From IMG/VR virus record IMGVR_UViG_3300028586_000004, positions 1-60,645 of that record: a DNA stretch of 60,645 nt; one strand, 5' to 3'. A program made the position numbers and the translations under genes. The notes below the pieces were generated by a model. That model was not told the origin of the DNA and ran no database searches. It saw only the letters and a list, made by a program, of their open reading frames with translations. Below, in pieces: positions 1 to 60,645 of the stretch; position 1 is the stretch's first letter; each line of letters opens with the position of its first letter. Source of the DNA: a virus.

Positions 1-127
1 ATCTGCGAGAGCGTGATGGTGCTGGCGGCCGACATGGTCGGCACGGTGCCGTTGGCGTTGACGACGAGACCCTGCGCGTTCAGCATGGCGACACCGCCAG
101 CCAGGCCGGGGCGGAGGCTGTTGTAGG
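1..127. repeat. Direct terminal repeat, copy 1 (identical to 60519-60645)
   Basis: Read directly: the first 127 nt equal the last 127 nt base for base. Unit length is 60518 bp. Consistent with a circular, circularly permuted or terminally redundant genome/assembly. Confidence 0.95.
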
Positions 128-221
128 CGTCGGCCACGAGGGTGACGGCTGCGTTGAGCTCCTCGCCCCACGGCGCCTGCAGCGGATCGGGCAGGTCGAT
201 GATGATCGTCGCGACAGCCAT
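1..221 (-). CDS. 5' part of junction-spanning fibre-like minor tail gene (continues 60518..60125)
   Basis: ATG at 221-219 follows the stop of 224..1009 (TGAGCATG). It is in frame with the Met at 86 (=60604). N-terminus is MAVATIIIDLPDPLQAPWGEELNAAV. Product is 204 aa once the ends are joined. Confidence 0.7.
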   Translation of the reverse strand, partial: MAVATIIIDLPDPLQAPWGEELNAAVTLVADAYNSLRPGLAGGVAMLNAQGLVVNANGTVPTMSAASTITLSQ

Positions 222-223
222 GC

Positions 224-1009
224 TCACGCTCCTGTTCTGCGGGCGGCGATAGTAGTCTGCCGCATCCTCGGCAGGTCCGGGGACAGGACCTGCGACTCCG
301 CGCGCAGGGCGTTCGGGTTGATGCTCGCGATGAGGGTGTCGACGATGCGGATGTTCGTCCGGTTGTTCGGAAAGGCGGAGGTGTCGATCTCGTACGTGGT
401 GCCCTGGCGGGTGACCGAGCGCGTGCCCTTCGGCAGCCGGCAAGCGCCGCCCGTGATGGCCGCGGCCATCTCGCCAGCCAGCAGGCCGGCAGCGAAGCGT
501 ACGCGCGCGGACGGTGCCACGCCCTTGTAGTAGGTGATGACGAACGCATCGTCGGCATCGTCGCGCGCCATGTTGGCGCCGTGCGGCCACTCGAAGCCGT
601 CCTCGCGGACCAGGACGTAGCCGTCGTCGACGCGGTAGACGCCAGGACTCACTACGTCTCCCGCCACCCGGACCTCGACGACTCGGGAGACGGGGCCGGG
701 AAGTCGCACCTCCGTGCGCGCGCGGCGTGAGCACGAGCAGCTGTTCCGCCAGGACCCCAAGATGCCCAGCCACGGGTACTCCGGGTCGCGGCGGATGAGC
801 GCAGAGACCGAGCCGGCCCACCCCTTGCCGCAGCATGCGGCATCACCCGCGGGTCGGACCTCGATCGGATCCAGGCGGATCTGCCCACCGGAGAGGAAGG
901 TGAGCGTCTCCCATGCCGCCGCCTCCGCCATGCGTCGAACGGTCTCGTCGAGCCCCTCCGCGGCGGCGATCCCGCCTGCGTAGCCCGACCAGTCGACCGT
1001 CGTGTCCAT
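224..1009 (-). CDS. virion protein, head-to-tail adaptor-like (261 aa)
   Basis: ORF track 224..1009 with RBS GAGAGGG before ATG 1009. The motif VRLPGPVSRVVEVRVAGDVV..YRVDDGYVLVREDGFEWP recalls actinophage adaptor proteins (from memory, not searched). Confidence 0.5.
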   Translation of the reverse strand: MDTTVDWSGYAGGIAAAEGLDETVRRMAEAAAWETLTFLSGGQIRLDPIEVRPAGDAACCGKGWAGSVSALIRRDPEYPWLGILGSWRNSCSCSRRARTEVRLPGPVSRVVEVRVAGDVVSPGVYRVDDGYVLVREDGFEWPHGANMARDDADDAFVITYYKGVAPSARVRFAAGLLAGEMAAAITGGACRLPKGTRSVTRQGTTYEIDTSAFPNNRTNIRIVDTLIASINPNALRAESQVLSPDLPRMRQTTIAARRTGA

Positions 1010-1032
1010 GGTGCCCTCTCAGATCGGCAGCA

Positions 1033-1066
1033 GGGGCGGGCGACTAGGTAGCTAGTCGCCCGCCCC
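1033..1066 (-). terminator. 15-bp-stem GC-rich hairpin downstream of 1078..2040
   Basis: GGGGCGGGCGACTAG-gtag-CTAGTCGCCCGCCCC read directly. The apex is a variant of the CTAG palindrome. Confidence 0.7.
1042..1057. repeat. CTAG palindrome copy (GACTAGGTAGCTAGTC, 15/16)
   Basis: Intergenic, 21 nt after the stop of 1078..2040. Forms the tip of the 1033-1066 hairpin. Confidence 0.85.
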
Positions 1067-1077
1067 TGGAGGTGATG

Positions 1078-2040
1078 CTACGGGATGGTGACGGTCGTGG
1101 TGACCGGCTTCCCTGCGCCGTTGTAGGCCCAGATCGTGTACGTGCCGGGTCCGTCGTAGACATGGGTGGTGTCGCCGCCATCACCCAGGACCGCGTCCCA
1201 GGTGAAGTCGCCGAACTCGTACCAGACCTTCTCGTCCGCTCCGGCGTCCGGGAGGACGCTGATCGCCACCGAGTTGCCGGTGCGCGTGGCGGTGACGGAG
1301 GTGAGGCCGACGCCGTTCGTCACGTCCTCGAGGAGCGGGCGAGCGCCGTCGAGGGCCTCGGGCGGCGCCACCTGCACGTTGATCATGCGGAGCGCGACGC
1401 TGTCGGAGATGGGCGAGGTGAGGGGGCCCGCGAAGTCGGGGGCCCCGTTGGGCCCCGCGTTGACCTCGACGTTGTACGGGCCGCGGCCCCACGAGCCGCC
1501 GTTGCGCGTGCTGGCGCCGGTGAGCGTGAAGGTGATCGCCGCGTTGCCGACCTCGAAGTCTCCGAGGATGCCGCCCTGCAGGTACGGCAGGAGCAGGTAG
1601 CCGAAGTTGCCCTGCGTGACCGATCCGGGCTTGCAGGCGTTGCCCGCGGGGGTGCCGGTCCAGAGCTCGAGCGCGAAGCCCGCGTCGTCCAGCTTCACCT
1701 TCGTGTCGATGTCGAGACCGTTGACGCGGCCGAAGGCGTCGTACACGATCGGCATGCCGGTCATCATCGAGAAGAGCTCGGGGTCGACGTCGCAGAAGTT
1801 GAACTCCAGCGAGTAGCCGGCCAGCTGCGCCTCGCCCGCCTCGTAGAGGCAGGTCTCGCCCGAGGCGTTCGTGACGGTGATCTCGTCGGTCTCCGTGGTG
1901 TTGGCCGTGAAGCCGACGGTGACGAAGCCCTTCGTGACCGCGGTCGAGTCGTCGCCGTACACGAACCGGCCACAGCCGTCGAGACGCGTGACGCGCATGC
2001 GACGGCCCTTGACCATCTTGAGGGTGTTGGTCTTGCGCAT
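1078..2040 (-). CDS. major tail protein candidate with C-terminal PKD/Ig-like domain (320 aa)
   Basis: Start moved to ATG 2040 (RBS AGGAGA); the upstream 193 codons of the tracked 513-aa ORF are R/P/S-rich junk overlapping 2072..2491. C-terminal THVYDGPGTYTIWAYN is PKD/Ig-like. Tail tube versus capsid decoration is unresolved. Confidence 0.5.
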   Translation of the reverse strand: MRKTNTLKMVKGRRMRVTRLDGCGRFVYGDDSTAVTKGFVTVGFTANTTETDEITVTNASGETCLYEAGEAQLAGYSLEFNFCDVDPELFSMMTGMPIVYDAFGRVNGLDIDTKVKLDDAGFALELWTGTPAGNACKPGSVTQGNFGYLLLPYLQGGILGDFEVGNAAITFTLTGASTRNGGSWGRGPYNVEVNAGPNGAPDFAGPLTSPISDSVALRMINVQVAPPEALDGARPLLEDVTNGVGLTSVTATRTGNSVAISVLPDAGADEKVWYEFGDFTWDAVLGDGGDTTHVYDGPGTYTIWAYNGAGKPVTTTVTIP

Positions 2041-2071
2041 GGTCTGATTCTCCTGTGCCGGTGGCGGTGAT

Positions 2072-2491
2072 CTAGCGGGTGGCGGGCTTCTTGGCGGCGG
2101 CGGCCTTCGCCTTCGCATCAGCGTCAGCGTCAGCCTTCGCCTTCGCGTCGGCGTCCGCCTTTGCCTTGGCGGTCTCGGCCTCCTTCGCCTCGGTGGCCTT
2201 GCGCTCCTCGGCGGCGGCCGCCTCGGCGGCGGCGGCGGCCTCGGCCTGCTTGTGCTCCTCGGCCTCGTCGGCGGCGCGCTGCGCCTCCTCGCGCTCGGTG
2301 ACCTGGGCCTCGCGCTCCCGCGCGTTCTCCAGGTCGACGGCGTCGATGATCGACTGCGGGACCTGGTAGCCGTCGCGCGTGGCCTTGACCTCGCTGACAT
2401 CCAGCTCCTGCTCGCGCGCGAGCCCGAGCAGCTTCTCGGCGGTGGCCTTGCTGCGGCCGGCGATGAGGCCGTAGCCCTTGGGGATGGACAT
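2072..2491 (-). CDS. HeH/Rho-N-like protein with Ala/Lys/Glu-rich tail (139 aa)
   Basis: N-terminus GRSKATAEKLLGLAREQELDVSEVKATRDGYQVP, followed by an EA/KA low-complexity C-terminus. Tightly packed among capsid-region genes. Confidence 0.5.
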   Translation of the reverse strand: MSIPKGYGLIAGRSKATAEKLLGLAREQELDVSEVKATRDGYQVPQSIIDAVDLENAREREAQVTEREEAQRAADEAEEHKQAEAAAAAEAAAAEERKATEAKEAETAKAKADADAKAKADADADAKAKAAAAKKPATR

Positions 2492-2494
2492 CTG

Positions 2495-3289
2495 CTACTC
2501 CAGCTTGACTCGGACCGCGCCGATGAACGGCTCCACGGTCGTGACGAAGATCTGCTCCGCGAGTGCGACAGCAGTGTTGGATCCGGGCTCGATGACAGGG
2601 TGCGCCTCGACCGCGCCACGGCGGATGGTGACGTGGCCGGTGACGTACAGCCACGCCTCGTCGAAGCCGGCCACGACTCCGCCGGGGCCGGTCTTGGCGT
2701 CGTACCCGCCGCCGTTGACGAACAGCGCGCCGCCGACCGTGGCGGCCTTGTCGATCTCGCCGCTGACGATGGCCTCGCTGGCGAGGTAGACGGCCGCCTG
2801 TCGACCCGAGTGGACCATGGGCACCCCGGGGTACCGCTTGCCGGCGTACTCCTCCAGGAGGGCCAGGCCGCGCTTCGCCTTCACGGCGCCGCTCGCGGGG
2901 GTGAGGTCCTCGGCGTTCGGGGCGAAGACTTCCGTCCAGACGTGCTCCTCCAGCGCGATGCCGGCGGTCACCTCGAGGTTCCGCTCCGCCTTCACGAGGT
3001 ACTCGTTCAGCTCGCGAATCGCCGCGTTGCACTTGAGGCCCACGTACGCGGTGAACTCGTCCGACTCGACGTACTTGAACGGATCGTCGAAGTCCTTCGG
3101 GTTCGTGGTGAGGCAGTCGCCCTCGATGTAGTCGACGCCGGACGCGACCGTGGTCACGTCCGCCTCGTAGTTCACGCCCTGCTGCTCGTGCGGGTCGGTG
3201 ATGTCCATGACCTCTGCGATGTGCAGCAGGCCGCCCTCGACGGGGGTGATCGGGGGCGTGGGAACCAGAACGCCGTGTGCTACGACCAT
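2495..3289 (-). CDS. virion structural protein, role unresolved (264 aa)
   Basis: Strong RBS GAGAGGAGG, unbiased composition, and it follows the post-capsid hairpin directly. Could be a decoration or second capsid-type protein. Confidence 0.6.
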   Translation of the reverse strand: MVVAHGVLVPTPPITPVEGGLLHIAEVMDITDPHEQQGVNYEADVTTVASGVDYIEGDCLTTNPKDFDDPFKYVESDEFTAYVGLKCNAAIRELNEYLVKAERNLEVTAGIALEEHVWTEVFAPNAEDLTPASGAVKAKRGLALLEEYAGKRYPGVPMVHSGRQAAVYLASEAIVSGEIDKAATVGGALFVNGGGYDAKTGPGGVVAGFDEAWLYVTGHVTIRRGAVEAHPVIEPGSNTAVALAEQIFVTTVEPFIGAVRVKLE

Positions 3290-3313
3290 GTGGCCCAGCC
3301 TCCTCTCGTGCTA

Positions 3314-3347
3314 GTCCGGGGGGCGCCCAGGGCGGGACGCCCCCCGG
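3314..3347 (-). terminator. 11-bp-stem hairpin after the capsid gene
   Basis: TCCGGGGGGCG-12 nt-CGCCCCCCGGA read directly, 13 nt downstream of the stop at 3360. Confidence 0.6.
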
Positions 3348-3359
3348 AGATGGTGGGGA

Positions 3360-5096
3360 CTACGCGGTGACGGCGGTGAGGCCGGTGGCGCGCGTGATGT
3401 TCGCGGCGCCGGTGCGGCCCGCGGACTCGAGGCCCACGCGGAGCAGCAGGCCCTCGCCGCAGACGTTCGCGATCTGCATGGCCTCCTCGAAGAACATCGC
3501 CGTGTAGGTGTTGGTCTTGAGGCTGTCGTAGTCGTAGACCGCGTCGAGCGAGATGACGTTGTTCACGCCCTTCACGAACGTGCCCGAGGGGTAGAGCGCG
3601 ATGTCCACCGAGCCGGGGATCGTGAGCGAGGCGCCCGAGGTGGCGAGGTCCTGCCAGTCGTACACGAACTGGAGGTTCACGCCGCGGCTCGCGAGCCACG
3701 CCTTGACCTGGCCGTCGGTCACGTTGATGTGGTCGAGGCCGCCGCCGTTGCGGAAGGCGAGGTCCGCGCGCAGCACCGACATGAGCCACAGGGGGGCGAA
3801 GCCCTCGACGGTCGCGTTGGCGTTGAGGCGGAACTTGTAGCGGAGGCGCATGACCGCCGCCTCGAGGGCCGCGAGGGTGTCGGCGACGGCCGAGCCGAGC
3901 GCACGCGCCGTGACAGCCGTGCCGAGCTCGGTGACAATCTTGCCGATGACGCGCTTGTTCATCTTGTGCGCGTGGGCGACGAGCGCGCCCTCGGTGTAGC
4001 GGCGGAGCAGCTCCGGGTACGTGACCTGGGTCAGGATGCCGGCGCGGATGCCGTAGCCGACGGCCTCCAGGCGCGCCTCCTCCCAGTCCGGGCACTCGAT
4101 CGTCTCGAACTTCTTCTCCTCGCCCGCCTCGGCCTGCGTCTCGGTCTGGACGAAGCCGAAGCTCGCGTCGGTGCCGTCGTAGATGGTGGAGAAGTCGGGG
4201 CCCTTGGTGAACTGGATGCCACCTCGGTTCCACGTGACCTCGGGGACGGAGAGGATGCCGTCGATGGTCTCCCAGACGCACATGTCGTAGAGCGTCTCGG
4301 ACGGGGCGCACCAGCCGCCGGCCGCGACGAGGGACCCGCCCTCGAGGCGCGACTCGCGGGACGCCGCCATGAGCGTGTCGTGGTCGTGCTCCGGGTCACC
4401 GGTGAGGGCGAAGTCGGGGTCGATGGGTCGGGCGATCGTCGCGACGGAGAACGCCTGCGTGATCGACTGCGAGCCCGGTCGGGGCTTCTGGAACTTGGTC
4501 GCGACCGCGCTGAACGCGGCGCCCAGGCCGGTGAGGTCGGCGATCTCCTGGCCCACCTCGTAGCCACGGACGCCGGCCGACGCCGTGATGGCGATCGGCG
4601 CGAGCTCGCGGAGCTTGCTGACGGGCTCGGCGTCAGCGGCCGGAGCGGTGGCCGCCGCGGCGGCTGCCGCGATGCCGGTGGGGACTGCCGAGGCCACGAT
4701 GGTCTCCTCTTCCTGGATGGGGTCTGCGATGGGGTCGATGGGGGCGGGGTCGATGGTCGGCTCGACGACGGGCTCGACGGCCGCAGCGGCGAGCGCCGGG
4801 TCCTCGACGAGCGCGGGGTCCTCGGCCGGGGCGGGCTCCTCGGCGGGGGCGGCGTCGGCGCCGGCCTTCGCGGCAGCGATGCGGGCCTTGCGCTCCTCGT
4901 CGACCTTGCCGATGTTGGCCTGCGCGGACTTGATCGCCTGCACGGCGGCCGTCGCGTTCTCCAGCTCGGTGATCTCGTCGTCCGAGATCTTGTCGTCGTC
5001 GATCTTCGCGAGACGGGCGTGCTCGTCCATCGCGGTCTTGAGGAGGTCCTTGAGGCCGCTCTCGTCGAGGGTGCTCAGGTCAGGAAGCTCGAACAT
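3360..5096 (-). CDS. major capsid protein candidate with N-terminal scaffold/delta-like domain (578 aa)
   Basis: An acidic coiled-coil N-terminus and a Pro/Ala-rich linker precede a ~390-aa body carrying GGWCAPSETLYD and TIECPDWEE. RBS AGGAG. The gene is flanked by strong hairpins. Family assignment is from memory only. Confidence 0.6.
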   Translation of the reverse strand: MFELPDLSTLDESGLKDLLKTAMDEHARLAKIDDDKISDDEITELENATAAVQAIKSAQANIGKVDEERKARIAAAKAGADAAPAEEPAPAEDPALVEDPALAAAAVEPVVEPTIDPAPIDPIADPIQEEETIVASAVPTGIAAAAAAATAPAADAEPVSKLRELAPIAITASAGVRGYEVGQEIADLTGLGAAFSAVATKFQKPRPGSQSITQAFSVATIARPIDPDFALTGDPEHDHDTLMAASRESRLEGGSLVAAGGWCAPSETLYDMCVWETIDGILSVPEVTWNRGGIQFTKGPDFSTIYDGTDASFGFVQTETQAEAGEEKKFETIECPDWEEARLEAVGYGIRAGILTQVTYPELLRRYTEGALVAHAHKMNKRVIGKIVTELGTAVTARALGSAVADTLAALEAAVMRLRYKFRLNANATVEGFAPLWLMSVLRADLAFRNGGGLDHINVTDGQVKAWLASRGVNLQFVYDWQDLATSGASLTIPGSVDIALYPSGTFVKGVNNVISLDAVYDYDSLKTNTYTAMFFEEAMQIANVCGEGLLLRVGLESAGRTGAANITRATGLTAVTA

Positions 5097-5201
5097 GGTG
5101 TGACTCCTACTACGTGGGGTGGTCGACAGATGCGAATCTGTGGGATGCCACCTCGCTACGGAGGAGTGCGGTCGTGCTTCTGAGAGAAGTATGCACGAAA
5201 C

Positions 5202-5240
5202 GGAGCCGCCCCGCCAACATCTTGTCGGCGGGGCGGCTCC
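5202..5240 (-). terminator. 14-bp-stem hairpin between the glycanase block and the capsid gene
   Basis: GGAGCCGCCCCGCC-11 nt-GGCGGGGCGGCTCC read directly, downstream of the stop at 5270. Confidence 0.75.
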
Positions 5241-5269
5241 ACGGCTGAGCTATGCCATCGGATCGGGGG

Positions 5270-6790
5270 TCAGGGCAGCAGCCCGTAGCGGGTCAGAACC
5301 CACCCCAGTGCTCCCGAGGAGTGACGGCGCCACACGTAGCGCATCGACACCTTGTCGGCGGTCTCCACGCGGAGCGTCGTGGTCCCCGCCTTGATCGTGA
5401 GCGTGTTCGATCCATTCACGGCCCCACTGATGACGATCTCGTAGTAGAGACCGTTGAACATGTTGGGGCTGTCTGACGGAAGCGTCAGCGTTCGAGGTGC
5501 CGCGAATGCCGTCTGGTAAGCAACGATATTGGGGTCGCCGCGAACGATGGTGTAGTCAGAATCCGGGCGACTGTTCGAAAGGCGGCCGGTGACCTGATCG
5601 CGAACAGTGACGAAGTTGCCACCTTCCGTCGAAACCGCATTGTGCAGGCCCGCAGTGAATCCAGAGGTGCTCACGTACCTACCAATGGACAGCGCACCCG
5701 AAGAGCTAGTGGCGAACATCTGTCCGCCGTTTGCTGCAGCTTCGCTGAGCTCCACCTCCATGTACCCAACGTCTACGAATCCCTGATCGACCCGCAGTGC
5801 GCTGATGAGCCCCCCCGTCACCTTCATGGCGTTTCCGCCTACCGTGAGGTTGCCAATCGTTGCATTTGACTTACCTTCGAAGTTCCACAGCGACTTGTTT
5901 GCCGCGTAGATTCCGTTCTCCAGTTTCATCGTGCCGATGTTGACCTTGCCTCCCGCCTGCAGGGTCAAGAGGTTGGCGCCCTTGTTGGCCGCGATGAACT
6001 CGATCGTGTCGATCTGGAAGTTGTACCCCCGAAGAGAGAAGACCGGTCCGATCATGTTGGCGCAGTCGGCCAGGATGCGGCCGAATCGGTTGTTCGGAAC
6101 GCCGTTCACGCCACGACTCCAGTCCATGGCTCCGACCGTCATGGCGCCGCCAAAACGAAGATCGTCGAACGTCGTGCCCCACGGGCATCCGATACCGTCA
6201 GCCATCCGGAATCCGAATGCGCTGTTGTTGAACTGCAGGTTGGTGAAGGCCGACTGGAACACCATGGTCGACAGGAGTATCGCCGCCGCATCCGTGTTCG
6301 TTGCCGGCTGATCGGTTGCGTAGTTGAACGACATGTCACGAATTGCCATGCTGTGCATGTAGGAAACGGTGTCGCTGCCGAGATTGAAAATGGCGACATT
6401 GTCGGTGTACTGCTTGATCGTGGTGACGTACGGCCCGGCGCCGACAACCGACCAGCCGGGAACGCTAGAGAATCGCAGCGGCGCGGTGATCTTGTACGTT
6501 CCGGCAGGGATGACCCCCGCTCGATGGTTGACCTGGCAGTAGGTGACGAACCGCTGCAGCGCGTCGGTGTCGTCGGCCACGCCGTCACCCACTGCGCCGA
6601 ACGAAGTGCGGGCGTTCACGAGCTCGTTCGACTGTCGTGCGTACGCCGAGTCCGACCACCTCTTGGCGTCCGACGCGGGGTTGGTGACGTCGGCCTGCTC
6701 GATGCCAGACTCGATCTTCTCGAGCGCGACCGCGGTGACCGGGGTCCCGCCAGCGACGCCAGCCTTCCACGGGGGATTCCTGCTGTACAT
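5270..6790 (-). CDS. pectate-lyase-fold (Pectate_lyase_3-like) tailspike/depolymerase-like protein (506 aa)
   Basis: Carries the signature FGAVGDGVADDTDALQRFV. The N-terminus GTPVTAVALEKIESGIEQ is a fibre-type motif. Confidence 0.65.
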   Translation of the reverse strand: MYSRNPPWKAGVAGGTPVTAVALEKIESGIEQADVTNPASDAKRWSDSAYARQSNELVNARTSFGAVGDGVADDTDALQRFVTYCQVNHRAGVIPAGTYKITAPLRFSSVPGWSVVGAGPYVTTIKQYTDNVAIFNLGSDTVSYMHSMAIRDMSFNYATDQPATNTDAAAILLSTMVFQSAFTNLQFNNSAFGFRMADGIGCPWGTTFDDLRFGGAMTVGAMDWSRGVNGVPNNRFGRILADCANMIGPVFSLRGYNFQIDTIEFIAANKGANLLTLQAGGKVNIGTMKLENGIYAANKSLWNFEGKSNATIGNLTVGGNAMKVTGGLISALRVDQGFVDVGYMEVELSEAAANGGQMFATSSSGALSIGRYVSTSGFTAGLHNAVSTEGGNFVTVRDQVTGRLSNSRPDSDYTIVRGDPNIVAYQTAFAAPRTLTLPSDSPNMFNGLYYEIVISGAVNGSNTLTIKAGTTTLRVETADKVSMRYVWRRHSSGALGWVLTRYGLLP

Positions 6791-6799
6791 GAGCGCCTC

Positions 6800-7186
6800 C
6801 TAGGCGGGGTATGTGGTGTCGGGGAAGAACGCGTCCGGATAGGGCGCGGACGTGGTGGGGGGCGCCGACCAGCCGGACGCCGTGAGCATCCGGACCACGG
6901 TGCGCTGGTACCCCGACTCGGTGCGCATCACGATCGGCTTGTGCGGCGCGCGCAGCTCCCCGACCGAGAAGCCGATCACCGAGTCCCGGCGGACTACCGG
7001 CGTCGCCGGGCTCGTCAGGGTGCCGACGGAGTAGCCGATGGCGGAGTCGGCGCGCGCGGCCGGCGTCGGTGCAGCGGGATCCACGAGCGTGCCCGCGGAG
7101 TACCCGATCGCCGAGTCCGAGCGCACCGCCGCGGCCGGGGGGTAGAGCGTGCCGACCGAGTAGCCGATCGCCGAATCGAGAGCCAC
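6800..7186 (-). CDS. repeat protein, four ~23-aa DSAIGYSVGTL units (128 aa)
   Basis: Tandem units are visible in the translation and as repeated GGAGTACCCGATCGCCGAGTC-like DNA. Confidence 0.6.
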   Translation of the reverse strand: MALDSAIGYSVGTLYPPAAAVRSDSAIGYSAGTLVDPAAPTPAARADSAIGYSVGTLTSPATPVVRRDSVIGFSVGELRAPHKPIVMRTESGYQRTVVRMLTASGWSAPPTTSAPYPDAFFPDTTYPA

Positions 7187-7189
7187 GGG

Positions 7190-8098
7190 CTACGCCTTCG
7201 CCTTGATCCCGTACGCGTGGGTGCCGGCGCTGAGGCCCGTGACCGTGTAGGGGCTGGTGACCCCCGACGCCTTGAGCACGAAGTCGCCCTGCGCCGGGTT
7301 GGCACTCTCGGCCTGCCAGAACTGGTACGACGCCGCGTTCGCGACCGCCGGCCACGTGAGCACCTGCGTGCCGTCGGTGCCGTTCACGGTGGTGGGGTTC
7401 GTGGCCGCGCCCCGCGTCACGACTGGCGTGTCCAGCGGGACCGAGAGCGGGCCCGGCAGGGCGGTGCCGTCGGTCTCCCACACGGGGGAGTCGAACGCCG
7501 CCTGGATGGTGCTCGTCGTGATGCGGCCCCAGATGAAGCGCGCGAACGGCGTGCCCGTCGCGACACTGCCGGCGGTGGTGGTGAAGCTCTGGATGGGGGT
7601 GGTGGATCCCGCCAGGAAGTAGGCCACCCGGATCTCGGCCGTCGTGGAGGTGGATCCCGCCTTGGCCCAGACCTCGACGCGGTACTTCGTGCCGGCGACG
7701 AGCGCGTCCGTTGCGGTCCAGATGCCGCTCGCCGTGCCCGTGGCGTCCGACAGGCGGAGGCGGTTCGTGTTGCTGACGTGGATGGAGACCAGGCGCGCGT
7801 CGCTGCCATCGGTAAGGCGAGCGATGTGGAAGTCGGAGCCCGGCAGCGACGGGAGCGAGAACTCGAGGCTGAATCCGGCGGCGGCGACTGCGGCCGGGAA
7901 GATCGCGTTCATGGCGGCGACGCTGGATGCCGACTCCGCGAGCGCGCCCTTCGACCCCTGGATCGCCGCGGACGAGTCGTACGTCAGGATGCCGGCGCCG
8001 AACACCTGCCCGAACGCCGAGCCGGACGCGCTGCTGTTCGCCGCGGTGACCTGCGCGCCCTGGGTGCCGGCGTCGAGGGTGTTCTGGAATCTGGTCAT
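7190..8098 (-). CDS. lectin-like plus FN3-domain protein (302 aa)
   Basis: C-terminus TQVLTWPAVANAASYQFWQAE..YTVTGLSAGTHAYGIKA is FN3-like. The N-terminal part has beta-rich, jelly-roll-like composition (weak). Confidence 0.5.
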   Translation of the reverse strand: MTRFQNTLDAGTQGAQVTAANSSASGSAFGQVFGAGILTYDSSAAIQGSKGALAESASSVAAMNAIFPAAVAAAGFSLEFSLPSLPGSDFHIARLTDGSDARLVSIHVSNTNRLRLSDATGTASGIWTATDALVAGTKYRVEVWAKAGSTSTTAEIRVAYFLAGSTTPIQSFTTTAGSVATGTPFARFIWGRITTSTIQAAFDSPVWETDGTALPGPLSVPLDTPVVTRGAATNPTTVNGTDGTQVLTWPAVANAASYQFWQAESANPAQGDFVLKASGVTSPYTVTGLSAGTHAYGIKAKA

Positions 8099-8107
8099 CT
8101 GCTGCTC

Positions 8108-9529
8108 CTAGCTGTTGCGCACGAGGTAGTGCGAGTCCTTGGTGACGCCAGCGGCAGCGATCTGCGCGGCGGTGGGGGGCCATGTGCCCGAGTAGACCCA
8201 GGGCTGCTTGCGCGTGCCGGAGCCGTCCGAGTTGGGGTACACGAAGATCGTGTTCGCGTAGCCGTCGGTGACCCAGCGGGACGGGGTCGCGCGGATGCAG
8301 AGCCAGCCGTCGAGCTGCGTCCAGATCGGCTGCAGGAACTTGCCGCCGTACACCCGCATGCGACCGCCCGCGGTGTCGGACGAGGAGTCGCCGACGTGGG
8401 TGAGCTGCAGGTGCTGGGCGATGCCCGCGCCGGAAGGTCCGGTGTTCCCGTTGTCCTGCGAGACGATGACGTCGGTGATGATGAGCTCGGCGTTCGTCGA
8501 CTCCCAGCCGAGCGGCGTCGCGTTGGTGAAGCCGCCGAGTCCGTCGTTCTGCGTCTCGCCGATGTGGTCGAGCTTGCAGCGGGTGAGCGCGTACACGCGA
8601 CCGCTCGTCGACATGCCCTCGTCGTTCGCGGCGTAGCGCGAGACGTTGGAGTGGTGCAGCCACGTGTCGAACATGCGGGACTCGTACTCGTCGTTGCCCA
8701 TCCACGGCACGCACTTGCGCGGGCGCGAGGCGTCGTAGGCGGGCGAGATACGGCCGTCGAACTCGCAGCTGTAGAAGCTGATCCGCGAGCGCGCAGACGT
8801 GAAGTTCGCCATCTCGAACGGCGGCTGCGACATCCACGCCTTGCCGGCGCCCTGGAAGCGCACGTGCGAGACGACGCCCGCGCCGGTCGTGTCGGAGTAC
8901 ATCGTCGGGCCCTGGTGGGGTGCCGGCTGCGGCGTCGTCGGGCGCTGGACGCCGGTGATGTCCGAGGCGATCGTGGTCAGCGGGTTCTGGTTGGCCGCGC
9001 GGAACGTGAGGCCCCCGAGGAAGAACGGGCTCGACGGGCTGGAGTCCAGCCGGAACATGCCCATCTGGTTCGGCGCGAACGAGGACTGCGTCATGGTCGC
9101 GAGCTTGTCGAGCTGCGCCTGCGTCATCGAGTTGGCCTTCATGCTCACGAAGGTCTTGTCGTAGCCGCGGCCGGTGAAGCCGCGGAACTTCATGCCGAAC
9201 CAGAAGCCGAACGCGTAGGTCGGGTCGCCCGATGCGCCGATCATCCGGAACTGGTCGAGCACGTAGTCGCCCTCGCCGAGGTTCACGAGCACGGGGCCTG
9301 AGGCGGCGTCGACTGTCGCCTTGAGGTTGGTGTAGAAGTCGGAGGAGGCGGTCTGGATGTTCACGCGAGTCGTGCCGGCGGGGATCCGATCTTCCCAGTC
9401 GGAGACCGAGCGGTACGCCGTCGGGAGGTTCGTGTCGGAGAAGTCCCACGTGACGGCGTCGAGACTGACGTCTGGCAGCCCGACGCCGCGGAAGATGCTC
9501 GCGCTGATGCGCTGACGAAGGTGGGTCAT
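8108..9529 (-). CDS. beta-helix-like putative glycanase/fibre protein (473 aa)
   Basis: Start set to ATG 9529, giving an ATGA overlap with the stop of 9526..9993. The first 50 codons of the tracked ORF lie inside the upstream gene. Confidence 0.45.
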   Translation of the reverse strand: MTHLRQRISASIFRGVGLPDVSLDAVTWDFSDTNLPTAYRSVSDWEDRIPAGTTRVNIQTASSDFYTNLKATVDAASGPVLVNLGEGDYVLDQFRMIGASGDPTYAFGFWFGMKFRGFTGRGYDKTFVSMKANSMTQAQLDKLATMTQSSFAPNQMGMFRLDSSPSSPFFLGGLTFRAANQNPLTTIASDITGVQRPTTPQPAPHQGPTMYSDTTGAGVVSHVRFQGAGKAWMSQPPFEMANFTSARSRISFYSCEFDGRISPAYDASRPRKCVPWMGNDEYESRMFDTWLHHSNVSRYAANDEGMSTSGRVYALTRCKLDHIGETQNDGLGGFTNATPLGWESTNAELIITDVIVSQDNGNTGPSGAGIAQHLQLTHVGDSSSDTAGGRMRVYGGKFLQPIWTQLDGWLCIRATPSRWVTDGYANTIFVYPNSDGSGTRKQPWVYSGTWPPTAAQIAAAGVTKDSHYLVRNS

Positions 9530-9993
9530 GCGACGGTCGAGTCCGCGTGAGGGATCCAGACGTCGAAGTTGATGCGCGCCTCGAGGGGCGCCGTCGCGGT
9601 CGGGTCGTTCGTCGAGTAGAAGGTGACCGGCAGGGCAGAGCTGCCCAGCGCCGGCCAAGTGCGCGTCGTCGCGTTCCACAGTCGAGCGGAGGAGGCGCCG
9701 CCGGTGAACTTCGCGTCCGCCTCCGCCTTCGTGTAGACCGTGGAGGCGTTGGCCTTCGTGCCGAGGGCAGCGTCCGACTCCGCCTTCGTGTAGACGCCCG
9801 ACGCGTTCGCCTTCGGCGCCACTGCCGCGGAGATGGCAGCGTCCGCTTGGGACTTGTCGTAGACGTTTGCCGCGTCTGCCTTCGAGGTGAGCTGCGCGAT
9901 GGACGCCTTCGCGGCGAGAGAGGCACTGACCTGCGCCTGGTAGTTCTGCAGCTCCTGCCGCGTGACGACGATCCTGTTGAGCGGCTGTGCCAT
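9526..9993 (-). CDS. fibre-like protein with YTKAE(S/A)DA repeats (155 aa)
   Basis: Repeats VYDKSQADAA / VYTKAESDAA / VYTKAEADAK are typical of phage fibre shafts. Confidence 0.55.
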   Translation of the reverse strand: MAQPLNRIVVTRQELQNYQAQVSASLAAKASIAQLTSKADAANVYDKSQADAAISAAVAPKANASGVYTKAESDAALGTKANASTVYTKAEADAKFTGGASSARLWNATTRTWPALGSSALPVTFYSTNDPTATAPLEARINFDVWIPHADSTVA

Positions 9994-10005
9994 GGGTGGT
10001 TCCTT

Positions 10006-10296
10006 CTAGATCGCGATGTACGGATCGCCGGTGGTGGCGTCGAACTGGATGTCGGCGCCCGGCGTCCCGGCCGCGTCGGTGATGTAGATGTCGCCGGTGT
10101 CGGGGTCGATGGCGACGCTCGAGGCGGGCGCCTCGCCGCCGCCGGTCGCGAAGCGCGCGTCCCAGGCCGCGAGGACCGCCGGGTCAGTCGGGAGCTTCGT
10201 GGTGGGGTCGACCCGCACGGTGTCCAGCGGAAGGCCGCGGGGATCCATGCGCTTCGTGGTGGGATCCGCGAGGATGAAGCGGTCGCCTTCGGCCAT
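10006..10296 (-). CDS. hypothetical protein (96 aa)
   Basis: ORF track; unbiased composition with internal DPTTK repeats. Confidence 0.55.
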   Translation of the reverse strand: MAEGDRFILADPTTKRMDPRGLPLDTVRVDPTTKLPTDPAVLAAWDARFATGGGEAPASSVAIDPDTGDIYITDAAGTPGADIQFDATTGDPYIAI

Positions 10297-10299
10297 GAT

Positions 10300-10449
10300 C
10301 TACTTCGCCGAGACGGTGGAGCCAGGCTGGCGCCGCTGGGCGCTGAGCGCCTCCACCTCGGAGCGGTAGGGCGTCGCCTTCCCGTCCTTCGTGACGACGG
10401 TCCAGGTGGTCGCGCCACCCTTCGCCCGGGATCCGCAGTTGCATGCCAT
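10300..10449 (-). CDS. small CxC protein MACNCGSRAKGG.. (49 aa)
   Basis: Below the ORF-track cutoff. ATG 10449 has RBS GAAGGA, third-position GC is high, and it fills the gap between 10462 and 10296. Confidence 0.55.
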   Translation of the reverse strand: MACNCGSRAKGGATTWTVVTKDGKATPYRSEVEALSAQRRQPGSTVSAK

Positions 10450-10461
10450 GGTGGTGTCCTT

Positions 10462-12765
10462 CTAGTCGAGCTGACGAAGCGACTGGAGTCGCATCGCACG
10501 GATGGGGGCGGCCTGCTCGCGCACGGCGGCGAGCCGGGCGGCGCGGGTCTCGGCGGCGAGCTTCTGCTCCTGGCGGAACTCCAGCTCGTCGGCCACGGCC
10601 GCGACCAGGTTAGCCTGCTGCTGGGCCTGAACGGAGGGCCGGTACTCGTTCTCCTGCTGCACGATGCCCGACGCCACCAGCGAGACCTGGCGGCCCTCGC
10701 TGGCACCCTGGCCGATGCGCGGGATGGGGAAGCCGGCCACGTTCACGGCGAGCGCGCCGACGAGCTCGAAGCTGCCGCGCATCTCGCGCCAGTCGCCCGA
10801 CAGCGCGGATGCCTTGAGCTCCTGGCGCTGCTCGTCGGTGACTCGGCCGCGCACGGCGCCGGCCACCCAGATGCCGTAGGCGTCCTCACCCGCCGCGACG
10901 CTGGCGACGTTGGTGCCCGTGTTGTCGTAGTGCGCCATCGCGGCGGCCGACCGCAGGCGGAGCGCCGCGTGGCCGGTTCCCATGGTGATGCGGCCGACGG
11001 GGATGTCCCCCTCGGTCGTCTCGATGAGGCCGGTGTGGAAGTAGGCGTACCCCGTCGCGCTGTGCGGCGGCGTCTGGCACTTCCCCTGGACGCCGATGTG
11101 GCAGGTGTCGAAGGTGGCGAGGTGGCCGTAGACGCGGCCATCCTCGGTGATCGTCAGCGGGGTGGGGCCGTCGAGCTTCGGGTCCCGGAACCAGGCAGCG
11201 TCGAGCTGCGCGGGCGCCGCCGAGGCGACGAGCGTCATCGACGGTGCGGCCTCGCCCTCGAGCTCAGTCTCGAAGCGGCCGTTCTGGCGGCCGGGCCAGG
11301 TAGCCGTCGCGACCTTGTGCAGATTCGCGCACGTGCCGTTGAGGTAGGCCGGGTTCACGTACTTCCCGAGCTGCATGCGGCAGCGGTTGAAGTCGCCGTC
11401 GACGCCCCAGTTGATCTTGAGCGCGCCCTCTCCCTGGGTCCAATACTTCCGGAGCCGAGAGGTGGCCTTCGGTTCGGTGATCCAGCCGGGGCCGTCCTTC
11501 GTTCCGGGCGCGAAGGCTGCCGATGCGACGATCGCTTCGGCCTCCTCCTGCACGGCGGCGATGTCCTCGTCGGTGGGGATCTCGTCGTCGTCGCCCGCGG
11601 CGATCTTCGGCTTGTACTCGGCCGGCGCTTCGCCGAGGGCGATGAACGCCTCCGGGAACGCGGGGATGGGGACCACGGTGGCGCCGGCCACGCGTGCGTT
11701 CGCGGTCTCGACCGGACGGCGGCCGGGGTTCTCGGTGATCGCGGCGCGGAAGGCGGCCTCGTCGATCTCCACCTCGTAGTCGTCGACGTCGACGGACACG
11801 CCGCGGACGGAGCCGTCGGTGATGTAGCTGACGACCTTGTCGGCCTCGGGGCTGATGCGGAACTCGCCCGTGTAGCGGACCAGGCCGTCCTCGCCGGGGG
11901 TGATGGTGTCGATGCGGCCGACGACGACCGAGCCGGCGTGGCCCTCGCTCGACTTCTCCTGCCAGCCGAGGGGCAGCGGGAGCTCGCGGTTCGTGAGGGA
12001 CTTGAACTTCCGTCCGTCGCCGGACTCGACGCCGACCGGGGCGAGCACGCCGTAGAAGGGGACCGGCTTGATGTCGTCCATCACGTCGACGTCTTCATCG
12101 TCGGCCACGCCGAGACGATCGCCGATGTCCGGGTCGCCATCCGGGTCGGTCTCCTTGACGGGGGCGGTGGCTGCTGCGGTCATGCTGTTCCCTCCAGGGC
12201 TCTCGTGGACAGCGTAGTCGTCGCCGTCCTCCACGGGCACTACCAGACAGCGACAGCGGATCCAGTTCTTCGGGTCGCCCGACGGATCCCCGGGGAAGAG
12301 GAGCTTCGCGCCGTCGACGTCGAACTTCGTGCCCCATGCCTCGACGGTGCCGTCCATGGCGACGTGCGACGGACGCACGCGCGCGTCGTCGCGCGCCACC
12401 CAGCGCCGGCCGCGCGTGCGCCGCGCGATGCCAGCCCGGTGGGCGGCGGAGTTCGCGGCGAAGGTCGACACCCACTCGGTGACGACCTGGACCTTGGCCG
12501 CCGTGACGACGCCACCAGGATCCGTCGTCTTGGCGAGGTGCTCGCGCATGTCCGCCTCGAACCGCTGGAGGATCCCCATGGTGGCGTACTGGGTGCCGGC
12601 GTCCTTCTCGAACAGCTCCAGGAACAGCACGGCCGCGCCCTCGATGATGTCCGCTGTCCAGCTCGACGAGCCGTACCGCGCGAGACCCGCCTCCACGATG
12701 GGAGCGATTTCGCGGTCGAACGTCTCGAGGCGGCCGGTGCGGTTCGCGAAGGCAGCGGCGTCCAC
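10462..12765 (-). CDS. MuF-like minor capsid protein fused to a prohead-protease-like region (767 aa)
   Basis: RVRPSHVAMDGT..NWIRCRCLVVPV is the Phage_Mu_F / SPP1 gp7-type signature. There is a long C-terminal extension. The GTG start overlaps the portal stop (TAGTG). Confidence 0.7.
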   Translation of the reverse strand: MDAAAFANRTGRLETFDREIAPIVEAGLARYGSSSWTADIIEGAAVLFLELFEKDAGTQYATMGILQRFEADMREHLAKTTDPGGVVTAAKVQVVTEWVSTFAANSAAHRAGIARRTRGRRWVARDDARVRPSHVAMDGTVEAWGTKFDVDGAKLLFPGDPSGDPKNWIRCRCLVVPVEDGDDYAVHESPGGNSMTAAATAPVKETDPDGDPDIGDRLGVADDEDVDVMDDIKPVPFYGVLAPVGVESGDGRKFKSLTNRELPLPLGWQEKSSEGHAGSVVVGRIDTITPGEDGLVRYTGEFRISPEADKVVSYITDGSVRGVSVDVDDYEVEIDEAAFRAAITENPGRRPVETANARVAGATVVPIPAFPEAFIALGEAPAEYKPKIAAGDDDEIPTDEDIAAVQEEAEAIVASAAFAPGTKDGPGWITEPKATSRLRKYWTQGEGALKINWGVDGDFNRCRMQLGKYVNPAYLNGTCANLHKVATATWPGRQNGRFETELEGEAAPSMTLVASAAPAQLDAAWFRDPKLDGPTPLTITEDGRVYGHLATFDTCHIGVQGKCQTPPHSATGYAYFHTGLIETTEGDIPVGRITMGTGHAALRLRSAAAMAHYDNTGTNVASVAAGEDAYGIWVAGAVRGRVTDEQRQELKASALSGDWREMRGSFELVGALAVNVAGFPIPRIGQGASEGRQVSLVASGIVQQENEYRPSVQAQQQANLVAAVADELEFRQEQKLAAETRAARLAAVREQAAPIRAMRLQSLRQLD

Positions 12766-14591
12766 TAGGCCAGGCCGTCCAGGTGCTCGACGAGGCGCTC
12801 GCGGCTGTACGGATGCTGGCCCGACAGGAGCTCGCGCGCGTACGCGTCGCAGGCGCTGGCGAGCCCCTCGGGGTCACAGCTGACCGAGATTCGCGATGCC
12901 ATGCCCCACGCGTCCGCGAGCAGGTGGTCGAAGTCGGCAGGCTTCGCGGCGACCGCCTGGTAGTAGTCGGCCGCGTCGGTACCGGGGAGTCGCACGTTGT
13001 AGCGCGTCTTCATCCGGTTGCCGGCGCGCTCCATGGCGCGGAAGACGAGCAGCTCGGCAGATGCGGTGAGCGCCTCATTGCCGGTCGGCATCTCCGGGGG
13101 TTCGCGGCGCGGGTGGGCCTCGAGGCTCGGCGCCGGCCGCCCCTCGACCGCCTCGACGGGAGCCGCCGTGGGCGCCTCCTGCACGTCGGGCATCTCGACG
13201 CCGAGGATCGCGGCCGCCGCGGCGACGAGCTCCGGAGTAGTGGAGCCCTTCGCCATCCCGATGAGGATCAGGCGCTGCAGGTCCTGGTCGTCCATGAGGT
13301 CGGAGTCGTCGAAGCCGTTCTCGCGCAGCGCCGTCATCTTGCCGACCAGGCCCCGGTCGTACAGCTCGATCGACTCGGCCGAGCGGTTCGGGCGCAGGCG
13401 CATCGCGGCGGTGTCGACGCCGATGCTGTACTCCCGGGCCTCCTCCGGCGACATGCCGGCGGCCTCGAGCATGGGGCGCAGGTAGCCGGTGGTGAGGCTG
13501 TTCACGATGGTGTCGAGCAGAGGCTCGGTGTGGGCCTTGATCGCCGCCTCCTCCACCTGCCACGCGCCCCAGTGGTTGAGGTCGCCCGTGCCGGTGAGCA
13601 CCTCGGGCGGGAGATCCATCGCGAGCGACAGGCGACGGATCGCGTCGGCGCGCAGCTCGAGCGCCTTCTCGTCCAGCTGTGACCAGAAGGTCATGTGCTT
13701 CGCCGCGGCGATGTCGTCGGGCTGGCCCGTGACCACGATCGGCACATGCGCGGCGGCCGATCCGCGGTCCTGCAGTGATGCCGTCATGGCGTCCTGCAGC
13801 GTGTTCAGGAAGGTGCCCACGGCCGGCGTGTCGGCCGCGCCCTCTTCGTCGTCCTTCGGCTGCGCGCCGGGGAAGCCCATGTTCGCGGACAGGAACAGGA
13901 TGCCGGCACCCGCGAGGCGCGAGTCCACCTGCGAGGCGATGTGCTGCGTGAGGCGGTGGATCTCCGCCAGCGTCTCTAGCGACGCGCGCGGCGGGGCGTC
14001 GGCCTCGTCGCTGCGCTCGGGGTGCGGGCGCCACAGGCGGAGCACGAAGGTCTGGGCGCCGAACTCCTCGTCGCCCACCTTCCAGCCATGGCCGTCGAGC
14101 CGCTGCAGCTGAGTGCTCGCGGCGAAGGTCCAGTGGTCGCCCATCGCGCGCGTCTCGCCGACGATGTAGCCCTCGCCCGCGACAGAGAAGTTGATGCCCG
14201 CGAGGCGGAGCATGTGCGACTGCCCCATGGCCCCGCCGAACAGGCCCTCGACGAGCTCGACGACGCGCTCGTCGGTGGTGAGCTTCCCCTGGTGAAACGG
14301 CAGCAGCCGCGCCTTCGACAGGAGGTTGCCGACCCACTCAACGGAGTAGCGAAACTCACCGATCTTGTCGAACCAGTCCCATGCCTCCGACTGCCACGCG
14401 TCCCGGCGGATCCGCTGCTCACTGACTCGCTGCTTCATGGTCGGGCGGACGCTCATCGGCGTGGCCGAAGCGACCATCGCGTTGTCGTAGACCGACGAGC
14501 GGAAGCTGGTGAGGTCGGTGACCCGGCGAGAGTTCAGCCGTTCGAGCTGCTGCTGAGCGGTGTTCGCGGCTTCGCGTGCGGTGGTGGGCAT
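12765..14591 (-). CDS. portal protein (608 aa)
   Basis: Size and position between terL and the MuF gene fit a portal. The N-terminal region WDWFDKIGEFRYSVEWVGN is typical of actinophage portals (from memory). Confidence 0.75.
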   Translation of the reverse strand: MPTTAREAANTAQQQLERLNSRRVTDLTSFRSSVYDNAMVASATPMSVRPTMKQRVSEQRIRRDAWQSEAWDWFDKIGEFRYSVEWVGNLLSKARLLPFHQGKLTTDERVVELVEGLFGGAMGQSHMLRLAGINFSVAGEGYIVGETRAMGDHWTFAASTQLQRLDGHGWKVGDEEFGAQTFVLRLWRPHPERSDEADAPPRASLETLAEIHRLTQHIASQVDSRLAGAGILFLSANMGFPGAQPKDDEEGAADTPAVGTFLNTLQDAMTASLQDRGSAAAHVPIVVTGQPDDIAAAKHMTFWSQLDEKALELRADAIRRLSLAMDLPPEVLTGTGDLNHWGAWQVEEAAIKAHTEPLLDTIVNSLTTGYLRPMLEAAGMSPEEAREYSIGVDTAAMRLRPNRSAESIELYDRGLVGKMTALRENGFDDSDLMDDQDLQRLILIGMAKGSTTPELVAAAAAILGVEMPDVQEAPTAAPVEAVEGRPAPSLEAHPRREPPEMPTGNEALTASAELLVFRAMERAGNRMKTRYNVRLPGTDAADYYQAVAAKPADFDHLLADAWGMASRISVSCDPEGLASACDAYARELLSGQHPYSRERLVEHLDGLA

Positions 14592-14606
14592 CCTGGTCTT
14601 CCTGCG

Positions 14607-14942
14607 CTACGCGCGCTGCTCGTCGCGGCCGATGATGATGCTGGCGAGGTAGCTCACGGCGAGCCAGCCCCAGAACAGCCACCACGACCAGTGCAGCCCG
14701 GACAGCAGGCCCCACGCGAGACAGACTGCCATGATCCACGGCGTCGCGCACCACTGGCAGCGCGCGAGCTTCGACCAGGAGCCGTCCTTCGTCAGCGCGC
14801 TCCAGCGATCGCGCGCCCAGGCGGAGGGGGGGAAGTCGTCGTAGGTGATGACGCGAGACAGGCGGCCGACACCGAGCGCGGCGACGAGCACTGCGGCGAG
14901 GGCGACCAGCGGGTGCTGCTCGAGGAGGTTCAGGAGGTTCAT
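14607..14942 (-). CDS. membrane protein, DUF1360-like (111 aa)
   Basis: Start set to ATG 14942 (ATGA overlap with the terL stop). Has hydrophobic segments and a CQWCATPW motif. Confidence 0.55.
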   Translation of the reverse strand: MNLLNLLEQHPLVALAAVLVAALGVGRLSRVITYDDFPPSAWARDRWSALTKDGSWSKLARCQWCATPWIMAVCLAWGLLSGLHWSWWLFWGWLAVSYLASIIIGRDEQRA

Positions 14943-16480
14943 CGTCGTGCCCACATTCCATTCGTCGGGGTAGGTGCCTTGAGCGGCCCGAGTCTACTCC
15001 AGACCGACGCGCGCCCCGTAGGCCCCGTCGCCATCCGCCCCTTCGGCGCCGCGAGGCTCGCCTCCTCGCTCGTGCCGGCCAGCTCGGTGATGCCCCACAC
15101 GAGCGCATCCACGCGGTTCGGCGATGCACCCTCACCCGGCACCCACGTCAGCTGCTCGTTCTCCAGCTTGTCCAGGCCCGCGTACCGCTTGTGGATCACG
15201 CGTCCCTGCTCGTAGAAGCCGACCGTCGGTTCCGCGCGGATCTGCTTGCCGCGGGAGGCGAACGTCTCGATGAGCCGGACACCCTCGCCCATCTTCTTGC
15301 CGTGCTCGTCGAGCGTCGTGTCGAGCACCTGGCGGACCATGTCGCCGCCGAAGTTCTTCTCGAAGACAATCGCATCCGCGACCCACTTCGCGCGCGCCTT
15401 GAACGCGGCGGTCGCCCACTCGTTCGGCGACATCTTCGCGGTGAGGTCCTCCAGCACCCAGAACACGTCGCCCTTCCGGCCGACCACGATGATGCCGGTC
15501 TCGTCCGAGCGCGCGTTCTTCGTGCCGGCCGGGTCGACCGCGACCACGATGCGGTCCAGGTCCAGGGGCATGTAGTCCTGGTGGATCATCGTCGGATCCC
15601 ACATCGCGCCCTCAACGTCTTCGAGCAGCTCGCCGTGCAGCTCCTGCAGGCCGAGGCGCGTGCCCTCGTACCGCTTGAGCACGGTGCGCGCGAACGACGG
15701 CGCCAGGTTCTCCAGGTTCTCGTACGTCGACGCCCGGACGGCGACCGTGTCCTTCTCCTTGATGAGCTCGCGCATCCACTCGTTCGTCTTCGGCGTGGTG
15801 GTGAGCGCGATCTTCGGGTCGTTGCCCAGTCGCATCCCGAGCAGGAGGTTCGACCAGACGTCGTCGATGGCGGGGTAGTGAGCAGGCTCGTCGCACCAGC
15901 CGGCGCCGTGCTGTGGGCCACGCAAGCGGTCGGGCTCCTCGGCCGAGTAGGTCTGCGCGATGGCCCCGTTCTCGAACGTGACGCGGTGCTTCGACGGCTC
16001 CCACTGGATCTTCTCGCCCGCGTTCATACACACCGACTGCAGGCCCGACTCGCCCTCGATCAGCGTGTCGCGGACGTCGCCGGTGGTGCGAGCGACCAGC
16101 GCCATGCGGGGGGTCTTCTTCGACATGGTCCGCGCCCACTCGGCGCCCGAGCGCGTCTTCCCTGACCCACGGCCCCCGCGGAGCATCCACACGAACCAGT
16201 CGCCCCGCGGCGGCGGCCACTGGTCGGCGCGCGCGTGGGCGTACATGTAGCCCTCGTGCGGCCGGCCGTTGCAGGCGCGGCCCGGCACGCGCGTGTCCCC
16301 CGGACCAGGGAGCGTGCAGTACCAGGCGCGGCGCACGTTCTTCCGCCGCTCCTCCAGTGCTTCGAGCGCGGCGGCCCGGGCCTTCGGCGACCAGTCCTTC
16401 GTCTGCTCGACTAGGTAGCTAGCCTCGGCCTCGCTGATGCTCACGCAGCTCCCCGATCTCCCATGGTCCGTAGGCGGCAC
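14939..16480 (-). CDS. terL: terminase large subunit (513 aa)
   Basis: Walker A GGRGSGKT, followed by the nuclease half. An alternative GTG start at 16444 would shorten the overlap with 16419..16772. Confidence 0.85.
   Translation of the reverse strand: MPPTDHGRSGSCVSISEAEASYLVEQTKDWSPKARAAALEALEERRKNVRRAWYCTLPGPGDTRVPGRACNGRPHEGYMYAHARADQWPPPRGDWFVWMLRGGRGSGKTRSGAEWARTMSKKTPRMALVARTTGDVRDTLIEGESGLQSVCMNAGEKIQWEPSKHRVTFENGAIAQTYSAEEPDRLRGPQHGAGWCDEPAHYPAIDDVWSNLLLGMRLGNDPKIALTTTPKTNEWMRELIKEKDTVAVRASTYENLENLAPSFARTVLKRYEGTRLGLQELHGELLEDVEGAMWDPTMIHQDYMPLDLDRIVVAVDPAGTKNARSDETGIIVVGRKGDVFWVLEDLTAKMSPNEWATAAFKARAKWVADAIVFEKNFGGDMVRQVLDTTLDEHGKKMGEGVRLIETFASRGKQIRAEPTVGFYEQGRVIHKRYAGLDKLENEQLTWVPGEGASPNRVDALVWGITELAGTSEEASLAAPKGRMATGPTGRASVWSRLGPLKAPTPTNGMWARR
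16409..16424. repeat. CTAG palindrome copy (GACTAGGTAGCTAGCC, 14/16)
   Basis: Contains the TAG stop (16419-16421, minus strand) of the RHH gene. Lies inside the 5' end of terL. Confidence 0.7.
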
Positions 16481-16772
16481 CCGGCGGGATGCTGTCGCTG
16501 TAGCGCCGCGTGTCGGCCCGGCGGATCCGCGGCTCGTCCGCCATCATGTCGAACCACGGCAGGCCGAGGTCGCGGCACACGAAGGCCATGATCGCACGGC
16601 GCGCGTAGCCGGACAGCGACATGCCGCGGCGGTCTGCGGCCAGCGCGAGCGCCACCCGCATCGTCAGCGGCATGTTGAGGATGACGCTCTTCCGCTCGGC
16701 GCGCCGCGGCTGCCTCTCGACCATGACGTCCTCGAGGCGCTGTGCCCACTGGCGGTCTGAGAAGTCAGTCAT
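16419..16772 (-). CDS. ribbon-helix-helix domain protein (117 aa)
   Basis: Start ATG 16772 (ATGACTGA overlap with the terS stop). SVILNMPLTMRVALALAADRRGMSLSGYARRAIM is a CopG/Arc-type strand-helix-helix. Confidence 0.5.
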   Translation of the reverse strand: MTDFSDRQWAQRLEDVMVERQPRRAERKSVILNMPLTMRVALALAADRRGMSLSGYARRAIMAFVCRDLGLPWFDMMADEPRIRRADTRRYSDSIPPGAAYGPWEIGELREHQRGRG

Positions 16773-17637
16773 CGGGGTCGCCCTCGACGATGACCGCGTC
16801 CTCGATGTCGCCTTCGATGGGGACGTGCTCGCCTTGCGCGCGCGCGACCATCTCGATGATGCGCGCGAACTCCTCCGTCTTGGGGTCGACGAACTGCAGC
16901 TGCGTGGGGGCGTCGAGGCCGTGCAGCTTGATCGCCCGATCGAGCACGGCAAGGTACTGACGGGATGCCGGCAGCAGCTCCGGGTTCGGCATCTCCTCGT
17001 ACAGCTGCTCGTCGGTCTCCTTGCTCCGGCCTACACGGATCCGCACGGTCGGGTTCATGGCGCTCGGCGCCAGCGCCTGCAGCATCTTCTCCAGGCGCGC
17101 GGTCGACAGGTTCCGCAGCGCCGCCTTGTCCTCCTCGCCGTGCGTCTGCGCGAGCGCGCGCTCGACCGCGGCGCGCGCGTACGCGGGGGACTCGTACTCC
17201 AGTACCTCGGCGATCTCGGCGTACGAGGCGCCCTTGATCTTGAGGCTGACGGCGGCGTTGATGCTGTTCTGATTCAGGCGCTCGATGGCTGCCAGCATCT
17301 TCGGCGAGTCGATGTCGTCCGGCTTCGGCGCCGGCATCGGCTTGTGGATCGGGACGTCGAAGTGGACCACGGTCTTCTTCGGTTCGCCGCGCAGCGTCTC
17401 CTTCGTGAGGTCCCCCACGCTGACGACGTTCGGCGGCAGGTTCGCCTCCTTCACGATCTCCACGAGCTCCTCGTCGCTGACCTCGCGCCAGCCCTGCTTC
17501 TCGAAGGTGACGCGGTCCTCCTCGCTGAGTGCATCCCAGTCGACACGCTCGGCCGGCTCCGCGCCCTGCTCTTCCAGCTTGCGGCGCCCCCGCTCGCGGA
17601 TCCGCTCCACCTGCTCGGGAGTGAACTCGTCGCTCAT
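16765..17637 (-). CDS. terS: terminase small subunit candidate (290 aa)
   Basis: Located upstream of terL. Contains the HTH LKIKGASYAEIAEVLEYESPAYARAAVERAL and has acidic termini. Confidence 0.55.
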   Translation of the reverse strand: MSDEFTPEQVERIRERGRRKLEEQGAEPAERVDWDALSEEDRVTFEKQGWREVSDEELVEIVKEANLPPNVVSVGDLTKETLRGEPKKTVVHFDVPIHKPMPAPKPDDIDSPKMLAAIERLNQNSINAAVSLKIKGASYAEIAEVLEYESPAYARAAVERALAQTHGEEDKAALRNLSTARLEKMLQALAPSAMNPTVRIRVGRSKETDEQLYEEMPNPELLPASRQYLAVLDRAIKLHGLDAPTQLQFVDPKTEEFARIIEMVARAQGEHVPIEGDIEDAVIVEGDPDD

Positions 17638-17780
17638 CGAGCCGCCTTCCGCAGGAGCTCGCGCATGTAGGCGCTGCGATCGCCGTTCGCGTGCTGGTCC
17701 AGCTGCCGGAGCTCGCCCGGGGTGAGCCGCACGATGACGCGCTCCGTCCGGGCCACGGGTCCGTCGGGCGGTCGTACCAT
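17634..17780 (-). CDS. ribbon-helix-helix protein (48 aa)
   Basis: Start ATG 17780 with RBS GAAGGGA. VIVRLTPGELRQLDQHANGDRSAYMRELLR is CopG/Arc-like. First gene of the packaging operon. Confidence 0.55.
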   Translation of the reverse strand: MVRPPDGPVARTERVIVRLTPGELRQLDQHANGDRSAYMRELLRKAAR

Positions 17781-17844
17781 GGGGGGCTTCCCTTCGTCGT
17801 TCAGTACGACGAAACTAGCACTGCCCATCTACAGACAGGACATC

Positions 17845-18516
17845 ATGGACAACGCACTCATCGCGTTCGAGCCGAACCTCGGCCTGACGCTCAAGCTCAT
17901 CATCGGCGTGGTGATCCCGCTCGCCGTCGGCCTCGTGACCACGCGCGTCACGGCGTCCGGCACGAAGGCGCTGCTCCTCGCGGCGCTCTCCCTCGTGGCC
18001 GGCGTGCTCACGGAGTTCGCCGCGGCCGTCGCGGCGGGTCAGACCTTCGAGCTCTTCGCCAGCCTGGCGGGCGCGCTCACGATCTTCCTGATCGCGGTCG
18101 GCACTCACTACGGCCTCTGGAAGCCGGTCGGCGCCTCGCGCGCGCTGCAGGCGGTCGGCGCCACGGGCCTCCCCGATGTGAACCCGGACTACGACCTCGT
18201 CCCCGGTGGCCCCGACGTGAGGGGTGAGTCCTACAGCACGCCGGCCTCCGCGCCAACGGCACCCAAGGTGGTCCTCTTCGCCGCCAGCCCGCAGGACTCG
18301 ACGAATTACCGGCGCGCGCACGAGCGCACATTCGTGGGCAACCGCGCGCAGACCCTGTCGATCTACAACCTCGACGCCCTCCGCGGTTACTCGATCGATG
18401 AGATCCTGGTGACGCCAATGGCCAACGCGAGCCTGACCGATGCGCAGCGCGCGCAGCTCTACACCTACGCGCGGCTCGGCGGCAGCGAGAATCCGGTGCA
18501 CTACCTCGGCAGCTAG
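17845..18516 (+). CDS. membrane protein, holin-like N-terminus plus ~90-aa C-terminal domain (223 aa)
   Basis: Start ATG 17845 (RBS ACAGGA). Three to four hydrophobic helices. It is the only plus-strand gene inside the minus-strand arm, and its TAG stop lies in a palindrome copy. Confidence 0.65.
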   Translation: MDNALIAFEPNLGLTLKLIIGVVIPLAVGLVTTRVTASGTKALLLAALSLVAGVLTEFAAAVAAGQTFELFASLAGALTIFLIAVGTHYGLWKPVGASRALQAVGATGLPDVNPDYDLVPGGPDVRGESYSTPASAPTAPKVVLFAASPQDSTNYRRAHERTFVGNRAQTLSIYNLDALRGYSIDEILVTPMANASLTDAQRAQLYTYARLGGSENPVHYLGS

Positions 18517-18526
18517 CCAGCTAGTC
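18511..18526. repeat. CTAG palindrome copy (AGCTAGCCAGCTAGTC)
   Basis: Contains the TAG stop of 17845..18516. CAGCTAGTCGCACGG is identical to the copy at 26454. Confidence 0.8.
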
Positions 18527-18534
18527 GCACGGAC

Positions 18535-18569
18535 AAGCGCCCCACTCCACCGGGAGGAGAGGGGCGCTT
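18535..18569 (+). terminator. 9-bp-stem hairpin after palindrome
   Basis: AAGCGCCCC-17 nt-GGGGCGCTT read directly. Confidence 0.55.
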
Positions 18570-18609
18570 CGTTCATCCACGAGCACGAACACCGACACGG
18601 TAGCACGAC

Positions 18610-18644
18610 GAAGGCCCCGCGCTTTACCCGAACGCGGGGCCTTC
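18610..18644. terminator. 12-bp-stem bidirectional hairpin
   Basis: GAAGGCCCCGCG-11 nt-CGCGGGGCCTTC, between convergent genes 17845..18516 (+) and 18763..19215 (-). Confidence 0.7.
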
Positions 18645-18762
18645 CATGCTCATCCTCACCTACCCGAAAGGGGGACGGTGGAGACTCTACATCACGTGGT
18701 GAGCCGTCTCAATCCCGTCTGACGTTCGCACACGACTGTCGACTTGCTCTCCACGGAACGAA

Positions 18763-19215
18763 TCACTCCTCCTTCATCATCCCCTGCGCGAGCCCCAGCT
18801 CCCGCAGACGGAGCACGCGCTCCGACGACTTGCCCTTCCACACGAACTCCGGCGACAGCGCCAGCCGGCGCCCCCGGCGGATGATGACGCCGCGCTCGAT
18901 CAGCGACGCCACCACCCCCGACGCGTTCGACGGCTTCATCCCCGTGCCCTCTGCGATGTCCTTGAGGAATACCGGTGAGGACCCGTCGGTCGAGATCGTC
19001 GACATCATGTACGCGACCACGCTCCACTCGCGCCCGGTGAGGCCCGCCTTGGCGAGCTCCCCCCAGGCGGCGAGGAAGACGAGCGCGAACTCCTCCCTAA
19101 ATCGAGTGTCGGCGGCCCGGCGCTTGCGTGCGCCAGCTTCGCCGGTCTCGCGGAGGACGACCTTGTTGCCCGCCTCCTCGATCAGCTCGAACTCGCGGAG
19201 GATCCTGCCCGGCAC
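18763..19215 (-). CDS. winged-helix DNA-binding protein (150 aa)
   Basis: GTG start 19215 (TAGTG overlap). FLKDIAEGTGMKPSNASGVVASLIERGVIIRRGRRLALSPEF is a MarR/wHTH-like motif. Confidence 0.5.
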   Translation of the reverse strand: MPGRILREFELIEEAGNKVVLRETGEAGARKRRAADTRFREEFALVFLAAWGELAKAGLTGREWSVVAYMMSTISTDGSSPVFLKDIAEGTGMKPSNASGVVASLIERGVIIRRGRRLALSPEFVWKGKSSERVLRLRELGLAQGMMKEE

Positions 19216-19712
19216 TAGCCGACGTGGTCGACGATGGCGATGGGCCCGCGCGCTCCGGCGAACTCCCGCACCTGCACCCAGGTGTGGCCCACCTGTCCGT
19301 TGCGCGTCCACCCCAGGCCCGAATCGTGGTACCACCGGGACTTCGCGCTCGTGTCGGTGAGGCCGCCGTGCTCGAAGACGACGTTGTGCGGCGCCTCCTC
19401 GTGCGGCAGGGTCATCAGTGTCGTGCCGATGCCCCACGGACCCGCCTCCTCTGGCATGCGCGGCTCCGCGGGTGCGGGCGCCGAACCCGCGGAGCCGACG
19501 TCGACCAGCCCGAACACGGATCCTTCTGCCGTCAGGTCGACGTCGCGGACCATGAGCTCCCGCTCAGTGCGCTTCGTGATCGTCGCCCCCTCGACGCCGT
19601 CGAGCAGGAAGCCGAACGCGAGAGCCTGCTCCTCGTCCTCCAGGTTCAGGACGATCTGCTTGATGTTGTCGTGCGCCGGCACGACCAGCTGGTAGATGGT
19701 GGACTCAGCCAT
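19215..19712 (-). CDS. hypothetical protein (165 aa)
   Basis: ORF track; unbiased composition; coupled to neighbouring genes. Confidence 0.65.
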   Translation of the reverse strand: MAESTIYQLVVPAHDNIKQIVLNLEDEEQALAFGFLLDGVEGATITKRTERELMVRDVDLTAEGSVFGLVDVGSAGSAPAPAEPRMPEEAGPWGIGTTLMTLPHEEAPHNVVFEHGGLTDTSAKSRWYHDSGLGWTRNGQVGHTWVQVREFAGARGPIAIVDHVG

Positions 19713-19971
19713 TGTGGCTCTCCTCGGTCTCGAGTGGAAAGGGAAGGTGGGCGATCTCGTCGCCCCGGATCCAGTGCGGGGTGCCGCCCTGGAGGAAGGT
19801 CTGCCGCACGTGATGCGGCGGGGTGGACAGCTCGAAGATCTGGAGCGGGTTCCCGGTCTCCCGGATGTGCGCCGCGACCTGGTCGAGGTGCTGGCCGAAG
19901 GTGATGAAGGGCTGACCGAACAGGCCGATCACGAGGATCGGGGAGGCCGGGTCGATCTCCTCGCCGGTCAC
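19705..19971 (-). CDS. hypothetical protein (88 aa)
   Basis: ORF track; 8-nt overlap with the downstream gene. Confidence 0.6.
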   Translation of the reverse strand: MTGEEIDPASPILVIGLFGQPFITFGQHLDQVAAHIRETGNPLQIFELSTPPHHVRQTFLQGGTPHWIRGDEIAHLPFPLETEESHNG

Positions 19972-20288
19972 GATCGCCCCAAGGGGGGTCGCACCATGCC
20001 GGAGTCGCTGTAACGCGCAAAGAGGTCGCGCGCCGCGTGAAGCCGCTTCATAGCGTCGTTATGCTCGCTGCGCACTGCCTCCACGGCCTCGTCTAGCGCG
20101 CGCTCCTCGACCGCCTTAGCGGCCGAGACGACGGCGCCGCGCGCCGCGGCCAGTACCTCAACGAGCTCCGCGAGGTCAGCCACATCTCGGGCCGCCTCAA
20201 TGAAGCTGCGCGCGGGCGGCCGCTCCTGCATGGTGCCGGCGTTCGGGTCCGTGTTTATCTCGCCCGCACGCGGGTCTGGGCGGCTCAT
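19968..20288 (-). CDS. hypothetical helical protein (106 aa)
   Basis: ORF track; ATGA-type overlaps on both sides. Confidence 0.6.
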   Translation of the reverse strand: MSRPDPRAGEINTDPNAGTMQERPPARSFIEAARDVADLAELVEVLAAARGAVVSAAKAVEERALDEAVEAVRSEHNDAMKRLHAARDLFARYSDSGMVRPPLGRS

Positions 20289-20752
20289 CGCGGGCCCGCC
20301 AGCTCATCGATGCGACGCTTCTCCGCCGCCGCCTCGGCCGCCTCGATGGCCGCTTCGGTCTCGGCGAGCGTCTTCCATGGGCCCTCGTAGCGGTCGCCGT
20401 CGACGAGAAGCACCACGCGGGAGACGACCTCCCAGAGCTCGGGGTTCGGGCGCCCGTCACGGCCGGCCTGCGCCTCCTCGGCGCTGTCGCAGATCCAGAT
20501 CGCGTCGCCCGGGTTCGCGCGGTAGGCGAACTCGCCGATCGCGGGGGCCGGCTCGTCGCCACCCGGGCGGCGGAGCTGGATCGTGATGTCGTCGCGCTCG
20601 AAGTTGAACTCGCCATCCAGGAACGCCTCGGCGATGGCCTCTTCGGCTTCCTCGGTCAGCCCGCTGTCGCGCGTTGCGTCGACGTCCTCGGCGTCGGGAA
20701 GTGAGCGCAGCTGCTGGCGCGTGTCGATGTGGAGGTAGGGCAGGTCGGTCAC
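20285..20752 (-). CDS. hypothetical acidic protein (155 aa)
   Basis: GTG start 20752 (GTGA overlap with the stop of 20749..21207). The upstream 65 codons of the tracked ORF are junk. Confidence 0.6.
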   Translation of the reverse strand: MTDLPYLHIDTRQQLRSLPDAEDVDATRDSGLTEEAEEAIAEAFLDGEFNFERDDITIQLRRPGGDEPAPAIGEFAYRANPGDAIWICDSAEEAQAGRDGRPNPELWEVVSRVVLLVDGDRYEGPWKTLAETEAAIEAAEAAAEKRRIDELAGPR

Positions 20753-21207
20753 GATGCGTCCTTCGGGTCGGTGGTCCAGCGGGTGTAGGTGTAGTCGGTC
20801 GAGCCGTCCGCGGTGGTGGCCGCGACGGCGTAGCGGGTGACGATGTCGCGCGCCTGCTCGAGCGCCTCGACCTTGGCCGCGGCGGCCGCGCGGTCCGGCA
20901 CGAGGTGGACGAAGGCGCGCCGGTCGCGAGCGAGGCGAGTCCCCCACTCCTGCGTGGCCGAGAGCGCGGGCCGAGTAGGGGCCGGCGCCGAGAGCATGCC
21001 GAACTGCTCCGCCAGCCGCATGCTCTGCTCGAGCAGGGGCTGCACCTGGATCATGTACTTCTCCATGGCGTCGAGCAGCTGGACCTTCGCGGCCTCGGCT
21101 TCGTGCAGCGCCTGCGACAGGCTCACGACGGGAACCCGCTTGTGATCCGAGGTGGCTTCATTGAGGTGCGGGAGGTCGCCGGAGTCGAACTCGTAGCGGC
21201 CCATCAC
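20749..21207 (-). CDS. hypothetical protein (152 aa)
   Basis: ORF track; plausible composition. Confidence 0.65.
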   Translation of the reverse strand: MMGRYEFDSGDLPHLNEATSDHKRVPVVSLSQALHEAEAAKVQLLDAMEKYMIQVQPLLEQSMRLAEQFGMLSAPAPTRPALSATQEWGTRLARDRRAFVHLVPDRAAAAAKVEALEQARDIVTRYAVAATTADGSTDYTYTRWTTDPKDAS

Positions 21208-21410
21208 TCCCCCTCGCGCGGCGGAACCGAACCCGTGCCTGCGCCCGAAGGGCGCTCTTCGCGCTCGGCCGACTTCGCGAGCAGGTGGTCAGCGATCATG
21301 CCGGCCACCTTGCTGCTCGGGAAGCCGTCGTGTCCGCCGTCGGGCCAGGCGGCGGTGCGGATGTCGTCGACGATCTGCTCGCGGGTTCCGGCGTACTCCA
21401 GCGCGCTCAC
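21204..21410 (-). CDS. hypothetical protein (68 aa)
   Basis: GTG start 21410 (GTGA overlap). This is the C-terminal part of the tracked 362-aa ORF, the rest of which is R/P junk. Confidence 0.5.
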   Translation of the reverse strand: MSALEYAGTREQIVDDIRTAAWPDGGHDGFPSSKVAGMIADHLLAKSAEREERPSGAGTGSVPPREGE

Positions 21411-22150
21411 GAGAGGGTCCCATCGAGCTGCGCAGCCTCGATGGCCGTGACGAGGCTGGTGGCCGCCTCCTGCGATGCGCGATCGGTCAGCAGGTGCTGG
21501 TCCTCGAGGTGCTTCGCGATGAAGCCGGTCAGCTGCTGGCGGTTGGGGCCCTGGCCCGGCATCCGCTTCGTCGGTGTGCTGCCGTTGGTGAGCAGCATCT
21601 CGACGAGAGCGACGATGCGAACCTGCTGGGTGTCGGTGAAGCCGCGCTGACGGAGCCGCAGCTGGAGGCGCGTGCAGAACGCCTCGAGGTCGAGCTCCTC
21701 GGCGACGGCGACCAGGCCGACGGGCTGAGCCACGGCCTCGGACAGCCAGCGGCTCGACGAGCGCACGAGAGCGTCGGCGATGTCGGCGGTCATGGCGGTG
21801 GCGACGGGGCCGGTGATGCCCTTGCCGAGCAGCGTCTGGAAGATCGTCTCCTCCATCTCGACCGGGATGAGCTCGAGGGCGAGGTTCTTCGGCTCGGGCT
21901 GCGTGGCACGCGGGCCCTCGACGTTCGGCTCGGCGTCGACGACCGGCTCGACGCGCTCGAAGCTGACGCTGGGGATGATCACGTTGCCGCCGGCCAGGCG
22001 CCCCGCCTCCATGGTGATGTCCTTCTCGGCGTAGCGAGTCAGGCCGGTCGGGGTGCGGTCGTCGAGGAAGCTCTCGCCGAGGCCGTCGAGGTCGATGTCG
22101 AAGGTGACGCGCGTGTAGTTCGGCACGTCGGTGGATCGGATGTCGTTCAT
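21407..22150 (-). CDS. hypothetical protein, paralog B of the DDRTPTGLxRY family (247 aa)
   Basis: The N-terminal ~80 aa align with 22474..22992 (VTFD..DDRTPTGLTRYAE..GNV..EP). Confidence 0.7.
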   Translation of the reverse strand: MNDIRSTDVPNYTRVTFDIDLDGLGESFLDDRTPTGLTRYAEKDITMEAGRLAGGNVIIPSVSFERVEPVVDAEPNVEGPRATQPEPKNLALELIPVEMEETIFQTLLGKGITGPVATAMTADIADALVRSSSRWLSEAVAQPVGLVAVAEELDLEAFCTRLQLRLRQRGFTDTQQVRIVALVEMLLTNGSTPTKRMPGQGPNRQQLTGFIAKHLEDQHLLTDRASQEAATSLVTAIEAAQLDGTLS

Positions 22151-22153
22151 GGG

Positions 22154-22477
22154 TTACTCCTGGTCTTCGGTCGGGTCGGTGAGGTTGTCGTCGGGGCGGA
22201 AGTCGTCGCCCAGGTCGGCGACGTACGCGACGTTGGATGCGGCGGCGATCTGGTCCAGCCGTGCGATGGAGCCGGTGAGGAACTCGCGCCACCTGGTCGG
22301 CTCCGGACCGGACTTCCCGTGCAGGGCCCGCAGCTGGCGCACGAGCTCGTCGTCGCCGGGGTTCTCGTCAAGCCCGAGCACTTCGCTGACGACGTCACGG
22401 AAGCGGTCGCAGGTGTCGGAGGCGATCTTGTAGGCAGCCCTGAGGTCATAGTCTCCGGTGGGCTGGACGCCCATCAT
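22154..22477 (-). CDS. hypothetical acidic protein (107 aa)
   Basis: ORF track; lies between the two paralogs. Confidence 0.6.
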   Translation of the reverse strand: MMGVQPTGDYDLRAAYKIASDTCDRFRDVVSEVLGLDENPGDDELVRQLRALHGKSGPEPTRWREFLTGSIARLDQIAAASNVAYVADLGDDFRPDDNLTDPTEDQE

Positions 22478-22992
22478 CGGCCAGCCTCGCCGTCCTGCTC
22501 AGGGGCGCCGCCGAGGATCCCGTCCGCCACCTCGGCGGCGACGGCCTGGAGGACGGGGCCCTCGACGCCCTTGCTCAGGTAGACCGCGGTGATCCGGCCG
22601 ATCATCTCGTCGCGCGAGATCGGCCAGGTCTTCGTGTCGCCCAGGGTGATGCGGTTCGTGATGCCGTCAACGAGGTGCTGGACGAAGCTCTTGTCGAGCG
22701 GCAGCACCTGCGCGTCGCTGCCGGCGGCATGGATGATCTTGAGCAGCTGCTCGCTGATGTACCGCTCGTCGGCAGGTGAATCAAGCTCGGGCTCGACGGC
22801 CTCCATGGTGATGCTGTCGACGAAGACGTTGCCGTAGGCGAGGGCCTCGACGGAGCCGCGGAGCTGCTGCTCGCCGTAGCGGCTGAGGCCGGTGGGCGTG
22901 CGGTCGTCGGCCCAGACGTTCAGGTCGTCGGACTGCGGGTCGAACTCGAAGGTGACGCGCACGGGGCGGTCGATCGGATTGGTGTCTGACAC
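22474..22992 (-). CDS. hypothetical protein, paralog A of the DDRTPTGLxRY family (172 aa)
   Basis: Start moved from GTG 23031 to GTG 22992 (RBS AAGGCAGGA). This matches the N-terminus of paralog B and leaves the DnaA box intergenic. Confidence 0.6.
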   Translation of the reverse strand: MSDTNPIDRPVRVTFEFDPQSDDLNVWADDRTPTGLSRYGEQQLRGSVEALAYGNVFVDSITMEAVEPELDSPADERYISEQLLKIIHAAGSDAQVLPLDKSFVQHLVDGITNRITLGDTKTWPISRDEMIGRITAVYLSKGVEGPVLQAVAAEVADGILGGAPEQDGEAGR

Positions 22993-23023
22993 GGGGTAGG
23001 TTCCTGCCTTGTTGGGTGGTGAG

Positions 23024-23032
23024 TTATCCACA
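23024..23032 (+). promoter_or_regulatory. perfect DnaA box TTATCCACA
   Basis: Read directly. The 12-mer GTTATCCACAGC is shared with the box at 33597. Confidence 0.6.
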
Positions 23033-23049
23033 GCTCGGGGGCTGTATTT

Positions 23050-23088
23050 GTTATGCTACAGCAGAAAAAGCATATGCTGGAGCATAAC
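23050..23088. repeat. AT-rich 13-bp inverted repeat (12/13) with 13-nt spacer
   Basis: GTTATGCTACAGC-agaaaaagcatat-GCTGGAGCATAAC. The surrounding 80 bp are about 43% GC by hand count, in a genome that is roughly two-thirds GC. Confidence 0.8.
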
Positions 23089-23150
23089 TCGGTGTTCTGT
23101 GTGAAAACAGCTCTGATCAGGTCGAAGTAGGGGGTACCCAGATCCTCTCT

Positions 23151-23798
23151 CTATCTCTCTTCAATCTCACTTGACTTATCCACACCCCCTCGTGGCACTG
23201 TCTCTGCGGCACCCGGACGGGGCAGGAGACTACCCCAGTCGACGCCCGGCAGGTCGAGGAGCCAGCGGTCCATCGCCAGCTGTTGCCTCTCGGCCAGCAC
23301 GGACGACACCTCGGTCAGGATCTCCAGGCCCATCTCCCTCTGCTCGCCCCACCTCGGCGCCAGCGGCCCCTCCAGGGCGGCCAGCCGGCGCTCGATGCGC
23401 CGCAGCTCGATGAGGCGGGCAAGCTCCGCGTCCTGCTGACGTCGATGGGCCGCCCGCGCGCCCCGTCCAGTCGCCCGATCGGCGATCAGCGCGTCGAACC
23501 GAGCGCGCATCGCGGCCAGATCGGCGCGAGGAGCCACCTGGGGCTGCGAACGGGCGCTCTCGGCTCCGTAGACCAGCGGGATCCCGCCAGCGGCCCGCAC
23601 GGCGGCCTCCAGCACCCAGCTCGGGAGCAGCCCGTCGTCCACCGGGACGTACGAGACCACCGTCTGCGGCGTCGACAGGCGCTCGTCGCCCTTCATGTAC
23701 GTCCGATGCGTCACCCGCCACGCCAGCTGCCCGTCCTCGAGCTGCACCAGCTCCTTCATGGAGTCGGTGACCATCTGGATCACGTAGTCGTCGGCCAT
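23151..23798 (-). CDS. hypothetical protein (215 aa)
   Basis: ORF track; plausible composition. The second DnaA box lies in its last codons. Confidence 0.65.
   Translation of the reverse strand: MADDYVIQMVTDSMKELVQLEDGQLAWRVTHRTYMKGDERLSTPQTVVSYVPVDDGLLPSWVLEAAVRAAGGIPLVYGAESARSQPQVAPRADLAAMRARFDALIADRATGRGARAAHRRQQDAELARLIELRRIERRLAALEGPLAPRWGEQREMGLEILTEVSSVLAERQQLAMDRWLLDLPGVDWGSLLPRPGAAETVPRGGVDKSSEIEER
23176..23184 (+). promoter_or_regulatory. perfect DnaA box TTATCCACA
   Basis: Read directly. Same orientation as the box at 23024, 152 bp away. Confidence 0.55.
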
Positions 23799-23947
23799 CA
23801 GCGCAGTCCATCCGGGTACGTGAACGGCACGAGGGCCGCCGGGTCGCCCTCGCGACGCATCTGCGCGTGTGCCAGCACCGATCGGGCGATGTAGTCGGCC
23901 GTCACGGCGGTCGCGACGCCCAGGACGAAGCCGATCACGGCCTTCAT
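23798..23947 (-). CDS. small membrane protein (49 aa)
   Basis: Below the track cutoff. Translation is MKAVIGFVLGVATAVTADYIARSVL... ATGA overlap upstream and TGATG overlap downstream. Confidence 0.55.
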   Translation of the reverse strand: MKAVIGFVLGVATAVTADYIARSVLAHAQMRREGDPAALVPFTYPDGLR

Positions 23948-24228
23948 CGGCGCGCTCTCAGCGCGGAGCCCAGGAATCGCTCCACGAGAGTGCCGCTAGG
24001 GCGGGTTCCGGGCAGCATGTACCGCTCAAGCTCGCTCAGGCGACGGTTCGACGCTTCCTGCTCGGCGTTCAGCAGCTCCTTGAGTGCCCGCTTCGTCAGG
24101 CGCCAGTGCATCGGCCCGAACACGTGAACATCGACGTCGTGCTCGCGGCGGATCTTCGCGACCAGTCGGCCCTTGTGGCCAATCAGCGGGCGGTCCTCGT
24201 ACTTCCAGGAGTACCTCGGCAGCTTCAT
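23944..24228 (-). CDS. hypothetical basic protein (94 aa)
   Basis: Internal ATG 24228 of tracked ORF 23944..24513, with an ATGA overlap with the upstream stop. Confidence 0.6.
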   Translation of the reverse strand: MKLPRYSWKYEDRPLIGHKGRLVAKIRREHDVDVHVFGPMHWRLTKRALKELLNAEQEASNRRLSELERYMLPGTRPSGTLVERFLGSALRARR

Positions 24229-24557
24229 CGCCCGATCTCCTGCACTCCGTCGTCGGTCGACTGCACGTCGACACCCTGACGCTCCTCGAACGCCCGGATC
24301 CACGCGTCGTACCACGTCGCGTTCTCGTCCGTGCGTTCGATCGGGCTGTCGAACATCGGATGCAGCAGCTGGGCTTCCGTGCTGACTCCGTTCGAGTCCA
24401 CGCGAGCGCGCTTGCGCAGCCGGGGCCGGCACATGCCGGTGTGCTGCACGAGCATCTCGCCTGCCCATCGCTCCATCACGTCGGCGTCGGGGAACAGGTC
24501 GGCCGCGGTCCACCCGCGCTCGGCCATGTAGTCCACCTTCATCTGGTCGTCGTCCAT
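24225..24557 (-). CDS. hypothetical protein, first gene of the leftward arm (110 aa)
   Basis: Start ATG 24557 with RBS GAGAGGAG. Confidence 0.6.
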   Translation of the reverse strand: MDDDQMKVDYMAERGWTAADLFPDADVMERWAGEMLVQHTGMCRPRLRKRARVDSNGVSTEAQLLHPMFDSPIERTDENATWYDAWIRAFEERQGVDVQSTDDGVQEIGR

Positions 24558-24631
24558 CGGACGGCTCCTCTCGTTGTTATGCCCTAGCATACATTATGGC
24601 TGACACAATAGGTACCCCCCGAGAGGGCACA

Positions 24632-24637
24632 TCTCTA
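24632..24637 (-). promoter_or_regulatory. -10-like TAGAGA preceded by GGGG (candidate leftward promoter)
   Basis: The minus strand reads CCGGGGTAGAGAT, the same GGGGTAGAG core as at 31420 and 34349. No good -35 element. Confidence 0.3.
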
Positions 24638-24772
24638 CCCCGGTATCGCCCCACACCGGACCCTAGTTCTGTCAGCCCATATGGTGCCCCACACCGCACT
24701 CGGACAGGGCGACGGTGACCGAGCTCACAGCGCGTGAGCTATCCCTTTCCCCTGGGGTGCGGGGGTCCCTCA

Positions 24773-24840
24773 CGTCACCGCGACCCCCCGTCACCGGGCA
24801 GCGGCATCGGCGACATCACCGCATCGTCACGCCCGTCACC
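24773..24840 (+). repeat. cluster of five CGTCACC-like heptamers
   Basis: CGTCACC at 24773, 24789 and 24834; CATCACC at 24814; CGTCACG at 24825. Located in the divergent control region. Confidence 0.5.
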
Positions 24841-24995
24841 CCCCTGGGCCCACCGCAAGGTCCTTCCTGCACGTCAGGCAGGCGCACGCGCGCGCGGTTG
24901 GGGCACGCGGGCGCGCACGCGGGTGCCTGCGCGGGGGTGGCAGGGCTCGACCTGGTCTGCCGGGAAACCGCGACACGCCCGGGATGCAGCCCCGC

Positions 24996-25025
24996 TTGAC
25001 GGGGTAGACGCCTACCCCGTAGCTT
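24996..25025 (+). promoter_or_regulatory. candidate rightward promoter TTGACG-18 nt-TAGCTT
   Basis: Read directly. The whole spacer is the inverted repeat GGGGTAGACGCCTACCCC. Confidence 0.5.
25001..25018. repeat. inverted repeat GGGGTAG-acgc-CTACCCC (operator-like)
   Basis: 7-bp arms. Near-identical to the repeat at 41750-41766. Confidence 0.8.
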
Positions 25026-25418
25026 CATCACATGCCAGCCGGGAAAGCCCGGCAGGCAGGCCCCCCACGGAGGGCCGCACGCAGCTTCACAACTCCACAC
25101 GGACACCCACTCCACGGCAGCACCTAGCTCGGCTGCACGGGAGCACACCTAGGCGCAGGCCGCACAGCCGGAAGGCAGCACCCGCCACGCTAGGCACCCC
25201 CACCGTGGGGACCCACCCGGCCTCCGTTCACACAAGGGAACGAACGGAGGTCGGCTAGGGCTCACGGCCCACCAGAGGGGACGCGCACGGCAAGACAGCT
25301 ACCCGCCTCTCCTCTCCCCCTCATCGCGGGGAGCTGCACGGCACGGTCGGTGTCGCGCTGCACCGTCTCTCTCCCCCTCCTCATCACGACTCCCGCGACG
25401 CTCCACGAAGGGCTCATC

Positions 25419-25544
25419 ATGTTCCGTTTCCTCATCACCACGCTCCGCCGTCTGACGTACTCCACCGCACCGGTCCCGCTGGGGCTGGCTGCTCCGGCTG
25501 TCACCGCGACGCCGGTTCCGCTGCCTGCTCCTCGCGGGCTGTAG
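25419..25544 (+). CDS. possible small protein MFRFLITTLRRL.. (41 aa)
   Basis: ATG has the leader GAAGGGCTCATC, similar to neighbouring genes. Pro/Ala-rich and uncertain. Confidence 0.35.
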   Translation: MFRFLITTLRRLTYSTAPVPLGLAAPAVTATPVPLPAPRGL

Positions 25545-25550
25545 CTTCAC

Positions 25551-25574
25551 CGCACGACCGCACGACCGCACGAC
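25551..25574 (+). repeat. tandem repeat (CGCACGAC)x3
   Basis: Read directly. The same octamer recurs at 34181, 34191, 34249 and 46883. Confidence 0.85.
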
Positions 25575-25639
25575 CTGCATCACCTCCACTCACTCAGCAC
25601 GTCACCACCGCCGATGCGTCGGCAGATCGGATAGGCACC

Positions 25640-26452
25640 ATGACCACCACGGACACCACCACCACGACCGCGACGAAGTACGTCCCCACGGACAGCGACG
25701 GGACGGAGCTCACCGGCAGCACGGCGCGCAGCGTCACCGGCTACCTCGGCACGTACCGGGGGGACGCCCGGGCGTGCTTCGACCGGGCTCGCCTCGCCTT
25801 CGCCGCTGTCACCGCGGGGGAGGGGGAGCTGAGCCAGTCGGAGTACGCCGCGCTGGTGTCGTTCAACCGGGCTCGCATGGCGGATCCGACCGGCTCGCCG
25901 GAGTCGTGGTCGCTCGAGGCGACGAAGGGCACCGCACGGGTCACCGGAGGTTCTATCGGTCACTACGTGGCGGCGTGGCGCACGGTCATCGACGCGGGCA
26001 TCGTCCCGGCGGGCCAGCACGACGCGGTCGCGGCGGCGTACCGCCTCACCTCCAAGGGGGGCACGTCGGCGGCTCGCCAGCTGCTCACCGCTCACGCGGC
26101 GACGCTGCCGGTGGACGAGCGCGCGGCGTACTTCGCCGCGCAGGTGCCGGTGGTGCTGCGGGAGCTGCAGGGCAAGCGGGCGGACAAGCCCGCCACCGCG
26201 GACCCGCTCGCCACCACCGCGGCGGACCGCATCGACGGCGAGGTGGCGGAGGTCACCGCGGAGTCGTCGGAGCTGCTGACGCTCACCGACGTGGAGTCGT
26301 TCCTCGCCCGGGTCGTCGGTCAGCCGTGGCTCGACGCGGACGCGGCGGTGATTGTCGCGGGCCTCACGTCGGCCGCCTCGTCGGTCCGGCCGGTGGTGCC
26401 GGAGCTCACCGGCAAGCGGTCGCGCCAGTCCTCCACCGTGTCGGTCGCCTAG
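25640..26452 (+). CDS. hypothetical protein, first long rightward gene (270 aa)
   Basis: ORF track. The leader CAGATCGGA lies 8 nt before the ATG. Confidence 0.7.
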   Translation: MTTTDTTTTTATKYVPTDSDGTELTGSTARSVTGYLGTYRGDARACFDRARLAFAAVTAGEGELSQSEYAALVSFNRARMADPTGSPESWSLEATKGTARVTGGSIGHYVAAWRTVIDAGIVPAGQHDAVAAAYRLTSKGGTSAARQLLTAHAATLPVDERAAYFAAQVPVVLRELQGKRADKPATADPLATTAADRIDGEVAEVTAESSELLTLTDVESFLARVVGQPWLDADAAVIVAGLTSAASSVRPVVPELTGKRSRQSSTVSVA

Positions 26453-26462
26453 TCAGCTAGTC
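26447..26462. repeat. CTAG palindrome copy (GCCTAGTCAGCTAGTC)
   Basis: Contains the TAG stop 26450-26452. Confidence 0.75.
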
Positions 26463-26473
26463 GCACGGCACGA

Positions 26474-26506
26474 GCGTCCGGACCTCACCCGAAGGGGTCC
26501 GGGCGC
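26474..26506 (+). terminator. 11-bp-stem hairpin (one G-U) after palindrome
   Basis: GCGTCCGGACC-11 nt-GGTCCGGGCGC. Confidence 0.6.
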
Positions 26507-26612
26507 GCCATGCGGGTCACCAGTCAGGCAGGCACCCCCGCCCTTGCCTGGTGGCCTCCACGGCGCGCTACCGCACCGGTTCATCGCACGACCCCACCGA
26601 AGGAGCATCATC

Positions 26613-26741
26613 ATGCGCATCAACATCAGCACCGCCGCCGCGTTCGTCATCGCGTCGTCGCTCGTCGCCGCACCGCTCGCCATCGTCGCCAACGGCATCG
26701 CGGACGAGCTGCAGCCCCACGCGGTCGCCTCGTCCCGCTGA
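26613..26741 (+). CDS. small hydrophobic peptide (42 aa)
   Basis: RBS GAAGGAG before ATG 26613. Translation MRINISTAAAFVIASSLVAAPLAIV. Confidence 0.55.
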   Translation: MRINISTAAAFVIASSLVAAPLAIVANGIADELQPHAVASSR

Positions 26742-26750
26742 TCTGACGCC

Positions 26751-26948
26751 ATGCCGAAGTCACGCAAGCCGCGGCGGCCGCGCGCTCCTCACCGCGACCA
26801 CGTCCACGTGTGGGCCAAGCCCCACACCGGCACGTTGCGCTGCACCTCGTGCCCCGCGACGCACACCGTCACCGCCCGCAACCCCGTCCCGCACCACGGC
26901 TACCCGTTCCCCGTCACCGACGGAACGGTGTGGGTCACCCTCCGCTAG
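26751..26948 (+). CDS. small basic His/Cys-containing protein (65 aa)
   Basis: ORF track; very high third-position GC. Confidence 0.5.
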   Translation: MPKSRKPRRPRAPHRDHVHVWAKPHTGTLRCTSCPATHTVTARNPVPHHGYPFPVTDGTVWVTLR

Positions 26949-26986
26949 CCACCTCACCCGCATCACCGACAGACAGGACCCCGCAC

Positions 26987-27082
26987 ATGTTCTCCGACGA
27001 CTTCGACACGATGGAACTCGACGACCTCACCACCGTCACGCTGCAGCAGCAGTTGGCTGCGATCCTCGCCCCCATCTGGTGA
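26987..27082 (+). CDS. small acidic peptide (31 aa)
   Basis: ATG 26987, coupled to the next gene through GTGA. Confidence 0.35.
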   Translation: MFSDDFDTMELDDLTTVTLQQQLAAILAPIW

Positions 27083-27180
27083 GCGGCTGGCTCGAGCGTC
27101 ACCCGCTCATCCTCGGCGCCCTCATCGTGGCGCTCACGGCCGCGCTGTTCCTCCCCGGCCTCCTCTTCCCCACCCCGTAG
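27079..27180 (+). CDS. small transmembrane peptide (33 aa)
   Basis: GTG 27079 overlaps the upstream TGA. Translation HPLILGALIVALTAALFLPGLLF. Confidence 0.4.
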   Translation: MSGWLERHPLILGALIVALTAALFLPGLLFPTP

Positions 27181-27217
27181 CGGGTCACGCGGTCCGCTCA
27201 TCGCAGATCGGATCGTC

Positions 27218-27331
27218 ATGCTCGCCGCCCTCCGCACCATCGCCGTCGTGTGGCTGCTCGCCGCAGCCGCAGCCCTCGGCGCCGCGTTGACCGTGCTGCC
27301 GCACGTGCTCGTCGTCCTCCACCTCATCTGA
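27218..27331 (+). CDS. small transmembrane peptide (37 aa)
   Basis: The leader CAGATCGGA lies 5 nt before the ATG. The TGA stop abuts the palindrome. Confidence 0.5.
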   Translation: MLAALRTIAVVWLLAAAAALGAALTVLPHVLVVLHLI

Positions 27332-27345
27332 CTAGCCAGCTAGTC
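27330..27345. repeat. CTAG palindrome copy (GACTAGCCAGCTAGTC, 15/16)
   Basis: Overlaps the TGA stop at 27329-27331. Confidence 0.85.
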
Positions 27346-27372
27346 GCCGCACCTACCCAGATCGGACCAGCC

Positions 27373-27783
27373 ATGACCACCACCACCACCGCGCAAGCGG
27401 TCGTCGCCCAGATCCGCGCGTTGACCGCGACCGAACTCTCCCAGATGGGCGACTCCGCATGCGACAACGACGAGGCTGCCGAGCTGTATCTCCGCATCCG
27501 CGACGAGTACGCCGACGTCGTCGAGGAGCTCGGCGACAAGCCCAGCGATGACCGCATCGCGGAGATCGCTGACGCGTCACCGTCGATCTGGATCAGCACG
27601 AAGATGCTCGAGCTCATCGGCACACAGTGCTACCTCGACTCGCCCGACCTCGCCACGGGCAATGAGGACATCCTCACCCTCGCCGGATACGCCCTCTACG
27701 AGATGGCGCAGCTCGTGCTCTACAAGCTGACCGAGCTGCACGACGAGCTCGTCGCCGACGGCGAGACCCCCGACTTCGACTAG
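27373..27783 (+). CDS. hypothetical acidic protein (136 aa)
   Basis: Internal ATG 27373 of the tracked ORF. Leader CAGATCGGA. Starts MTTTTT. Confidence 0.65.
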   Translation: MTTTTTAQAVVAQIRALTATELSQMGDSACDNDEAAELYLRIRDEYADVVEELGDKPSDDRIAEIADASPSIWISTKMLELIGTQCYLDSPDLATGNEDILTLAGYALYEMAQLVLYKLTELHDELVADGETPDFD

Positions 27784-27793
27784 CCAGCTAGCC
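27778..27793. repeat. CTAG palindrome copy (GACTAGCCAGCTAGCC, 14/16)
   Basis: Contains the TAG stop 27781-27783. Confidence 0.8.
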
Positions 27794-27821
27794 GCCCACC
27801 TCACCACAGATCGGACGCACC

Positions 27822-28199
27822 ATGACCAACACGACACCCCCCAGCGGCGGCACTGCCGACGCGCTCACCGGATGGACGCGCCGGCCGCGCATCGCTACTG
27901 AGCAGGTCGCCCCTCGCCCCCTCGACCAGTACGCGGCCACCGACCCCGCTGTCAACGCGCTCGATGAGCTGCTCAACTTCTTCGGCTACTTCGCGCCGGG
28001 CCGGCCCGAGATCGAGAAGGCGACCGCCACCATCCGCGACGCACTGACCGACCGCATCAAGCTCGACGCGGCCGACGTCCGCGACATCGTGGATTGGTCT
28101 CAGCACGCGGACGCCGTGCTGGCTCTCAATGCAACGGAACGTGCGCTCATCGCCCGCCTCGTCGAGCATGGCGAGTCCACTTCGGAGGCCGGCCGATGA
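27822..28199 (+). CDS. hypothetical protein with duplicated LDELLxFFGYFAPG module (125 aa)
   Basis: ORF track. The segment 27942-28058 is repeated at 35194-35310. Confidence 0.7.
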   Translation: MTNTTPPSGGTADALTGWTRRPRIATEQVAPRPLDQYAATDPAVNALDELLNFFGYFAPGRPEIEKATATIRDALTDRIKLDAADVRDIVDWSQHADAVLALNATERALIARLVEHGESTSEAGR

Positions 28200-28399
28200 T
28201 GCGCCACACCCCCGCCGACGAGCACGTCATCGCCACCGCCCGCACTCGCCTCGAGTCCGGCAAGCCGGTCCGTCGGCAGCGGTTCACCGTTCGCGTCGTC
28301 GAGGACGACACCCACACCCGCGTCACCGTCGCGCTGTACGGGATCGCGTTCGTGTTCGCCGGGTTCGCCATCGTCGGCGCGCTCACCACCTTCCACTAA
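28196..28399 (+). CDS. small protein with C-terminal transmembrane helix (67 aa)
   Basis: ATG 28196 (ATGA overlap). Confidence 0.55.
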   Translation: MMRHTPADEHVIATARTRLESGKPVRRQRFTVRVVEDDTHTRVTVALYGIAFVFAGFAIVGALTTFH

Positions 28400-28411
28400 T
28401 CGGAGATCACC

Positions 28412-28678
28412 ATGCCCAAGCTCACCACCGCCACCGGCCACTCGGAGTTCCTCATCTACAACGAGGACGGCACCGTGTTGGACCACACCGCCTCGATCCG
28501 CGACCTCACCCTGGATGGGTTCACGTACCACGCCGGTGCGATCGTCGAGGTCGCCGGCATCATCACCCTCACCGCGGAATGGCGAATGTCGAACTACCCG
28601 CACGTCATCGCGACGGCTTCGGTCGTCGACGGCAAGCTCGTCGTCACCGTGCTCGACGCTGCGTTCCGCGACGAGTGA
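28412..28678 (+). CDS. hypothetical protein (88 aa)
   Basis: ORF track; RBS GGAGA. Confidence 0.65.
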   Translation: MPKLTTATGHSEFLIYNEDGTVLDHTASIRDLTLDGFTYHAGAIVEVAGIITLTAEWRMSNYPHVIATASVVDGKLVVTVLDAAFRDE

Positions 28679-28725
28679 ACGCGCGGCTGCACCACCTATC
28701 CCGCTTGTTGGCAGGATTGCCGACC

Positions 28726-28741
28726 GACTAGCTAGCTAGTC
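28726..28741. repeat. CTAG palindrome, perfect copy GACTAGCTAGCTAGTC
   Basis: Intergenic, 17 nt before ATG 28759. Confidence 0.95.
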
Positions 28742-28758
28742 ACCAGAAACGGAGCCTC

Positions 28759-29016
28759 ATGCACGACGGCAAGATCACGCCGGGCGATGTTGCATCGCTC
28801 ACCACCCATCCCGACGGGCAGGTTCGCCTGACCAACGGAATGTCAGCCACCAAGTTCCGCATCGTGCTCGTCGACGAGCACCAGGCGCGCCGCGTCTATG
28901 TCGACGTGACGAACGGCGAGGGTGGCACCCCGTACATCATCGTCCAGGGCGAGAATCGCTACCTGGATCCGCACATGCAGCACCGCCTGCTCACATTCCC
29001 CGAGAGGAATACCTAA
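28759..29016 (+). CDS. hypothetical protein (85 aa)
   Basis: ORF track; RBS ACGGAG. Confidence 0.65.
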   Translation: MHDGKITPGDVASLTTHPDGQVRLTNGMSATKFRIVLVDEHQARRVYVDVTNGEGGTPYIIVQGENRYLDPHMQHRLLTFPERNT

Positions 29017-29255
29017 TGGCCGAGAACCGCAAGCGGTACGCACAGCGCGTCACTGTCAAGATCGCCACCACCAACGCCGCGATGCTGTCGTACGGCGCCG
29101 TCGCCGACGCGCTCGTCGAGCTGGCGGGCAAGCTCCGCCGCGACCCGGACGACAGGCCCGAGCAGGGCGACGTCTTCTACATCCAGGACGAGAACGGCAA
29201 CACGGTGGGCAAGCTCACCGCGACCGACCAGCGTCTCACCCTCAGCAGCTTCTGA
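29016..29255 (+). CDS. hypothetical protein (79 aa)
   Basis: ORF track; TAATG coupling. Confidence 0.65.
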   Translation: MAENRKRYAQRVTVKIATTNAAMLSYGAVADALVELAGKLRRDPDDRPEQGDVFYIQDENGNTVGKLTATDQRLTLSSF

Positions 29256-29271
29256 CCAGGAGGTCATCACC

Positions 29272-29712
29272 ATGGACACCAGCACCCCCGCCTACGCCGT
29301 CGAGCGATACCAGCTCATGTCCCAGGCCGACGACGCCGCGCACATCATCGCCAACCAGCTCGGCGACGGATCACAGATGGACGACGGCAGTCCCGAGCTC
29401 GCGTACTTCACGCTGCTCGCCCTGCTCGATCTCGTCCCGAAGCTCACCATGCCGGCGCTCACCGTCTCCTCCGACGACGACCCCGACGACGACCCCGTCA
29501 CCGTGCTGGTGTGCCCGCACTGCGGCATCCGCACCCGAGAGATCACCGCCGTCGACGGCAGCATTCGTCACACCAGCAGCGCAGAGATGGACGGTGACAA
29601 CCTCACCGTCACCTTCGACTATGGACGCAGCGAGGACTACGACGGTGTCGTGTACGCCTGCCTCAACTGCGAGCGTCCCGTCTCCCTGCCCGAGGGCTGG
29701 GCCGAGGTGTGA
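29272..29712 (+). CDS. zinc-ribbon protein (146 aa)
   Basis: CPHC ... CLNC cysteine pairs; RBS AGGAGG. Confidence 0.65.
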   Translation: MDTSTPAYAVERYQLMSQADDAAHIIANQLGDGSQMDDGSPELAYFTLLALLDLVPKLTMPALTVSSDDDPDDDPVTVLVCPHCGIRTREITAVDGSIRHTSSAEMDGDNLTVTFDYGRSEDYDGVVYACLNCERPVSLPEGWAEV

Positions 29713-29921
29713 TCGGCGGCGCGATCGTCACGCTCTGCGTCGTGGTCGCCGCCGCGCTCATCACCACGGGTGTCGGCCTCGTCATCCGCTTCTGGCGGGC
29801 CTATGGCGACGTCGACATCCCCACCGGAACTGTCCTCCTGCTGCTGTACGGCGGCATCACCATCTACCTGCTCTCGTCGGCGCCCCTCACGGTCGCCGGC
29901 ATCATCATCTTCACCCACTGA
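29709..29921 (+). CDS. membrane protein, two transmembrane helices (70 aa)
   Basis: ORF track; GTGA overlap. Confidence 0.6.
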   Translation: MIGGAIVTLCVVVAAALITTGVGLVIRFWRAYGDVDIPTGTVLLLLYGGITIYLLSSAPLTVAGIIIFTH

Positions 29922-29937
29922 TCGAAGGACACGCATC

Positions 29938-30186
29938 ATGCCCATGCTCAGGAACATCAAGGTCACCACCACCGTCACCATCCACGTCGAGATCGACGGC
30001 GAGAGCTCGCGGTTCGCCTCGGCCATGCCGATCGACACCACCGTCAGCCGCACCACCATTCGTCAGATGAGCGGCATCGTCGCCGACGCTCCGCCCTTCG
30101 TCGAGGACGTGAGCGAAGCGACGCGCGAGGCCACCATCGATCAGGTCCACCGGGCGTACGATCACCAGGTCCAGGCGAACGTCTGA
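29938..30186 (+). CDS. hypothetical protein (82 aa)
   Basis: Internal ATG 29938 with RBS GAAGGA. Confidence 0.6.
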   Translation: MPMLRNIKVTTTVTIHVEIDGESSRFASAMPIDTTVSRTTIRQMSGIVADAPPFVEDVSEATREATIDQVHRAYDHQVQANV

Positions 30187-30536
30187 TGGCGAAGATCAGC
30201 ACGCGGAACATCACCGCGCAGAACGTTGCGGACATTCTCGACACCGCCGGGTACGGCATCGGCGACTTCGCTCGTGAGGCGAAGGTGCACAGCGATCTGT
30301 CGTACACCTTCATCGAGAAGTCCGAGGCGAGCGGTGAGCCGGACAAGGCGCACACCATCACCGCAGCGCAGGTCCGGCAGGCCGTGGTCGACCGCGCCAG
30401 CCAGGGGGACCACCACCTGCGCGAGGCGTTCGTCGACTGGGACCGCGAGAATGGCATCGACACCGGCGAGATCGACAGCGTCGGCGCGAGCGTCATCGTG
30501 CAGCTCGCCGCCTTCGGAGACGTGGTGTACGGATGA
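30186..30536 (+). CDS. hypothetical protein (116 aa)
   Basis: ORF track; TGATG coupling. Confidence 0.65.
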   Translation: MAKISTRNITAQNVADILDTAGYGIGDFAREAKVHSDLSYTFIEKSEASGEPDKAHTITAAQVRQAVVDRASQGDHHLREAFVDWDRENGIDTGEIDSVGASVIVQLAAFGDVVYG

Positions 30537-30778
30537 CCGCCTGCTACGTGGACGAGGACGTCGAGATCGACGTCGCCACCGAAGACGACGACGCGCCATG
30601 GGTCACCGTCTACCTCAACTCCGAAGAGACGACCGGCGACGTGAGCCTCCTGCTCGGCGCGGCCGAGGCGCGCATGCGTGGCGTCGAGCTGATCGTCGCG
30701 GCCGACCGCGCCGAGCAGCGCATCATCCAACTCGAGACCGAGAAGCTGCGCGCTGCCCGCGCTGCCGATCATCCGTGA
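30533..30778 (+). CDS. hypothetical acidic protein (81 aa)
   Basis: ORF track; ATGA overlap. Confidence 0.6.
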   Translation: MTACYVDEDVEIDVATEDDDAPWVTVYLNSEETTGDVSLLLGAAEARMRGVELIVAADRAEQRIIQLETEKLRAARAADHP

Positions 30779-30792
30779 CTAGCCAGCTAGTT
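30777..30792. repeat. CTAG palindrome copy (GACTAGCCAGCTAGTT, 14/16)
   Basis: Overlaps the TGA stop 30776-30778. Confidence 0.8.
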
Positions 30793-30801
30793 GCTCACAC
30801 C

Positions 30802-30825
30802 GGGGCCCGGCACTTGCCGGGCCCC
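30802..30825 (+). terminator. 9-bp-stem GC hairpin after palindrome
   Basis: GGGGCCCGG-cacttg-CCGGGCCCC. Confidence 0.65.
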
Positions 30826-30852
30826 TCGCATACCCACCCCGAAGGATCCGCC

Positions 30853-31107
30853 ATGAGCATGCCCCGCATCGACCGCATCGCCCCCAACTTCACCCGCGTC
30901 ATCGTCGGCGAGGTCACCGTCTGGTTCAGCTACGAGACGCCCGTCGCCTACCAGGACAGCGCCGACCTGCCCCGCGTCGTCGACAACGACTGGTCGACGA
31001 CGACCGGCAAGCACCTCAACCAGATCGACGGCGGCACCGACCAGGCCAAGCTGCACCGCGTCGTCCCCGCCGCGTTCGAGCGCGAGCTGTCGGAGCGTCT
31101 CTCGTGA
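30853..31107 (+). CDS. hypothetical protein (84 aa)
   Basis: ATG 30853 with RBS GAAGGA. Motif WFSYETPVA..DWSTTTGKH. Confidence 0.65.
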   Translation: MSMPRIDRIAPNFTRVIVGEVTVWFSYETPVAYQDSADLPRVVDNDWSTTTGKHLNQIDGGTDQAKLHRVVPAAFERELSERLS

Positions 31108-31415
31108 GTCGGCCGCGCAGCATCGACGTCACCACGTACGCCGACGGCTCCGGCCTCTGGCACGCCGACGTGCTCGCCACACCTGAGCGCATCGCCCAGC
31201 TCGACAAGATGTACACGCCCCGCGGCGTCACCACGCAGCTCGACCTCTGGGCCTGGAAGACCGCCCGTCGCCGCATCGAGATCGAACTGCGCCAGCGGGC
31301 AGCCACCCCCTCCGACCCCTTCCCCAAGGTGCGATTCAAGCTGGAGCACACCGGCACCGAGCACCGCGACGCTGACCCCGAGGGCAGCCTGCGCCTCATG
31401 TTCAAGGAGGTGTGA
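31104..31415 (+). CDS. hypothetical protein (103 aa)
   Basis: ORF track; GTGA overlap. Confidence 0.6.
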   Translation: MSRPRSIDVTTYADGSGLWHADVLATPERIAQLDKMYTPRGVTTQLDLWAWKTARRRIEIELRQRAATPSDPFPKVRFKLEHTGTEHRDADPEGSLRLMFKEV

Positions 31416-31419
31416 TGCG

Positions 31420-31435
31420 GGGTAGAGTGCTACCC
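31420..31435 (+). promoter_or_regulatory. inverted repeat GGGTAG-agtg-CTACCC containing -10-like TAGAGT
   Basis: Read directly, just after the stop at 31415. A weak -35, TTCAAG, lies 16 nt upstream. Confidence 0.4.
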
Positions 31436-31463
31436 TGTACCACACCCCGACCGAAGGGACACC

Positions 31464-31610
31464 ATGACCGACGAGATGCCCGGCGCGCTCGGCGACGACG
31501 ACCGCTACGACGACAGCCTCGAGCCCGTCGAGCACGTCGGCAGCTACTCGCTCGAGCACAACCACTGGTACTGCGACACCTGCGGCTCGCCCTACTGCAG
31601 GCTGCAATGA
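31464..31610 (+). CDS. small acidic Cys-containing protein (48 aa)
   Basis: Below the track cutoff. RBS GAAGGGA, high third-position GC, C-terminus WYCDTCGSPYC. Confidence 0.5.
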   Translation: MTDEMPGALGDDDRYDDSLEPVEHVGSYSLEHNHWYCDTCGSPYCRLQ

Positions 31611-31641
31611 CCCACCTCACCACCTACCCGAAGGACTGACC

Positions 31642-31941
31642 ATGACCGTCACCACCAACTCCCGCATCGCGCCCGAGATCCAGGGCCACCTCGACCCGAG
31701 CAAGTTCCCGGACGCAGGCCCCGACCGCTTCTTCATCGTGAAGCACCGCCCTCACCGCAAGGAGCCGATCGTCATCGAGCTCCGCGAGAGCCTCACCGCC
31801 GGCCGCCGCGTCGTCGGCATGTCCACGCTGCTCGGCTTCGAGTACACGCACGCCGACCCCGACACCATCTACGAGGTGGCAGCCGTGGTCGAGGCGCGCA
31901 TCGGCAAGGTGGACCAGGTCGTCGGGGTCTACGGCCGATGA
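31642..31941 (+). CDS. hypothetical protein (99 aa)
   Basis: ORF track. The leader CACCTACCCGAAGG precedes the ATG. Confidence 0.65.
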   Translation: MTVTTNSRIAPEIQGHLDPSKFPDAGPDRFFIVKHRPHRKEPIVIELRESLTAGRRVVGMSTLLGFEYTHADPDTIYEVAAVVEARIGKVDQVVGVYGR

Positions 31942-32060
31942 CCCCCGACGAGGAGAAGCTCGCCCACATCGCGAACCTCGTGAAGGACTGGAACCCGTAC
32001 ACGCCACGGGTGAAGACGCGCGCCATCATGGAAGAGCTCGTCGAGCTGTTCTACGACTGA
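31938..32060 (+). CDS. small protein (40 aa)
   Basis: Below the track cutoff. ATGA overlap upstream and TGATG downstream; high third-position GC. Confidence 0.5.
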   Translation: MTPDEEKLAHIANLVKDWNPYTPRVKTRAIMEELVELFYD

Positions 32061-32317
32061 TGGCCGCGGCGATCCCGTGGAAGCGGATCATACGCGAGCG
32101 CCGCGCGCACCCCGGGCGACAGAAGCTCTACTTCCGCGACAGCCCGCTCTCCATCCACACCACCATCAACAGCCAAGGCGTGCCCGCCCTCCTCACCGAG
32201 GGCGGGCGCCTGGTAGCCACCACCGAGAACCTGTACTACCCGCCCGACAAGCCGCCCCGCTGCGACATCTGGGTACGATGGGACCCAGACCCTACCCCGC
32301 CCGAAGGAGCCCCATGA
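32060..32317 (+). CDS. hypothetical protein (85 aa)
   Basis: ORF track. Confidence 0.5.
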   Translation: MAAAIPWKRIIRERRAHPGRQKLYFRDSPLSIHTTINSQGVPALLTEGGRLVATTENLYYPPDKPPRCDIWVRWDPDPTPPEGAP

Positions 32318-32589
32318 CCGCACGCAGCATGAACATCACGCCCGAGCTGCGGGCCGAACTCACCGAGCGCGCGACGAAGAATGGCACCACGTTCCCGGTC
32401 GAGCTGCGCGACACCATCCGCCGCTACGCGTTCGGGAGGACGACGCCGGCCGCGCCGCGCGGGAAGCCGACGAAGGTGAACATCGCCGTCGAAGACCACG
32501 TGTGGCAGAAGGCGCTCGACCGGGCCGCCGCCGAAGGCACGAAGCTCAGCACCGCCATCAACGCGACCGCGAGGAAGTCCAAGCCATGA
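32314..32589 (+). CDS. tandem ribbon-helix-helix DNA-binding protein (91 aa)
   Basis: ATG 32314 with RBS GAAGGAG. Two strand-helix units: MNITPELRAELTERATKNG and VNIAVEDHVWQKALDRAAAEG. Confidence 0.5.
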   Translation: MTARSMNITPELRAELTERATKNGTTFPVELRDTIRRYAFGRTTPAAPRGKPTKVNIAVEDHVWQKALDRAAAEGTKLSTAINATARKSKP

Positions 32590-33545
32590 CCCAGCACCCC
32601 GTCCGCATCGCCTGGTTGACGAAGTCGATCGGCACCTTCCGCTCGTGGCGCAAGAACAACGCGTTCGGCCACAAGGGCTTCGACTACTACGTCCCGCGCG
32701 GCACGCCGGTCTTCTCGCCCGGCGACGGCGTCGTTGCTGGCATCGGGTCCAACATGGACCGGGACATCGGCTTCGGCCACAATGTGACCATCACCCTCGA
32801 CAACGGGTGGACCGCGCTCAGCGCCCACATGGACCGTGCGCCGCTCGTCAAGAAGGGCCAGCGCGTCAACGCCGGCACTCAGCTCGGCGTCGCCGGAGAC
32901 ACGGGCAACGCCTGGGCCGTCGGCGTGCACGTGCACCACCAGCTCTGGATCTCGAAGTCGCTCGTCAACGAGAACCTCCGCGACCCGCTCAAGTACCACG
33001 CCAACCTCATCCCCGCAGGACTCGACCAGATCGGAATCGACAACACCATGGACCTCTCGAAGCAGAACCTCATCGACATCTTGGGCGCCGCCGTCGACGT
33101 CCCCGGCCACGGCTTCCGCAGCATCGGCGACGGGATCAAGGCGACGTACTTCTACGGCGACTACCTCGCGAAGGCGATCGAGGACCTGCCGAACCGGATC
33201 CTCGCCGCCGGCATCCCCCACCCCATCGCGAAGAACGCGGACGGCACGCCGCTCATGGTGAGCCTCGGCGCCGTCCTGGAGTCCGAGCCGCTCGAGCACC
33301 ACAACACGCGCGTGTTCATGCAGGACGCCCTGCTCAAGCTGCAGACCGGCGAGCTCACGGCCGAGGTTCTGGCCGAGGCGCTCGACAAGCTGGGCCTGGA
33401 CAAGGAGGAGTTCGCGCGCGCCGCGGCGGACGAGTTCGACCGGCGCGAGCGTGAGGCACTGCTGGCGCGGGAGAACGAGCACCCCGCGCAGCGCGCCATC
33501 ACGTCCGCGCCGGGCTCGGACGAGACGCTGCCGCCCACCGCCTGA
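32586..33545 (+). CDS. M23 (LytM-type) peptidase, endolysin candidate (319 aa)
   Basis: HKGFDY (HxxxD motif), GDTGNAWAVGVHVHHQLW (HxH motif). ATGA overlap at the start. Confidence 0.7.
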   Translation: MTQHPVRIAWLTKSIGTFRSWRKNNAFGHKGFDYYVPRGTPVFSPGDGVVAGIGSNMDRDIGFGHNVTITLDNGWTALSAHMDRAPLVKKGQRVNAGTQLGVAGDTGNAWAVGVHVHHQLWISKSLVNENLRDPLKYHANLIPAGLDQIGIDNTMDLSKQNLIDILGAAVDVPGHGFRSIGDGIKATYFYGDYLAKAIEDLPNRILAAGIPHPIAKNADGTPLMVSLGAVLESEPLEHHNTRVFMQDALLKLQTGELTAEVLAEALDKLGLDKEEFARAAADEFDRREREALLARENEHPAQRAITSAPGSDETLPPTA

Positions 33546-33559
33546 CTAGCTAGCTAGTC
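33544..33559. repeat. CTAG palindrome, perfect copy
   Basis: Overlaps the TGA stop 33543-33545. Confidence 0.95.
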
Positions 33560-33563
33560 GCCT

Positions 33564-33593
33564 GACGCCCTCCGCTTTCGAGTGGGGGGCGTC
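33564..33593 (+). terminator. 7-bp-stem hairpin after palindrome
   Basis: GACGCCC-16 nt-GGGCGTC. Confidence 0.4.
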
Positions 33594-33596
33594 GTG

Positions 33597-33618
33597 TTAT
33601 CCACAGCCCTGTCCACAA
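33597..33618 (+). promoter_or_regulatory. paired DnaA boxes TTATCCACA-gccc-TGTCCACA
   Basis: Read directly. The second box fits the actinobacterial TTGTCCACA type in 8 of 9 positions. Confidence 0.55.
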
Positions 33619-33643
33619 TGTGCACTACCCGAACGGAGACACC

Positions 33644-33901
33644 ATGATCGACATCGCCACCGCCCGCACCATGATCGAACTGTCGAGCGCGTCGTACGTG
33701 CTCGAGTCGGATCGGATGATCGCGAAGGCTCAAGCTCATGCGACGATCGCGCTGGCGGAGGAGCAGCGCACCGCGAACCTCATCGCCTACCTCGCGATGA
33801 GCTCCGCGGCGGACCTCGACGTCAATCTCATGCGCGACGAGATCGAGCACCGGCTGCAGACTCCGTCCGCGCCAACCACTACATCTAGGGCTTCGGGCTG
33901 A
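33644..33901 (+). CDS. hypothetical protein (85 aa)
   Basis: ATG 33644 with RBS ACGGAGA preferred over the tracked GTG 33620. Confidence 0.6.
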   Translation: MIDIATARTMIELSSASYVLESDRMIAKAQAHATIALAEEQRTANLIAYLAMSSAADLDVNLMRDEIEHRLQTPSAPTTTSRASG

Positions 33902-33938
33902 TATCGATCACAAGAGGCCCAGATCAGCGGGCAAAGAA

Positions 33939-33977
33939 GTAGCCCCCGGCGTGGTGTGACCATCAGCCGGGGGCTAC
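33939..33977 (+). terminator. 12-bp-stem hairpin
   Basis: GTAGCCCCCGGC-15 nt-GCCGGGGGCTAC. Confidence 0.7.
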
Positions 33978-34348
33978 AGTGGAAGTGTCTAAGTCCCACG
34001 CACGAGCATAGTCCTCGTGCCGTGGTCCTGTCGACCGGCGTAGAGCCGGAGTCAGCATCGCCTCCGGTCGCCGTCATCGAAACGCGTCGGCTCATCCCCG
34101 TCGCCACTCGGCCGTTAGAGGGTCATCGCAGAGCCCTGCCCGAGCACCGCGTGGGGCCACAACTTCACACGCAACACCCCGCACGACCTCGCACGACTTC
34201 TCCCCGGCACGCCACGGGGGGAAGGGGGGTAGCGGGACAGGCGCGCAGCGCACGACCCGCAACCATCTGCGACACGCTTCGCGCATCGCGGCTGCCGCCC
34301 TCCGCTTCGCTCCGGTTGCCCTGGCAACGACCACAGCAGGACCCAACG

Positions 34349-34364
34349 GGGTAGAGTTCTACCC
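34349..34364 (+). promoter_or_regulatory. inverted repeat GGGTAG-agtt-CTACCC containing -10-like TAGAGT
   Basis: Read directly. The -35 is poor (CGACCA with an 18-nt spacer). Confidence 0.4.
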
Positions 34365-34376
34365 ACCTACCGCAGC

Positions 34377-34392
34377 TACTAGCTGGCTAGTC
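34377..34392. repeat. CTAG palindrome copy (TACTAGCTGGCTAGTC), inverted orientation
   Basis: The reverse complement reads GACTAGCCAGCTAGTA. It lies in a 5' leader, not at a gene end. Confidence 0.8.
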
Positions 34393-34432
34393 GATGGCCG
34401 GCCAGCCACCCACCTACCCGAAAGAGATCATC

Positions 34433-34999
34433 ATGGACAGGTACCGTCAGCCCCAGGACCACAAGCCGCCGCAGGAGCCCCACGTGGACAGTCCCGCGAC
34501 GCACCGGATCGCGATGGATGCGTGGCAGCGCCAGCTGAACGCGATCAACGGGCGCCGCAGCGTCGACGTCATGCACCTCTCGCCCGGAAGCGAGGACCCG
34601 ATCAAGGTGGAGACGTTCGAGACGCCGGACATCGAGCCGATCGTGTCGGTGCTGATGCAGGCTGCGAAGGCGTTCATGCCGATGGAGCAGGCGGTGCAGT
34701 CCACCGCGAACGAGCTCGTGAGCTTCGTCGACGCGTGGGTGGAGGACGCTCGTGAGCCGGGCGACGGGGAGGCGTGGATCCGCCCGAAGGACGGTCATGT
34801 CGTCTTCGCCACTCCGATCCCGGGCGCGTACAAGATGCGCCTGCGTCACGTCGGCGTCGACTCTCGCACCACCACGGTGAAGAAGGGCCACTTCCTCAAG
34901 GGCTACGTGCGCCTCGAGGATCTGCGCACGCAGCAGGCGCAGCGGGTGGCGTCGGCGGAGCAGCTGAACGCGGCAGTCGCCGAGGCGGTGGCGTCGTGA
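34433..34999 (+). CDS. hypothetical protein (188 aa)
   Basis: ATG 34433 preceded by CACCTACCCGAAAGAGATCATC. Confidence 0.7.
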   Translation: MDRYRQPQDHKPPQEPHVDSPATHRIAMDAWQRQLNAINGRRSVDVMHLSPGSEDPIKVETFETPDIEPIVSVLMQAAKAFMPMEQAVQSTANELVSFVDAWVEDAREPGDGEAWIRPKDGHVVFATPIPGAYKMRLRHVGVDSRTTTVKKGHFLKGYVRLEDLRTQQAQRVASAEQLNAAVAEAVAS

Positions 35000-35448
35000 G
35001 CGGCCGCATCGACCCGCTCTCCGGGCAGGAGCTGGAGAGCGACGGAACAGTGGCTGGCACCCCGGAGGGCGTCCGCGTCTGGCCGGTCGACGGCGAGTAC
35101 GTGGTGTCGTGGAATCACGTGTGGGTCGAGGGTACGTACCCCACGGTCGAGGCCGCGGTCGCTGCGACACGGGGTGACCAGGCCCCGGCCGCCGACCCCG
35201 CGCTCGACGCGCTCGATGAGCTGCTCGACTTCTTCGGCTACTTCGCGCCGGGTCAGCCCGAGATCGAGAAGGCGACCGCCATCATCCGCGAGGCCCTGGC
35301 CGACCGCATCACCCCCGCCGAGGCGCGCACGCTTCTCGGATGGAGCGACACACTCGCTGACTTCGGAGTGGCGGTGGCGACAGGCCCCGAGCGCGCCCTC
35401 ATCGTCGACCTCGGCCGCATCGCCGACCGCGACGAGGTGACCCGATGA
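34996..35448 (+). CDS. hypothetical protein with duplicated LDELLxFFGYFAPG module (150 aa)
   Basis: GTG 34996 (GTGA overlap). Shares the 117-nt module with 27822..28199. Confidence 0.65.
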   Translation: MSGRIDPLSGQELESDGTVAGTPEGVRVWPVDGEYVVSWNHVWVEGTYPTVEAAVAATRGDQAPAADPALDALDELLDFFGYFAPGQPEIEKATAIIREALADRITPAEARTLLGWSDTLADFGVAVATGPERALIVDLGRIADRDEVTR

Positions 35449-35762
35449 CCGCGCTCTCGATCAACCCGACCGACGATGAGATCCACGACGTCGCAATCGC
35501 CAGCGACCCCCCTGGCTCGTGGGTCGGATCCGCACGGCGCGTCTTCCAGGCGGCCGTCGAGGCGGAGCGCGCCCGAGCCGCCGCCGAGGCGACCGAGGAG
35601 TGGGGCGTCGAGTACGGGACCGGGGACTTCCGGCACGTCAACCAGTGCGGCTCGGACGCGGACGCTCGTGGGCGCGCTGAGAAGTGGGCGGAGGAGCGTT
35701 GGTACGACAAGCCGACCCTCGTCCGCCGCACCGCCGCTGGCCCGTGGGAGGTGCAGTCGTGA
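35445..35762 (+). CDS. hypothetical protein (105 aa)
   Basis: ORF track; ATGA overlap. Confidence 0.65.
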   Translation: MTALSINPTDDEIHDVAIASDPPGSWVGSARRVFQAAVEAERARAAAEATEEWGVEYGTGDFRHVNQCGSDADARGRAEKWAEERWYDKPTLVRRTAAGPWEVQS

Positions 35763-35902
35763 CTGCAAGAGCGGCCCGCGCGATCCGCGCAGGAATCGTG
35801 ACGGCCCTCGCTGACCTGGGTATTCGTCAGGGCTGGGAGCGGAGCTACCCGCTTGGCCGCCTGGCCCGCCGTGCGTACGACCGAACGAAGGAGACCCGAT
35901 GA
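35759..35902 (+). CDS. small basic protein (47 aa)
   Basis: GTG 35759 (GTGA overlap). Ends with an ATGA overlap into the next gene. Confidence 0.45.
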   Translation: MTARAARAIRAGIVTALADLGIRQGWERSYPLGRLARRAYDRTKETR

Positions 35903-36579
35903 CCCCCGCCGACCAGCGCGAGCAGGCCCTCGCCGCCGTGCAAATCATCAGGGCGCAGGTCATCGACCACGGGGCGAGCCTCGCGGCCTCGCTGGATCAG
36001 CAGTTCGCCGTCGTCCTCGCCGCCCTCACGCCGCCGCCCCTGCCCGCCGACCTCGCCGAGATCCAGGCGCGCGCCGACGCCGCGACCCCCGGGCCGTGGG
36101 CGATGACCAGCCAAGGAGGTATCGAGCCAGCCAATTACAGCGGCCCGGGCGAGGACTTCACCTCCATCGCCGCGGTGCGAGAGGATCGGGACTGGGCGTT
36201 CATCGCGCACGCCCGGACCGACGTGCCCGCGCTCGTCGCCGAGCTGACCGCCGCGCGCGCCAAGCTGCAGAAGATTCACGACTCGGTGATCGAAGGTCTC
36301 GAGGGATCCGAGGACGACGTCTACTCGAACGACTACGGCGTCTCCTCGACATGGCTGCTCGACGTGCTTGGCGACGCGGACGGATCTCGCGGCTTCTCCG
36401 AGCTGGCCGAGCTGCGCGCGCGGCCGACGCTGACCCCCGAGCAGGCGCACCAGCTCTTCATCCGCCTGCTCGGTCGGACCGTCGAGCATGAGGCATGGAT
36501 GGCGCTCTCCGCCATCGCCCGACTCCACACCGCCGCTCCGCCCCGCCGAACCTTCGGTGGCGGAGGGGTTCAGTCGTGA
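35899..36579 (+). CDS. hypothetical protein (226 aa)
   Basis: ORF track. Contains the ATPGPW motif seen in other phage proteins of unknown function. Confidence 0.7.
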   Translation: MTPADQREQALAAVQIIRAQVIDHGASLAASLDQQFAVVLAALTPPPLPADLAEIQARADAATPGPWAMTSQGGIEPANYSGPGEDFTSIAAVREDRDWAFIAHARTDVPALVAELTAARAKLQKIHDSVIEGLEGSEDDVYSNDYGVSSTWLLDVLGDADGSRGFSELAELRARPTLTPEQAHQLFIRLLGRTVEHEAWMALSAIARLHTAAPPRRTFGGGGVQS

Positions 36580-37244
36580 CGATGCCTCCGACCGACAGCC
36601 AGATTCGCGACTGGTTGCGCACTGCAGCCGTTCGTCTCCACGAACGGCGCAACCCTGAACCCCGCACGTCGACCGACGCCGCGGCAACCGAGAACGAAGC
36701 ACCCGACTCCCCGGATCCGTCGACCAGCGTGTCGGCGGGGCCCCTTCCTGCACCACCCGAGAGGAACACCATGGACCAGTACCCCACCCGCATCGACCTG
36801 GACAACCAGTTCAGCGTCGAGAGCATCGACCTCGACGCCTTCACCTTCCCGAAGCTGACCCTCCACACCTGGTCGGACATCTTCGGCAAGGGCGGCAGCT
36901 ACGTCATTCAGTGCGACCTGGCGGGCGAGGAGGCCATGCGGGCACCGCGGCTCACCTCCGTCTCGTTCGAGGAGCCCGACTCCAGCATCCGCGCCAACCT
37001 CGAGCTGCTCGTCGAGGACTTCAACAGCGACTGGGGAGTGGAGCCGAAGACCGAGTGGCTCCAGATCTTCACCCGCGCGCAGGACAAGGTCGCGGCCTAC
37101 TATGCCAAGCAGGTGGAGAACATCGAAGAGCTCAAGCGCCGGGCTGCCGTGTCGGTCGAGCGGCAGGAGACACTGGAGGCTATGACGATGGAGACCCGCT
37201 GGGCGCTCGAGGCCGCTGCCGCTGCCGAAGAGGCGAAGTCGTGA
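36576..37244 (+). CDS. hypothetical protein (up to 222 aa)
   Basis: GTG 36576 or ATG 36582. In-frame ATG 36771 has a strong RBS (GAGAGGAACACC) and may be the true start (157 aa). Confidence 0.6.
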   Translation: MTMPPTDSQIRDWLRTAAVRLHERRNPEPRTSTDAAATENEAPDSPDPSTSVSAGPLPAPPERNTMDQYPTRIDLDNQFSVESIDLDAFTFPKLTLHTWSDIFGKGGSYVIQCDLAGEEAMRAPRLTSVSFEEPDSSIRANLELLVEDFNSDWGVEPKTEWLQIFTRAQDKVAAYYAKQVENIEELKRRAAVSVERQETLEAMTMETRWALEAAAAAEEAKS

Positions 37245-37411
37245 ACATCCTGGCCATCCTCGGCGTGCTCATCGGCGTCATCTTCATCGCCGGAGGGGCC
37301 GCCGGCACCATCGTCGGACTCCGCTCGCACGGGCGCGCCGACGGCACCGACCTGCTCGTCGCGTTCATCGGCGCCGTGCTGCTCGTCGGCGGCCTCGTGG
37401 TGCTGACGTGA
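37241..37411 (+). CDS. membrane protein, two transmembrane helices (56 aa)
   Basis: GTG 37241 (GTGA overlap). Translation NILAILGVLIGVIFIAGGAAG.. Confidence 0.55.
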   Translation: MNILAILGVLIGVIFIAGGAAGTIVGLRSHGRADGTDLLVAFIGAVLLVGGLVVLT

Positions 37412-37755
37412 CCGCGCTGTTCGCCAACGACCAGGGCGACATCGAGTTCACGCGCGGCCCTGCCGAGCGTCACGCCAGCCTCAACGCCGGCATCTCACGC
37501 GACGAGATCCTCGACGCCGAAATCACGAGGGCCGAGGCGCGCGCGCTCGCCGCCGCGCTGCTCGCCTACGCCGACACCCCCGACCCCGGCCCCGGGGCCC
37601 CGTACCCGATGACCGAGGACTTCGCGCGCTTCGTCGATCACAGTTCGCTACACCCGCACGACTCCATCTTCGTCGGGTTCGCTCAACCCCAGGAGGCGTA
37701 CGGATTCTGGAACGGCGGCCTGCAGAAGCTGCTCGACGGCAAGTACCCCGCATGA
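37408..37755 (+). CDS. hypothetical protein (115 aa)
   Basis: ORF track. Confidence 0.6.
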   Translation: MTALFANDQGDIEFTRGPAERHASLNAGISRDEILDAEITRAEARALAAALLAYADTPDPGPGAPYPMTEDFARFVDHSSLHPHDSIFVGFAQPQEAYGFWNGGLQKLLDGKYPA

Positions 37756-37880
37756 TCCTCATCGACCCCGACTGCCGCGACGGCAAGCACGCCAACTGCC
37801 GCGGCTACGGTTGGGATACCGACACCGACACCCCGACCAGCTGCCCCTGCAGCTGCCACGCACGCAAGGAGACAGCATGA
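37752..37880 (+). CDS. small Cys-rich protein (42 aa)
   Basis: Below the track cutoff. Translation DPDCRDGKHANCRGYGW...CPCSCH. ATGA overlaps on both sides. Confidence 0.55.
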   Translation: MILIDPDCRDGKHANCRGYGWDTDTDTPTSCPCSCHARKETA

Positions 37881-38260
37881 CCGACATCACTCCGCTCCCC
37901 GAGAACTGGGGCGCCATGGACTACGACGAGCGCGCCGCCTACGAGGACGCCCTCGACCAGGAACAGGAGCGGCTCGAACGCGAGGCGATCGCGCTCGTCG
38001 GCTACCGCAACGAGGAAGCCACGAGCCACTGGACCAACCGCTTCGTCGACCACAAGGAGGGCGGCATGCGGCTCAAGCTCAACGAGTTCGTGCCCGAGTC
38101 CGACCAGGACGACGACGTCGTCTTCCCCGACCCGTTCGGCTACTGGCGCGCCAACATGGTGCAGGGCTCCACCGTCCTCGCGAACACCACGCTGTTCGTC
38201 ACGACCGTCGACCTGCACACGATGTACGACGACATCACCGACCACTTCGAGGCGGCGTAG
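37877..38260 (+). CDS. hypothetical acidic protein (127 aa)
   Basis: ATG 37877 within tracked ORF 37811..38260. Confidence 0.65.
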   Translation: MTDITPLPENWGAMDYDERAAYEDALDQEQERLEREAIALVGYRNEEATSHWTNRFVDHKEGGMRLKLNEFVPESDQDDDVVFPDPFGYWRANMVQGSTVLANTTLFVTTVDLHTMYDDITDHFEAA

Positions 38261-38262
38261 CC

Positions 38263-38529
38263 ATGGCCTACGCGCGCGCCGCCCTCGTGCGCTGGGCGGG
38301 TGAGAAGATCGAGCTGACCAAGCAGCGCCGCTACGTCCTCATGGCGATCGCCAACCAGGTAGGGCTCGAGCAGCTCGGCACCTACACCACTACGGAGGAG
38401 CTCGTCGCAGCCAGCGGCATCTCCTCCGCGGCGCAGGTGAAGGAGGCGCTGCATCACCTGGACAAGCGCATGATGATCCGGCTGACGTCGAACGGCAACA
38501 ACACCTGGGCCATCAAGCTCCTGCTGTGA
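38263..38529 (+). CDS. winged-helix DNA-binding protein (88 aa)
   Basis: TTTEELVAASGISSAAQVKEALHHLDKRMMIRL is an HTH-plus-wing pattern. Confidence 0.45.
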   Translation: MAYARAALVRWAGEKIELTKQRRYVLMAIANQVGLEQLGTYTTTEELVAASGISSAAQVKEALHHLDKRMMIRLTSNGNNTWAIKLLL

Positions 38530-38720
38530 CCGCCGACGAGCCCACCCTGCCCTCCGACGAAGCGTTCACGTGGTGGCTGTCCAGCCTCGACGCCCAGTCG
38601 GTGCAGGGTGAGCTCGTCGGACAGCCGTCCCACGAAGAGTCCCTCGCGATCAAGCGAGCCATGAACGACAACGCACGTCGCCGCCGAGCCGCCCGGCTGC
38701 GCCGAGAACCCATCGACTAG
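38526..38720 (+). CDS. hypothetical protein with basic C-terminus (64 aa)
   Basis: ORF track. The TAG stop lies inside the palindrome. Confidence 0.55.
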   Translation: MTADEPTLPSDEAFTWWLSSLDAQSVQGELVGQPSHEESLAIKRAMNDNARRRRAARLRREPID

Positions 38721-38730
38721 CTAGCTAGTC
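38715..38730. repeat. CTAG palindrome, perfect copy
   Basis: Contains the TAG stop 38718-38720, 19 nt before ATG 38750. No hairpin follows. Confidence 0.95.
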
Positions 38731-38749
38731 GCCCCCCGAGAGGAACCCC

Positions 38750-38992
38750 ATGCACCACCACGAGCACAGGCTCAAGTCCCCCATCCGACTGCTGCTCGGC
38801 CCACTGCTGCGCGAGGAAGTCGTCGACGGCCTCAAGGCGGTCGCCGCCTACCGTCGTGAGGTGGCGCAGATCAAGCGCACCTGGCCCGCAGGCGACCCCA
38901 TGCGCGACGCCCACCTCTCCGGCCTGGTGCTCGAGCACCGCGTCGACGAGAAGGACTGGAACGTCATCGAGGTCAAGGACCTCACGGCATGA
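38750..38992 (+). CDS. hypothetical protein (80 aa)
   Basis: ORF track; RBS GAGAGGA. Confidence 0.65.
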   Translation: MHHHEHRLKSPIRLLLGPLLREEVVDGLKAVAAYRREVAQIKRTWPAGDPMRDAHLSGLVLEHRVDEKDWNVIEVKDLTA

Positions 38993-39441
38993 CCGAGGTC
39001 AGCACCGAGATCATCGAGTTCGCCAACGCGATCCGTGACTGCCCCACCTGGCCGCCGGCCAACCGCGACGACTGGCCCGTGTGGGCAGACCCTGACCAGG
39101 TCCCCGACGTGATCTCCGTGCTCGCCGCCTGGGGCGCGCAGAAGAACAACGCCGACACGCACGTGCTCATGCCGCAGCGATACGGCTTCGACGCACAGAA
39201 GGTGCGCGACGTCATCGTCCAGCGCGTCATCATCGACCACCCGCGCGAGGCGCTGCTCATCGGTCAGGTGTTCTCCGCCGCGCTGAACGGTGACCCCGAG
39301 CTCGCCGGCATGCTCGCCGTCACGCTGCAGGACGCCAACGTGGAGGAGCAGGGGTGGGCGATCCTCGCCGCCGCGGACCTCTACCGCAAGCTCGTCGTGC
39401 CACGGCCGGCGCCGCGCCCGAAGCCGGGGCCGCGTCGATGA
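38989..39441 (+). CDS. hypothetical protein (150 aa)
   Basis: ORF track. Confidence 0.65.
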   Translation: MTEVSTEIIEFANAIRDCPTWPPANRDDWPVWADPDQVPDVISVLAAWGAQKNNADTHVLMPQRYGFDAQKVRDVIVQRVIIDHPREALLIGQVFSAALNGDPELAGMLAVTLQDANVEEQGWAILAAADLYRKLVVPRPAPRPKPGPRR

Positions 39442-39779
39442 GCCGCATGCAGGGGGCGCTCTACGCCACCGTGCGCAAGCGCGACGGCGAGTGGCGCTTC
39501 GAAGTCCCGCGCACCGGGAACCCGCAGGACCCGTGGGCCGCCGGCACGGCGGACAGCCTGCGCGACGGACTCGTCCGAGCCCAGGCGGAGATCGACAAGA
39601 TCCATCGCGCTCGCGTGGCGCGCGCGCACGCCGCCTCGATGGACGTGAAGGACTGCGCCCAGTGCGGCGACCCCAGCTTCCACTCGCGCGAGAAGCTCCC
39701 CGACGGGCGGGTCAAGCTCACCGACCGATGCGAGAGCTGCAACTTCCGTCACGTCACCACCGTCAGCCCCGACAGCTGA
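39438..39779 (+). CDS. zinc-ribbon protein (113 aa)
   Basis: ATG 39438 (ATGA overlap). CAQC ... CESC cysteine pairs. Confidence 0.6.
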   Translation: MSRMQGALYATVRKRDGEWRFEVPRTGNPQDPWAAGTADSLRDGLVRAQAEIDKIHRARVARAHAASMDVKDCAQCGDPSFHSREKLPDGRVKLTDRCESCNFRHVTTVSPDS

Positions 39780-39785
39780 CCACCA

Positions 39786-39833
39786 GATCCCTCCCGCAGC
39801 CAGGTACTGTGTACCCAGCAGGCGGGAGGGATC
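39786..39833 (+). promoter_or_regulatory. 12-bp-stem hairpin whose 3' arm contains the RBS of the next gene
   Basis: GATCCCTCCCGC-24 nt-GCGGGAGGGATC. The loop holds a nested GGTAC-tgt-GTACC repeat. ATG 39836 is 2 nt after the stem. Confidence 0.6.
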
Positions 39834-39835
39834 AG

Positions 39836-40735
39836 ATGGCTGGCTACAACTTCGGGAACGGAACCGGCGGCGTCGGTGACTCCAACGGCAGCTTCATCGA
39901 AGGCCGGCTCTGGTACGACACCCGCCTCCCCACCGCCGTGCGAGACAGCGACGGCCGATGGCCCATGATCGTCACCTCCATCGAGGTCGTCGCCTCTGGG
40001 CGCGGCGGCCCCCGCCGGCTCTACGCCACGATCGGCGACGGATTTAACGACAACGCCCAGTCGGGTTCTGACTTCGACGCACCCGCCGGCCCCAAGGCCG
40101 AGCACGTGCACCGCATCCCCACGTTCAAGGTGATCGAGTACGGCGGCGAGAACAACCGCTTCGCGCGCATCCACCTCGGCACCCGCGGTGGCCCCTTCTA
40201 CCACGGGCGCAACGGCCGCGGCCCCGGCACCGTCTTCGGCGAAGGCGGTTTCGCGCGAGGCGGGTCTCTGGCCGGCGGCATGATCTACGCCTACTCGCCG
40301 TCCGCCCCGAACATGCGCGCCATCACGTCGGCTCCCGACGGGCGCTCTGCAACCGTCGAGATGGATGCGCCGCGATCCGACGGCGAGTCGGGGATCAAGG
40401 GCTACCGGCTGCAGTGGTCCAAGTACGCGGACTTCCGCGAGCTCGCCGGCAGCTACGACGTCCCGCTCACCTCGGACATCGCGGGCCTCGATCCGAACAC
40501 GCGCTACTACTTCCGCGGGGTCGCGCGCAACGAGGTCACCGACCGAGTCGGCTCGTTCGGTGGGCCCTTCTCGAACACCGGCGTCGTTGACACATCGGCG
40601 GGCTCCCTCGCGGGGGGCAAGATCTACACAGGCACGGGCTTCGCCCCAGCCAGGCACCGCGTCTACGACGGGACTCGCTTCGTGGACGCCAAGGCTCAGG
40701 TCTACAACGGAACAGGATGGGTGAACGCGCGATGA
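39836..40735 (+). CDS. FN3-domain protein with C-terminal xVYxGTxFVxA repeats (299 aa)
   Basis: The FN3-like segment is DGRSATVEMDAPRSDG..GYRLQWS..LDPNTRYYFRGVARNE. Three fibre-like C-terminal repeats follow. Confidence 0.6.
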   Translation: MAGYNFGNGTGGVGDSNGSFIEGRLWYDTRLPTAVRDSDGRWPMIVTSIEVVASGRGGPRRLYATIGDGFNDNAQSGSDFDAPAGPKAEHVHRIPTFKVIEYGGENNRFARIHLGTRGGPFYHGRNGRGPGTVFGEGGFARGGSLAGGMIYAYSPSAPNMRAITSAPDGRSATVEMDAPRSDGESGIKGYRLQWSKYADFRELAGSYDVPLTSDIAGLDPNTRYYFRGVARNEVTDRVGSFGGPFSNTGVVDTSAGSLAGGKIYTGTGFAPARHRVYDGTRFVDAKAQVYNGTGWVNAR

Positions 40736-41244
40736 GCGGACCACGAGAGAGCCGAAGCAAGTTCGGCCACACGCTGCGGAAGCCGGTCGTTCTCGACGGC
40801 ATGTTCCATTTCACGTACGCAGTGTTCTACCTCATCATCGGCAGCGCCGGAATCGCCGGGGCGATCTACTCCATCCCCTCGCTCGCGCGGACGACGGACG
40901 TGCTGTTCGCGGCCATCGCTGCCAGCTTCCTCGGGTTGACCTGTTACGCCTCCGGCGTCCTCGCACTCGTCGCTCGACCATGGGCGCAGGAGGCGGAGAT
41001 CTACACGGGCCTCTCCGTCGTCATGTCCCTAGGGCTGCTCGCGTTCGGGCTCTTCACGCAGCTCATCGTGACGTCCGAGCAGGGCCGCCTCTACATCGCC
41101 ATCTTCGCGGTCGGCGCCATCGTATTCCCGCTGTACCGTTCCGCCTGGATCGCCATCAAGCTGCGGAAGCTGCGCGAGGCAGAGCAGAAGCTGCGACAAG
41201 TCGACGCCCAGATCGCGAGCCTCGAGAAGGGCAACCAGGACTGA
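40732..41244 (+). CDS. holin-like membrane protein, four transmembrane helices (170 aa)
   Basis: ATG 40732 (ATGA overlap). Hydrophobic segments and a charged coiled C-terminus. Confidence 0.5.
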   Translation: MSGPRESRSKFGHTLRKPVVLDGMFHFTYAVFYLIIGSAGIAGAIYSIPSLARTTDVLFAAIAASFLGLTCYASGVLALVARPWAQEAEIYTGLSVVMSLGLLAFGLFTQLIVTSEQGRLYIAIFAVGAIVFPLYRSAWIAIKLRKLREAEQKLRQVDAQIASLEKGNQD

Positions 41245-41756
41245 TGCCCGGCTCTCTCCCGCTTCCCGAGTTCGGCACGCTGGCATCATGGATCGGCCTC
41301 GCGGTCACCATGCTGGGCGGCGGCAGCATCGGCACCTACCTGTTCACGAAGCGGAACCAGGACAAGAAGACCGACGCGGACGTCTTCGCGGCCGTCAGCA
41401 CCGGCAGCGCCGAGCTCAAGAAGGCGGTCAGCGACGGGCAGGTGGCCGAGACCGACCGGCTCGTGAAGCTTACCGAGCAGGTCATCGCGCTCAGCGACGC
41501 GCTCGGTGCGCTGCGGTCCGAGAAGGACGCGCAGATCGAAGACCTGAACGAGCAGATCAGCACGCTGCGTCGGCAGAACTCCGAGAAGGACACGCTCGTC
41601 GTCGAGAGCCGCCGGGACCTGGACGAGTTCAAGGTGGCGGTCGGCCAGCTGCTCTCTGAGCTCCGCGCGCTCTGGCCGGCGCCGCCGTTCCCCGCGCTCA
41701 CGACCGCGAACGAGCACCTGCTGGAGATCCTCAACCGAGGCCAGCCAAAGGGGTAG
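41244..41756 (+). CDS. N-terminal transmembrane coiled-coil protein, second lysis-type membrane protein (170 aa)
   Basis: ATG 41244 (TGATG coupling). One N-terminal transmembrane helix and a long heptad-like region. Confidence 0.45.
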   Translation: MPGSLPLPEFGTLASWIGLAVTMLGGGSIGTYLFTKRNQDKKTDADVFAAVSTGSAELKKAVSDGQVAETDRLVKLTEQVIALSDALGALRSEKDAQIEDLNEQISTLRRQNSEKDTLVVESRRDLDEFKVAVGQLLSELRALWPAPPFPALTTANEHLLEILNRGQPKG

Positions 41757-41766
41757 CGCCTACCCC
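41750..41766. repeat. inverted repeat GGGGTAG-cgc-CTACCCC
   Basis: Contains the TAG stop 41754-41756. Near-identical to 25001-25018. Confidence 0.8.
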
Positions 41767-41776
41767 GGCTCGCGCC

Positions 41777-41806
41777 TTGCCCACCGACCACTGCCCCGCG
41801 TAGAAT
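41777..41806 (+). promoter_or_regulatory. candidate ssb promoter TTGCCC-18 nt-TAGAAT
   Basis: Read directly. The -10 lies in the loop of the 9-bp inverted repeat CTGCCCCGC..GCGGGGCAG (41791-41816). Confidence 0.5.
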
Positions 41807-41852
41807 AGCGGGGCAGTTTCATTGAGAAAACCTACCCGAGAGAAGGTGCCCC

Positions 41853-42482
41853 ATGGCGGGCGAGACCATTATCACGATCGTCGGAAATCTGACCGCCGAC
41901 CCCGAGCTGCGCTACACGCAGAACGGCGCGGCCGTGGCGAACTTCACGATCGCGTCCACGCCGCGCACGTTCGACAAGGCGAGCAACGACTGGAAGGACG
42001 GGGACGCGCTGTTCATGCGCTGCTCCGCCTGGCGCGACACCGGCGAGCACGCCGCATCGTCGCTGACGAAGGGGTCGCGCGTCATCGCGACGGGCCGCCT
42101 CCAGCAGCGCAGCTACGAGAAGGACGGCGAGAAGCGCACCGTCATCGAGCTCGAGGTTGACGAGATCGGCCCGTCACTCAAGTACGCCGTCGCTCAGGTG
42201 ACGCGCGCGTCTTCGTCGGCCACCCAGCAGCGCAACCAGGGGCAGCAGAACGGCTACGGCCAGCAGCAGCCCCAGCAGGGCGGGTACCCCCCGCAGCAGC
42301 CGCAGCAGGGCCAGCAGCCCGGCGGCTGGTACGACGGGCCCCCGCAGCAGCCGTCCGGCGTTCAGCAGCCCCAGCAGGGCCAGCCCCAGGGCGGCCAGTG
42401 GGGCGGCCAGCAGGCGCCGCAGCAGGGCCAGCCGCAGCAGCAGCCGCAGCCCGGCGGCTTCAACGCCGAGACGCCGTTCTGA
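41853..42482 (+). CDS. ssb: single-stranded DNA-binding protein (209 aa)
   Basis: The OB-fold N-terminus [25 protein letters not shown], a Gln/Pro/Gly-rich tail and a terminal ETPF tip. Confidence 0.9.
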
Positions 42483-42868
42483 TGCGCCGCCACACCCCGC
42501 GCCTCGAGGGCCCGCTCGCCGTCGAGGGCTACACGCCGCTCAACCCGGTCTCCGACGAGGACTACGAAGACGAGATCGCCTGGCTGATGCGGAACTTCTG
42601 GTACGACCGCAGCCAGCACGACCAGGATGGTTTCCTGGCCCAGGATGCCGGAAGCCCCGCATGCCTCGCGCTCGGCCACAAGCCCGTCCTCGTCGACGGC
42701 TTCGGCTACGAAGACTGGGGCGACGATCACGCCGGCAGCTTCGACGGCGAGTGGCTCTGCAAGGCCCTCACAACCGACACGTGCTGCACATACTGCGAGG
42801 GCGAATGTCAGCTCGAAATCCCCCTCCGCAAGGACTTCCTCTGGAGCCTGGTTGGGGCCGACGCGTGA
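42482..42868 (+). CDS. hypothetical Cys-containing protein (128 aa)
   Basis: ATG 42482 (TGATG coupling). Motif CCTYCEGEC. Confidence 0.6.
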   Translation: MRRHTPRLEGPLAVEGYTPLNPVSDEDYEDEIAWLMRNFWYDRSQHDQDGFLAQDAGSPACLALGHKPVLVDGFGYEDWGDDHAGSFDGEWLCKALTTDTCCTYCEGECQLEIPLRKDFLWSLVGADA

Positions 42869-43287
42869 GCGACACCGGGCCCGTACCCAAGAAGCGGCGA
42901 CGCTCGCTCGCGACCGCCAAGGCGGCCGGCGCCGAGTTCGAACGCGTCGTCGCCGACACCCTCAAGCACCACCTCAACGATGACGGCATCGACCGGCAGG
43001 TCAAGATGGGCGCCAAGGACCTCGGGGACATCCGCGGAGTGAAGCTCCACGGGCAGCGCATCGCCATCGAGGTGAAGAACACGTCAAGCTCCAACCTCCC
43101 TCAGGCGCTGCGTGAGGCCGAGGTGGAGCGCGGCAACCTGGATGCGCTGGCCGGCGTCGTTGTCTCCAAGCGTCATGGCATCGGCTACACGCGCCCGCTC
43201 GAGCAGCTCGTCTCGATGACCCTTGGGGAGTTCATCGCTCTCCTCACGGCAAGCCGAGAGCACTACGACGAGGGAGCGGAGTCGTGA
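42865..43287 (+). CDS. PD-(D/E)xK nuclease, Holliday-junction-resolvase-like (140 aa)
   Basis: GTG 42865. GAEFERVVADTL ... DIRGV..GQRIAIEVKN matches the Hjc-type pattern (from memory). Confidence 0.5.
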   Translation: MSDTGPVPKKRRRSLATAKAAGAEFERVVADTLKHHLNDDGIDRQVKMGAKDLGDIRGVKLHGQRIAIEVKNTSSSNLPQALREAEVERGNLDALAGVVVSKRHGIGYTRPLEQLVSMTLGEFIALLTASREHYDEGAES

Positions 43288-43547
43288 TCGAGACCTTCGG
43301 CGAAGTCGTGGCCCTCGCCTGTGTCGCGATCGCCGAGTGGGCCGTCGCCTTCGTCAGCGCCCACTGGGTATGGGTCGTGGCCTGCCTGCTGATCTTCCTG
43401 CTCGCGACACTGGGGCTCGAGCTGGCCGAAGATCGCCGGCAGGCGCGACTGCTGGATCGTGCGCTCGCTCAGGGCGCAGACCGGCGCCACGACTACCGGC
43501 GTACGCCGGAGCGGCCGTGGCCCGAGCCGCACGACATCGACCGGTAG
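43284..43547 (+). CDS. membrane protein (87 aa)
   Basis: ORF track; two hydrophobic helices. Confidence 0.6.
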   Translation: MIETFGEVVALACVAIAEWAVAFVSAHWVWVVACLLIFLLATLGLELAEDRRQARLLDRALAQGADRRHDYRRTPERPWPEPHDIDR

Positions 43548-43549
43548 CC

Positions 43550-44248
43550 GTGCGCTTCTCAGCCGACATCGAAGCGGCCGTGCGTGCAGCCCTCGCCGAG
43601 AACGCCGATGCGTGCATCACGTTCCCGGAAGAGGCGTACGCCGGCCGCAAGGTGCCGGTCATCAGTCGCCCCCACGGTGCGGTGATGATCCACCGCTACC
43701 TCTACCGCGAGCTCATCGGCCCCTTGCCGACGAACCGCTTCCTCCTCGGGCCCACGTGCGGCACCGAAGGGTGCGTCAGCCCCTACCACCGGACCGTGTC
43801 GAAGCGCGCCAACGACCCCGACTTCTGCCGGAACGGCCATCGATACACGCCGGAGAACACGCTCAAGACGAAGCACGACCGGTGCCGCACGTGTCGAGAT
43901 CAGCGCAACCAGCGCCGCGATCGGTACGGGGAGCCGACCCAGGCGCAGATCAATAAGGCGAAGACCCACTGTCCCGAGGATCACGAGTACACCCCGGAGA
44001 ATACGTACATAACGAACAAGGGGCAACGTAAGTGCAAGACGTGTACACTCAAACGTGTAGCGACCCGACGCAACAGGATGAAGCAACTCATCCAGGAAGC
44101 AGTACCCGATGACCAACCCGACACTCCTCGCGAAGCGAGGCACGTTCACGCTCAAGCAGGAGCAGCGGATGCTGCGCCCCGTGAACGGCAACACGGTGCA
44201 GATCAAGCAGGGGAACGCCTACATCCCCGCGGTGCAGGTGCGCGCTGA
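43550..44248 (+). CDS. HNH endonuclease-like protein (232 aa)
   Basis: GTG 43550. Repeated C..GH.YTPENT...C.TC zinc-finger units. GC visibly lower across 43940-44100. The frame stays open 140 nt into the next gene. Confidence 0.55.
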   Translation: MRFSADIEAAVRAALAENADACITFPEEAYAGRKVPVISRPHGAVMIHRYLYRELIGPLPTNRFLLGPTCGTEGCVSPYHRTVSKRANDPDFCRNGHRYTPENTLKTKHDRCRTCRDQRNQRRDRYGEPTQAQINKAKTHCPEDHEYTPENTYITNKGQRKCKTCTLKRVATRRNRMKQLIQEAVPDDQPDTPREARHVHAQAGAADAAPRERQHGADQAGERLHPRGAGAR

Positions 44249-44831
44249 GCTCGGCCGCACATTCGGCATGGGCAACTGGGAAGCCGACACCACCGACCTC
44301 GAGCTCCTGTTCGAGGTCGCCACGAAGACGAAGTCCTCCGGCGCCGACGCCTGGCTCGTCGGCTACCGCGCGCGCGTCGAGCTCCGCGTTCGCAACTACG
44401 AGGGCGAGCTCGTCTACTGCGGCTCCGCCTGGCACGTCGACTCCTCCACCCAGCCCCAGCGCGGCGACTGCCATGCGAAGGCGATCACGAGCGCCGAGTC
44501 CTTCGCTCTCCGCCGCGCCGCGCTGCCACTCGGCGACATCTTCGGCCTGCACCTCTACGCCAAGGGCAACATCACCGGCGTCATCGGCAACTCCGAGTTC
44601 ATCGTCGACCACCTCATCCCCCAGGGCCTCGCCGACGGCAGCCTCGTCAAGGACCCGAACACCGGCTTCATCTACCCGAAGCCGGAGACCGCGAGCGAGG
44701 AGATCAACGACAAGGACATCGACTACGGCGACGGCACCGGCGAGGCCGGTGTCTCCGATGAGACCGACGAAGAGCCCGACGTCGATGCCGTGAACGGCGC
44801 CTTCGCCCACGACCGGGACCCGCAGCGATGA
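44109..44831 (+). CDS. Rad52/Sak-like single-strand annealing protein (240 aa)
   Basis: HAKAITSAESFALRRAALPLGDIFGLHLY matches the Rad52-family signature, with an acidic C-terminal tail. Confidence 0.65.
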   Translation: MTNPTLLAKRGTFTLKQEQRMLRPVNGNTVQIKQGNAYIPAVQVRAELGRTFGMGNWEADTTDLELLFEVATKTKSSGADAWLVGYRARVELRVRNYEGELVYCGSAWHVDSSTQPQRGDCHAKAITSAESFALRRAALPLGDIFGLHLYAKGNITGVIGNSEFIVDHLIPQGLADGSLVKDPNTGFIYPKPETASEEINDKDIDYGDGTGEAGVSDETDEEPDVDAVNGAFAHDRDPQR

Positions 44832-45817
44832 GCCTCGGCACGCTGCGCTACGTCGCGCCGCCCGTCCTGCCTGTCGACGTCGAAGGCGAGGAGTGGCCCG
44901 ACCCGCTCGTCGAGCACGGTCGCGCCGTTGGTGACGCCATCATCGGGCTGCTCATCCAGCACGAGAACGACAAGCCGCGCTCCAAGCAGAAGGCACTCGG
45001 CATGTCGTCCCTCGGCGGCTGCCGCGAGTTCATCCGCGCGACCATCGCGGGCGACCCTCGGCAGGACAGCGAGAAGTGGAAGCTGGAGGCCATGGTCGGC
45101 ACCGCCGTCGGCGACTACTTCGAGCAGGCGCTCGAGGCCGGCGACGAGGGTGTGACCGCACAGGCGTTCATCATGGTCGAGTTCAAGTCGGGCCTCCGTG
45201 CCGGTGGATCCGTTGACCTCCTCACGAAGACCAGCGTCATCGACCTCAAGACGCGCGACGGCCTCGGCGACGTGCGCCGTGAGGGTCCGCCGTTCAAGAA
45301 CAAGGCGCAGATCTTCGGCTACCTGCAGGGCGCCATCCAGGAGGGGAAGCTCCCCGCGGACGGCGTCGGCCACCTCGTCTACATCGACCGCTCGGGCAAG
45401 GACAAGACCGTCTACGTCTGGTCACTGCAGGCCGGCACGCCCGAGTACGAGGCCATCGAGCAGGAGCTGATGAACCGGCTCCACGATGTCGCGATGGCGA
45501 TCACGACCGGCAGCTCGCAGGGCTACCTGCGAGACGAGCCGATGCAGTGGTGCAAGCTCGTCGAGTGCCCCTTCCGGGACGCGTGCTGGGCGGGCTACGA
45601 GCCGGAGACCGCGATCACGCACCCGAAGATCATCGAGTCGGTGAAGAAGTACCAGATCGCGCGCGCCGACGCGAAGGACGCCGAGAGCCGGAAGGCCCAC
45701 GCGCGCCAGGAGCTGATCGGCTCCGAGGGCCTCACCCCTGACGGAACGCAGGTCCGATGGGCCACGCGCGCCAACGACAAGGGCACGGTCACGAGCATGC
45801 TGACCGTTCGACCCTGA
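44828..45817 (+). CDS. Cas4/RecB-like PD-(D/E)xK exonuclease (329 aa)
   Basis: An N-terminal Cys (GGCREF), the nuclease motifs VDLL..VIDLKT and QIFGYL, and the C-terminal cluster WCKLVECPFRDAC. Confidence 0.65.
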   Translation: MSLGTLRYVAPPVLPVDVEGEEWPDPLVEHGRAVGDAIIGLLIQHENDKPRSKQKALGMSSLGGCREFIRATIAGDPRQDSEKWKLEAMVGTAVGDYFEQALEAGDEGVTAQAFIMVEFKSGLRAGGSVDLLTKTSVIDLKTRDGLGDVRREGPPFKNKAQIFGYLQGAIQEGKLPADGVGHLVYIDRSGKDKTVYVWSLQAGTPEYEAIEQELMNRLHDVAMAITTGSSQGYLRDEPMQWCKLVECPFRDACWAGYEPETAITHPKIIESVKKYQIARADAKDAESRKAHARQELIGSEGLTPDGTQVRWATRANDKGTVTSMLTVRP

Positions 45818-45882
45818 CCCCACAGACCAGGCAGCCCGCCTTCCAACAGGGCATCCATCACCACCCACAAGAAGGAGCCATC

Positions 45883-46248
45883 ATGGCCCGCAACACCGGC
45901 ACCACCCCGACCGACATCGCCGAGGACCAGACGGAGACGTTCGCCGAGGACATCACCCCCGTCGAGACCGCCGAGGAGAAGCTCGCGCGCCTCCGCGGCA
46001 GCTTCGTCAAGGCGCCCGTCGCCGAGGTCGAGGTCAACCCCGCCGACGCCGCTCGCGACGAGAAGATCGCCGACCTGGAGAACCGCTTCGAGCTGTTCTT
46101 CACGAGCCTCGACGGCATCACGGCGTACGCCAGCGCCGACGCCAAGGTGAAGATGTTCACGTCGCTCGCGACCACGAAGTCGCGGGCGCTCACGGTCATC
46201 AACGGCCTCACGGACCAGCAGCTCCTCACGGCGCCGACGGAGTCCTGA
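45883..46248 (+). CDS. hypothetical acidic protein (121 aa)
   Basis: ATG 45883 with RBS GAAGGAG. Confidence 0.65.
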   Translation: MARNTGTTPTDIAEDQTETFAEDITPVETAEEKLARLRGSFVKAPVAEVEVNPADAARDEKIADLENRFELFFTSLDGITAYASADAKVKMFTSLATTKSRALTVINGLTDQQLLTAPTES

Positions 46249-46445
46249 TGGCCCTGTCCGCCGCCGCGATCCCCAACCCGGAGCAGAAGCAGGCCCTGGC
46301 GCAGCTGCTCGCCAAGGCCAGCGAATTCGAGGAAGCCATCCTCGCACTGCTGCCCGCCGGCCGGGATCGCTCGCTCGCGATCACGCACCTCGAGGACTCG
46401 CTCATGCGAGCGAACCGCGCGGTGTTCCAGCCCCCGGTCGACTGA
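46248..46445 (+). CDS. hypothetical protein (65 aa)
   Basis: ORF track; TGATG coupling. Confidence 0.6.
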   Translation: MALSAAAIPNPEQKQALAQLLAKASEFEEAILALLPAGRDRSLAITHLEDSLMRANRAVFQPPVD

Positions 46446-46870
46446 TGGGGTTCGAGAAGTTCGTCCGCGGAAGGAAGGGGTACGCCATGCCAACGACACC
46501 CAGCCTCCGGGTCAGCAAGAACGGATCCGGCCGCTCGGGCTCCTCGACCCTGTTCCGGCTCTCGCCGGCAGCCATGGAGCACCTCGGCAGCCCCAGGTAC
46601 GTGCTGATCTGGTTCGACCGCGTGCGCAAGATGCTCGCGATCGACCCGCTCGACCAGCGGGCGCCAGGCGCCTACACACTGCAGCACTTCGACTCCGGCC
46701 AGGGCACCTTCCAGGCCCCGGTCCTGTCGGCGCAGTTCGACGTGAAGGTGCCCATGCTGGCGGCGTACGAGCTTCCCGCTGAGCTCGGCGACGAGCGGCG
46801 ACTACTGGTCGCGATCCAGGATCTGCTCGTTGGAGAAGAGCGCCTGCGTTCCGCAGTGAACAACGACTAG
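46445..46870 (+). CDS. hypothetical protein, last rightward gene (141 aa)
   Basis: ORF track. The TAG stop lies inside the palindrome. Confidence 0.6.
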   Translation: MGFEKFVRGRKGYAMPTTPSLRVSKNGSGRSGSSTLFRLSPAAMEHLGSPRYVLIWFDRVRKMLAIDPLDQRAPGAYTLQHFDSGQGTFQAPVLSAQFDVKVPMLAAYELPAELGDERRLLVAIQDLLVGEERLRSAVNND

Positions 46871-46880
46871 CTAGCTAGTC
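46865..46880. repeat. CTAG palindrome, perfect copy
   Basis: Contains the TAG stop 46868-46870. Confidence 0.95.
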
Positions 46881-46883
46881 GCG

Positions 46884-46927
46884 CACGACGAAGCCCCTCG
46901 ACCATCTGGCCGGGGGGCTTCGTCGTG
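46884..46927. terminator. 14-bp-stem bidirectional hairpin at the convergence point of the two arms
   Basis: CACGACGAAGCCCC-16 nt-GGGGCTTCGTCGTG. Confidence 0.8.
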
Positions 46928-46962
46928 AACCGTGGTACTCGTCTTGGTGGGACAGCCCCAGG

Positions 46963-48093
46963 CTACAGCGCGCGGATGATGTAGCGCACCACCTGGTACG
47001 GCTGCATGTTGTTGTGCGGCAGGCCGCCGCCACGAGCCGTGAGCTGCGACCCGCGGTAGTTGAACGTCGTCCCGCCGCCCGTCGCGTACAGCGTGCCGCC
47101 GGCCGCGTTCGAGATGATGTCCGTCGCCCCGTTCGCGAGCTCGTGCGTGTGCGACGGCATCTCCTGCTCCGTGAGGCGATGCGTGCGCTCCCCGCCCTTG
47201 ACCCCCATGGTGCTGAGCTCGGGGTCGCCCGACATCCAGCCGACCGGGACGCGGCCCTGCAGGTCCGGCAGCGAGAAGCTCGTCGCCGTCGGGGCGCCGT
47301 AGGCCGTGCTGAGGACCTCGAAGAGCGCGGGGAAGTCGGTTCGCTCGCGCGCGGTGCCGTTGCAGACCAGCCAGCCGGCCGGCGGCGTCACGCCCCCGAA
47401 GGCCGTGATGGCTCCGATGGGGCTCGCGCCCTGGTTCAGGGACTGCCACGCGCCGCCCGCGCCGAAGAGGATGGCGCCAGTGTCGGTCACGTAGACCACG
47501 CGGCCGTCCTTCGCGGTCGGGAGGTTCGCCGCCGTGTAGGCGGGCAGCTGGCCCAGCGGCGTGGTGCGCAGCTGCCCGTTCGCGTCGGCGTACACCGGCG
47601 CGCCGGAGGTCGACTGCTGGCCGAAGCCCGCCAGGGACCCAGAGCCCCACGTGCCGGCCGTGGAGGGGCGCAGCGGCGCCGTCCCGGAGCCGTCGCCCAC
47701 GAGCCCCACGCCGGTCGTCACGGCGCCCGGAGCGGCCGTCGGCGGGGCGCCGAAGTCCCAGTGCCCCGTCGCCTCGGTGTCGGCGACCCAGATGGGCACG
47801 TAGCCCGCGGCCAGCGCCTTCGACGGCTTCACGTCCGTCAGGTCCAGCATGCGCAGCGAGTGGGTGGCGGAGATGACCGCCGGGTCGCTCGGCGTGCCGG
47901 CGCCACGGATCGTGATCTGGATCCTGTCGGTGCTGGACGGTGATCCAGCCAGCGACGTCTTGATCTGCGTCACCCCCGAGTTCGACACCTTGAACGGCGA
48001 CGCCGTCGTGCCGTTCCCCTCGACGGTGATGCCGGCGCCCGCGACGATCGTGCAACCGCAGGAGCTTCCTGCGCATCCGCATCCTCGTGCCAT
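46963..48093 (-). CDS. tail fibre protein with C-terminal phage tail-collar domain (376 aa)
   Basis: WLVCNGTARERTDFPALFEVLSTAYGAPTATSFSLPDLQGRVPVG ... LPHNNMQPY. Cys-rich N-terminus MARGCGCAGSSCGC. Confidence 0.7.
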   Translation of the reverse strand: MARGCGCAGSSCGCTIVAGAGITVEGNGTTASPFKVSNSGVTQIKTSLAGSPSSTDRIQITIRGAGTPSDPAVISATHSLRMLDLTDVKPSKALAAGYVPIWVADTEATGHWDFGAPPTAAPGAVTTGVGLVGDGSGTAPLRPSTAGTWGSGSLAGFGQQSTSGAPVYADANGQLRTTPLGQLPAYTAANLPTAKDGRVVYVTDTGAILFGAGGAWQSLNQGASPIGAITAFGGVTPPAGWLVCNGTARERTDFPALFEVLSTAYGAPTATSFSLPDLQGRVPVGWMSGDPELSTMGVKGGERTHRLTEQEMPSHTHELANGATDIISNAAGGTLYATGGGTTFNYRGSQLTARGGGLPHNNMQPYQVVRYIIRAL

Positions 48094-48109
48094 GTTGGTC
48101 GTCCCTTCT

Positions 48110-48850
48110 CTACCAGCTGATCCAGAGGTCGCCGGTCTTCCATCCGCCCGCGGGCGCGGCCGGCTGGCCCTGCTGTACGAAGACGCGGCGGCCGTTGATG
48201 CGCCCCGCGTCGAGGTTCTCCGGGTCGCTGATCTGCGAGGCCGTGTGCGTGTGCGCGGTCGGGGTGAACGCCGACGGCTTGCCGGCGAGAGTGGCCCACG
48301 TGCTCACGAGCCCTCCCGACGGCGGGGCCGCCCGAAGCTCCCCCGCGGAGTCGACGTAGATCGACAGCCCCACGGTGGAGTCGCTGCCGAGACCCGCCAG
48401 GTCTTCGGCGCCCCACTCGCCTGACGTTGCGACGCCGATCGGCGACGCTGCCGAGCCGATGCCGCGGATCCCGCGCGTGGTGCTGACCGCGCCGGCCGGA
48501 GCGACGGGCGGCGGCCGGAACTCGAAGTGGCCCTCGAGCCCGCCGGCCGGCGCCACCCACACGGGGACATCCCCGGTCGTGGGGCCCGCCGGGTCGTTCA
48601 CGTCGGTCAGGTCCTGCAGGCGTGCGGTGGTGTCGGCGCGGAACGTGAGCGGGTCGTCCGGCGTGCCGGATCCCGTGAGGGTGAAGTTGACCGAGTTGGT
48701 GTCCAGCACCCGGATGCCGGTCAGCAGGGCCGAGGTGCCGTTCTGGATCAGGAACGGGTTCGACGTCGAGCCGGAACCCGACACCTCGATGCCGTTCCCG
48801 CCGACGATCCGCACGTCGTTCACCGACGTGCCGCAGCATCCAGCAGCCAT
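48110..48850 (-). CDS. tail fibre protein, paralog of the 46963..48093 N-terminal half (246 aa)
   Basis: N-terminus MAAGCCGTS... About 170 aa align with the neighbouring fibre. Confidence 0.6.
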   Translation of the reverse strand: MAAGCCGTSVNDVRIVGGNGIEVSGSGSTSNPFLIQNGTSALLTGIRVLDTNSVNFTLTGSGTPDDPLTFRADTTARLQDLTDVNDPAGPTTGDVPVWVAPAGGLEGHFEFRPPPVAPAGAVSTTRGIRGIGSAASPIGVATSGEWGAEDLAGLGSDSTVGLSIYVDSAGELRAAPPSGGLVSTWATLAGKPSAFTPTAHTHTASQISDPENLDAGRINGRRVFVQQGQPAAPAGGWKTGDLWISW

Positions 48851-48888
48851 GTCCTACCTCGCTTCCCTGGTACAGCCTAGGCGCTGCA

Positions 48889-49182
48889 TCAGAACTTGAT
48901 CACGGAGATCAGCCCGGCGGGCGCCGCGACCGTGGGGATCTTGAACGTCGAAGCCGAAGGGGCGCCGAAGCGGTCGCCGAGCACGTCGAAGAGCTGCGGG
49001 TACACGTCGCGCTCCAGCGTCCGCCCGTCGGCAGGGACCCAGCCGTTCGGGGCCGTCGCGTGTGCGAGGAAGCGGACCTCGCCGATGATGGTGGTGCGCG
49101 TCACGCGGCGCTCCTGCGCACCGATGCGCTTCGTCATCTGGCGCAGGACGTTCTCGCCGGTGATCTCGAGCGGGCCGCCCAT
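48889..49182 (-). CDS. small tail-collar-domain protein (97 aa)
   Basis: WVPADGRTLERDVYPQLFDVLGDRFGAPSASTFKIP. Confidence 0.6.
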   Translation of the reverse strand: MGGPLEITGENVLRQMTKRIGAQERRVTRTTIIGEVRFLAHATAPNGWVPADGRTLERDVYPQLFDVLGDRFGAPSASTFKIPTVAAPAGLISVIKF

Positions 49183-50270
49183 CAGTCGTCCCCCTCGTCC
49201 TCATCAGCCTGCGCCGCGGGGCTCAGGGTGACGCTGATCTTCTCCCCGTCGCCGTCCTCCCGGACCTTGACCGTGCTCAGCTTCTCCATTTGCGAGAAGG
49301 TCCGCACCGGGTGGGCGATGCGCAGCGGCATGTGGACGCCGGGGACGAGGTGCTCCATCCGCAGGGTCTCGTTCAGCACGAGCTGCGTGTTGTCTGGGAT
49401 CCGCAGCATCACGGGAGCCGGGTTGCGGCCTCGCAGGTTGCGCTCCGACTGCGACTGCAGCTCCTTCTGAGACGGGCGCTCCTCATCGCTGTCCTCGTCG
49501 TAGGCAGTGAACAGCGTCTCGATCTCGCCGTAGAACGGGTCCACGCCGCCCGAGATGCCATACACCCCCTTACCGTCCGTACTCGCCGCGATGGTGGTGA
49601 GCTCGGCGCCGTACTCGGTCAGCCGAGGCTCGCCCAGGAAGTCGGTCCGCACCAGCGTGCGCGTCTGGCCGATCGAGCGGGATGTGTCCCAGATGATGAT
49701 CGAGCGGCCGACCGTGGTGTAGTCGATGCCCTGCTTCGCTGCCGAGTTGTCCAGGTGCTCCCAGACGTTGAGCTCGTACTTCTCGGTGACCATCGCGGTC
49801 TTCGCGTCGGTGTCGGGGTGGTCGTAGGTGCGCAGATGGGGCACTACGTTGACGCCGGGCGCGATGGCTTCCTTGCGCGCGAGCTCGGCGCGGATGATGC
49901 GCGCCATGCGCTTGATGACCGTCTCGACGTTCGGGTGCGCCGAGCTGTACTTCGCACGCATGATCGTCTTGTACAAGTACCACGTCACGTCCTGGCAGCT
50001 GATCTCCATGCCGTCGCCCTCGTAGGCGATGTTGGTGATCGGGCCCTCCCATACGCGCTCGCCGTTGCGGAAGACGACGATCTCGTGTCGACCCGTCGAG
50101 AGCAGGCCCAGCAGCTTCGCCTGCGGCGCCGCATCCGCGATCTTGATCTCGCAGGTGCTGCGGTCGTCACGAACGCGAGACCAGTCCACAGAGACCAGGC
50201 TCGTGATCTCGTCGATGCGGCGCTGGCCTCCGCGGTCGTACGCGAAGACGCGGTTCGTGGTCAGGGTCAC
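49182..50270 (-). CDS. minor tail protein (362 aa)
   Basis: Second gene after the tape measure; acidic C-terminus. Confidence 0.55.
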   Translation of the reverse strand: MTLTTNRVFAYDRGGQRRIDEITSLVSVDWSRVRDDRSTCEIKIADAAPQAKLLGLLSTGRHEIVVFRNGERVWEGPITNIAYEGDGMEISCQDVTWYLYKTIMRAKYSSAHPNVETVIKRMARIIRAELARKEAIAPGVNVVPHLRTYDHPDTDAKTAMVTEKYELNVWEHLDNSAAKQGIDYTTVGRSIIIWDTSRSIGQTRTLVRTDFLGEPRLTEYGAELTTIAASTDGKGVYGISGGVDPFYGEIETLFTAYDEDSDEERPSQKELQSQSERNLRGRNPAPVMLRIPDNTQLVLNETLRMEHLVPGVHMPLRIAHPVRTFSQMEKLSTVKVREDGDGEKISVTLSPAAQADEDEGDD

Positions 50271-50271
50271 G

Positions 50272-52998
50272 TCACGCCTCCCTCGTCGACAGCCAGAGAT
50301 CCATCCGCGCGAGCGGCGGCACCGTGCCGTCCGCGTTGCGCCCGATGTCGACTGCGATGAGGTGGGGGATCCCGCAGGAGAGCTCGGGCCACGTCATCGG
50401 CTCCCCGCCCGTGCCGTAGAGCACGTGGTTCGCCGACGTCGGCGCCTTGCCGTCCACCATGACCGATGCGTAGTGCGAGCGCGAGTCGATCGCGATGCGG
50501 GTCTTCGCCGGCAAGTAGGAGATCACGAACTCCGAGCACCACGAGCACGGGTCGATGCGGCTGCCGTCGTAGCCGAACGGGTTTGGGAAGATGCGGACGC
50601 GCACGTTCCTCACGGGCCCGGCTCCCGTGGTGTCGAGCCACAGGACCGGCATCGTCTTCGCCCAGCCGGCGACCTCGTTCGCCGGCACCGAGATCCACCG
50701 GCGCTCCCAGGACTCAGGCACCTGGAAGCCGCAGGACTCCAGGATCGACGGCGGTCGGGGTGGCGCCAGCAAGGGCGCACAGAACGGGTCCTGCAGGACG
50801 GACTCCACGGGGGTGCTGCCGCAGTTGGTCTCCTGGTCGTTGATGACGGTGGGGACGATCTCCCCCAGGTCAGGCACGTCCATGTCGATGAGCGACGTGA
50901 AGCTGTACGGGTTCTCCGCCACCAGCAGGAACTCGACCTCGATCAGCGCGACGTCGCAGCCGGCCAGCTTCACGCGACGCGTCTCGCGCGGGCCCTCGAT
51001 GCAGCGCACGTCGTGCATGGTGCGCACGTACCGCTCGATGCAGGCAGTCGGGTCAAGCGGCTCGAACTGGAAGGACGAGAAGTTGCCAGGCGGCAGGACC
51101 CCTTCGGTGACGCGCAGGAACGGGCGCCACTCCGAGTCCTCGAAGCTGGTCGTGAACACCTCGCTGTTCCAGAACGACATGCGAGAAGGCGAGTCGTGGA
51201 CCTTGCCGAGCCAGCTGATGTTGTAGGCCACGCGCTCGCTCGACCCGTCGAAGTAGCCGTAGTAGGCGGCGGCGGTCTCCAGCGACGCGTGGTCGATGTC
51301 GAAGGTGGCGTTCGCGAGCACGGAGATGCGCGCGCTGCGTGCGTCCGCAGCCGTGATGACGTAGGGAGCCCACTGGTCCGTGAGAGGGATGTCGCGCACC
51401 GTGGTGGATCCGATGTCGCTCTCGAGCACCATCGTCGCCTTGGCGTTCGGAATCGCAGAGCGCAGCCATACGGCGCCGACGGCGTTCCCCACAGGGGTGT
51501 CCGTGCGGTCGGAGCGGATCATCGCGATCGTCGACTGGCCGAACACGCCGAACGCCCCCTGGTAGGGGTCTCCGTTGATCCACGCGTAGGACCACTCGTT
51601 GACGAGCTCCCCCTGGATCCCGCCGCCGTACGGGCCCTCGCCGAACGGAAGCGAGCCGTAGCCGCGCGAGTACGCCTGCGTCTGCCCGGTGAAGAACGCG
51701 CCCTTCTCGCTGCCCACCTCTGCCAGGAAGCCGTCAGCCGCGACGTATCCGCCGACGGTGTCGGGTGTCGCCTCGATGCGGACCGTCGCGCCCTGCTGCA
51801 GCGTGCCGGTGAGCACGACCTCGAACCACCCGCTCCCCGAGGTGGGGAGAGTGGCGACACCCGTTCGGCGGCCGTCCGGGTTCGTCAGCGTCACCTCCAC
51901 GTTCGACAGGCGCGGCGCCAGGCGGAAGGAGACGGTCCCCTGCTGCGGCCCCGCCACGGGCCCCCGCAGGGTGTTCTGGATGTAGACCCGCGGCTGCGTC
52001 TCGCTCGCGCGCGCAGCCGCGACCTGGCCGCCTGTGGGGCTGGTCGGATCCGCGCGGTACTCGACGCCGCCGGCCGTGCTGTCGGTCTCCCAGCCGGCGG
52101 CCTGCGGGTCGAAGTTCATGTTCCCGTCGGGGAAGTAGTTGAACCGGCGGATGGGCGCGTTGTGCTGGCGCACCTGCAGGTACTCTCGCTCGTCCACGCC
52201 ACCCGAAGTCCGAACGACGAGGTCCGCATCGGCCGCTGTCCAGCGGAGCGCCCCCCTCTTGAACGTGGGGTTCGGGAGGTAGTTGGTCCGCTGCAGCAGG
52301 ATGGGGCCCGACTTGTCGCGCACGCCGGGCCCGTTGAGCTCGAGCGCACCCCACTCCACGATGGTGCCGTCGCGGAACGGGAAGTTCCACACGGCGGTCG
52401 CCGGCCCGATCGTGCGCGGCAGGCGGAACGACAGGGGCGAGTTCGACGGAGTCACGTCGCGGTACTGCTGGTAGGAGGACACCTGCCGCTCGGGGTCGAT
52501 CGCAGTCGAGCAGACGCGCGGCGGCGAGACGAAGTATTCGAGGTCCGACGTGCCACATGCGCCGTCGTGCTGGCCGCAGCCGCCAGAGCGCAGCGCGGCC
52601 GTCAGCCAGGAGCGGCCGACCTCCAGGGCCGCCTCGTCGTGGCCCACGAGCAGCGCCTTGACGCGGATCTCCTTCGTGGCCTCACGCGGCTCGGAGACCA
52701 TGCCGCCGTCGGCCATCGTCTCGGTCACGGACGCCGTCCTGGTCGAGTCCCGGACGCCCTGGATGTCCAGCGGGTAGGCACCGTAGAAGCCGAGGCTCGC
52801 GAGGTTCTGCTCATCCACCCACGGCGCGTTGTCCATGACGGGCGACTCGTACGGCTCGTCCCGCAGGGCCTCCTGTAGGTCGGCGTCCGCGTGCACGTCA
52901 GTGAAGTTCAGCTGGGGCAGCTGGTGCTTGATGTAGGCCGCCGTGCGCGCGGAGTTGAGGATCTCGTTCCCCGCGAGCCCGAGGTAGCCGTTGAACAT
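50272..52998 (-). CDS. minor tail protein, distal-tail/hub-like (908 aa)
   Basis: First gene after the tape measure. The N-terminus MFNGYLGLAGNEILNSARTAAY is typical of siphophage distal tail proteins (from memory). Confidence 0.6.
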   Translation of the reverse strand: MFNGYLGLAGNEILNSARTAAYIKHQLPQLNFTDVHADADLQEALRDEPYESPVMDNAPWVDEQNLASLGFYGAYPLDIQGVRDSTRTASVTETMADGGMVSEPREATKEIRVKALLVGHDEAALEVGRSWLTAALRSGGCGQHDGACGTSDLEYFVSPPRVCSTAIDPERQVSSYQQYRDVTPSNSPLSFRLPRTIGPATAVWNFPFRDGTIVEWGALELNGPGVRDKSGPILLQRTNYLPNPTFKRGALRWTAADADLVVRTSGGVDEREYLQVRQHNAPIRRFNYFPDGNMNFDPQAAGWETDSTAGGVEYRADPTSPTGGQVAAARASETQPRVYIQNTLRGPVAGPQQGTVSFRLAPRLSNVEVTLTNPDGRRTGVATLPTSGSGWFEVVLTGTLQQGATVRIEATPDTVGGYVAADGFLAEVGSEKGAFFTGQTQAYSRGYGSLPFGEGPYGGGIQGELVNEWSYAWINGDPYQGAFGVFGQSTIAMIRSDRTDTPVGNAVGAVWLRSAIPNAKATMVLESDIGSTTVRDIPLTDQWAPYVITAADARSARISVLANATFDIDHASLETAAAYYGYFDGSSERVAYNISWLGKVHDSPSRMSFWNSEVFTTSFEDSEWRPFLRVTEGVLPPGNFSSFQFEPLDPTACIERYVRTMHDVRCIEGPRETRRVKLAGCDVALIEVEFLLVAENPYSFTSLIDMDVPDLGEIVPTVINDQETNCGSTPVESVLQDPFCAPLLAPPRPPSILESCGFQVPESWERRWISVPANEVAGWAKTMPVLWLDTTGAGPVRNVRVRIFPNPFGYDGSRIDPCSWCSEFVISYLPAKTRIAIDSRSHYASVMVDGKAPTSANHVLYGTGGEPMTWPELSCGIPHLIAVDIGRNADGTVPPLARMDLWLSTREA

Positions 52999-53007
52999 CC
53001 AGGTCTC

Positions 53008-56000
53008 CTATACCGAGCCGCGCGCGAGGGTGTCGAACACCTGAGCGGCCACCGTCTTCGCGTCGCGCGCCTGAGTGTTCACGACGACACTACCCTCCGC
53101 GAACGTGGTGACCTTCTGGGGTCCGCGACTGCCGCCGCCGTCCAGCGGGTTGCCGCCGGAGTTGGGCACGCGCTTGCCCTGCGCGACCGCGGACAGCGCG
53201 CGCACAGCCGGGTCCACCTGCGACAGCGGGCGATCCAGGGGCACGACCGCCTCGGGCCCCGCCTCACCGATGATGCGCGCCTGGGCGCGGTCGAACATGC
53301 CGCCCGTCGCGGTGAAGGGCAGCGCCGGCAGCTTGATGAGGTTGGAGAAGTTGAGCGCCCCGGCAACCTTCGAGGCAATTCCGGAAATGGCTGACATGAT
53401 TCGCGAGGGCAGGTCCTGAAAGAAGCCAACAGCCCGGTCGATGAATCCCTTGACGCCATCAAGAGCGTCCCGGATTCCATCAATCGCCGCGCGAACTTTA
53501 TCCTTCGCGGCATTGACGGCCGCACCGATGGCGTCACGGGCAGCCTGGAACGCCTGCCCCCAGATACCAAGCCCAGCCTTAGAAGTGTCGATCGAGGACT
53601 TAATGAAGCTGATTACCGAAGAAAAGACGTCCTGGATCCCCTTTACCGCTGTGTCAATTACTTCCTTCGGGACCGCCATGCTTGACGCCCAGTCGGCAAA
53701 AGCAGAAATCACGTCTGCAATAACCTGAATCACGTCGCCGACCGCCGGGAGGATTGCCACAATAACGCCGATGATCCCCTCGATGATCGGGGTCAGAATA
53801 GCAATGGCGCCCGGCAGGTTGTCGGCGAACAGCTGCACCAGATCGGTGATTGCCGGCAGCAGGGGGAGCACGGCGTCGATCACCGCGAAGAGCAGCGAGA
53901 CCAGGCTGGGCAGCAGCCCGATCACCCCGGACAGCAGCGCCGCCCCGAACTCGATCAGGGCCTCGACCAGCGGCATCAGCGTCGGGAGCAGCTGGACGAA
54001 GCCGTCAACCAGCTGCAGGATCACGGGCGCCAGGGCGACAACGACGTCGAGGAGGGCGGAGCCGAGGGTGCCGACCAGCTGCTCGAAGGCCGGAAGCAGC
54101 GCCTCGAGCGCCGGCATCAAGATCGCGCCGAGCTGGGAAGCGAGCTCTACGATCGGCGGCAGCAGCAGCACGAAGGCGTCGACGACCGGCTGGATGAACG
54201 GGATCAACGCGGCGAGCACGTCGGCGCCCAGCTGGGTTAGCACCGTGATGAGCGGCATGACCGCCTCGAGCACCTGGGAGATCATCGGCGCCAGCTGCGT
54301 GAAGGCCGAGGACAAGGCGCCCGCGATGATCTCGGCCACCTGGCCGAGGGCCGGGAGGATCGGCTGCAGCGCCTGGCCGAGGTTCAGCAGCAGCTGGGCG
54401 ATCAGGCCGAAGACGTCGAGCTGCACGAGCACGCCGAGGATTTCGCCGAGGATCGGCATGAACTGGGTGAGGTTGTCGAGGAACGCCACGGTCATCGCGA
54501 CCGAGTCGGGAGTGACGAGGCTAGCGAGCGCGGAACCGACGGCGCCGATCAGCGGCATCAGCGCCGACATGATCACCTGGCCGTGCTCGAAGAACTGGAA
54601 CAGTGCCTCCTGCCCCTGGAGGCTGCCTGTCCACGCGTTGAAGTCTCCGACCATCCGGTTGAACGAGTCGGCGAAGAGCTGGACGTAAGGGAGGCTCGCG
54701 AGGAAGACGTTGCCGATGGCCCCGCCGAGGTTCAGGATGCCAGCCCCGAGGGAATCGAGGATCGGCCCCGTGAGGGCCAGGATCCGCTGGATCTCGCTGA
54801 GTGCCTGCGGCGTGGTGAGTCCGGCGGCGAACGCCCCGAAGAACCGGTTCACGCTGCCGGCCACGGTCTCGAGCCCGACGTCGAGGATCGGCAAGAGCTT
54901 GTCCGTCAGGTTGCGGATCGGTCCTTCGAGACCTGCGAACATCCGCCCCTGGATGGTGTCCTGGATCTCGCTGAAACCCTTGCCGAGGTCACGGAGAGCC
55001 GCGGCGGCTGGGCGCGCCGCGGGTGCCACGCTGGAGATGTCGTCGAAGAGGCCCTTGAACCCGGCAACCGCCACTGCGACGCCGATGCCCAGCACGCCCG
55101 CAGCGCCAGCCAGGACGGTCAGCGACGAACCGGCCGCCGAGCCGAGAGCCGCGATCTGGCCGGCCGCCGCCGCGATGGCGGCGATGATCAGCAGGATCTG
55201 CTGGCCCTCCGACAGCGAGCGGCGACCCCCGAAGCTCGGCGGGTTCTTGGCCGCCTTCGCGTTCTGGTCGCCGTACTCCTTGAAGGCCAGCGAAAGCCGG
55301 CGCAGCAGTGGGATGCGCTCGAGCAGGCGCTGGCCGACGCCGCGGTGCTCGACATCGAACTTGCGGTTCATCTCCAGGGCTTCGCCCTGAGCCTTCGCGA
55401 GCGACATCCACGACGTGCGCTCCTTCGCTACCGCGGAGTCGTGGGCCTTCGCGTCCTGCAGTGCACGGCGCTGGATGGCGTGGGCTTCGTTCCATGCGTC
55501 GTTGTACCGCCTCGTCGCGGCGCGCGCCTCGTCGAGCCTCTGCGACTGCTCGAAGTACGCCTCGTTGACCGTGGCGGACCATCGCTTCGTGGCCGCGCGC
55601 TGCTCGTCGAGTCGGCGCGACTGCTCCTGATGTGCGCTGGTCCAGTCCTGGTTGTACCGCTCCTCGGTCTCGCGGAGCTTCTCCGTGGCGGCGCGCTGCG
55701 CATCCAGCACGGCCTGCGCCTTGCGCGCGGCGCCCGTGTACTGCGACAGCGTCGCCGACATGCGCTTGTAGATCTCGGGGTCGAGGTCCCCCTTCATCGA
55801 CGAGAGAGTGCCGCGCAGCTGCACCATCGCCGTGTCGATGTCGCCGGTCTCCCGCACGAAGGCGTCGAGACCACCTTCGGTCCCGAACGCCTTCGTGAGG
55901 ATGTCCGACATCTCGCCGGTGCGCTTCTTGAGCAGCTTGCGCAGCCCGCCCATGAAGGCGTCGCCGCCGTCCTCGCCAGCCTCGGCGAGCTTCGGCTCGA

Positions 56001-56154
56001 TCTCCTTGCCGATCTTCGACAGCTCCGTGCCGAAGCCCTTGTTGAACTCCTTGCCACCCTCGCGCGCCGCCGCGGCGGCGATCTTGCGGACCTGCGCCGG
56101 GAGCTTCTTGCCGTCAGCGTCGACTTCGAGGTTGACTTCACCAACCGTCGTCAT
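53008..56154 (-). CDS. tape measure protein (1048 aa)
   Basis: Longest real ORF. Helical N-terminal part and long hydrophobic Ala/Leu/Gly-rich repeats. Follows the chaperone pair. RBS AGGAGG. Confidence 0.85.
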   Translation of the reverse strand: MTTVGEVNLEVDADGKKLPAQVRKIAAAAAREGGKEFNKGFGTELSKIGKEIEPKLAEAGEDGGDAFMGGLRKLLKKRTGEMSDILTKAFGTEGGLDAFVRETGDIDTAMVQLRGTLSSMKGDLDPEIYKRMSATLSQYTGAARKAQAVLDAQRAATEKLRETEERYNQDWTSAHQEQSRRLDEQRAATKRWSATVNEAYFEQSQRLDEARAATRRYNDAWNEAHAIQRRALQDAKAHDSAVAKERTSWMSLAKAQGEALEMNRKFDVEHRGVGQRLLERIPLLRRLSLAFKEYGDQNAKAAKNPPSFGGRRSLSEGQQILLIIAAIAAAAGQIAALGSAAGSSLTVLAGAAGVLGIGVAVAVAGFKGLFDDISSVAPAARPAAAALRDLGKGFSEIQDTIQGRMFAGLEGPIRNLTDKLLPILDVGLETVAGSVNRFFGAFAAGLTTPQALSEIQRILALTGPILDSLGAGILNLGGAIGNVFLASLPYVQLFADSFNRMVGDFNAWTGSLQGQEALFQFFEHGQVIMSALMPLIGAVGSALASLVTPDSVAMTVAFLDNLTQFMPILGEILGVLVQLDVFGLIAQLLLNLGQALQPILPALGQVAEIIAGALSSAFTQLAPMISQVLEAVMPLITVLTQLGADVLAALIPFIQPVVDAFVLLLPPIVELASQLGAILMPALEALLPAFEQLVGTLGSALLDVVVALAPVILQLVDGFVQLLPTLMPLVEALIEFGAALLSGVIGLLPSLVSLLFAVIDAVLPLLPAITDLVQLFADNLPGAIAILTPIIEGIIGVIVAILPAVGDVIQVIADVISAFADWASSMAVPKEVIDTAVKGIQDVFSSVISFIKSSIDTSKAGLGIWGQAFQAARDAIGAAVNAAKDKVRAAIDGIRDALDGVKGFIDRAVGFFQDLPSRIMSAISGIASKVAGALNFSNLIKLPALPFTATGGMFDRAQARIIGEAGPEAVVPLDRPLSQVDPAVRALSAVAQGKRVPNSGGNPLDGGGSRGPQKVTTFAEGSVVVNTQARDAKTVAAQVFDTLARGSV

Positions 56155-56163
56155 GCACGCCTC

Positions 56164-56783
56164 CTAGGCACTGATGCTCCCCTGCGCTGCTGCGAAGAGG
56201 GCGTTCTCCTCGTCGATCTCCTGCTGGGTGACGGCATCCGGGTCGCGCTGCCCGATCGTCGGGCGGAACAGGTCATCTCGCCACTGGCGAAACTTCGCCT
56301 CGTCGAGTGCTGCCGCCATGCGCTCCGCCGCCCAGTCGTAGATCACGTAGAGGAACCGCTGCGGGTTCAGGTCGAACGGGTCGATCCCTTGCCGGGCGAG
56401 CGACCCGTCGATCTCGCGCCAGTACGTGCTCGCGATGTCGACGAGCCGGCGGACGGCTGCGTAGGGTGGGCGGTCGTCTCCTCGATCGCCCAGGTGACGA
56501 TCTCCATGACCTCCTCGAAGCCGAACTTGTTCGTCCGGTCCGCGACCAGGGCCCAGAGCACCTCGTCGCCGTCATCGAGCATGTGCTGCTTGAGCCACGT
56601 CTTGTAGCCCTTGATGATCTCGATCTGGCTGTCGTTCGCGATCACGACCGCGAGCGAGCTCGAGTCGGGTGGCAGCATCCGCAGCTCGTGGCCGCCGACC
56701 TTGAACTCGAGGACCTGCTCGAGCTCCTTCTTCTGGGCCGTCGCGGTGACCGCGGCGACTCCGAACTCCTTCATGCCTGGCAT
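56164..56783 (-). CDS. tail assembly chaperone long form via -1 frameshift (site unresolved)
   Basis: The frame ending at 56164 is -1 relative to 56367..56783 and open from ~56570. It has no usable start, and it reads as genuine protein from about ..PPYAAVRRLVDIASTYWREIDG. Confidence 0.55.
56367..56783 (-). CDS. tail assembly chaperone short form (138 aa)
   Basis: Lies directly upstream of the tape measure. The C-terminal ~35 aa in this frame are low-complexity. Confidence 0.6.
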   Translation of the reverse strand: MPGMKEFGVAAVTATAQKKELEQVLEFKVGGHELRMLPPDSSSLAVVIANDSQIEIIKGYKTWLKQHMLDDGDEVLWALVADRTNKFGFEEVMEIVTWAIEETTAHPTQPSAGSSTSRARTGARSTGRSPGKGSTRST

Positions 56784-56793
56784 GTCGATCTCC

Positions 56794-57213
56794 TTACACC
56801 CTGTCCGGGATGAAGGCCACCCCGTAGGTAGACAGTACCGTGATGGACGCCTGCGCGAGCCAGGGCTGGTCCTTCTGGCCTCGAACCGAGCGCGGGAACG
56901 TGAGGTAGCCGTGGTAGCCCATGAACCGCATGCGCCCGCCCGATGGGGTGGTGATGGGGCCGTCCGTGCCCTCGTGGACCCAGGTGGCGTGGCGCGCGTC
57001 GTTCGTGATCAGGCCCTGCGCGTGGAACGCCCCGATCGGCAGGATGTTCATCTTGTGGCTGCGCTTGAGCTCGCCGGTGGCACCCAGTGGCGCGAGCACG
57101 ATCGCCAGGTCGCGGATCTCACGCGTCACCTTCTTCGTGAAGTCCCACACGTCGCCGCCGGGCACGAACTCCGAGGCGATGCGGGAGTCATAGACGCGGT
57201 ACCTGGCGGCCAC
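56794..57213 (-). CDS. HK97 gp10-like head-tail/tail-completion protein (139 aa)
   Basis: GTG 57213 (TAGTG overlap). Motifs REIRDLAIVLAPLGATGELKRS and ATWVHEGT..QPWLAQA. Confidence 0.55.
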   Translation of the reverse strand: MAARYRVYDSRIASEFVPGGDVWDFTKKVTREIRDLAIVLAPLGATGELKRSHKMNILPIGAFHAQGLITNDARHATWVHEGTDGPITTPSGGRMRFMGYHGYLTFPRSVRGQKDQPWLAQASITVLSTYGVAFIPDRV

Positions 57214-57746
57214 TAGAAGTCGACCTCGCCGAGCGCGAAGCGGGCCTGCCACGCGCCGCCCGTGAGGCCGCCGGCGGGGCCCACGGGGAAGTACGATCCC
57301 AGCGCCTTGTCCAAGCCCTCGATGCACGTGATGGCGCGCCGAAGCGCCGCCATGTAGGCCATCTGCTCGCGCGCCGTCTCGCGCCAGTCGGCGGACGCCA
57401 CCTGGCTCTCGCCGTCGGCGCCGACGATCGGACTGCAGAAGACCGCTCCGACCTCCAGGTTGACCATGAAGTCACTCCCGCATGCCACGGCGCTCGGGTC
57501 GGGGTTGGGGAAGTCGCGCGTCGGCGACGAGTCGACCAGGCGGATCCACGCCATCCGCTGGCACTCGTCCCCCTCGGGATCGGGCATGACCACCACGGCG
57601 CCAGGGATGATCCGTACGCCCTCAGCCGGCAGGAGGACGGCGTCGGCCAGCTGGCGCTCCACCTCGCCTGCCACCAGGACCATGATGCGCCAGCCGACCT
57701 CGTCTTCCATGTAGTCCGGCAGGTTCACGAGATGCTCCCCAGCCAC
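57213..57746 (-). CDS. connector-type virion protein (177 aa)
   Basis: ORF track. GTG 57746 overlaps the upstream gene by 22 nt; ATG 57710 is an alternative start. Confidence 0.45.
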   Translation of the reverse strand: MAGEHLVNLPDYMEDEVGWRIMVLVAGEVERQLADAVLLPAEGVRIIPGAVVVMPDPEGDECQRMAWIRLVDSSPTRDFPNPDPSAVACGSDFMVNLEVGAVFCSPIVGADGESQVASADWRETAREQMAYMAALRRAITCIEGLDKALGSYFPVGPAGGLTGGAWQARFALGEVDF

Positions 57747-60118
57747 GGGTAGTCCGGGTCGCGCACGATGGCCGCTCCGCCCCCGCCGCCCGCACCCACG
57801 CCGTGTCGGCTGTCGAACGCCGCCTGAACCGCGGCGTCGGCCCAGAGGTTCGTCGCCTTGTTGATCGCGACCGCCATCGTGGTCCCAACGACCTGCTCCT
57901 TGGGCAGCGCCACCTGCACCTCATCGGTGTAGAGGATGTTGCCGGCGGCGTCCCTCGCGATCACGCGGATCGTGGGGTTCGGGACGTTGTTCGGGTCCGG
58001 GTACTGCGGGCGAGCTGCGATGATCGCGTTCCGTGGGACGTTGGCGCCCCAGACGCCGTTGGCCGGGCTGCCGCCGAGCAGCTCGCCCTTCGTGATGAGG
58101 TAGTGCTTGTCGACGAAGAACTCGACCAGCACGATGCCACCCGGGCCTGCGTCCGAGCCGGCGAAGCGCAGCGGGACGTCCTCGCCGAGCGTCACGCCCG
58201 TGGCGGGCCCCGTGACGACGCCGTCGGGCTTCGTGGTGTCGAGACCAGCGGCGAAGGAGAAGACCTGCTCCGGCGACACCGTGGCCTGGCCACGGATGGC
58301 CCCAGGTGCGACGTTGGCGACAGCCGTGACGCCCACCCGGTTGCTCGTCGCGAGCTTCGAGAGCGGCACGGTGGCGCTCCACAGTCCGTTCGTGCCGCGA
58401 ACCAGCTTCTCGATGAACAGCGCCTCACCCGAGCCGAAGGCGTAGAGGTAGACCAGCTCGACGCCGAGGGTCTCGTGGGTGACCGGGACGCTGATGACGG
58501 TGCTGGTTGCGGTGGCGGGGAAGACCCAGCCGAGGCTCGAGGTGATCGTCCCGACGACGGGCTTCGTGGTGTCGATGGGGGTCGTCGAGCTTGCGGCCGT
58601 GATCAGGCGGGCCGAGGTCCTGGTGAAGTTCGCGGTCGGCGTTGCCTGGTCCTTGAACAGGGCGTGCCACGTCTCGCCGGAGAACTTCTGGACCTCCTCG
58701 TGCGGCACGGACTCCCAGCCGTAGAAGCCCTCGCCGCGGCCAGGCAGGGGCGGCGGCGAGCCGCCCATGATGACCTTCCCGGTGGAGGTGAAGAACCCGC
58801 GCGCGCCGATCCCGCTGCCCGCGTCCGTGGCCTTGACCACGAACGGGATCGAACCGCCCACGGGCACCACGGCACCAGGTGCGGGGCTGATGACCTCGAC
58901 AGCTGGCGGGGTGCTGTCTACCGGGTCGGAGCCGCCGCTCTCGCCGCCGCCGCCCGTACCCGCCGCTGCGTACGCCCCAGTGAGCCACCCCATCGAGAGC
59001 GGCACGTAGCCGTAGGGCAGGCCCTCGCCCAGGTAGAGCAGCGAGGTGGGGTGGAGGTTGTCGCGCATGTACTTCCCTGCCGGCACCGAGTCGCCGCGGC
59101 CCTGCTGGGGGAGGAAGTTCGGGTCGTAGAGGTCGTTGAGCGGGGTGACCTGCACGTTCTCGAACTCGGACGCGAGCTCGAACAGGGCCAGCTGCTTGCC
59201 GGCCCAGTCGCCGGCTGCCGCGGGCGCCGGGTTGGCGGGCAGCATGAGGAACACGAGCGCGTTGGGCGCGTAGATCTTGAGCAGGGCCAGCACCGAGCGG
59301 TACATCGTCTTCCAGGCCGAGACCTGGTCTCCCATGTTGTTCGTACCGAGAGTGAGGAGGATGATGTCCGGGCCGGAGATCATGTCCATCGCCAGCGTCG
59401 GCAGGATCGTCGCCCACGAGCCGTTCACGTCCGCGCCCGGGCCTGTCGTCGCGAGGCCGTTGATCGAGATCCCCGACCGGCCGCCGTTGACGACGTGGAT
59501 CCCCTTGCGCTCCGTGCCGTCGTAGCGCGTCATGTCGTTGAAGATCAGGTTCGACCCCTTGACGAACAGCACCTTCACGGTGCTCTCCTTCGTGCGGTCC
59601 AGCCCCGTGATCATGTGCTTGCGCCACTGGACGGCGCCGCCCTCGAAGCGGTAGCGAGGCGTCGTCTCGTCGTCGATGTAGATCTCGTAGACGTCGGTCG
59701 TCTTGTCGTTCCGGATTGTCAGCGACCATCCGGTGGCCTTGTCCTTGCGGAACCTGCCAGAGCCGGCCGACTGGTACGAAGCCTGGCGGCCGAAGCCCCA
59801 GAGATTCGTCGCCGTCGGGGTGCCGGACACGCGTCCCGGCTGCATGTCGACCGGGTTCGGGTCCGTGTACGCCCAGTCGGACATGAACGTCTCGAAGCCG
59901 TCCGTTCCGACGCCCGTCGTGGGGTACCGCTTCTCGAGCGCGCGCTGCAGGGCTCCATGCCAGGAGCGGTAGCGGGCGTCGTCGGAGCCGAAGTCGTTGA
60001 TCGAGTCCGTCGCCATGTAGATGTTGATCGGACGCTTCTCACGCTCCGCGAACCGCGCGGCGACACGAGAGAAGAAGAGGTCGGGGGAGGTCTTCGGCTG
60101 GACGGGGATGACGGGCAT
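57725..60118 (-). CDS. SGNH/GDSL-type esterase with three Ig-like domains (797 aa)
   Basis: SGNH block motifs YMATDSIND, LGTNN and DNLHP, followed by three DTTKP/DSTPP-initiated Big-type repeats. Confidence 0.65.
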   Translation of the reverse strand: MPVIPVQPKTSPDLFFSRVAARFAEREKRPINIYMATDSINDFGSDDARYRSWHGALQRALEKRYPTTGVGTDGFETFMSDWAYTDPNPVDMQPGRVSGTPTATNLWGFGRQASYQSAGSGRFRKDKATGWSLTIRNDKTTDVYEIYIDDETTPRYRFEGGAVQWRKHMITGLDRTKESTVKVLFVKGSNLIFNDMTRYDGTERKGIHVVNGGRSGISINGLATTGPGADVNGSWATILPTLAMDMISGPDIILLTLGTNNMGDQVSAWKTMYRSVLALLKIYAPNALVFLMLPANPAPAAAGDWAGKQLALFELASEFENVQVTPLNDLYDPNFLPQQGRGDSVPAGKYMRDNLHPTSLLYLGEGLPYGYVPLSMGWLTGAYAAAGTGGGGESGGSDPVDSTPPAVEVISPAPGAVVPVGGSIPFVVKATDAGSGIGARGFFTSTGKVIMGGSPPPLPGRGEGFYGWESVPHEEVQKFSGETWHALFKDQATPTANFTRTSARLITAASSTTPIDTTKPVVGTITSSLGWVFPATATSTVISVPVTHETLGVELVYLYAFGSGEALFIEKLVRGTNGLWSATVPLSKLATSNRVGVTAVANVAPGAIRGQATVSPEQVFSFAAGLDTTKPDGVVTGPATGVTLGEDVPLRFAGSDAGPGGIVLVEFFVDKHYLITKGELLGGSPANGVWGANVPRNAIIAARPQYPDPNNVPNPTIRVIARDAAGNILYTDEVQVALPKEQVVGTTMAVAINKATNLWADAAVQAAFDSRHGVGAGGGGGAAIVRDPDYPWLGSIS

Positions 60119-60124
60119 GGGCGC

Positions 60125-60645
60125 CTAGCTCCTAGGGGCGTTGATGTCGTAGCAGCCGGGACGGCCCTGGATGGGGGTGAGGACGGACGCGAGCTCAGCG
60201 CGCGCCGAGGCGGCGACGGAGATGTCCCTGGCCTGGGCGGACGCCACGCGTGCTGCCTGTGAAGCGGCGGCGGATGCGGCCGACTCTCGGGCGGATGCAG
60301 CGGACGCAGCGGCGGCAGCCACGGCGTCGTTACCGGAGCCGAGGTCGAGGGTCTCCCAGACGGCGTCTCCCGCCGCGGTCGACCTCTTGCGCAGGAACTG
60401 GCCCGCCGAGCCGCCAGAGGGCAGCTGGAGGCTGCTGGCGGGGGCGCCGATGAGCACGCGGGCCGCCTCCGCGGTAGTCGCCTTGGCGAGCTGGCGGCCG
60501 AAGGGGGTGGCGTCGGAGATCTGCGAGAGCGTGATGGTGCTGGCGGCCGACATGGTCGGCACGGTGCCGTTGGCGTTGACGACGAGACCCTGCGCGTTCA
60601 GCATGGCGACACCGCCAGCCAGGCCGGGGCGGAGGCTGTTGTAGG
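60125..60645 (-). CDS. 3' part of junction-spanning fibre-like gene (open at the window edge; same gene as 1..221)
   Basis: The tracked ORF is 60125..60604, and the frame stays open to 60645. The Ala/Ser-rich C-terminal half is fibre-like. Confidence 0.7.
   Translation of the reverse strand, partial: YNSLRPGLAGGVAMLNAQGLVVNANGTVPTMSAASTITLSQISDATPFGRQLAKATTAEAARVLIGAPASSLQLPSGGSAGQFLRKRSTAAGDAVWETLDLGSGNDAVAAAAASAASARESAASAAASQAARVASAQARDISVAASARAELASVLTPIQGRPGCYDINAPRS
60519..60645. repeat. Direct terminal repeat, copy 2
   Basis: Identical to 1-127. Confidence 0.95.

Follow-up and report, generated by a model that had tools for sequence, protein, structure and literature searches.

Why does one short palindrome recur along a viral genome, almost always outside gene bodies? 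In the window, the 60,645-nt stretch of viral DNA analyzed here (IMG/VR record IMGVR_UViG_3300028586_000004), a self-complementary 16-bp palindrome, GACTAGCNNGCTAGTC, occurs in 12 copies. An initial annotation had offered three explanations: a six-frame insulator between gene cassettes, a site bound by a dimeric regulator, and a boundary for module exchange. We consider it on balance probable that the 12 copies form a multi-copy operator for a phage-encoded dimeric DNA-binding protein, most likely the winged-helix (wHTH) protein encoded at 18763-19215.

The palindrome is nonrandom

The conserved unit of the 12 copies is GACTAG-N4-CTAGTC, often extended to C...G, and positions 7-10 are variable (CTAG, CCAG, GTAG, TCAG, or CTGG). 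The suggestion that the copies are real and nonrandom is borne out by shuffled controls: the four perfect 16-mers (28726, 33544, 38715, and 46865) have no counterpart in 100 shuffles. When up to three mismatches are allowed, exactly the 12 sites originally noted are recovered (4 perfect and 8 near-perfect), with 0.10 expected. Likewise, the core CTAG-N4-CTAG is found 12 times in the genome, with 0.10 expected. The tetramer CTAG is under-represented genome-wide (57 observed vs. 86 expected), and 28 of these 57 fall within the motif sites. It is the arm sequence itself that is kept, beyond the complementarity of the arms, with no compensatory pairs among the copies.

The 16-mer has a single match in IMG/VR and 18 matches in 185,579 species genomes, all single and unrelated, while the 18-mer that includes both flanking bases has no match. 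Since the motif is nearly absent from cellular genomes, its binder is unlikely to be a host regulator with host sites.

Copies are found at gene junctions

The copies and neighboring features are as follows.

1042-1057, motif copy GACTAGGTAGCTAGTC, between the major tail protein gene (1078-2040, minus strand) and the head-tail adaptor gene (224-1009, minus strand)
1031-1068, hairpin with a 17-bp stem, copy 1042-1057 at its center
16409-16424, motif copy GACTAGGTAGCTAGCC, holds the TAG stop of the ribbon-helix-helix (RHH) gene 16419-16772 (minus strand) and corresponds to terL codons 7-12
18511-18526, motif copy AGCTAGCCAGCTAGTC, holds the TAG stop of a holin-like gene (plus strand, ends at 18516)
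18531-18574, hairpin downstream of copy 18511, at the convergent junction with the wHTH gene
26447-26462, motif copy GCCTAGTCAGCTAGTC, holds the TAG stop of the first early gene (25640-26452, plus strand)
26474-26506, hairpin downstream of copy 26447
27330-27345, motif copy GACTAGCCAGCTAGTC, overlaps the TGA (27329-27331) of a small membrane-protein gene; ATG at 27373, 27 nt downstream
27778-27793, motif copy GACTAGCCAGCTAGCC, holds the TAG stop of gene 27373-27783; ATG at 27822, 28 nt downstream
28726-28741, perfect copy, intergenic; upstream gene ends at 28678, ATG at 28759, 17 nt downstream
30777-30792, motif copy GACTAGCCAGCTAGTT, overlaps the TGA stop of gene 30533-30778; followed by hairpin 30802-30825
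33544-33559, perfect copy, overlaps the TGA stop of the M23 peptidase/endolysin gene 32586-33545; followed by hairpin 33560-33597
34377-34392, motif copy TACTAGCTGGCTAGTC, in a long noncoding stretch; next likely ATG at 34433
28 nt ahead of copy 34377, palindrome GGGTAGAGTTCTACCC
38715-38730, perfect copy, holds the TAG stop of gene 38526-38720; ATG at 38750, 19 nt downstream
46865-46880, perfect copy, holds the TAG stop of the last plus-strand operon gene (46445-46870)
46884-46927, hairpin with a 17-bp stem downstream of copy 46865, at the convergent junction with the tail genes

On GC3-based gene calls, 9 of the 12 copies overlap a real stop codon, in line with the count first reported: TAG at six (16409, 18511, 26447, 27778, 38715, and 46865) and TGA at three (27330, 30777, and 33544). 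The other three (1042, 28726, and 34377) are intergenic and overlap no stop. The same calls confirm that gene bodies are free of copies, save for copy 16409 in the 26-nt overlap between the RHH gene and terL; the terL frame can be read through this copy because its center is TAC on the coding strand, not TAG. Nine sites lie within a 21-kb plus-strand non-structural operon, each immediately behind a gene's stop codon, with the next start 17-40 nt downstream or a terminator-like hairpin close behind. Of the remaining three, one is at the holin/wHTH junction, one in the RHH/terL overlap, and one after the major tail protein gene. Five copies, all in the early operon, are in this position upstream of a start. 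None of the 12 copies is located at a recognizable sigma-70-type promoter, and classical operator logic is therefore inapplicable.

Six copies are beside terminator-like hairpins, being either 0-21 nt ahead of one or inside it (1042), and the center is biased on the coding strand, reading YCAG in five copies vs. CTGG in one. Either feature may reflect an RNA-level role.

One alternative is that the palindrome acts as an RNA element, i.e., a transcribed stem-loop between a stop and the next ribosome-binding site or terminator that is read by a sequence-specific RNA-binding protein or nuclease. The result might be mRNA processing or stabilization, control over translation of the gene downstream, or adjustment of adjacent terminators. 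The position of the copies in transcribed junctions, after stops and ahead of starts, is consistent with this, as are the adjacent hairpins and the biased center, and the palindromes of the related phages Kithara and MellowYellow abut the ribosome-binding site. G-U keeps pairing on the transcribed strand in variants 16409, 18511, and 30777, but a pair is broken in 26447, 27778, and 34377, and compensatory double changes are absent. Moreover, the motif alone folds as a weak hairpin (-2 to -5.6 kcal/mol) with a stem of only 6 bp, relative L119 keeps only the 3' flank, which leaves a 4-bp stem, and an Rfam search gave no match. A perfect dyad with conserved arms is what a DNA-binding dimer needs, rather than a hairpin, and we give the RNA element a modest, minority chance.

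Stop codons are probably a by-product

The palindrome was first described as a stop codon in all six frames. This stands for the four perfect copies but not for the other eight, in which the center varies: copies 1042, 16409, and 26447 close three frames of a single strand, the other imperfect copies two frames per strand. A translational insulator would be under selection to stop ribosomes at cassette boundaries, whatever their frame or strand. In its favor, out-of-frame stops are few at 69% GC, spurious long ORFs are plentiful (465 of at least 40 aa), and nine copies supply or touch a real stop; but the six-frame property is restricted to 4 of the 12 copies and is found in none of the seven copies of the closest relative (L251), because their center is GTRC. 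In addition, no more than one stop per strand is present in the palindromes of the related phages Hyperion, Kithara, and MellowYellow, and the stop-irrelevant bases of GACTAG...CTAGTC are also under selection. The L251 comparison has largely refuted the insulator already, and we regard it as highly improbable. With a CTAG-rich site squeezed into very short intergenic gaps, the stop codons would be a by-product.

Each related lineage has its own palindrome

The window comes from an uncultivated actinobacteriophage and is distantly related to, and syntenic with, Microbacterium cluster EG phages. Synteny with Hyperion (cluster EG, Microbacterium) and Kithara (Curtobacterium) covers the terL, portal, capsid, major tail protein, and tail genes, with 27-55% amino acid identity, and SSB, with about 70%. 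Hyperion carries the palindrome GATCAACCNNGGTTGATC, Kithara GTTCAGTGCACTGAAC (15 copies), the Curtobacterium phage Sunfish GTCTAGC-S-GCTAGAC (9 copies), and the Arthrobacter phage MellowYellow CTGCCGGT-NN-ACCGGCAG (about 30 copies). Among 80 IMG/VR terL relatives, 21 have their own palindrome, in at least three copies each. Related phages therefore combine a common genome architecture with a palindrome of 15-24 bp that is private to each lineage. The same layout with a new palindrome per lineage points to a phage-encoded binder co-evolving with its sites.

In L251, which has about 82% nucleotide identity to the window, all seven copies read GACTAG-GTRC-CTAGTC, without the central TAG, vs. C[TC]AG and other centers in the window. 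Sites are kept at the junctions orthologous to 16409, 18511, and 26447, while others have been gained or lost. The center change is concerted, as expected if the sites follow a binder. Of the three original proposals, the dimeric-regulator site is hence best supported by the comparative data; among the proteins named there for this role, the wHTH ranks ahead of the RHH proteins.

Gain and loss of sites also bears on module exchange, in which identical 16-mers at junctions would be short homologies for a Rad52-like annealase and an exonuclease, allowing cassettes to be swapped. The phage encodes an SSB, a Rad52-like recombinase, and an exonuclease, and one homology block between L251 and the window (L251rc 18885-19114) ends exactly at motif copies on both sides, with non-homologous cassettes beyond. 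However, this is one case only, phage mosaic joints fall at gene boundaries generally, and a lineage-specific palindrome would prevent exchange between lineages rather than promote it. Sixteen base pairs is also short for efficient annealing. We find module exchange quite improbable, and the authors who described the cluster O repeats noted that rearrangement joints rarely, if ever, had one (PMC4351075).

A winged-helix protein is the most likely binder

Three window genes are relevant to the identity of the binder.

18763-19215, minus strand, MarR-like winged-helix protein, 150 aa (recognition helix aa 95-107, wing aa 111-120)
17634-17780, minus strand, small RHH protein (RHH48), 48 aa, at the head of the structural operon
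16419-16772, minus strand, RHH protein, 117 aa, adjoins terL and is kept beside terminase genes in relatives

The wHTH is our best candidate for the cognate binder, ahead of the RHH proteins. It matches Pfam MarR_2 (E=1.1e-5), its AF2 model has a wHTH core, and its top Foldseek matches are all of the MarR family. Palindromes of this type are bound by dimers of the MarR family; for SlyA, the consensus is TTAGCAAGCTAA (PMC5797941). Clear homologues are present in Kithara, Sunfish, and L251. An HMM search detected no member of the family in Hyperion and MellowYellow, whose gp11 and gp89, respectively, show a weak pairwise resemblance to the wHTH and no more. The recognition helix is different in every lineage. 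Between the window and L251, five of the six folded-core differences (K94A, P95A, I106V, E107A, and R117H) are in the recognition helix and wing; for the whole protein, this corresponds to 5 of 14 differences in 19% of residues, a clustering noted post hoc. Within the EG clade, Hyperion and OneinaGillian have a common palindrome and similar gp11 helices, and L245 has another palindrome and a diverged helix. L172 and L171 have a common palindrome, yet their recognition helices are unlike at several positions.

The same kind of DNA operator could instead be bound by RHH48, with two dimers on CTAG boxes 8 bp apart, in the met-box geometry of MetJ. CTAG is itself palindromic, and L119 and L089 have two or three tandem 8-bp boxes. 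The RHH48 family, whose profile matches solved RHH proteins, comes first in the structural operon of the window, Hyperion (gp13), Kithara (gp15), Sunfish (gp16), and MellowYellow (gp10), and its DNA-facing strand residues vary between lineages. In some pairs, strand and palindrome agree: L220 and L225 both have the strand YLRVR, with palindromes CCCAAAC and CCCGAAC, and L202 and L210 both have V-S-R, with TTTAGT, but the matches in L202 and L219 are not positional orthologues. RHH48 is weakened as binder because two phages with the same strand differ in palindrome: Sunfish gp16 (SEVISIRAT) and MellowYellow gp10 (SEVISTRVT) have nearly identical strands, whereas GTCTAGC and GCCGGT are unrelated. 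Furthermore, the strands are identical in the window and L251, although the motif center changed in every copy. This leaves RHH48 a small chance of being the binder.

The RHH protein adjoining terL is an unlikely binder; Hyperion and L245 have the same strand in this protein and different palindromes.

Comparison with known systems

The earlier remark that no such family had been described is correct for the sequence but not for the kind, since comparable repeats are known from clusters EG and O (PMC7302621, PMC4351075). Phages of cluster EG (Hyperion, Squash, and OneinaGillian) have intergenic 18-bp inverted repeats, GATCAACCNNGGTTGATC (Jacobs-Sera et al. 2020, PMC7302621). They are of the same phage group as the window, with structural-gene synteny at 27-47% amino acid identity. 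As in the window, two short inverted arms flank a variable center (2 bp), copies are similarly numerous (roughly 10-12 per genome, with 8-10 intergenic copies given for EG phages), and the repeats fill the very narrow spaces between genes in the non-structural arm, where upstream stops often touch them. The sequences differ (GATCAACCNNGGTTGATC vs. GACTAGCNNGCTAGTC), and so does the placement: EG repeats are 14-22 bp upstream of start codons (PMC7302621), whereas in the window 5 of 12 copies precede starts, at 17-40 nt, six are beside hairpins, and three are outside the early arm. The 12 copies are the window phage's own form of a feature described in related phages, namely, intergenic inverted repeats in many copies. 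What is new here is the palindrome sequence; multi-copy intergenic repeats of such phages were already known.

Cluster O mycobacteriophages have a 17-bp inverted repeat, TGTTCGGNNNCCGAACA (Cresawn et al. 2015, PMC4351075), which is likewise a multi-copy dyad site with invariant arms and a variable center, mostly off promoters, in phages without an integrase. Its authors faced the same impasse over promoter/operator logic and predicted a dimeric DNA-binding protein as binder (PMC4351075). In contrast to the window, cluster O is an unrelated phage lineage with over 30 copies, roughly one in three of which is inside coding regions, where the window motif would be intolerable because it is CTAG-rich.

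Stoperators of cluster A mycobacteriophages resemble the window motif in being one short site present in many copies in short intergenic gaps along operons. There, bound repressor blocks elongation rather than initiation, and consensus and binder diverge jointly between subclusters. Unlike the symmetric window site, stoperators are asymmetric 13-bp sites that depend on orientation, and they mediate silencing in lysogeny by an identified repressor, gp71 in L5 (Brown et al. 1997, as cited in PMC4351075). No integrase or repressor was found among the window genes, which leaves stoperator-type lysogenic silencing without an obvious setting.

The KorB operator OB of plasmid RK2, TTTTAGCGGCTAAAA (PMC11790492), is also a short palindrome with many copies over one replicon and one global repressor, and its inner core, TAGC-S-GCTA, is that of the Sunfish palindrome. 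KorB differs in being a ParB-family CTP-dependent clamp in a plasmid rather than a phage, and at the position that carries a ParB-like gene in Kithara, Sunfish, and MellowYellow, the window lacks such a gene. Finally, SlyA/MarR operators (PMC5797941) are palindromes bound by a winged-helix homodimer, and our candidate binder is MarR-like in fold. The inner 10 bp of the SlyA consensus, TAGC-NN-GCTA, are common to the window motif, a likeness that may be due to chance. Cellular MarR proteins usually have one or few promoter sites, vs. a dozen gene junctions here.

A possible role for private operators

From these comparisons, we infer that a protein binds the sites, which protein this would be, and what binding would bring about. 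A phage-encoded dimer, probably the wHTH, would recognize GACTAG-N4-CTAGTC as a symmetric double-stranded DNA site, and bound dimers would be roadblocks or modulators of transcription through the junctions, e.g., for early-gene shut-off. Selection for private specificity may drive each lineage to a new palindrome, as a result of which a co-infecting relative in the same cell would be unable to regulate the phage.

Distribution of the palindrome in the genome

The 16-bp palindrome, GACTAGC-NN-GCTAGTC, consists of a pair of short inverted arms on either side of a short variable centre, and it recurs far above chance in the window, whose G+C content is 69%. The perfect 16-mer GACTAGCTAGCTAGTC is found at 28726, 33544, 38715 and 46865, and in none of 100 dinucleotide-preserving shuffles. 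A search allowing up to 3 mismatches returned 12 sites versus 0.10 expected, exactly those listed in the initial annotation, and the minimal core CTAG-N4-CTAG likewise occurs 12 times versus 0.10 expected. While GACTAG and CTAGTC are constant, positions 7-10 vary (CTAG and CCAG in four copies each, GTAG in two, TCAG and CTGG in one each), the centre showing a weak bias relative to transcription. Of the 57 CTAG tetramers in the genome, 28 fall within the 12 sites; the tetramer is otherwise depleted (57 observed versus 86 expected from trinucleotides). The six-frame stop ascribed to the motif is a property of the four perfect copies only, because the centre varies in the other eight.

A 127-bp terminal direct repeat (1-127 and 60519-60645) shows that the window was assembled completely, as a circular unit of 60,518 bp. 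Contigs identical or near-identical to it are present in several JGI, ENA and Logan samples (L254-L257). Genes were called by third-position G+C and homology to annotated relatives, with the following layout:

17780 across the window start to 46963, minus strand: structural operon
25737 to 18763, minus strand: block ending with the gene of a MarR-like winged-helix protein (18763-19215)
25640-46870, plus strand: 21-kb non-structural operon

The structural operon encodes, in order, a small ribbon-helix-helix (RHH) protein, a TerS-like protein, a second RHH protein, TerL, portal, a MuF-like protein, capsid, major tail protein, adaptor and tail proteins. The non-structural operon contains many small orphan genes together with genes for an M23 endolysin, SSB, a Rad52-like recombinase and an exonuclease.

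Nine of the 12 copies, which we name by their start coordinates, lie within the plus-strand non-structural operon. As had been claimed, nine overlap a real stop codon, either a TAG inside the first CTAG (16409, 18511, 26447, 27778, 38715 and 46865) or a TGA abutting the motif (27330, 30777 and 33544), and the upstream stop codon is their tightest positional association. Start codons are found 17-40 nt downstream of five copies in the plus-strand operon (27330, 27778, 28726, 34377 and 38715), most with a visible ribosome-binding site, and copy 1042, in the structural operon, is 33 nt ahead of one. Copy 18511 sits 237 bp beyond the stop of the winged-helix gene. Copy 16409 falls within a 26-nt overlap between an RHH gene and terL, on which the gene calls of identical contigs agree, and the terL frame is open through it only because its centre is TAC.

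Strong GC-rich, terminator-like hairpins are located 0-21 nt from copies 18511, 26447, 30777, 33544 and 46865, and copy 1042 is inside one. These hairpins, which adjoin six copies, are elements separate from the motif. On its own, the motif pairs over 6 bp (-2 to -5.6 kcal/mol) and lacks a T-run, so that it does not have the GC-rich stem and U-tract of an intrinsic terminator. A scan of the window against Rfam 15 gave no match at gathering score. Action of the motif at the RNA level, which could be suggested by its position ahead of ribosome-binding sites and terminators, the weak strand bias of its centre and the G-U compatibility of some variants, is improbable since the stem is weak, compensatory changes are absent and it is the sequence of the arms that is conserved rather than their pairing.

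Several other readings were rejected. A promoter was ruled out because the motif lacks a TANNNT hexamer and a consensus sigma-70-like promoter is present at none of its copies. A host regulator was dismissed because, in 185,579 species genomes, the 16-mer has 18 single, unrelated matches and the 18-mer that adds one flanking base on each side has none. Recoding of TAG by a suppressor tRNA was discarded since a search of the window found no tRNA gene. Stop usage among the 87 called genes is 57 TGA, 26 TAG and 4 TAA, TAG ending ~16 of some 30 structural genes versus 7 of some 47 plus-strand early genes.

Private palindromes in related phages

A near-identity DNA search of GenBank phages gave no match to the window. 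At the protein level, it is a syntenic, distant relative of the Microbacterium cluster EG phages, of Curtobacterium phages Kithara and Sunfish, and of Arthrobacter phages such as MellowYellow. The window and the EG phage Hyperion have the same gene order, with 27-47% amino acid identity for TerL (43%), portal, capsid (39%), major tail protein (43%), tape measure and minor tail proteins; they also have SSB (72% identity), recombinase and exonuclease in common. A search for related loci that used just the tail protein yielded none, tblastn with the 48-aa RHH protein (17634-17780) gave no match in phages, and homologue searches with the RHH protein, the endolysin and the product of 27373-27783 did not reach beyond the same phage, a single close relative or an integrative element that is unrelated.

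Cluster EG phages are reported to be lytic, and their genomes each contain an 18-bp inverted repeat, GATCAACCNNGGTTGATC, in 8-10 copies that occupy short gaps between genes, 14-22 bp ahead of start codons; the repeat was compared there with the 17-bp one of cluster O mycobacteriophages (PMC7302621). For the latter, a dimeric DNA-binding protein was predicted, and the majority of sites are away from promoters (PMC4351075). We confirmed the EG sites in Hyperion. The window element has the same plan of short inverted arms around a variable centre, 16-18 bp in total, its 12 copies (0.10 expected) fit the EG-type number of about 8-15, far above chance, and gene order and homologous structural genes place the window in this group. 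However, GATCAACCNNGGTTGATC is absent from the window and CTAG-N4-CTAG is absent from Hyperion, showing that the window element is a variant and not the same repeat. Its sequence is new, while its kind, the multi-copy intergenic inverted repeats of actinobacteriophages, is already known; a literature search by sequence string found nothing relevant.

A de novo palindrome scan of relatives revealed, at comparable locations, a distinct repeat in each.

Palindromes found in relatives of the window
Kithara: GTTCAGTGCACTGAAC, 15 copies
Sunfish: cGTCTAGC-S-GCTAGACg, 9 copies
MellowYellow: CTGCCGGT-NN-ACCGGCAG, about 30 copies
IMG/VR terL relatives: a private palindrome each, at least 3 copies, in 21 of 80 loci

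The Sunfish half-site, GTCTAGC, is one base apart from GACTAGC in the window. This distribution of private repeats in like positions indicates that the window motif is one allele of a trait spanning a large phage group.

More distant uncultivated phage contigs of 55-62% GC (L119/L041, IMGVR_UViG_3300027832_000038, L119 being Ga0209491_10001672; L069 and L011; L035 and L080, from sample 3300025000) have CTAG-N4-CTAGTC boxes at a density of 5-10 per 10-13 kb, in some cases arranged as three 8-bp boxes in tandem. The boxes of L119 come after capsid and major tail protein homologues. Two CTAG sites on contig L089 were left out, both being in one long inverted duplication. Over the parts compared, the multi-box contigs have only structural proteins, or nothing, in common with the window. 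CTAG-based sites have arisen or spread outside the lineage of the window. In the metagenomic relatives L202 (1295 and 1703) and L219 (3919 and 4306), copies of their own palindrome, cgTTTAGTnACTAAAcg, lie directly upstream of paralogous small RHH genes, which hints at autoregulation in those lineages.

Concerted change of all sites in a close relative

Contig L251 (Ga0540639_0000096), a 62.5-kb JGI contig found via its small RHH protein, 98% identical to that of the window, shows ~82% nucleotide identity to the window across the 20 kb compared. It has seven copies of the palindrome, some at the junctions orthologous to 16409, 18511 and 26447 and the others at additional junctions of early genes. 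The sequence is GACTAG-GTAC/GTGC-CTAGTC in every copy, the L251 form of the motif being GACTAGGTACCTAGTC, and a central TAG is found in none. The arms are therefore under selection, and the centre changes in concert. Elsewhere, scanning IMG/VR and metagenomes with exact and degenerate patterns gave mostly single, chance matches.

Since L251 copies lack the central TAG, the six-frame stop is apparently not what selection maintains, and is incidental. This contradicts the proposal that the palindrome insulates translation between cassettes by stopping all six frames, as do the sister palindromes. Sites have also been gained and lost (the window has a lone CTAG at 26945 where L251 carries a full site), and the early cassettes between sites differ in the two phages. 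One block of homology is flanked by two copies, a single case in favour of the suggestion that the motif is a recombination linker, or boundary, for module exchange, which is otherwise weak.

Candidate proteins for binding the palindrome

That the palindrome differs in each lineage within a shared architecture points to a phage-encoded factor co-evolving with the sites. Three DNA-binding families are conserved across complete genomes: a 117-aa RHH protein (16419-16772 in the window) encoded beside terL, the 48-aa RHH protein, whose gene heads the structural operon, and the MarR-like winged-helix protein. The first is an unlikely binder because its strand, ISRVGF, is the same in Hyperion and in the EG-clade relative L245 despite their different palindromes. 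The evidence on the 48-aa RHH protein is divided. Its DNA-facing residues vary across lineages and several pairs of strand and palindrome agree, but Sunfish gp16 (SEVISIRAT) and MellowYellow gp10 (SEVISTRVT) have nearly identical strands and unrelated palindromes, and the strand is identical in the window and L251, yet every site centre differs.

The winged-helix protein matches Pfam MarR_2 (E=1.1e-5). In a single-sequence AF2 model, a wHTH core has pLDDT 80-90, with a predicted recognition helix at 95-107 and wing at 111-120, and the top Foldseek matches are of the MarR family throughout. Clear homologues are found in L251, Kithara (gp1), Sunfish (gp13) and several metagenomic relatives, while Hyperion gp11 and MellowYellow gp89 show weak pairwise resemblance. 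The recognition helix differs in every lineage. Within the EG clade, Hyperion and OneinaGillian, which share a palindrome, have similar helices, and L245, with another palindrome, has a diverged one. Between the window and L251, five of the six differences in the folded core are in the recognition helix and wing (K94A, P95A, I106V, E107A and R117H), a clustering noted post hoc that amounts to modest enrichment over all 14 differences (5 versus 2.7 expected). Palindromes of this length are bound by MarR dimers, and the inner TAGC-NN-GCTA also occurs in the SlyA consensus, TTAGCAAGCTAA (PMC5797941). A MarR-family operator would have a cognate MarR-fold homodimer encoded nearby, a role for which the product of 18763-19215, with its MarR-like fold, is a candidate. 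We tentatively regard it as the best candidate binder, an assignment that might well prove wrong.

Another protein, encoded at 27373-27783, is a 136-aa acidic orphan with a motif copy on either side. Its sole homologue in GenBank phages is Sunfish gp107 (45% identity), annotated "DNA binding protein", and Sunfish has the half-site most similar to that of the window. It was set aside as a binder, being acidic, with no family match and an all-helical low-confidence model. Just upstream of the endolysin gene, 32278-32589 encodes a 103-aa protein that matched no family and apparently contains two tandem RHH-like units, so that it may possibly be a single-chain pseudo-dimer.

A putative control region and a second palindrome

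The minus-strand block and the plus-strand early operon diverge from a 1-kb stretch (24590-25640) that has no convincing gene and holds a promoter-like site and four isolated CTAGs (25124, 25149, 25190 and 25255). It is probably an early control region, or an origin. The promoter-like site, TTGACG-N18-TAGCTT at 24996, is the sole good sigma-70-like match that was seen. A second palindrome family, GGGTAGA-N2/3-TCTACCC, has three copies in the window:

25002-25017: between the hexamers of the promoter match
31420-31435: in the gap between 31415 and 31464
34349-34364: 28 nt upstream of copy 34377 of the CTAG palindrome

This family could be the operator of a second regulator at early promoters.

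The leaders of early genes, at 26950, 27797 and 31613 in the window and at 18890-20120 in L251 (reverse complement), have a common sequence, CACCTCACC followed by cAGAyMGGAc and then ATG. Its CACCTC resembles the anti-Shine-Dalgarno end of 16S rRNA, not a Shine-Dalgarno sequence, and in L251 the leader comes after the CTAG palindrome. The early operon also contains a duplicated gene segment, a 149-nt direct repeat (27924-28072 and 35176-35324) with 87% identity.

Possible role of the palindrome

Sites at the 3' ends of genes in long operons, half of them by terminator-like hairpins, fit a roadblock or a modulator of read-through. Bound palindromes could act in this way, like KorB (PMC11790492) or like stoperators, where elongation is blocked by binding, and early transcription would then be shut off or partitioned. 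The initial proposal of a binding site for a dimeric regulator is supported in kind by the lineage-private palindromes and their concerted change in L251. The analogy with stoperators is less apt. In cluster A mycobacteriophages these are asymmetric 13-bp sites with one orientation to transcription, whereas the window site is a palindrome with a weak centre bias. Moreover, stoperators belong to temperate phages with an integrase and are bound by the immunity repressor, while neither family was found among the ~50 window proteins scanned.

If cross-regulation by co-infecting relatives is costly, it would drive diversification of the palindrome in each lineage and concerted change between close relatives. 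In its most extended form, which we consider speculative and rather unlikely, this reading describes a supergroup of lytic actinobacteriophages with a fast-evolving identity code; besides the EG-like phages that infect Microbacterium, Curtobacterium and Arthrobacter, many of their uncultivated relatives would belong to it. In each lineage, a co-evolving MarR-like winged-helix dimer would read a private palindrome of 15-24 bp present at a dozen gene junctions or more, forming a trans-acting switch for early-gene silencing diversified against co-infecting relatives. If true, this would be immunity-group evolution without lysogeny, the CTAG version in the window being one allele.

Multi-copy intergenic palindromes have been noted for a decade in several actinobacteriophage clusters, and the window contributes a new and unusually clean allele. 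The trait, with its own palindrome in each lineage, extends across a large and diverse phage group, and the window and L251 are a close pair in which the site centre is altered in all copies. Together, these offer a direct route to the function of these repeats. Establishing a binder and its effect would explain how these lytic phages time or insulate their long early operons, and might reveal competition between phages via private operator codes.

Follow-up and report, generated by a model that had tools for sequence, protein, structure and literature searches.

Perfect DnaA boxes around the most AT-rich DNA of a phage genome without detectable initiator genes: a candidate host-dependent replication origin

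How DNA copying begins in phages that carry no replication genes is largely unexplained, above all in phages of Actinobacteria. The question is raised by a locus in the virus record IMGVR_UViG_3300028586_000004, analysed here over its whole 60,645 nucleotides (the window), a circular assembly representing a phage genome of 60.5 kb and 68.7 % GC. The host, judged by the relatives of the phage terminase, is an actinobacterium. A sequence-only reading of this genome had noticed two perfect DnaA boxes on either side of its most AT-rich stretch, and had put the site forward as a candidate replication origin using host DnaA. Conserved and perfect sites for a host initiator would provide a concrete, testable entry point to the start of phage replication. 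Is this site an origin, a switch for transcription, or something else?

The same reading had recognised no polymerase, primase, helicase or initiator gene, and this was upheld by Pfam, PHROGs and NCBIfam, in which none was found by sequence-level comparison of the larger open reading frames (ORFs) of both arms and the ORFs beside the element. PDB sequence searches with three larger ORFs gave no match. A hidden initiator is not indicated by the three family libraries (larger ORFs) or by PDB sequences (three ORFs). The only replication-related genes detected encode an SSB, a Rad52-like annealase and a RecB/Cas4-like exonuclease. Neither the 172-aa nor the 215-aa protein encoded beside the element matches a replication protein in Pfam, PHROGs or NCBIfam, or any sequence in the PDB; the 172-aa protein shares 82-85 % identity over its N-terminal 60 residues with proteins of L004 and L006, and the sole match of the 215-aa protein is a weak one, to a PHROG family without known function. 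No close relative, by DNA or by neighbouring protein, was found in INPHARED or IMG/VR, and a metagenome scan with the terminase alignment returned no match.

The element occupies what had been described as the only sizeable gap in a leftward early operon. The gap is real, but "early" is too simple, since the leftward block continues into terminase, portal, MuF-like, capsid and tail genes. The divergent region holds a single canonical SigA-like promoter, which is directed rightward. Cumulative GC skew, which in this genome tracks the direction of transcription, has its extremes at 14986 and 57925 and gives no signal at the element.

The two boxes at 23024 and 23176 are exactly as first described, perfect, on the same strand and 152 bp apart from start to start (Table 1). 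A third perfect box, absent from that description, lies at 33597-33605 (+) and is followed 3 bp downstream by a companion, CTGTCCACA (33609-33617). This is the only tandem pair, the boxes at 23024 and 23176 each being single and without a partner. The 33597 double box is preceded by a hairpin (33564-33593), has no AT-rich neighbour, and is oriented relative to its genes in the opposite way to the other two sites. All exact boxes lie at or between gene boundaries. A scan against shuffled controls confined the enrichment to the perfect consensus: exact TTATCCACA occurs three times against 0.03 expected (0 of 100 dinucleotide shuffles reached three copies), whereas at up to one mismatch it occurs four times against 2.0 expected, and TTGTCCACA at up to one mismatch is not enriched (5 vs 5.7). 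The relaxed consensus TTWTNCACA matches only the three exact boxes of the window, and no weaker box with up to two mismatches lies between 23024 and 23176.

Table 1. Features of the inter-box element, its neighbouring genes and related sites (window coordinates)
Feature	Position	Strand	Description
172-aa gene	22474..22992	-	Directly downstream of the element; no assigned function
Intergenic gap	22993-23150		158 bp, from gene calls; box 23176 lies outside it, inside the 23151-23798 ORF
DnaA box 2	23024..23032	+	Exact TTATCCACA; gene-sense strand reads CTGTGGATAAC; ends 31 nt upstream of GTG start 22992
GC-rich spacer	23033..23043	+	11 bp, GCTCGGGGGCT; part of small hairpin ACAGC-N6-GCTGT
AT-rich core	23043..23122	.	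Lowest-GC 80-mer of the genome, 41 %
DnaA-trio-like run	23044..23058	-	Five consecutive NAN triplets, 3'-CAT AAA CAA TAC GAT-5'
Inverted repeat	23050..23088	.	GTTATGCTACAGCA / TGCTGGAGCATAAC; operator-like look
Palindrome CTGATCAG	23113..23120	.	Conserved element core CTGRTCAG; CTGGTCAG in L007 and L211
Purine-rich tract	23141..23170	-	Gene-sense GTGAGATTGAAGAGAGATAGAGAGAGGATC, directly after box 23176
215-aa gene	23151..23798	-	Directly upstream of the element; no assigned function; stop codon inside the purine tract
DnaA box 1	23176..23184	+	Exact TTATCCACA; within the last codons (..GVDKS..) of the 215-aa ORF
Palindrome, second copy, TATGC-N4-GCATA	24578..24591	.	Followed by GCATAACAA; 21 nt upstream of ATG 24557, first leftward gene
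Double DnaA box	33597..33617	+	TTATCCACA-gcc-CTGTCCACA, 3-bp spacer

The most AT-rich stretch does lie between the boxes, at a GC content slightly below the ~43 % of the original hand count, and the same region is also the lowest in GC when measured over 60, 100, 150 or 200 nt. Basal unwinding systems (BUS) of bacterial oriC are recognised by a box with up to two mismatches, ideally in tandem at no more than 3 bp, by at least three NAN trios that start 0-16 bp away on a defined strand, and by an AT-rich region (PMC8287927). At 23024 there is a perfect box without a partner, five trios behind a spacer of 11, and adjacent AT-rich DNA. A run of five NAN triplets on the expected strand and at the expected distance has a P of ~0.008 in local shuffles and 0.006 genome-wide. 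The hairpin that includes the spacer (23030-23045) overlaps the 3' end of the box.

The inverted repeat and palindrome that had been pointed out between the boxes are both present. The arms, GTTATGCTACAGC(A) at 23050-23063 and (T)GCTGGAGCATAAC at 23075-23088, pair over 14 nt with 93 % complementarity, the repeat has a DNA fold z of -4.7, and both GCATATGC (23070-23077) and the palindrome TATGCTGGAGCATA (23073-23086) lie within it. Exact TATGC-N4-GCATA has only two copies, one in the AT-rich core and the other at the head of the leftward operon, and GCATAACAA accompanies it in the core too. Apart from the boxes themselves, no direct-repeat family that could represent iterons was found in 22993-23184, and no leftward SigA-like promoter was found in the element, where the only TTGnnn-N19-TAnnnT match faces the other way. 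A structured RNA was ruled out, the inter-box fold being no better than shuffles (z -0.74 in the window, +0.33 in L007); Rfam gave no match in the window, and no tRNA was found there.

Conservation of the boxes had been named as a check on their significance, and it holds in some relatives but not in others. A diverged metagenomic relative (L006/L007) keeps both boxes in the same orientation and 154 bp apart, although the inter-box DNA is only ~60 % identical to that of the window and the flanking genes differ. In L007 the counterpart of box 23024 is CCTGTGGATAAC, and a hairpin of the same kind as at 23030-23045 is found (ACAGGC-N5-GCCTGT). The trio run is kept neither in L007 nor in any cluster-EG phage (see below), the maximum there being 2. 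In L211 (terminase 57 % identical) the homologous element has no DnaA box. This element keeps the purine tract, CTGGTCAG and the CTGTA..TACAG motifs upstream of the first forward gene, and AGATAG(A/G)GAG within the purine tract is common to the window, L007 and L211. The basic job of the element therefore does not require DnaA. In all three contigs (L006, L007 and L211) the sequence stops 70-340 nt upstream of the element, a hint that a physical terminus is close by.

Among relatives with 41-56 % identical terminases most have no perfect box (4 in 981 kb), and Arthrobacter phage MellowYellow, the closest isolate by terminase, has none in its first 50 kb, which indicates that the boxes are lineage-restricted. 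The two-box pattern occurs in at least 120 stretches of IMG/VR; among the matches listed these are overwhelmingly unrelated DnaA-box clusters, and no relative of the element is found among them. Patterns specific to the element gave only chance or unrelated matches in IMG/VR and metagenomes, and a pattern scan of genome contigs gave one unrelated MAG locus and no host.

The motif recurs in distant relatives, the cluster-EG Microbacterium phages (Hyperion, Squash and others), in which a double box and a third box, all in one orientation, bracket a low-GC dip. The dip is conserved (43-48 % GC), and in Hyperion, whose 58 kb contain no other perfect box, it ranks with the segments of lowest GC content. 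Double boxes spaced by 3 bp are found in Hyperion, Squash, Phinky, SadLad and RubyRalph. In the EG variants TTGTCCACA, TCATCCACA, ATATCCACA and TTCTCCACA only positions 1-3 of the 9-mer are changed, and a single variant, TTATCCCCA of Fizzles, departs from the core TCCACA. The dip begins ~80 bp from the double box, beyond the 16-bp limit of a BUS. Hyperion encodes its own primase/polymerase, yet retains the boxes. The published description of the EG phages does not mention DnaA, and full-text literature searches turned up no account of DnaA boxes in any actinobacteriophage.

Given the enrichment of the motif and its conservation in L006/L007 and the cluster-EG phages, the three TTATCCACA sites are likely to be binding sites for host DnaA that have been kept by selection. 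The form of the third site is in line with DnaA preferences, since E. coli DnaA favours the 3-bp-spaced double box in vivo (PMC11317965) and the BUS of oriC use the same tandem form (PMC8287927). It seems improbable that the 9-mer is instead bound by a DNA-binding protein of the phage, or belongs to a promoter peculiar to the phage, and is identical with the DnaA consensus by coincidence. The inverted-repeat arm GTTATGCTACAGC is indeed similar to the box and flank together (GTTATCCACAGC), with an additional base, several further short motifs repeat in the genome, and other 9-mers are similarly enriched at 3-4 raw copies; the DnaA 9-mer, however, was named in advance, and the odds of an arbitrary motif matching it are ~1 in 130,000. 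Sites of phage regulators normally co-vary with the phage, whereas this 9-mer is unchanged between phages that share only 42-45 % terminase identity and whose known hosts are two different Microbacterium species. Moreover, the variants of the 9-mer (TTGTCCACA; positions 1-3 altered) and the double boxes with 3-bp spacing are specific to DnaA, and the flank CTGTGGATAAC is typical of many unrelated box clusters among the matches listed. It is hardly credible that the boxes are functionless products of chance, or a 9-bp target-site duplication around an inserted mini-element: the two copies are direct repeats ~150 bp apart, but no shuffle reaches three copies, the pair is kept in L006/L007, a third copy and EG copies exist, and the inner ends adjoining the repeats do not form inverted repeats. 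A target-site duplication or MITE was rejected on the structure of these inner ends and on conservation of the motif elsewhere. The box was also rejected as a -10 element, because GGATAA/GATAAC is without the conserved final T and the 33597 site has the opposite orientation.

What would DnaA do at the 23024/23176 pair? A host-dependent start of replication is predicted to be the most likely single role, a preference that we hold tentatively. DnaA would bind box 23024, which is oriented into the AT-rich core, and would meet beyond it the 11-bp GC-rich spacer, then the five NAN triplets of the complementary strand and finally the genome's least stable stretch. There it could melt the duplex and bring in a helicase and a replisome that the phage would have to borrow from its host, with box 23176 as a second anchor 152 bp away on the far side. 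Once replication had started, the phage SSB, Rad52-like annealase and exonuclease might support recombination-dependent replication. The proposal of an origin using host DnaA is plausible in the light of the boxes, the position at the AT-richest site of the genome, the lack of a detected phage initiator and the BUS-like geometry at 23024 (P ~0.007). Against it, there are only two single boxes, with no box of up to two mismatches between them and no iterons, the GC-skew extremes lie elsewhere, the L211 element is boxless and the trio run is not conserved. Furthermore, Hyperion keeps its boxes despite having its own primase/polymerase, most terminase relatives have no perfect boxes, and in phage T5 pairs of DnaA boxes lie away from the mapped origins (bioRxiv 10.1101/866236).

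A close rival, possible in our judgement, is a transcription gate controlled by DnaA, in which the element is the promoter/operator or leader of the long leftward operon of left-arm, terminase and structural genes and no origin is needed. DnaA would possibly act at 23176 as a roadblock or terminator and at 23024 as a repressor or modulator, and the 33597 double box could conceivably play the same part in front of the operon with the SSB, Rad52-like and exonuclease genes. The placement of the boxes fits such a gate: the final codons of the 215-aa gene contain box 23176, the third EG box lies 2 nt past the stop of gene 1, box 23024 ends 31 nt before GTG 22992 (21 nt before the ATG of the first forward gene in L007), and the 33597 double box follows a hairpin and lies 27-48 nt before ATG 33645. 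In a Hyperion concatemer the boxes are flanked by genes 1 and 104, which belong to one leftward block, a layout like that of the window. The core contains the operator-like TATGC-N4-GCATA with GCATAACAA, the sole other copy of which lies 21 nt before the first leftward gene, and the boxless element of L211 gives the boxes the appearance of a regulatory accessory. At double boxes DnaA is known to regulate transcription, and a DnaA/box complex is reported to stop RNA polymerase at the asnC terminator (references in PMC11317965). On the other hand, the element has no detectable SigA-like leftward promoter, its sole TTGnnn-N19-TAnnnT match facing the other way, and so the promoter part of the model is putative. 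The 33597 site is oriented against its genes in the opposite sense to the other two, the gain of sensing DnaA for a lytic phage is conjecture, and a gate leaves unexplained where a phage without initiator genes begins replication. The origin and transcription roles are compatible, and the DnaA sites may control transcription as well. One combined version, which we regard as speculative, is that an initiator-less lytic actinophage uses a minimal two-box DnaA origin whose boxes also act as a copy-number timer, with the same module in the EG phages. Early in infection, DnaA at the gene-end and start-proximal boxes would block transcription into the terminase and structural genes; multiplying phage genomes would then titrate DnaA, lift the block and couple late expression to replication.

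It is less probable that DnaA is captured for other ends, either to anchor the phage DNA, near one end of the genome, to DnaA at the membrane, or to soak up host DnaA and stop host initiation. T5-like phages keep 3-bp-spaced box pairs in a non-coding terminal region that is not an origin (bioRxiv 10.1101/866236), the boxes of the EG phages are situated 140-470 bp inside the direct terminal repeat of 203 bp, and the contig ends of L006, L007 and L211 are close to the element (70-340 nt upstream). However, the tethering model of T5 is itself a hypothesis, the window assembly is circular, the 23024/23176 pair is 1.4 kb from a large non-coding region that is the likelier terminus, and three to four boxes per genome make a weak sink until copy number is high.

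If the boxes form an origin, the phage would be an initiator-less replicon run by host DnaA; if they form a gate, they would represent a new means of coupling phage gene timing to the replication state of the host. The site resembles the BUS of bacterial oriC (PMC8287927) in that box 23024 is perfect and leads, through a GC-rich spacer of 11 bp and five NAN triplets on the expected strand, into the AT-richest DNA of the genome. Unlike in oriC, this box is single rather than one of a tandem pair, there is no further box array, the trio run is not conserved in relatives, and the element lies between two co-oriented phage genes and not beside dnaA/dnaN.

The iteron origins of P1 (oriR), F and RK2 are flanked by DnaA boxes, and another high-GC viral contig (L039/L098) has boxes 153 bp apart around a classical iteron origin. 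The window shares with such origins boxes of one orientation that bracket a core with an AT-rich patch; they differ by their iterons and by a Rep gene that adjoins or encloses the origin, whereas no iterons and no Rep-like protein are detectable at this site. To our knowledge, no phage late-operon gate run by DnaA has been described. The known cases of the DnaA regulon are chromosomal, and no promoter is identified in the element; the likeness to this regulon and to the asnC roadblock of E. coli lies in the 3-bp double box and in boxes at a gene end and just before gene starts (PMC11317965 and references in it). With the injection-stop (iss) region of T5 the window has in common consensus or near-consensus boxes in conserved non-coding DNA, associated inverted repeats, and 3-bp-separated pairs as at 33597 and in the EG phages, whereas the large terminal repeat of T5 carries 7-8 boxes and the window has 3-4, spread over two internal sites between genes in a circular assembly; the function of the T5 boxes is only a hypothesis (bioRxiv 10.1101/866236).

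The left-end non-coding region of the EG phages differs from the window in a spacing of ~300 bp instead of 152 bp, in a double box on one side, in adjoining the 203-bp terminal repeat, and in belonging to phages that encode a primase/polymerase. In Hyperion, Squash, Phinky, SadLad, RubyRalph and Fizzles it nevertheless has the same order of box(es), low-GC dip and box, set in the concatemer between co-oriented gene sets, and the boxes of the EG phages and of the 23024/23176 pair all share one orientation, reading TGTGGATAA in the local gene sense. As the EG isolates can be cultured on Microbacterium foliorum and M. paraoxydans, a direct test of the boxes is feasible in these phages.

Three exact copies of TTATCCACA are present in the window, against 0.03 expected (0/100 shuffles gave three). 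Two of them, both on the plus strand and 152 bp apart, are the pair that the sequence-only reading had placed at the flanks of a candidate host-DnaA replication origin, and the third, at 33597, had been overlooked. The enrichment carries no multiple-test correction because the 9-mer was fixed beforehand; other 9-mers show comparable raw ratios, so enrichment alone is insufficient to pick out an arbitrary motif. When both box types were scanned against shuffles, exact TTATCCACA was enriched but the G-type TTGTCCACA was not, and relaxation to one mismatch brought no gain (4 matches of TTATCCACA vs 2.0 expected). The third copy belongs to a double box, TTATCCACA-gcc-CTGTCCACA, whose two members are 3 bp apart. 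In vivo, Escherichia coli DnaA binds box pairs spaced by 2-3 bp (PMC11317965); such pairs are also the form of tandem boxes in oriC unwinding modules (PMC8287927) and are found in the injection-stop region of T5 (bioRxiv 10.1101/866236).

Among related phages the boxes are conserved in part. The metagenomic phage L006/L007, whose terminase is 62 % identical to that of the window and whose left arm is composed differently, carries the pair too, oriented as in the window, with a spacing of 154 bp and immediately ahead of its first forward gene; between the boxes its DNA is only ~60 % identical to that of the window, with the boxes and the flank CTGTGGATAAC unchanged. Boxes also recur in the six cluster-EG Microbacterium phages examined (Hyperion, Squash, Phinky, SadLad, RubyRalph and Fizzles; terminases 42-45 % identical), but 16 kb of L211, another relative (terminase 57 % identical), contain no DnaA box. 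At the EG left ends (L209, L262-L266) the boxes share a single orientation and lie in a ~680-bp noncoding region on the inner side of the 203-bp terminal repeat. Two of them, at about 300-366, form a double box spaced by 3 bp, and a third box lies ~300 bp beyond it, 2 nt past the gene 1 stop; the boxes bracket a conserved dip of 43-48 % GC; Fizzles differs, with near-consensus boxes at 311 and 332 whose spacing is unlike that of the other double boxes. The EG variants are TCATCCACA, ATATCCACA and TTCTCCACA and, in Phinky, TTGTCCACA, which is the Streptomyces and mycobacterial DnaA-box consensus. No further perfect box occurs in 58 kb of Hyperion, and in diverged EG-like phages BLAST similarity begins exactly at the box. 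The motif is unlikely to be the site of a phage regulator, because such a site should vary along with its phage, yet very distant phages have an identical motif. On several independent lines of evidence, host DnaA probably binds the boxes of the window.

L212, a relative (terminase 61 % identical), has a double box, TTATCCACAggcTCCTCCACA, within a MuF-like ORF, the sole coding-region example seen. In the high-GC viral contig L039/L098 (L039 is IMGVR_UViG_2858275125_000008), three CTGTGGATAAC boxes flank an AT-rich patch together with CCCGTGAACCAnGTTCAC iterons, four in number; this array, apparently within an ORF, looks like a textbook iteron origin.

The assembly comprises 60,645 bases of 68.7 % GC, and bases 1-127 are identical to 60519-60645; it is therefore circular, with a true length of 60,518 bp, and represents a terminally redundant or else a circularly permuted genome. 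GC3-based calls and the public gene calls of identical metagenome contigs (L001-L003, 100 % identity) give two gene blocks (see table). Terminases of Arthrobacter, Curtobacterium and Microbacterium phages share 42-50 % identity with that of the window, which makes this an actinophage; a DNA-level relative was not found in the phage collection. As claimed earlier, no polymerase, primase, helicase or initiator gene is recognisable among the larger ORFs (Pfam, PHROGs, NCBIfam), and PDB sequence searches with three window proteins gave no match. The label 'early operon' for the leftward block is doubtful, because the same strand runs on into structural genes; the sole canonical SigA-like promoter in the divergent region (TTGACG-18-TAGCTT) faces rightward. 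In the closest relatives, precomputed Pfam matches in the left arm are to the anti-defence families Tad3 and Acb2/Tad1 and, just upstream of terminase, to ParB_N proteins; the left-arm proteins of the window gave no matches. By analogy with the 704-nt noncoding left end of Arthrobacter phage MellowYellow, the physical ends of the genome may lie in the divergent region, where ACCGCACG is repeated ~3.4 times.

Coordinates of features in the window and in the compared phages
Feature	Position	Strand	Remarks
DnaA box 1	23176-23184	+	
DnaA box 2	23024-23032	+	
Double box	33597-33617		
Leftward block	starts 24557	-	~25 small genes, then large terminase, portal, MuF-like protein, capsid
Large terminase gene	14939-16480		leftward block
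Tail genes	as far as 46963		leftward block, past circle junction
Rightward block	25640 to 46870	+	includes M23 peptidase
SSB	41853-42482		rightward block
Rad52-like annealase	44109-44831		rightward block
RecB/Cas4-like exonuclease	44828-45817		rightward block
Noncoding divergent region	24558-25639		~1.08 kb, between both gene blocks
ACCGCACG repeats	25549-25575		divergent region
TATGC-N4-GCATA	23073-23086, 24578-24591		
SigA-like promoter TTGACG-18-TAGCTT	24996-25025	+	clean
SigA-like promoter TTGCCC-18-TAGAAT	41750-41806	+	clean
ACTAGC(T/C)AGCTAGT	27331, 27779, 28727, 30778, 33545, 34378, 38716, 46866		+ block
ACTAGC(T/C)AGCTAGT	1043, 16410, 18512		other copies
Hyperion boxes	346-366, 666-674		NC_047973.1; double box, third box
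L212 double box	5629-5649	-	
L039 box-iteron array	~5270-5430		
Tad3, Acb2/Tad1, ParB_N loci	L004 2960-3451; L006 3659-4183, 5337-5807		left arms

The stretch between boxes 1 and 2 was correctly described as the AT-richest of the genome: 23043-23122 is the lowest-GC 80-mer (41 %), the minimum falls here at all other window sizes tried, and the inverted repeat and GCATATGC are both present. An intergenic gap exists at 22993-23150, but by the gene calls box 1 falls outside it, in the last codons of a 215-aa ORF. On the gene-sense (minus) strand the element begins with the 3' end of this gene, containing box 1 (TGTGGATAA), and continues through a purine tract (GTGAGATTGAAGAGAGATAGAGAGAGGATC), GGGTACCCCC, the palindrome CTGATCAG, an AT-rich core with four TATGC/GCATA half-sites, CTGTA-N10-TACAG and a small GC hairpin overlapping box 2 (CTGTGGATAAC), to 31 nt with a Shine-Dalgarno-like sequence and then GTG at 22992. 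The window and L007 have in common AGATAG(G/A)GAG, CTGGTCAG, CTGTA-N10-TACAG and the hairpin adjoining box 2. Ahead of the first forward gene of L211 lie the purine tract, CTGGTCAG and CTGTA..TACAG; since L211 keeps the element without a box, the core function is DnaA-independent and the boxes are confined to a part of the lineage. The element of L007 and L211 is located in the control region heading the forward operon; in the window it is separated from that region by four small genes (110, 94, 49 and 215 aa; 24557-23151). These genes split control motifs that are contiguous at 180-520 of L007, where the box-flanked element follows the GGGTACCCCC hairpin; the control region may have been duplicated or have received an insertion. 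Head control region and element both have GGTACCCCC plus TATGC-N4-GCATA and then GCATAACAA; TATGC-N4-GCATA, with exactly two copies genome-wide, each upstream of leftward genes, looks like an operator that is likely common to two control points.

A replication origin is, tentatively, the single likeliest role of the element. The phage would have to borrow the host replisome, and these boxes are the only recognisable host-initiator sites in the window. Published criteria for the basal unwinding system (BUS) of bacterial oriC comprise a box, a spacer of <=16 bp, >=3 NAN triplets on a defined strand and an AT-rich region (PMC8287927); after box 2, a GC-rich spacer of 11 bp leads to five triplets in a row and then to the AT-rich core. 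The trio run has a probability of ~0.008 (local shuffles) or 0.006 (all genome positions). Also counted in favour are the layout common to the window and EG, in which the low-GC dip is faced by the box or boxes of one flank while the box of the opposite flank faces away, and the classical iteron origin of L039/L098, with DnaA boxes 153 bp apart. Against an origin, the element has only two single boxes, with no iterons and no further box at up to two mismatches between them; the trio run was not found in L007 or any EG phage, the EG dip starts ~80 bp from the double box, and L211 is without boxes. GC-skew extremes lie elsewhere in the genome, the skew here following transcription, Hyperion encodes its own primase/polymerase, and the T5 boxes are apart from mapped origins (bioRxiv 10.1101/866236). 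The earlier claim stands for the sites, which are probably DnaA boxes, and is backed only in part for origin function.

Control of transcription by DnaA is a close rival, only slightly less likely than an origin and compatible with it. Box 1 sits at the extreme end of a gene, like the third EG box; start codons follow 21-48 nt after box 2 and after the double box at 33597, the latter of which comes after a hairpin and ahead of the operon with SSB and recombination genes; in a Hyperion concatemer the boxes fall between gene 1 and gene 104 of a single leftward block; and passages of PMC11317965 present DnaA as a known repressor and roadblock. However, a leftward SigA-type promoter was not found in the element, and the orientation at 33597 is unlike that of the other two sites. 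A T5-like tether or a DnaA sink is a minor possibility: the L006, L007 and L211 contigs all stop 70-340 nt upstream of the element and the EG boxes adjoin the terminal repeat, but the window itself is a circular assembly. No support was found for an RNA element (no Rfam match; folding z-scores -0.74 and +0.33), and a target-site duplication was ruled out by conservation and the absence of terminal inverted repeats.

Other repeats are also present. The 14-bp palindrome ACTAGC(T/C)AGCTAGT (11 copies at <=2 mismatches vs 0 expected), mainly at rightward gene ends, includes stop codons in several frames and is similar to the start-associated inverted repeats that have been reported in actinophages of clusters EG and O. 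Both clean SigA-like promoters are accompanied by the inverted repeat GGGGTAG-N3/4-CTACCCC, whose half-site CTACCCC has 15 copies vs 3.2 expected, one immediately before GTG at 22992.

DnaA boxes occur in P1 and plasmid origins. They have already been described in the T5 iss region (bioRxiv 10.1101/866236), and phage origin predictions of the Ori-Finder type exist (PMC11512268). A literature search for DnaA in actinobacteriophages found no relevant report, and the cluster-EG description paper does not mention DnaA, an origin or the conserved boxes. The value of the arrangement lies in its testability, because its parallel in culturable Microbacterium phages permits direct genetics. It is distinct from the known origin types, combining two single boxes, without iterons or a Rep gene, with a separate double box.
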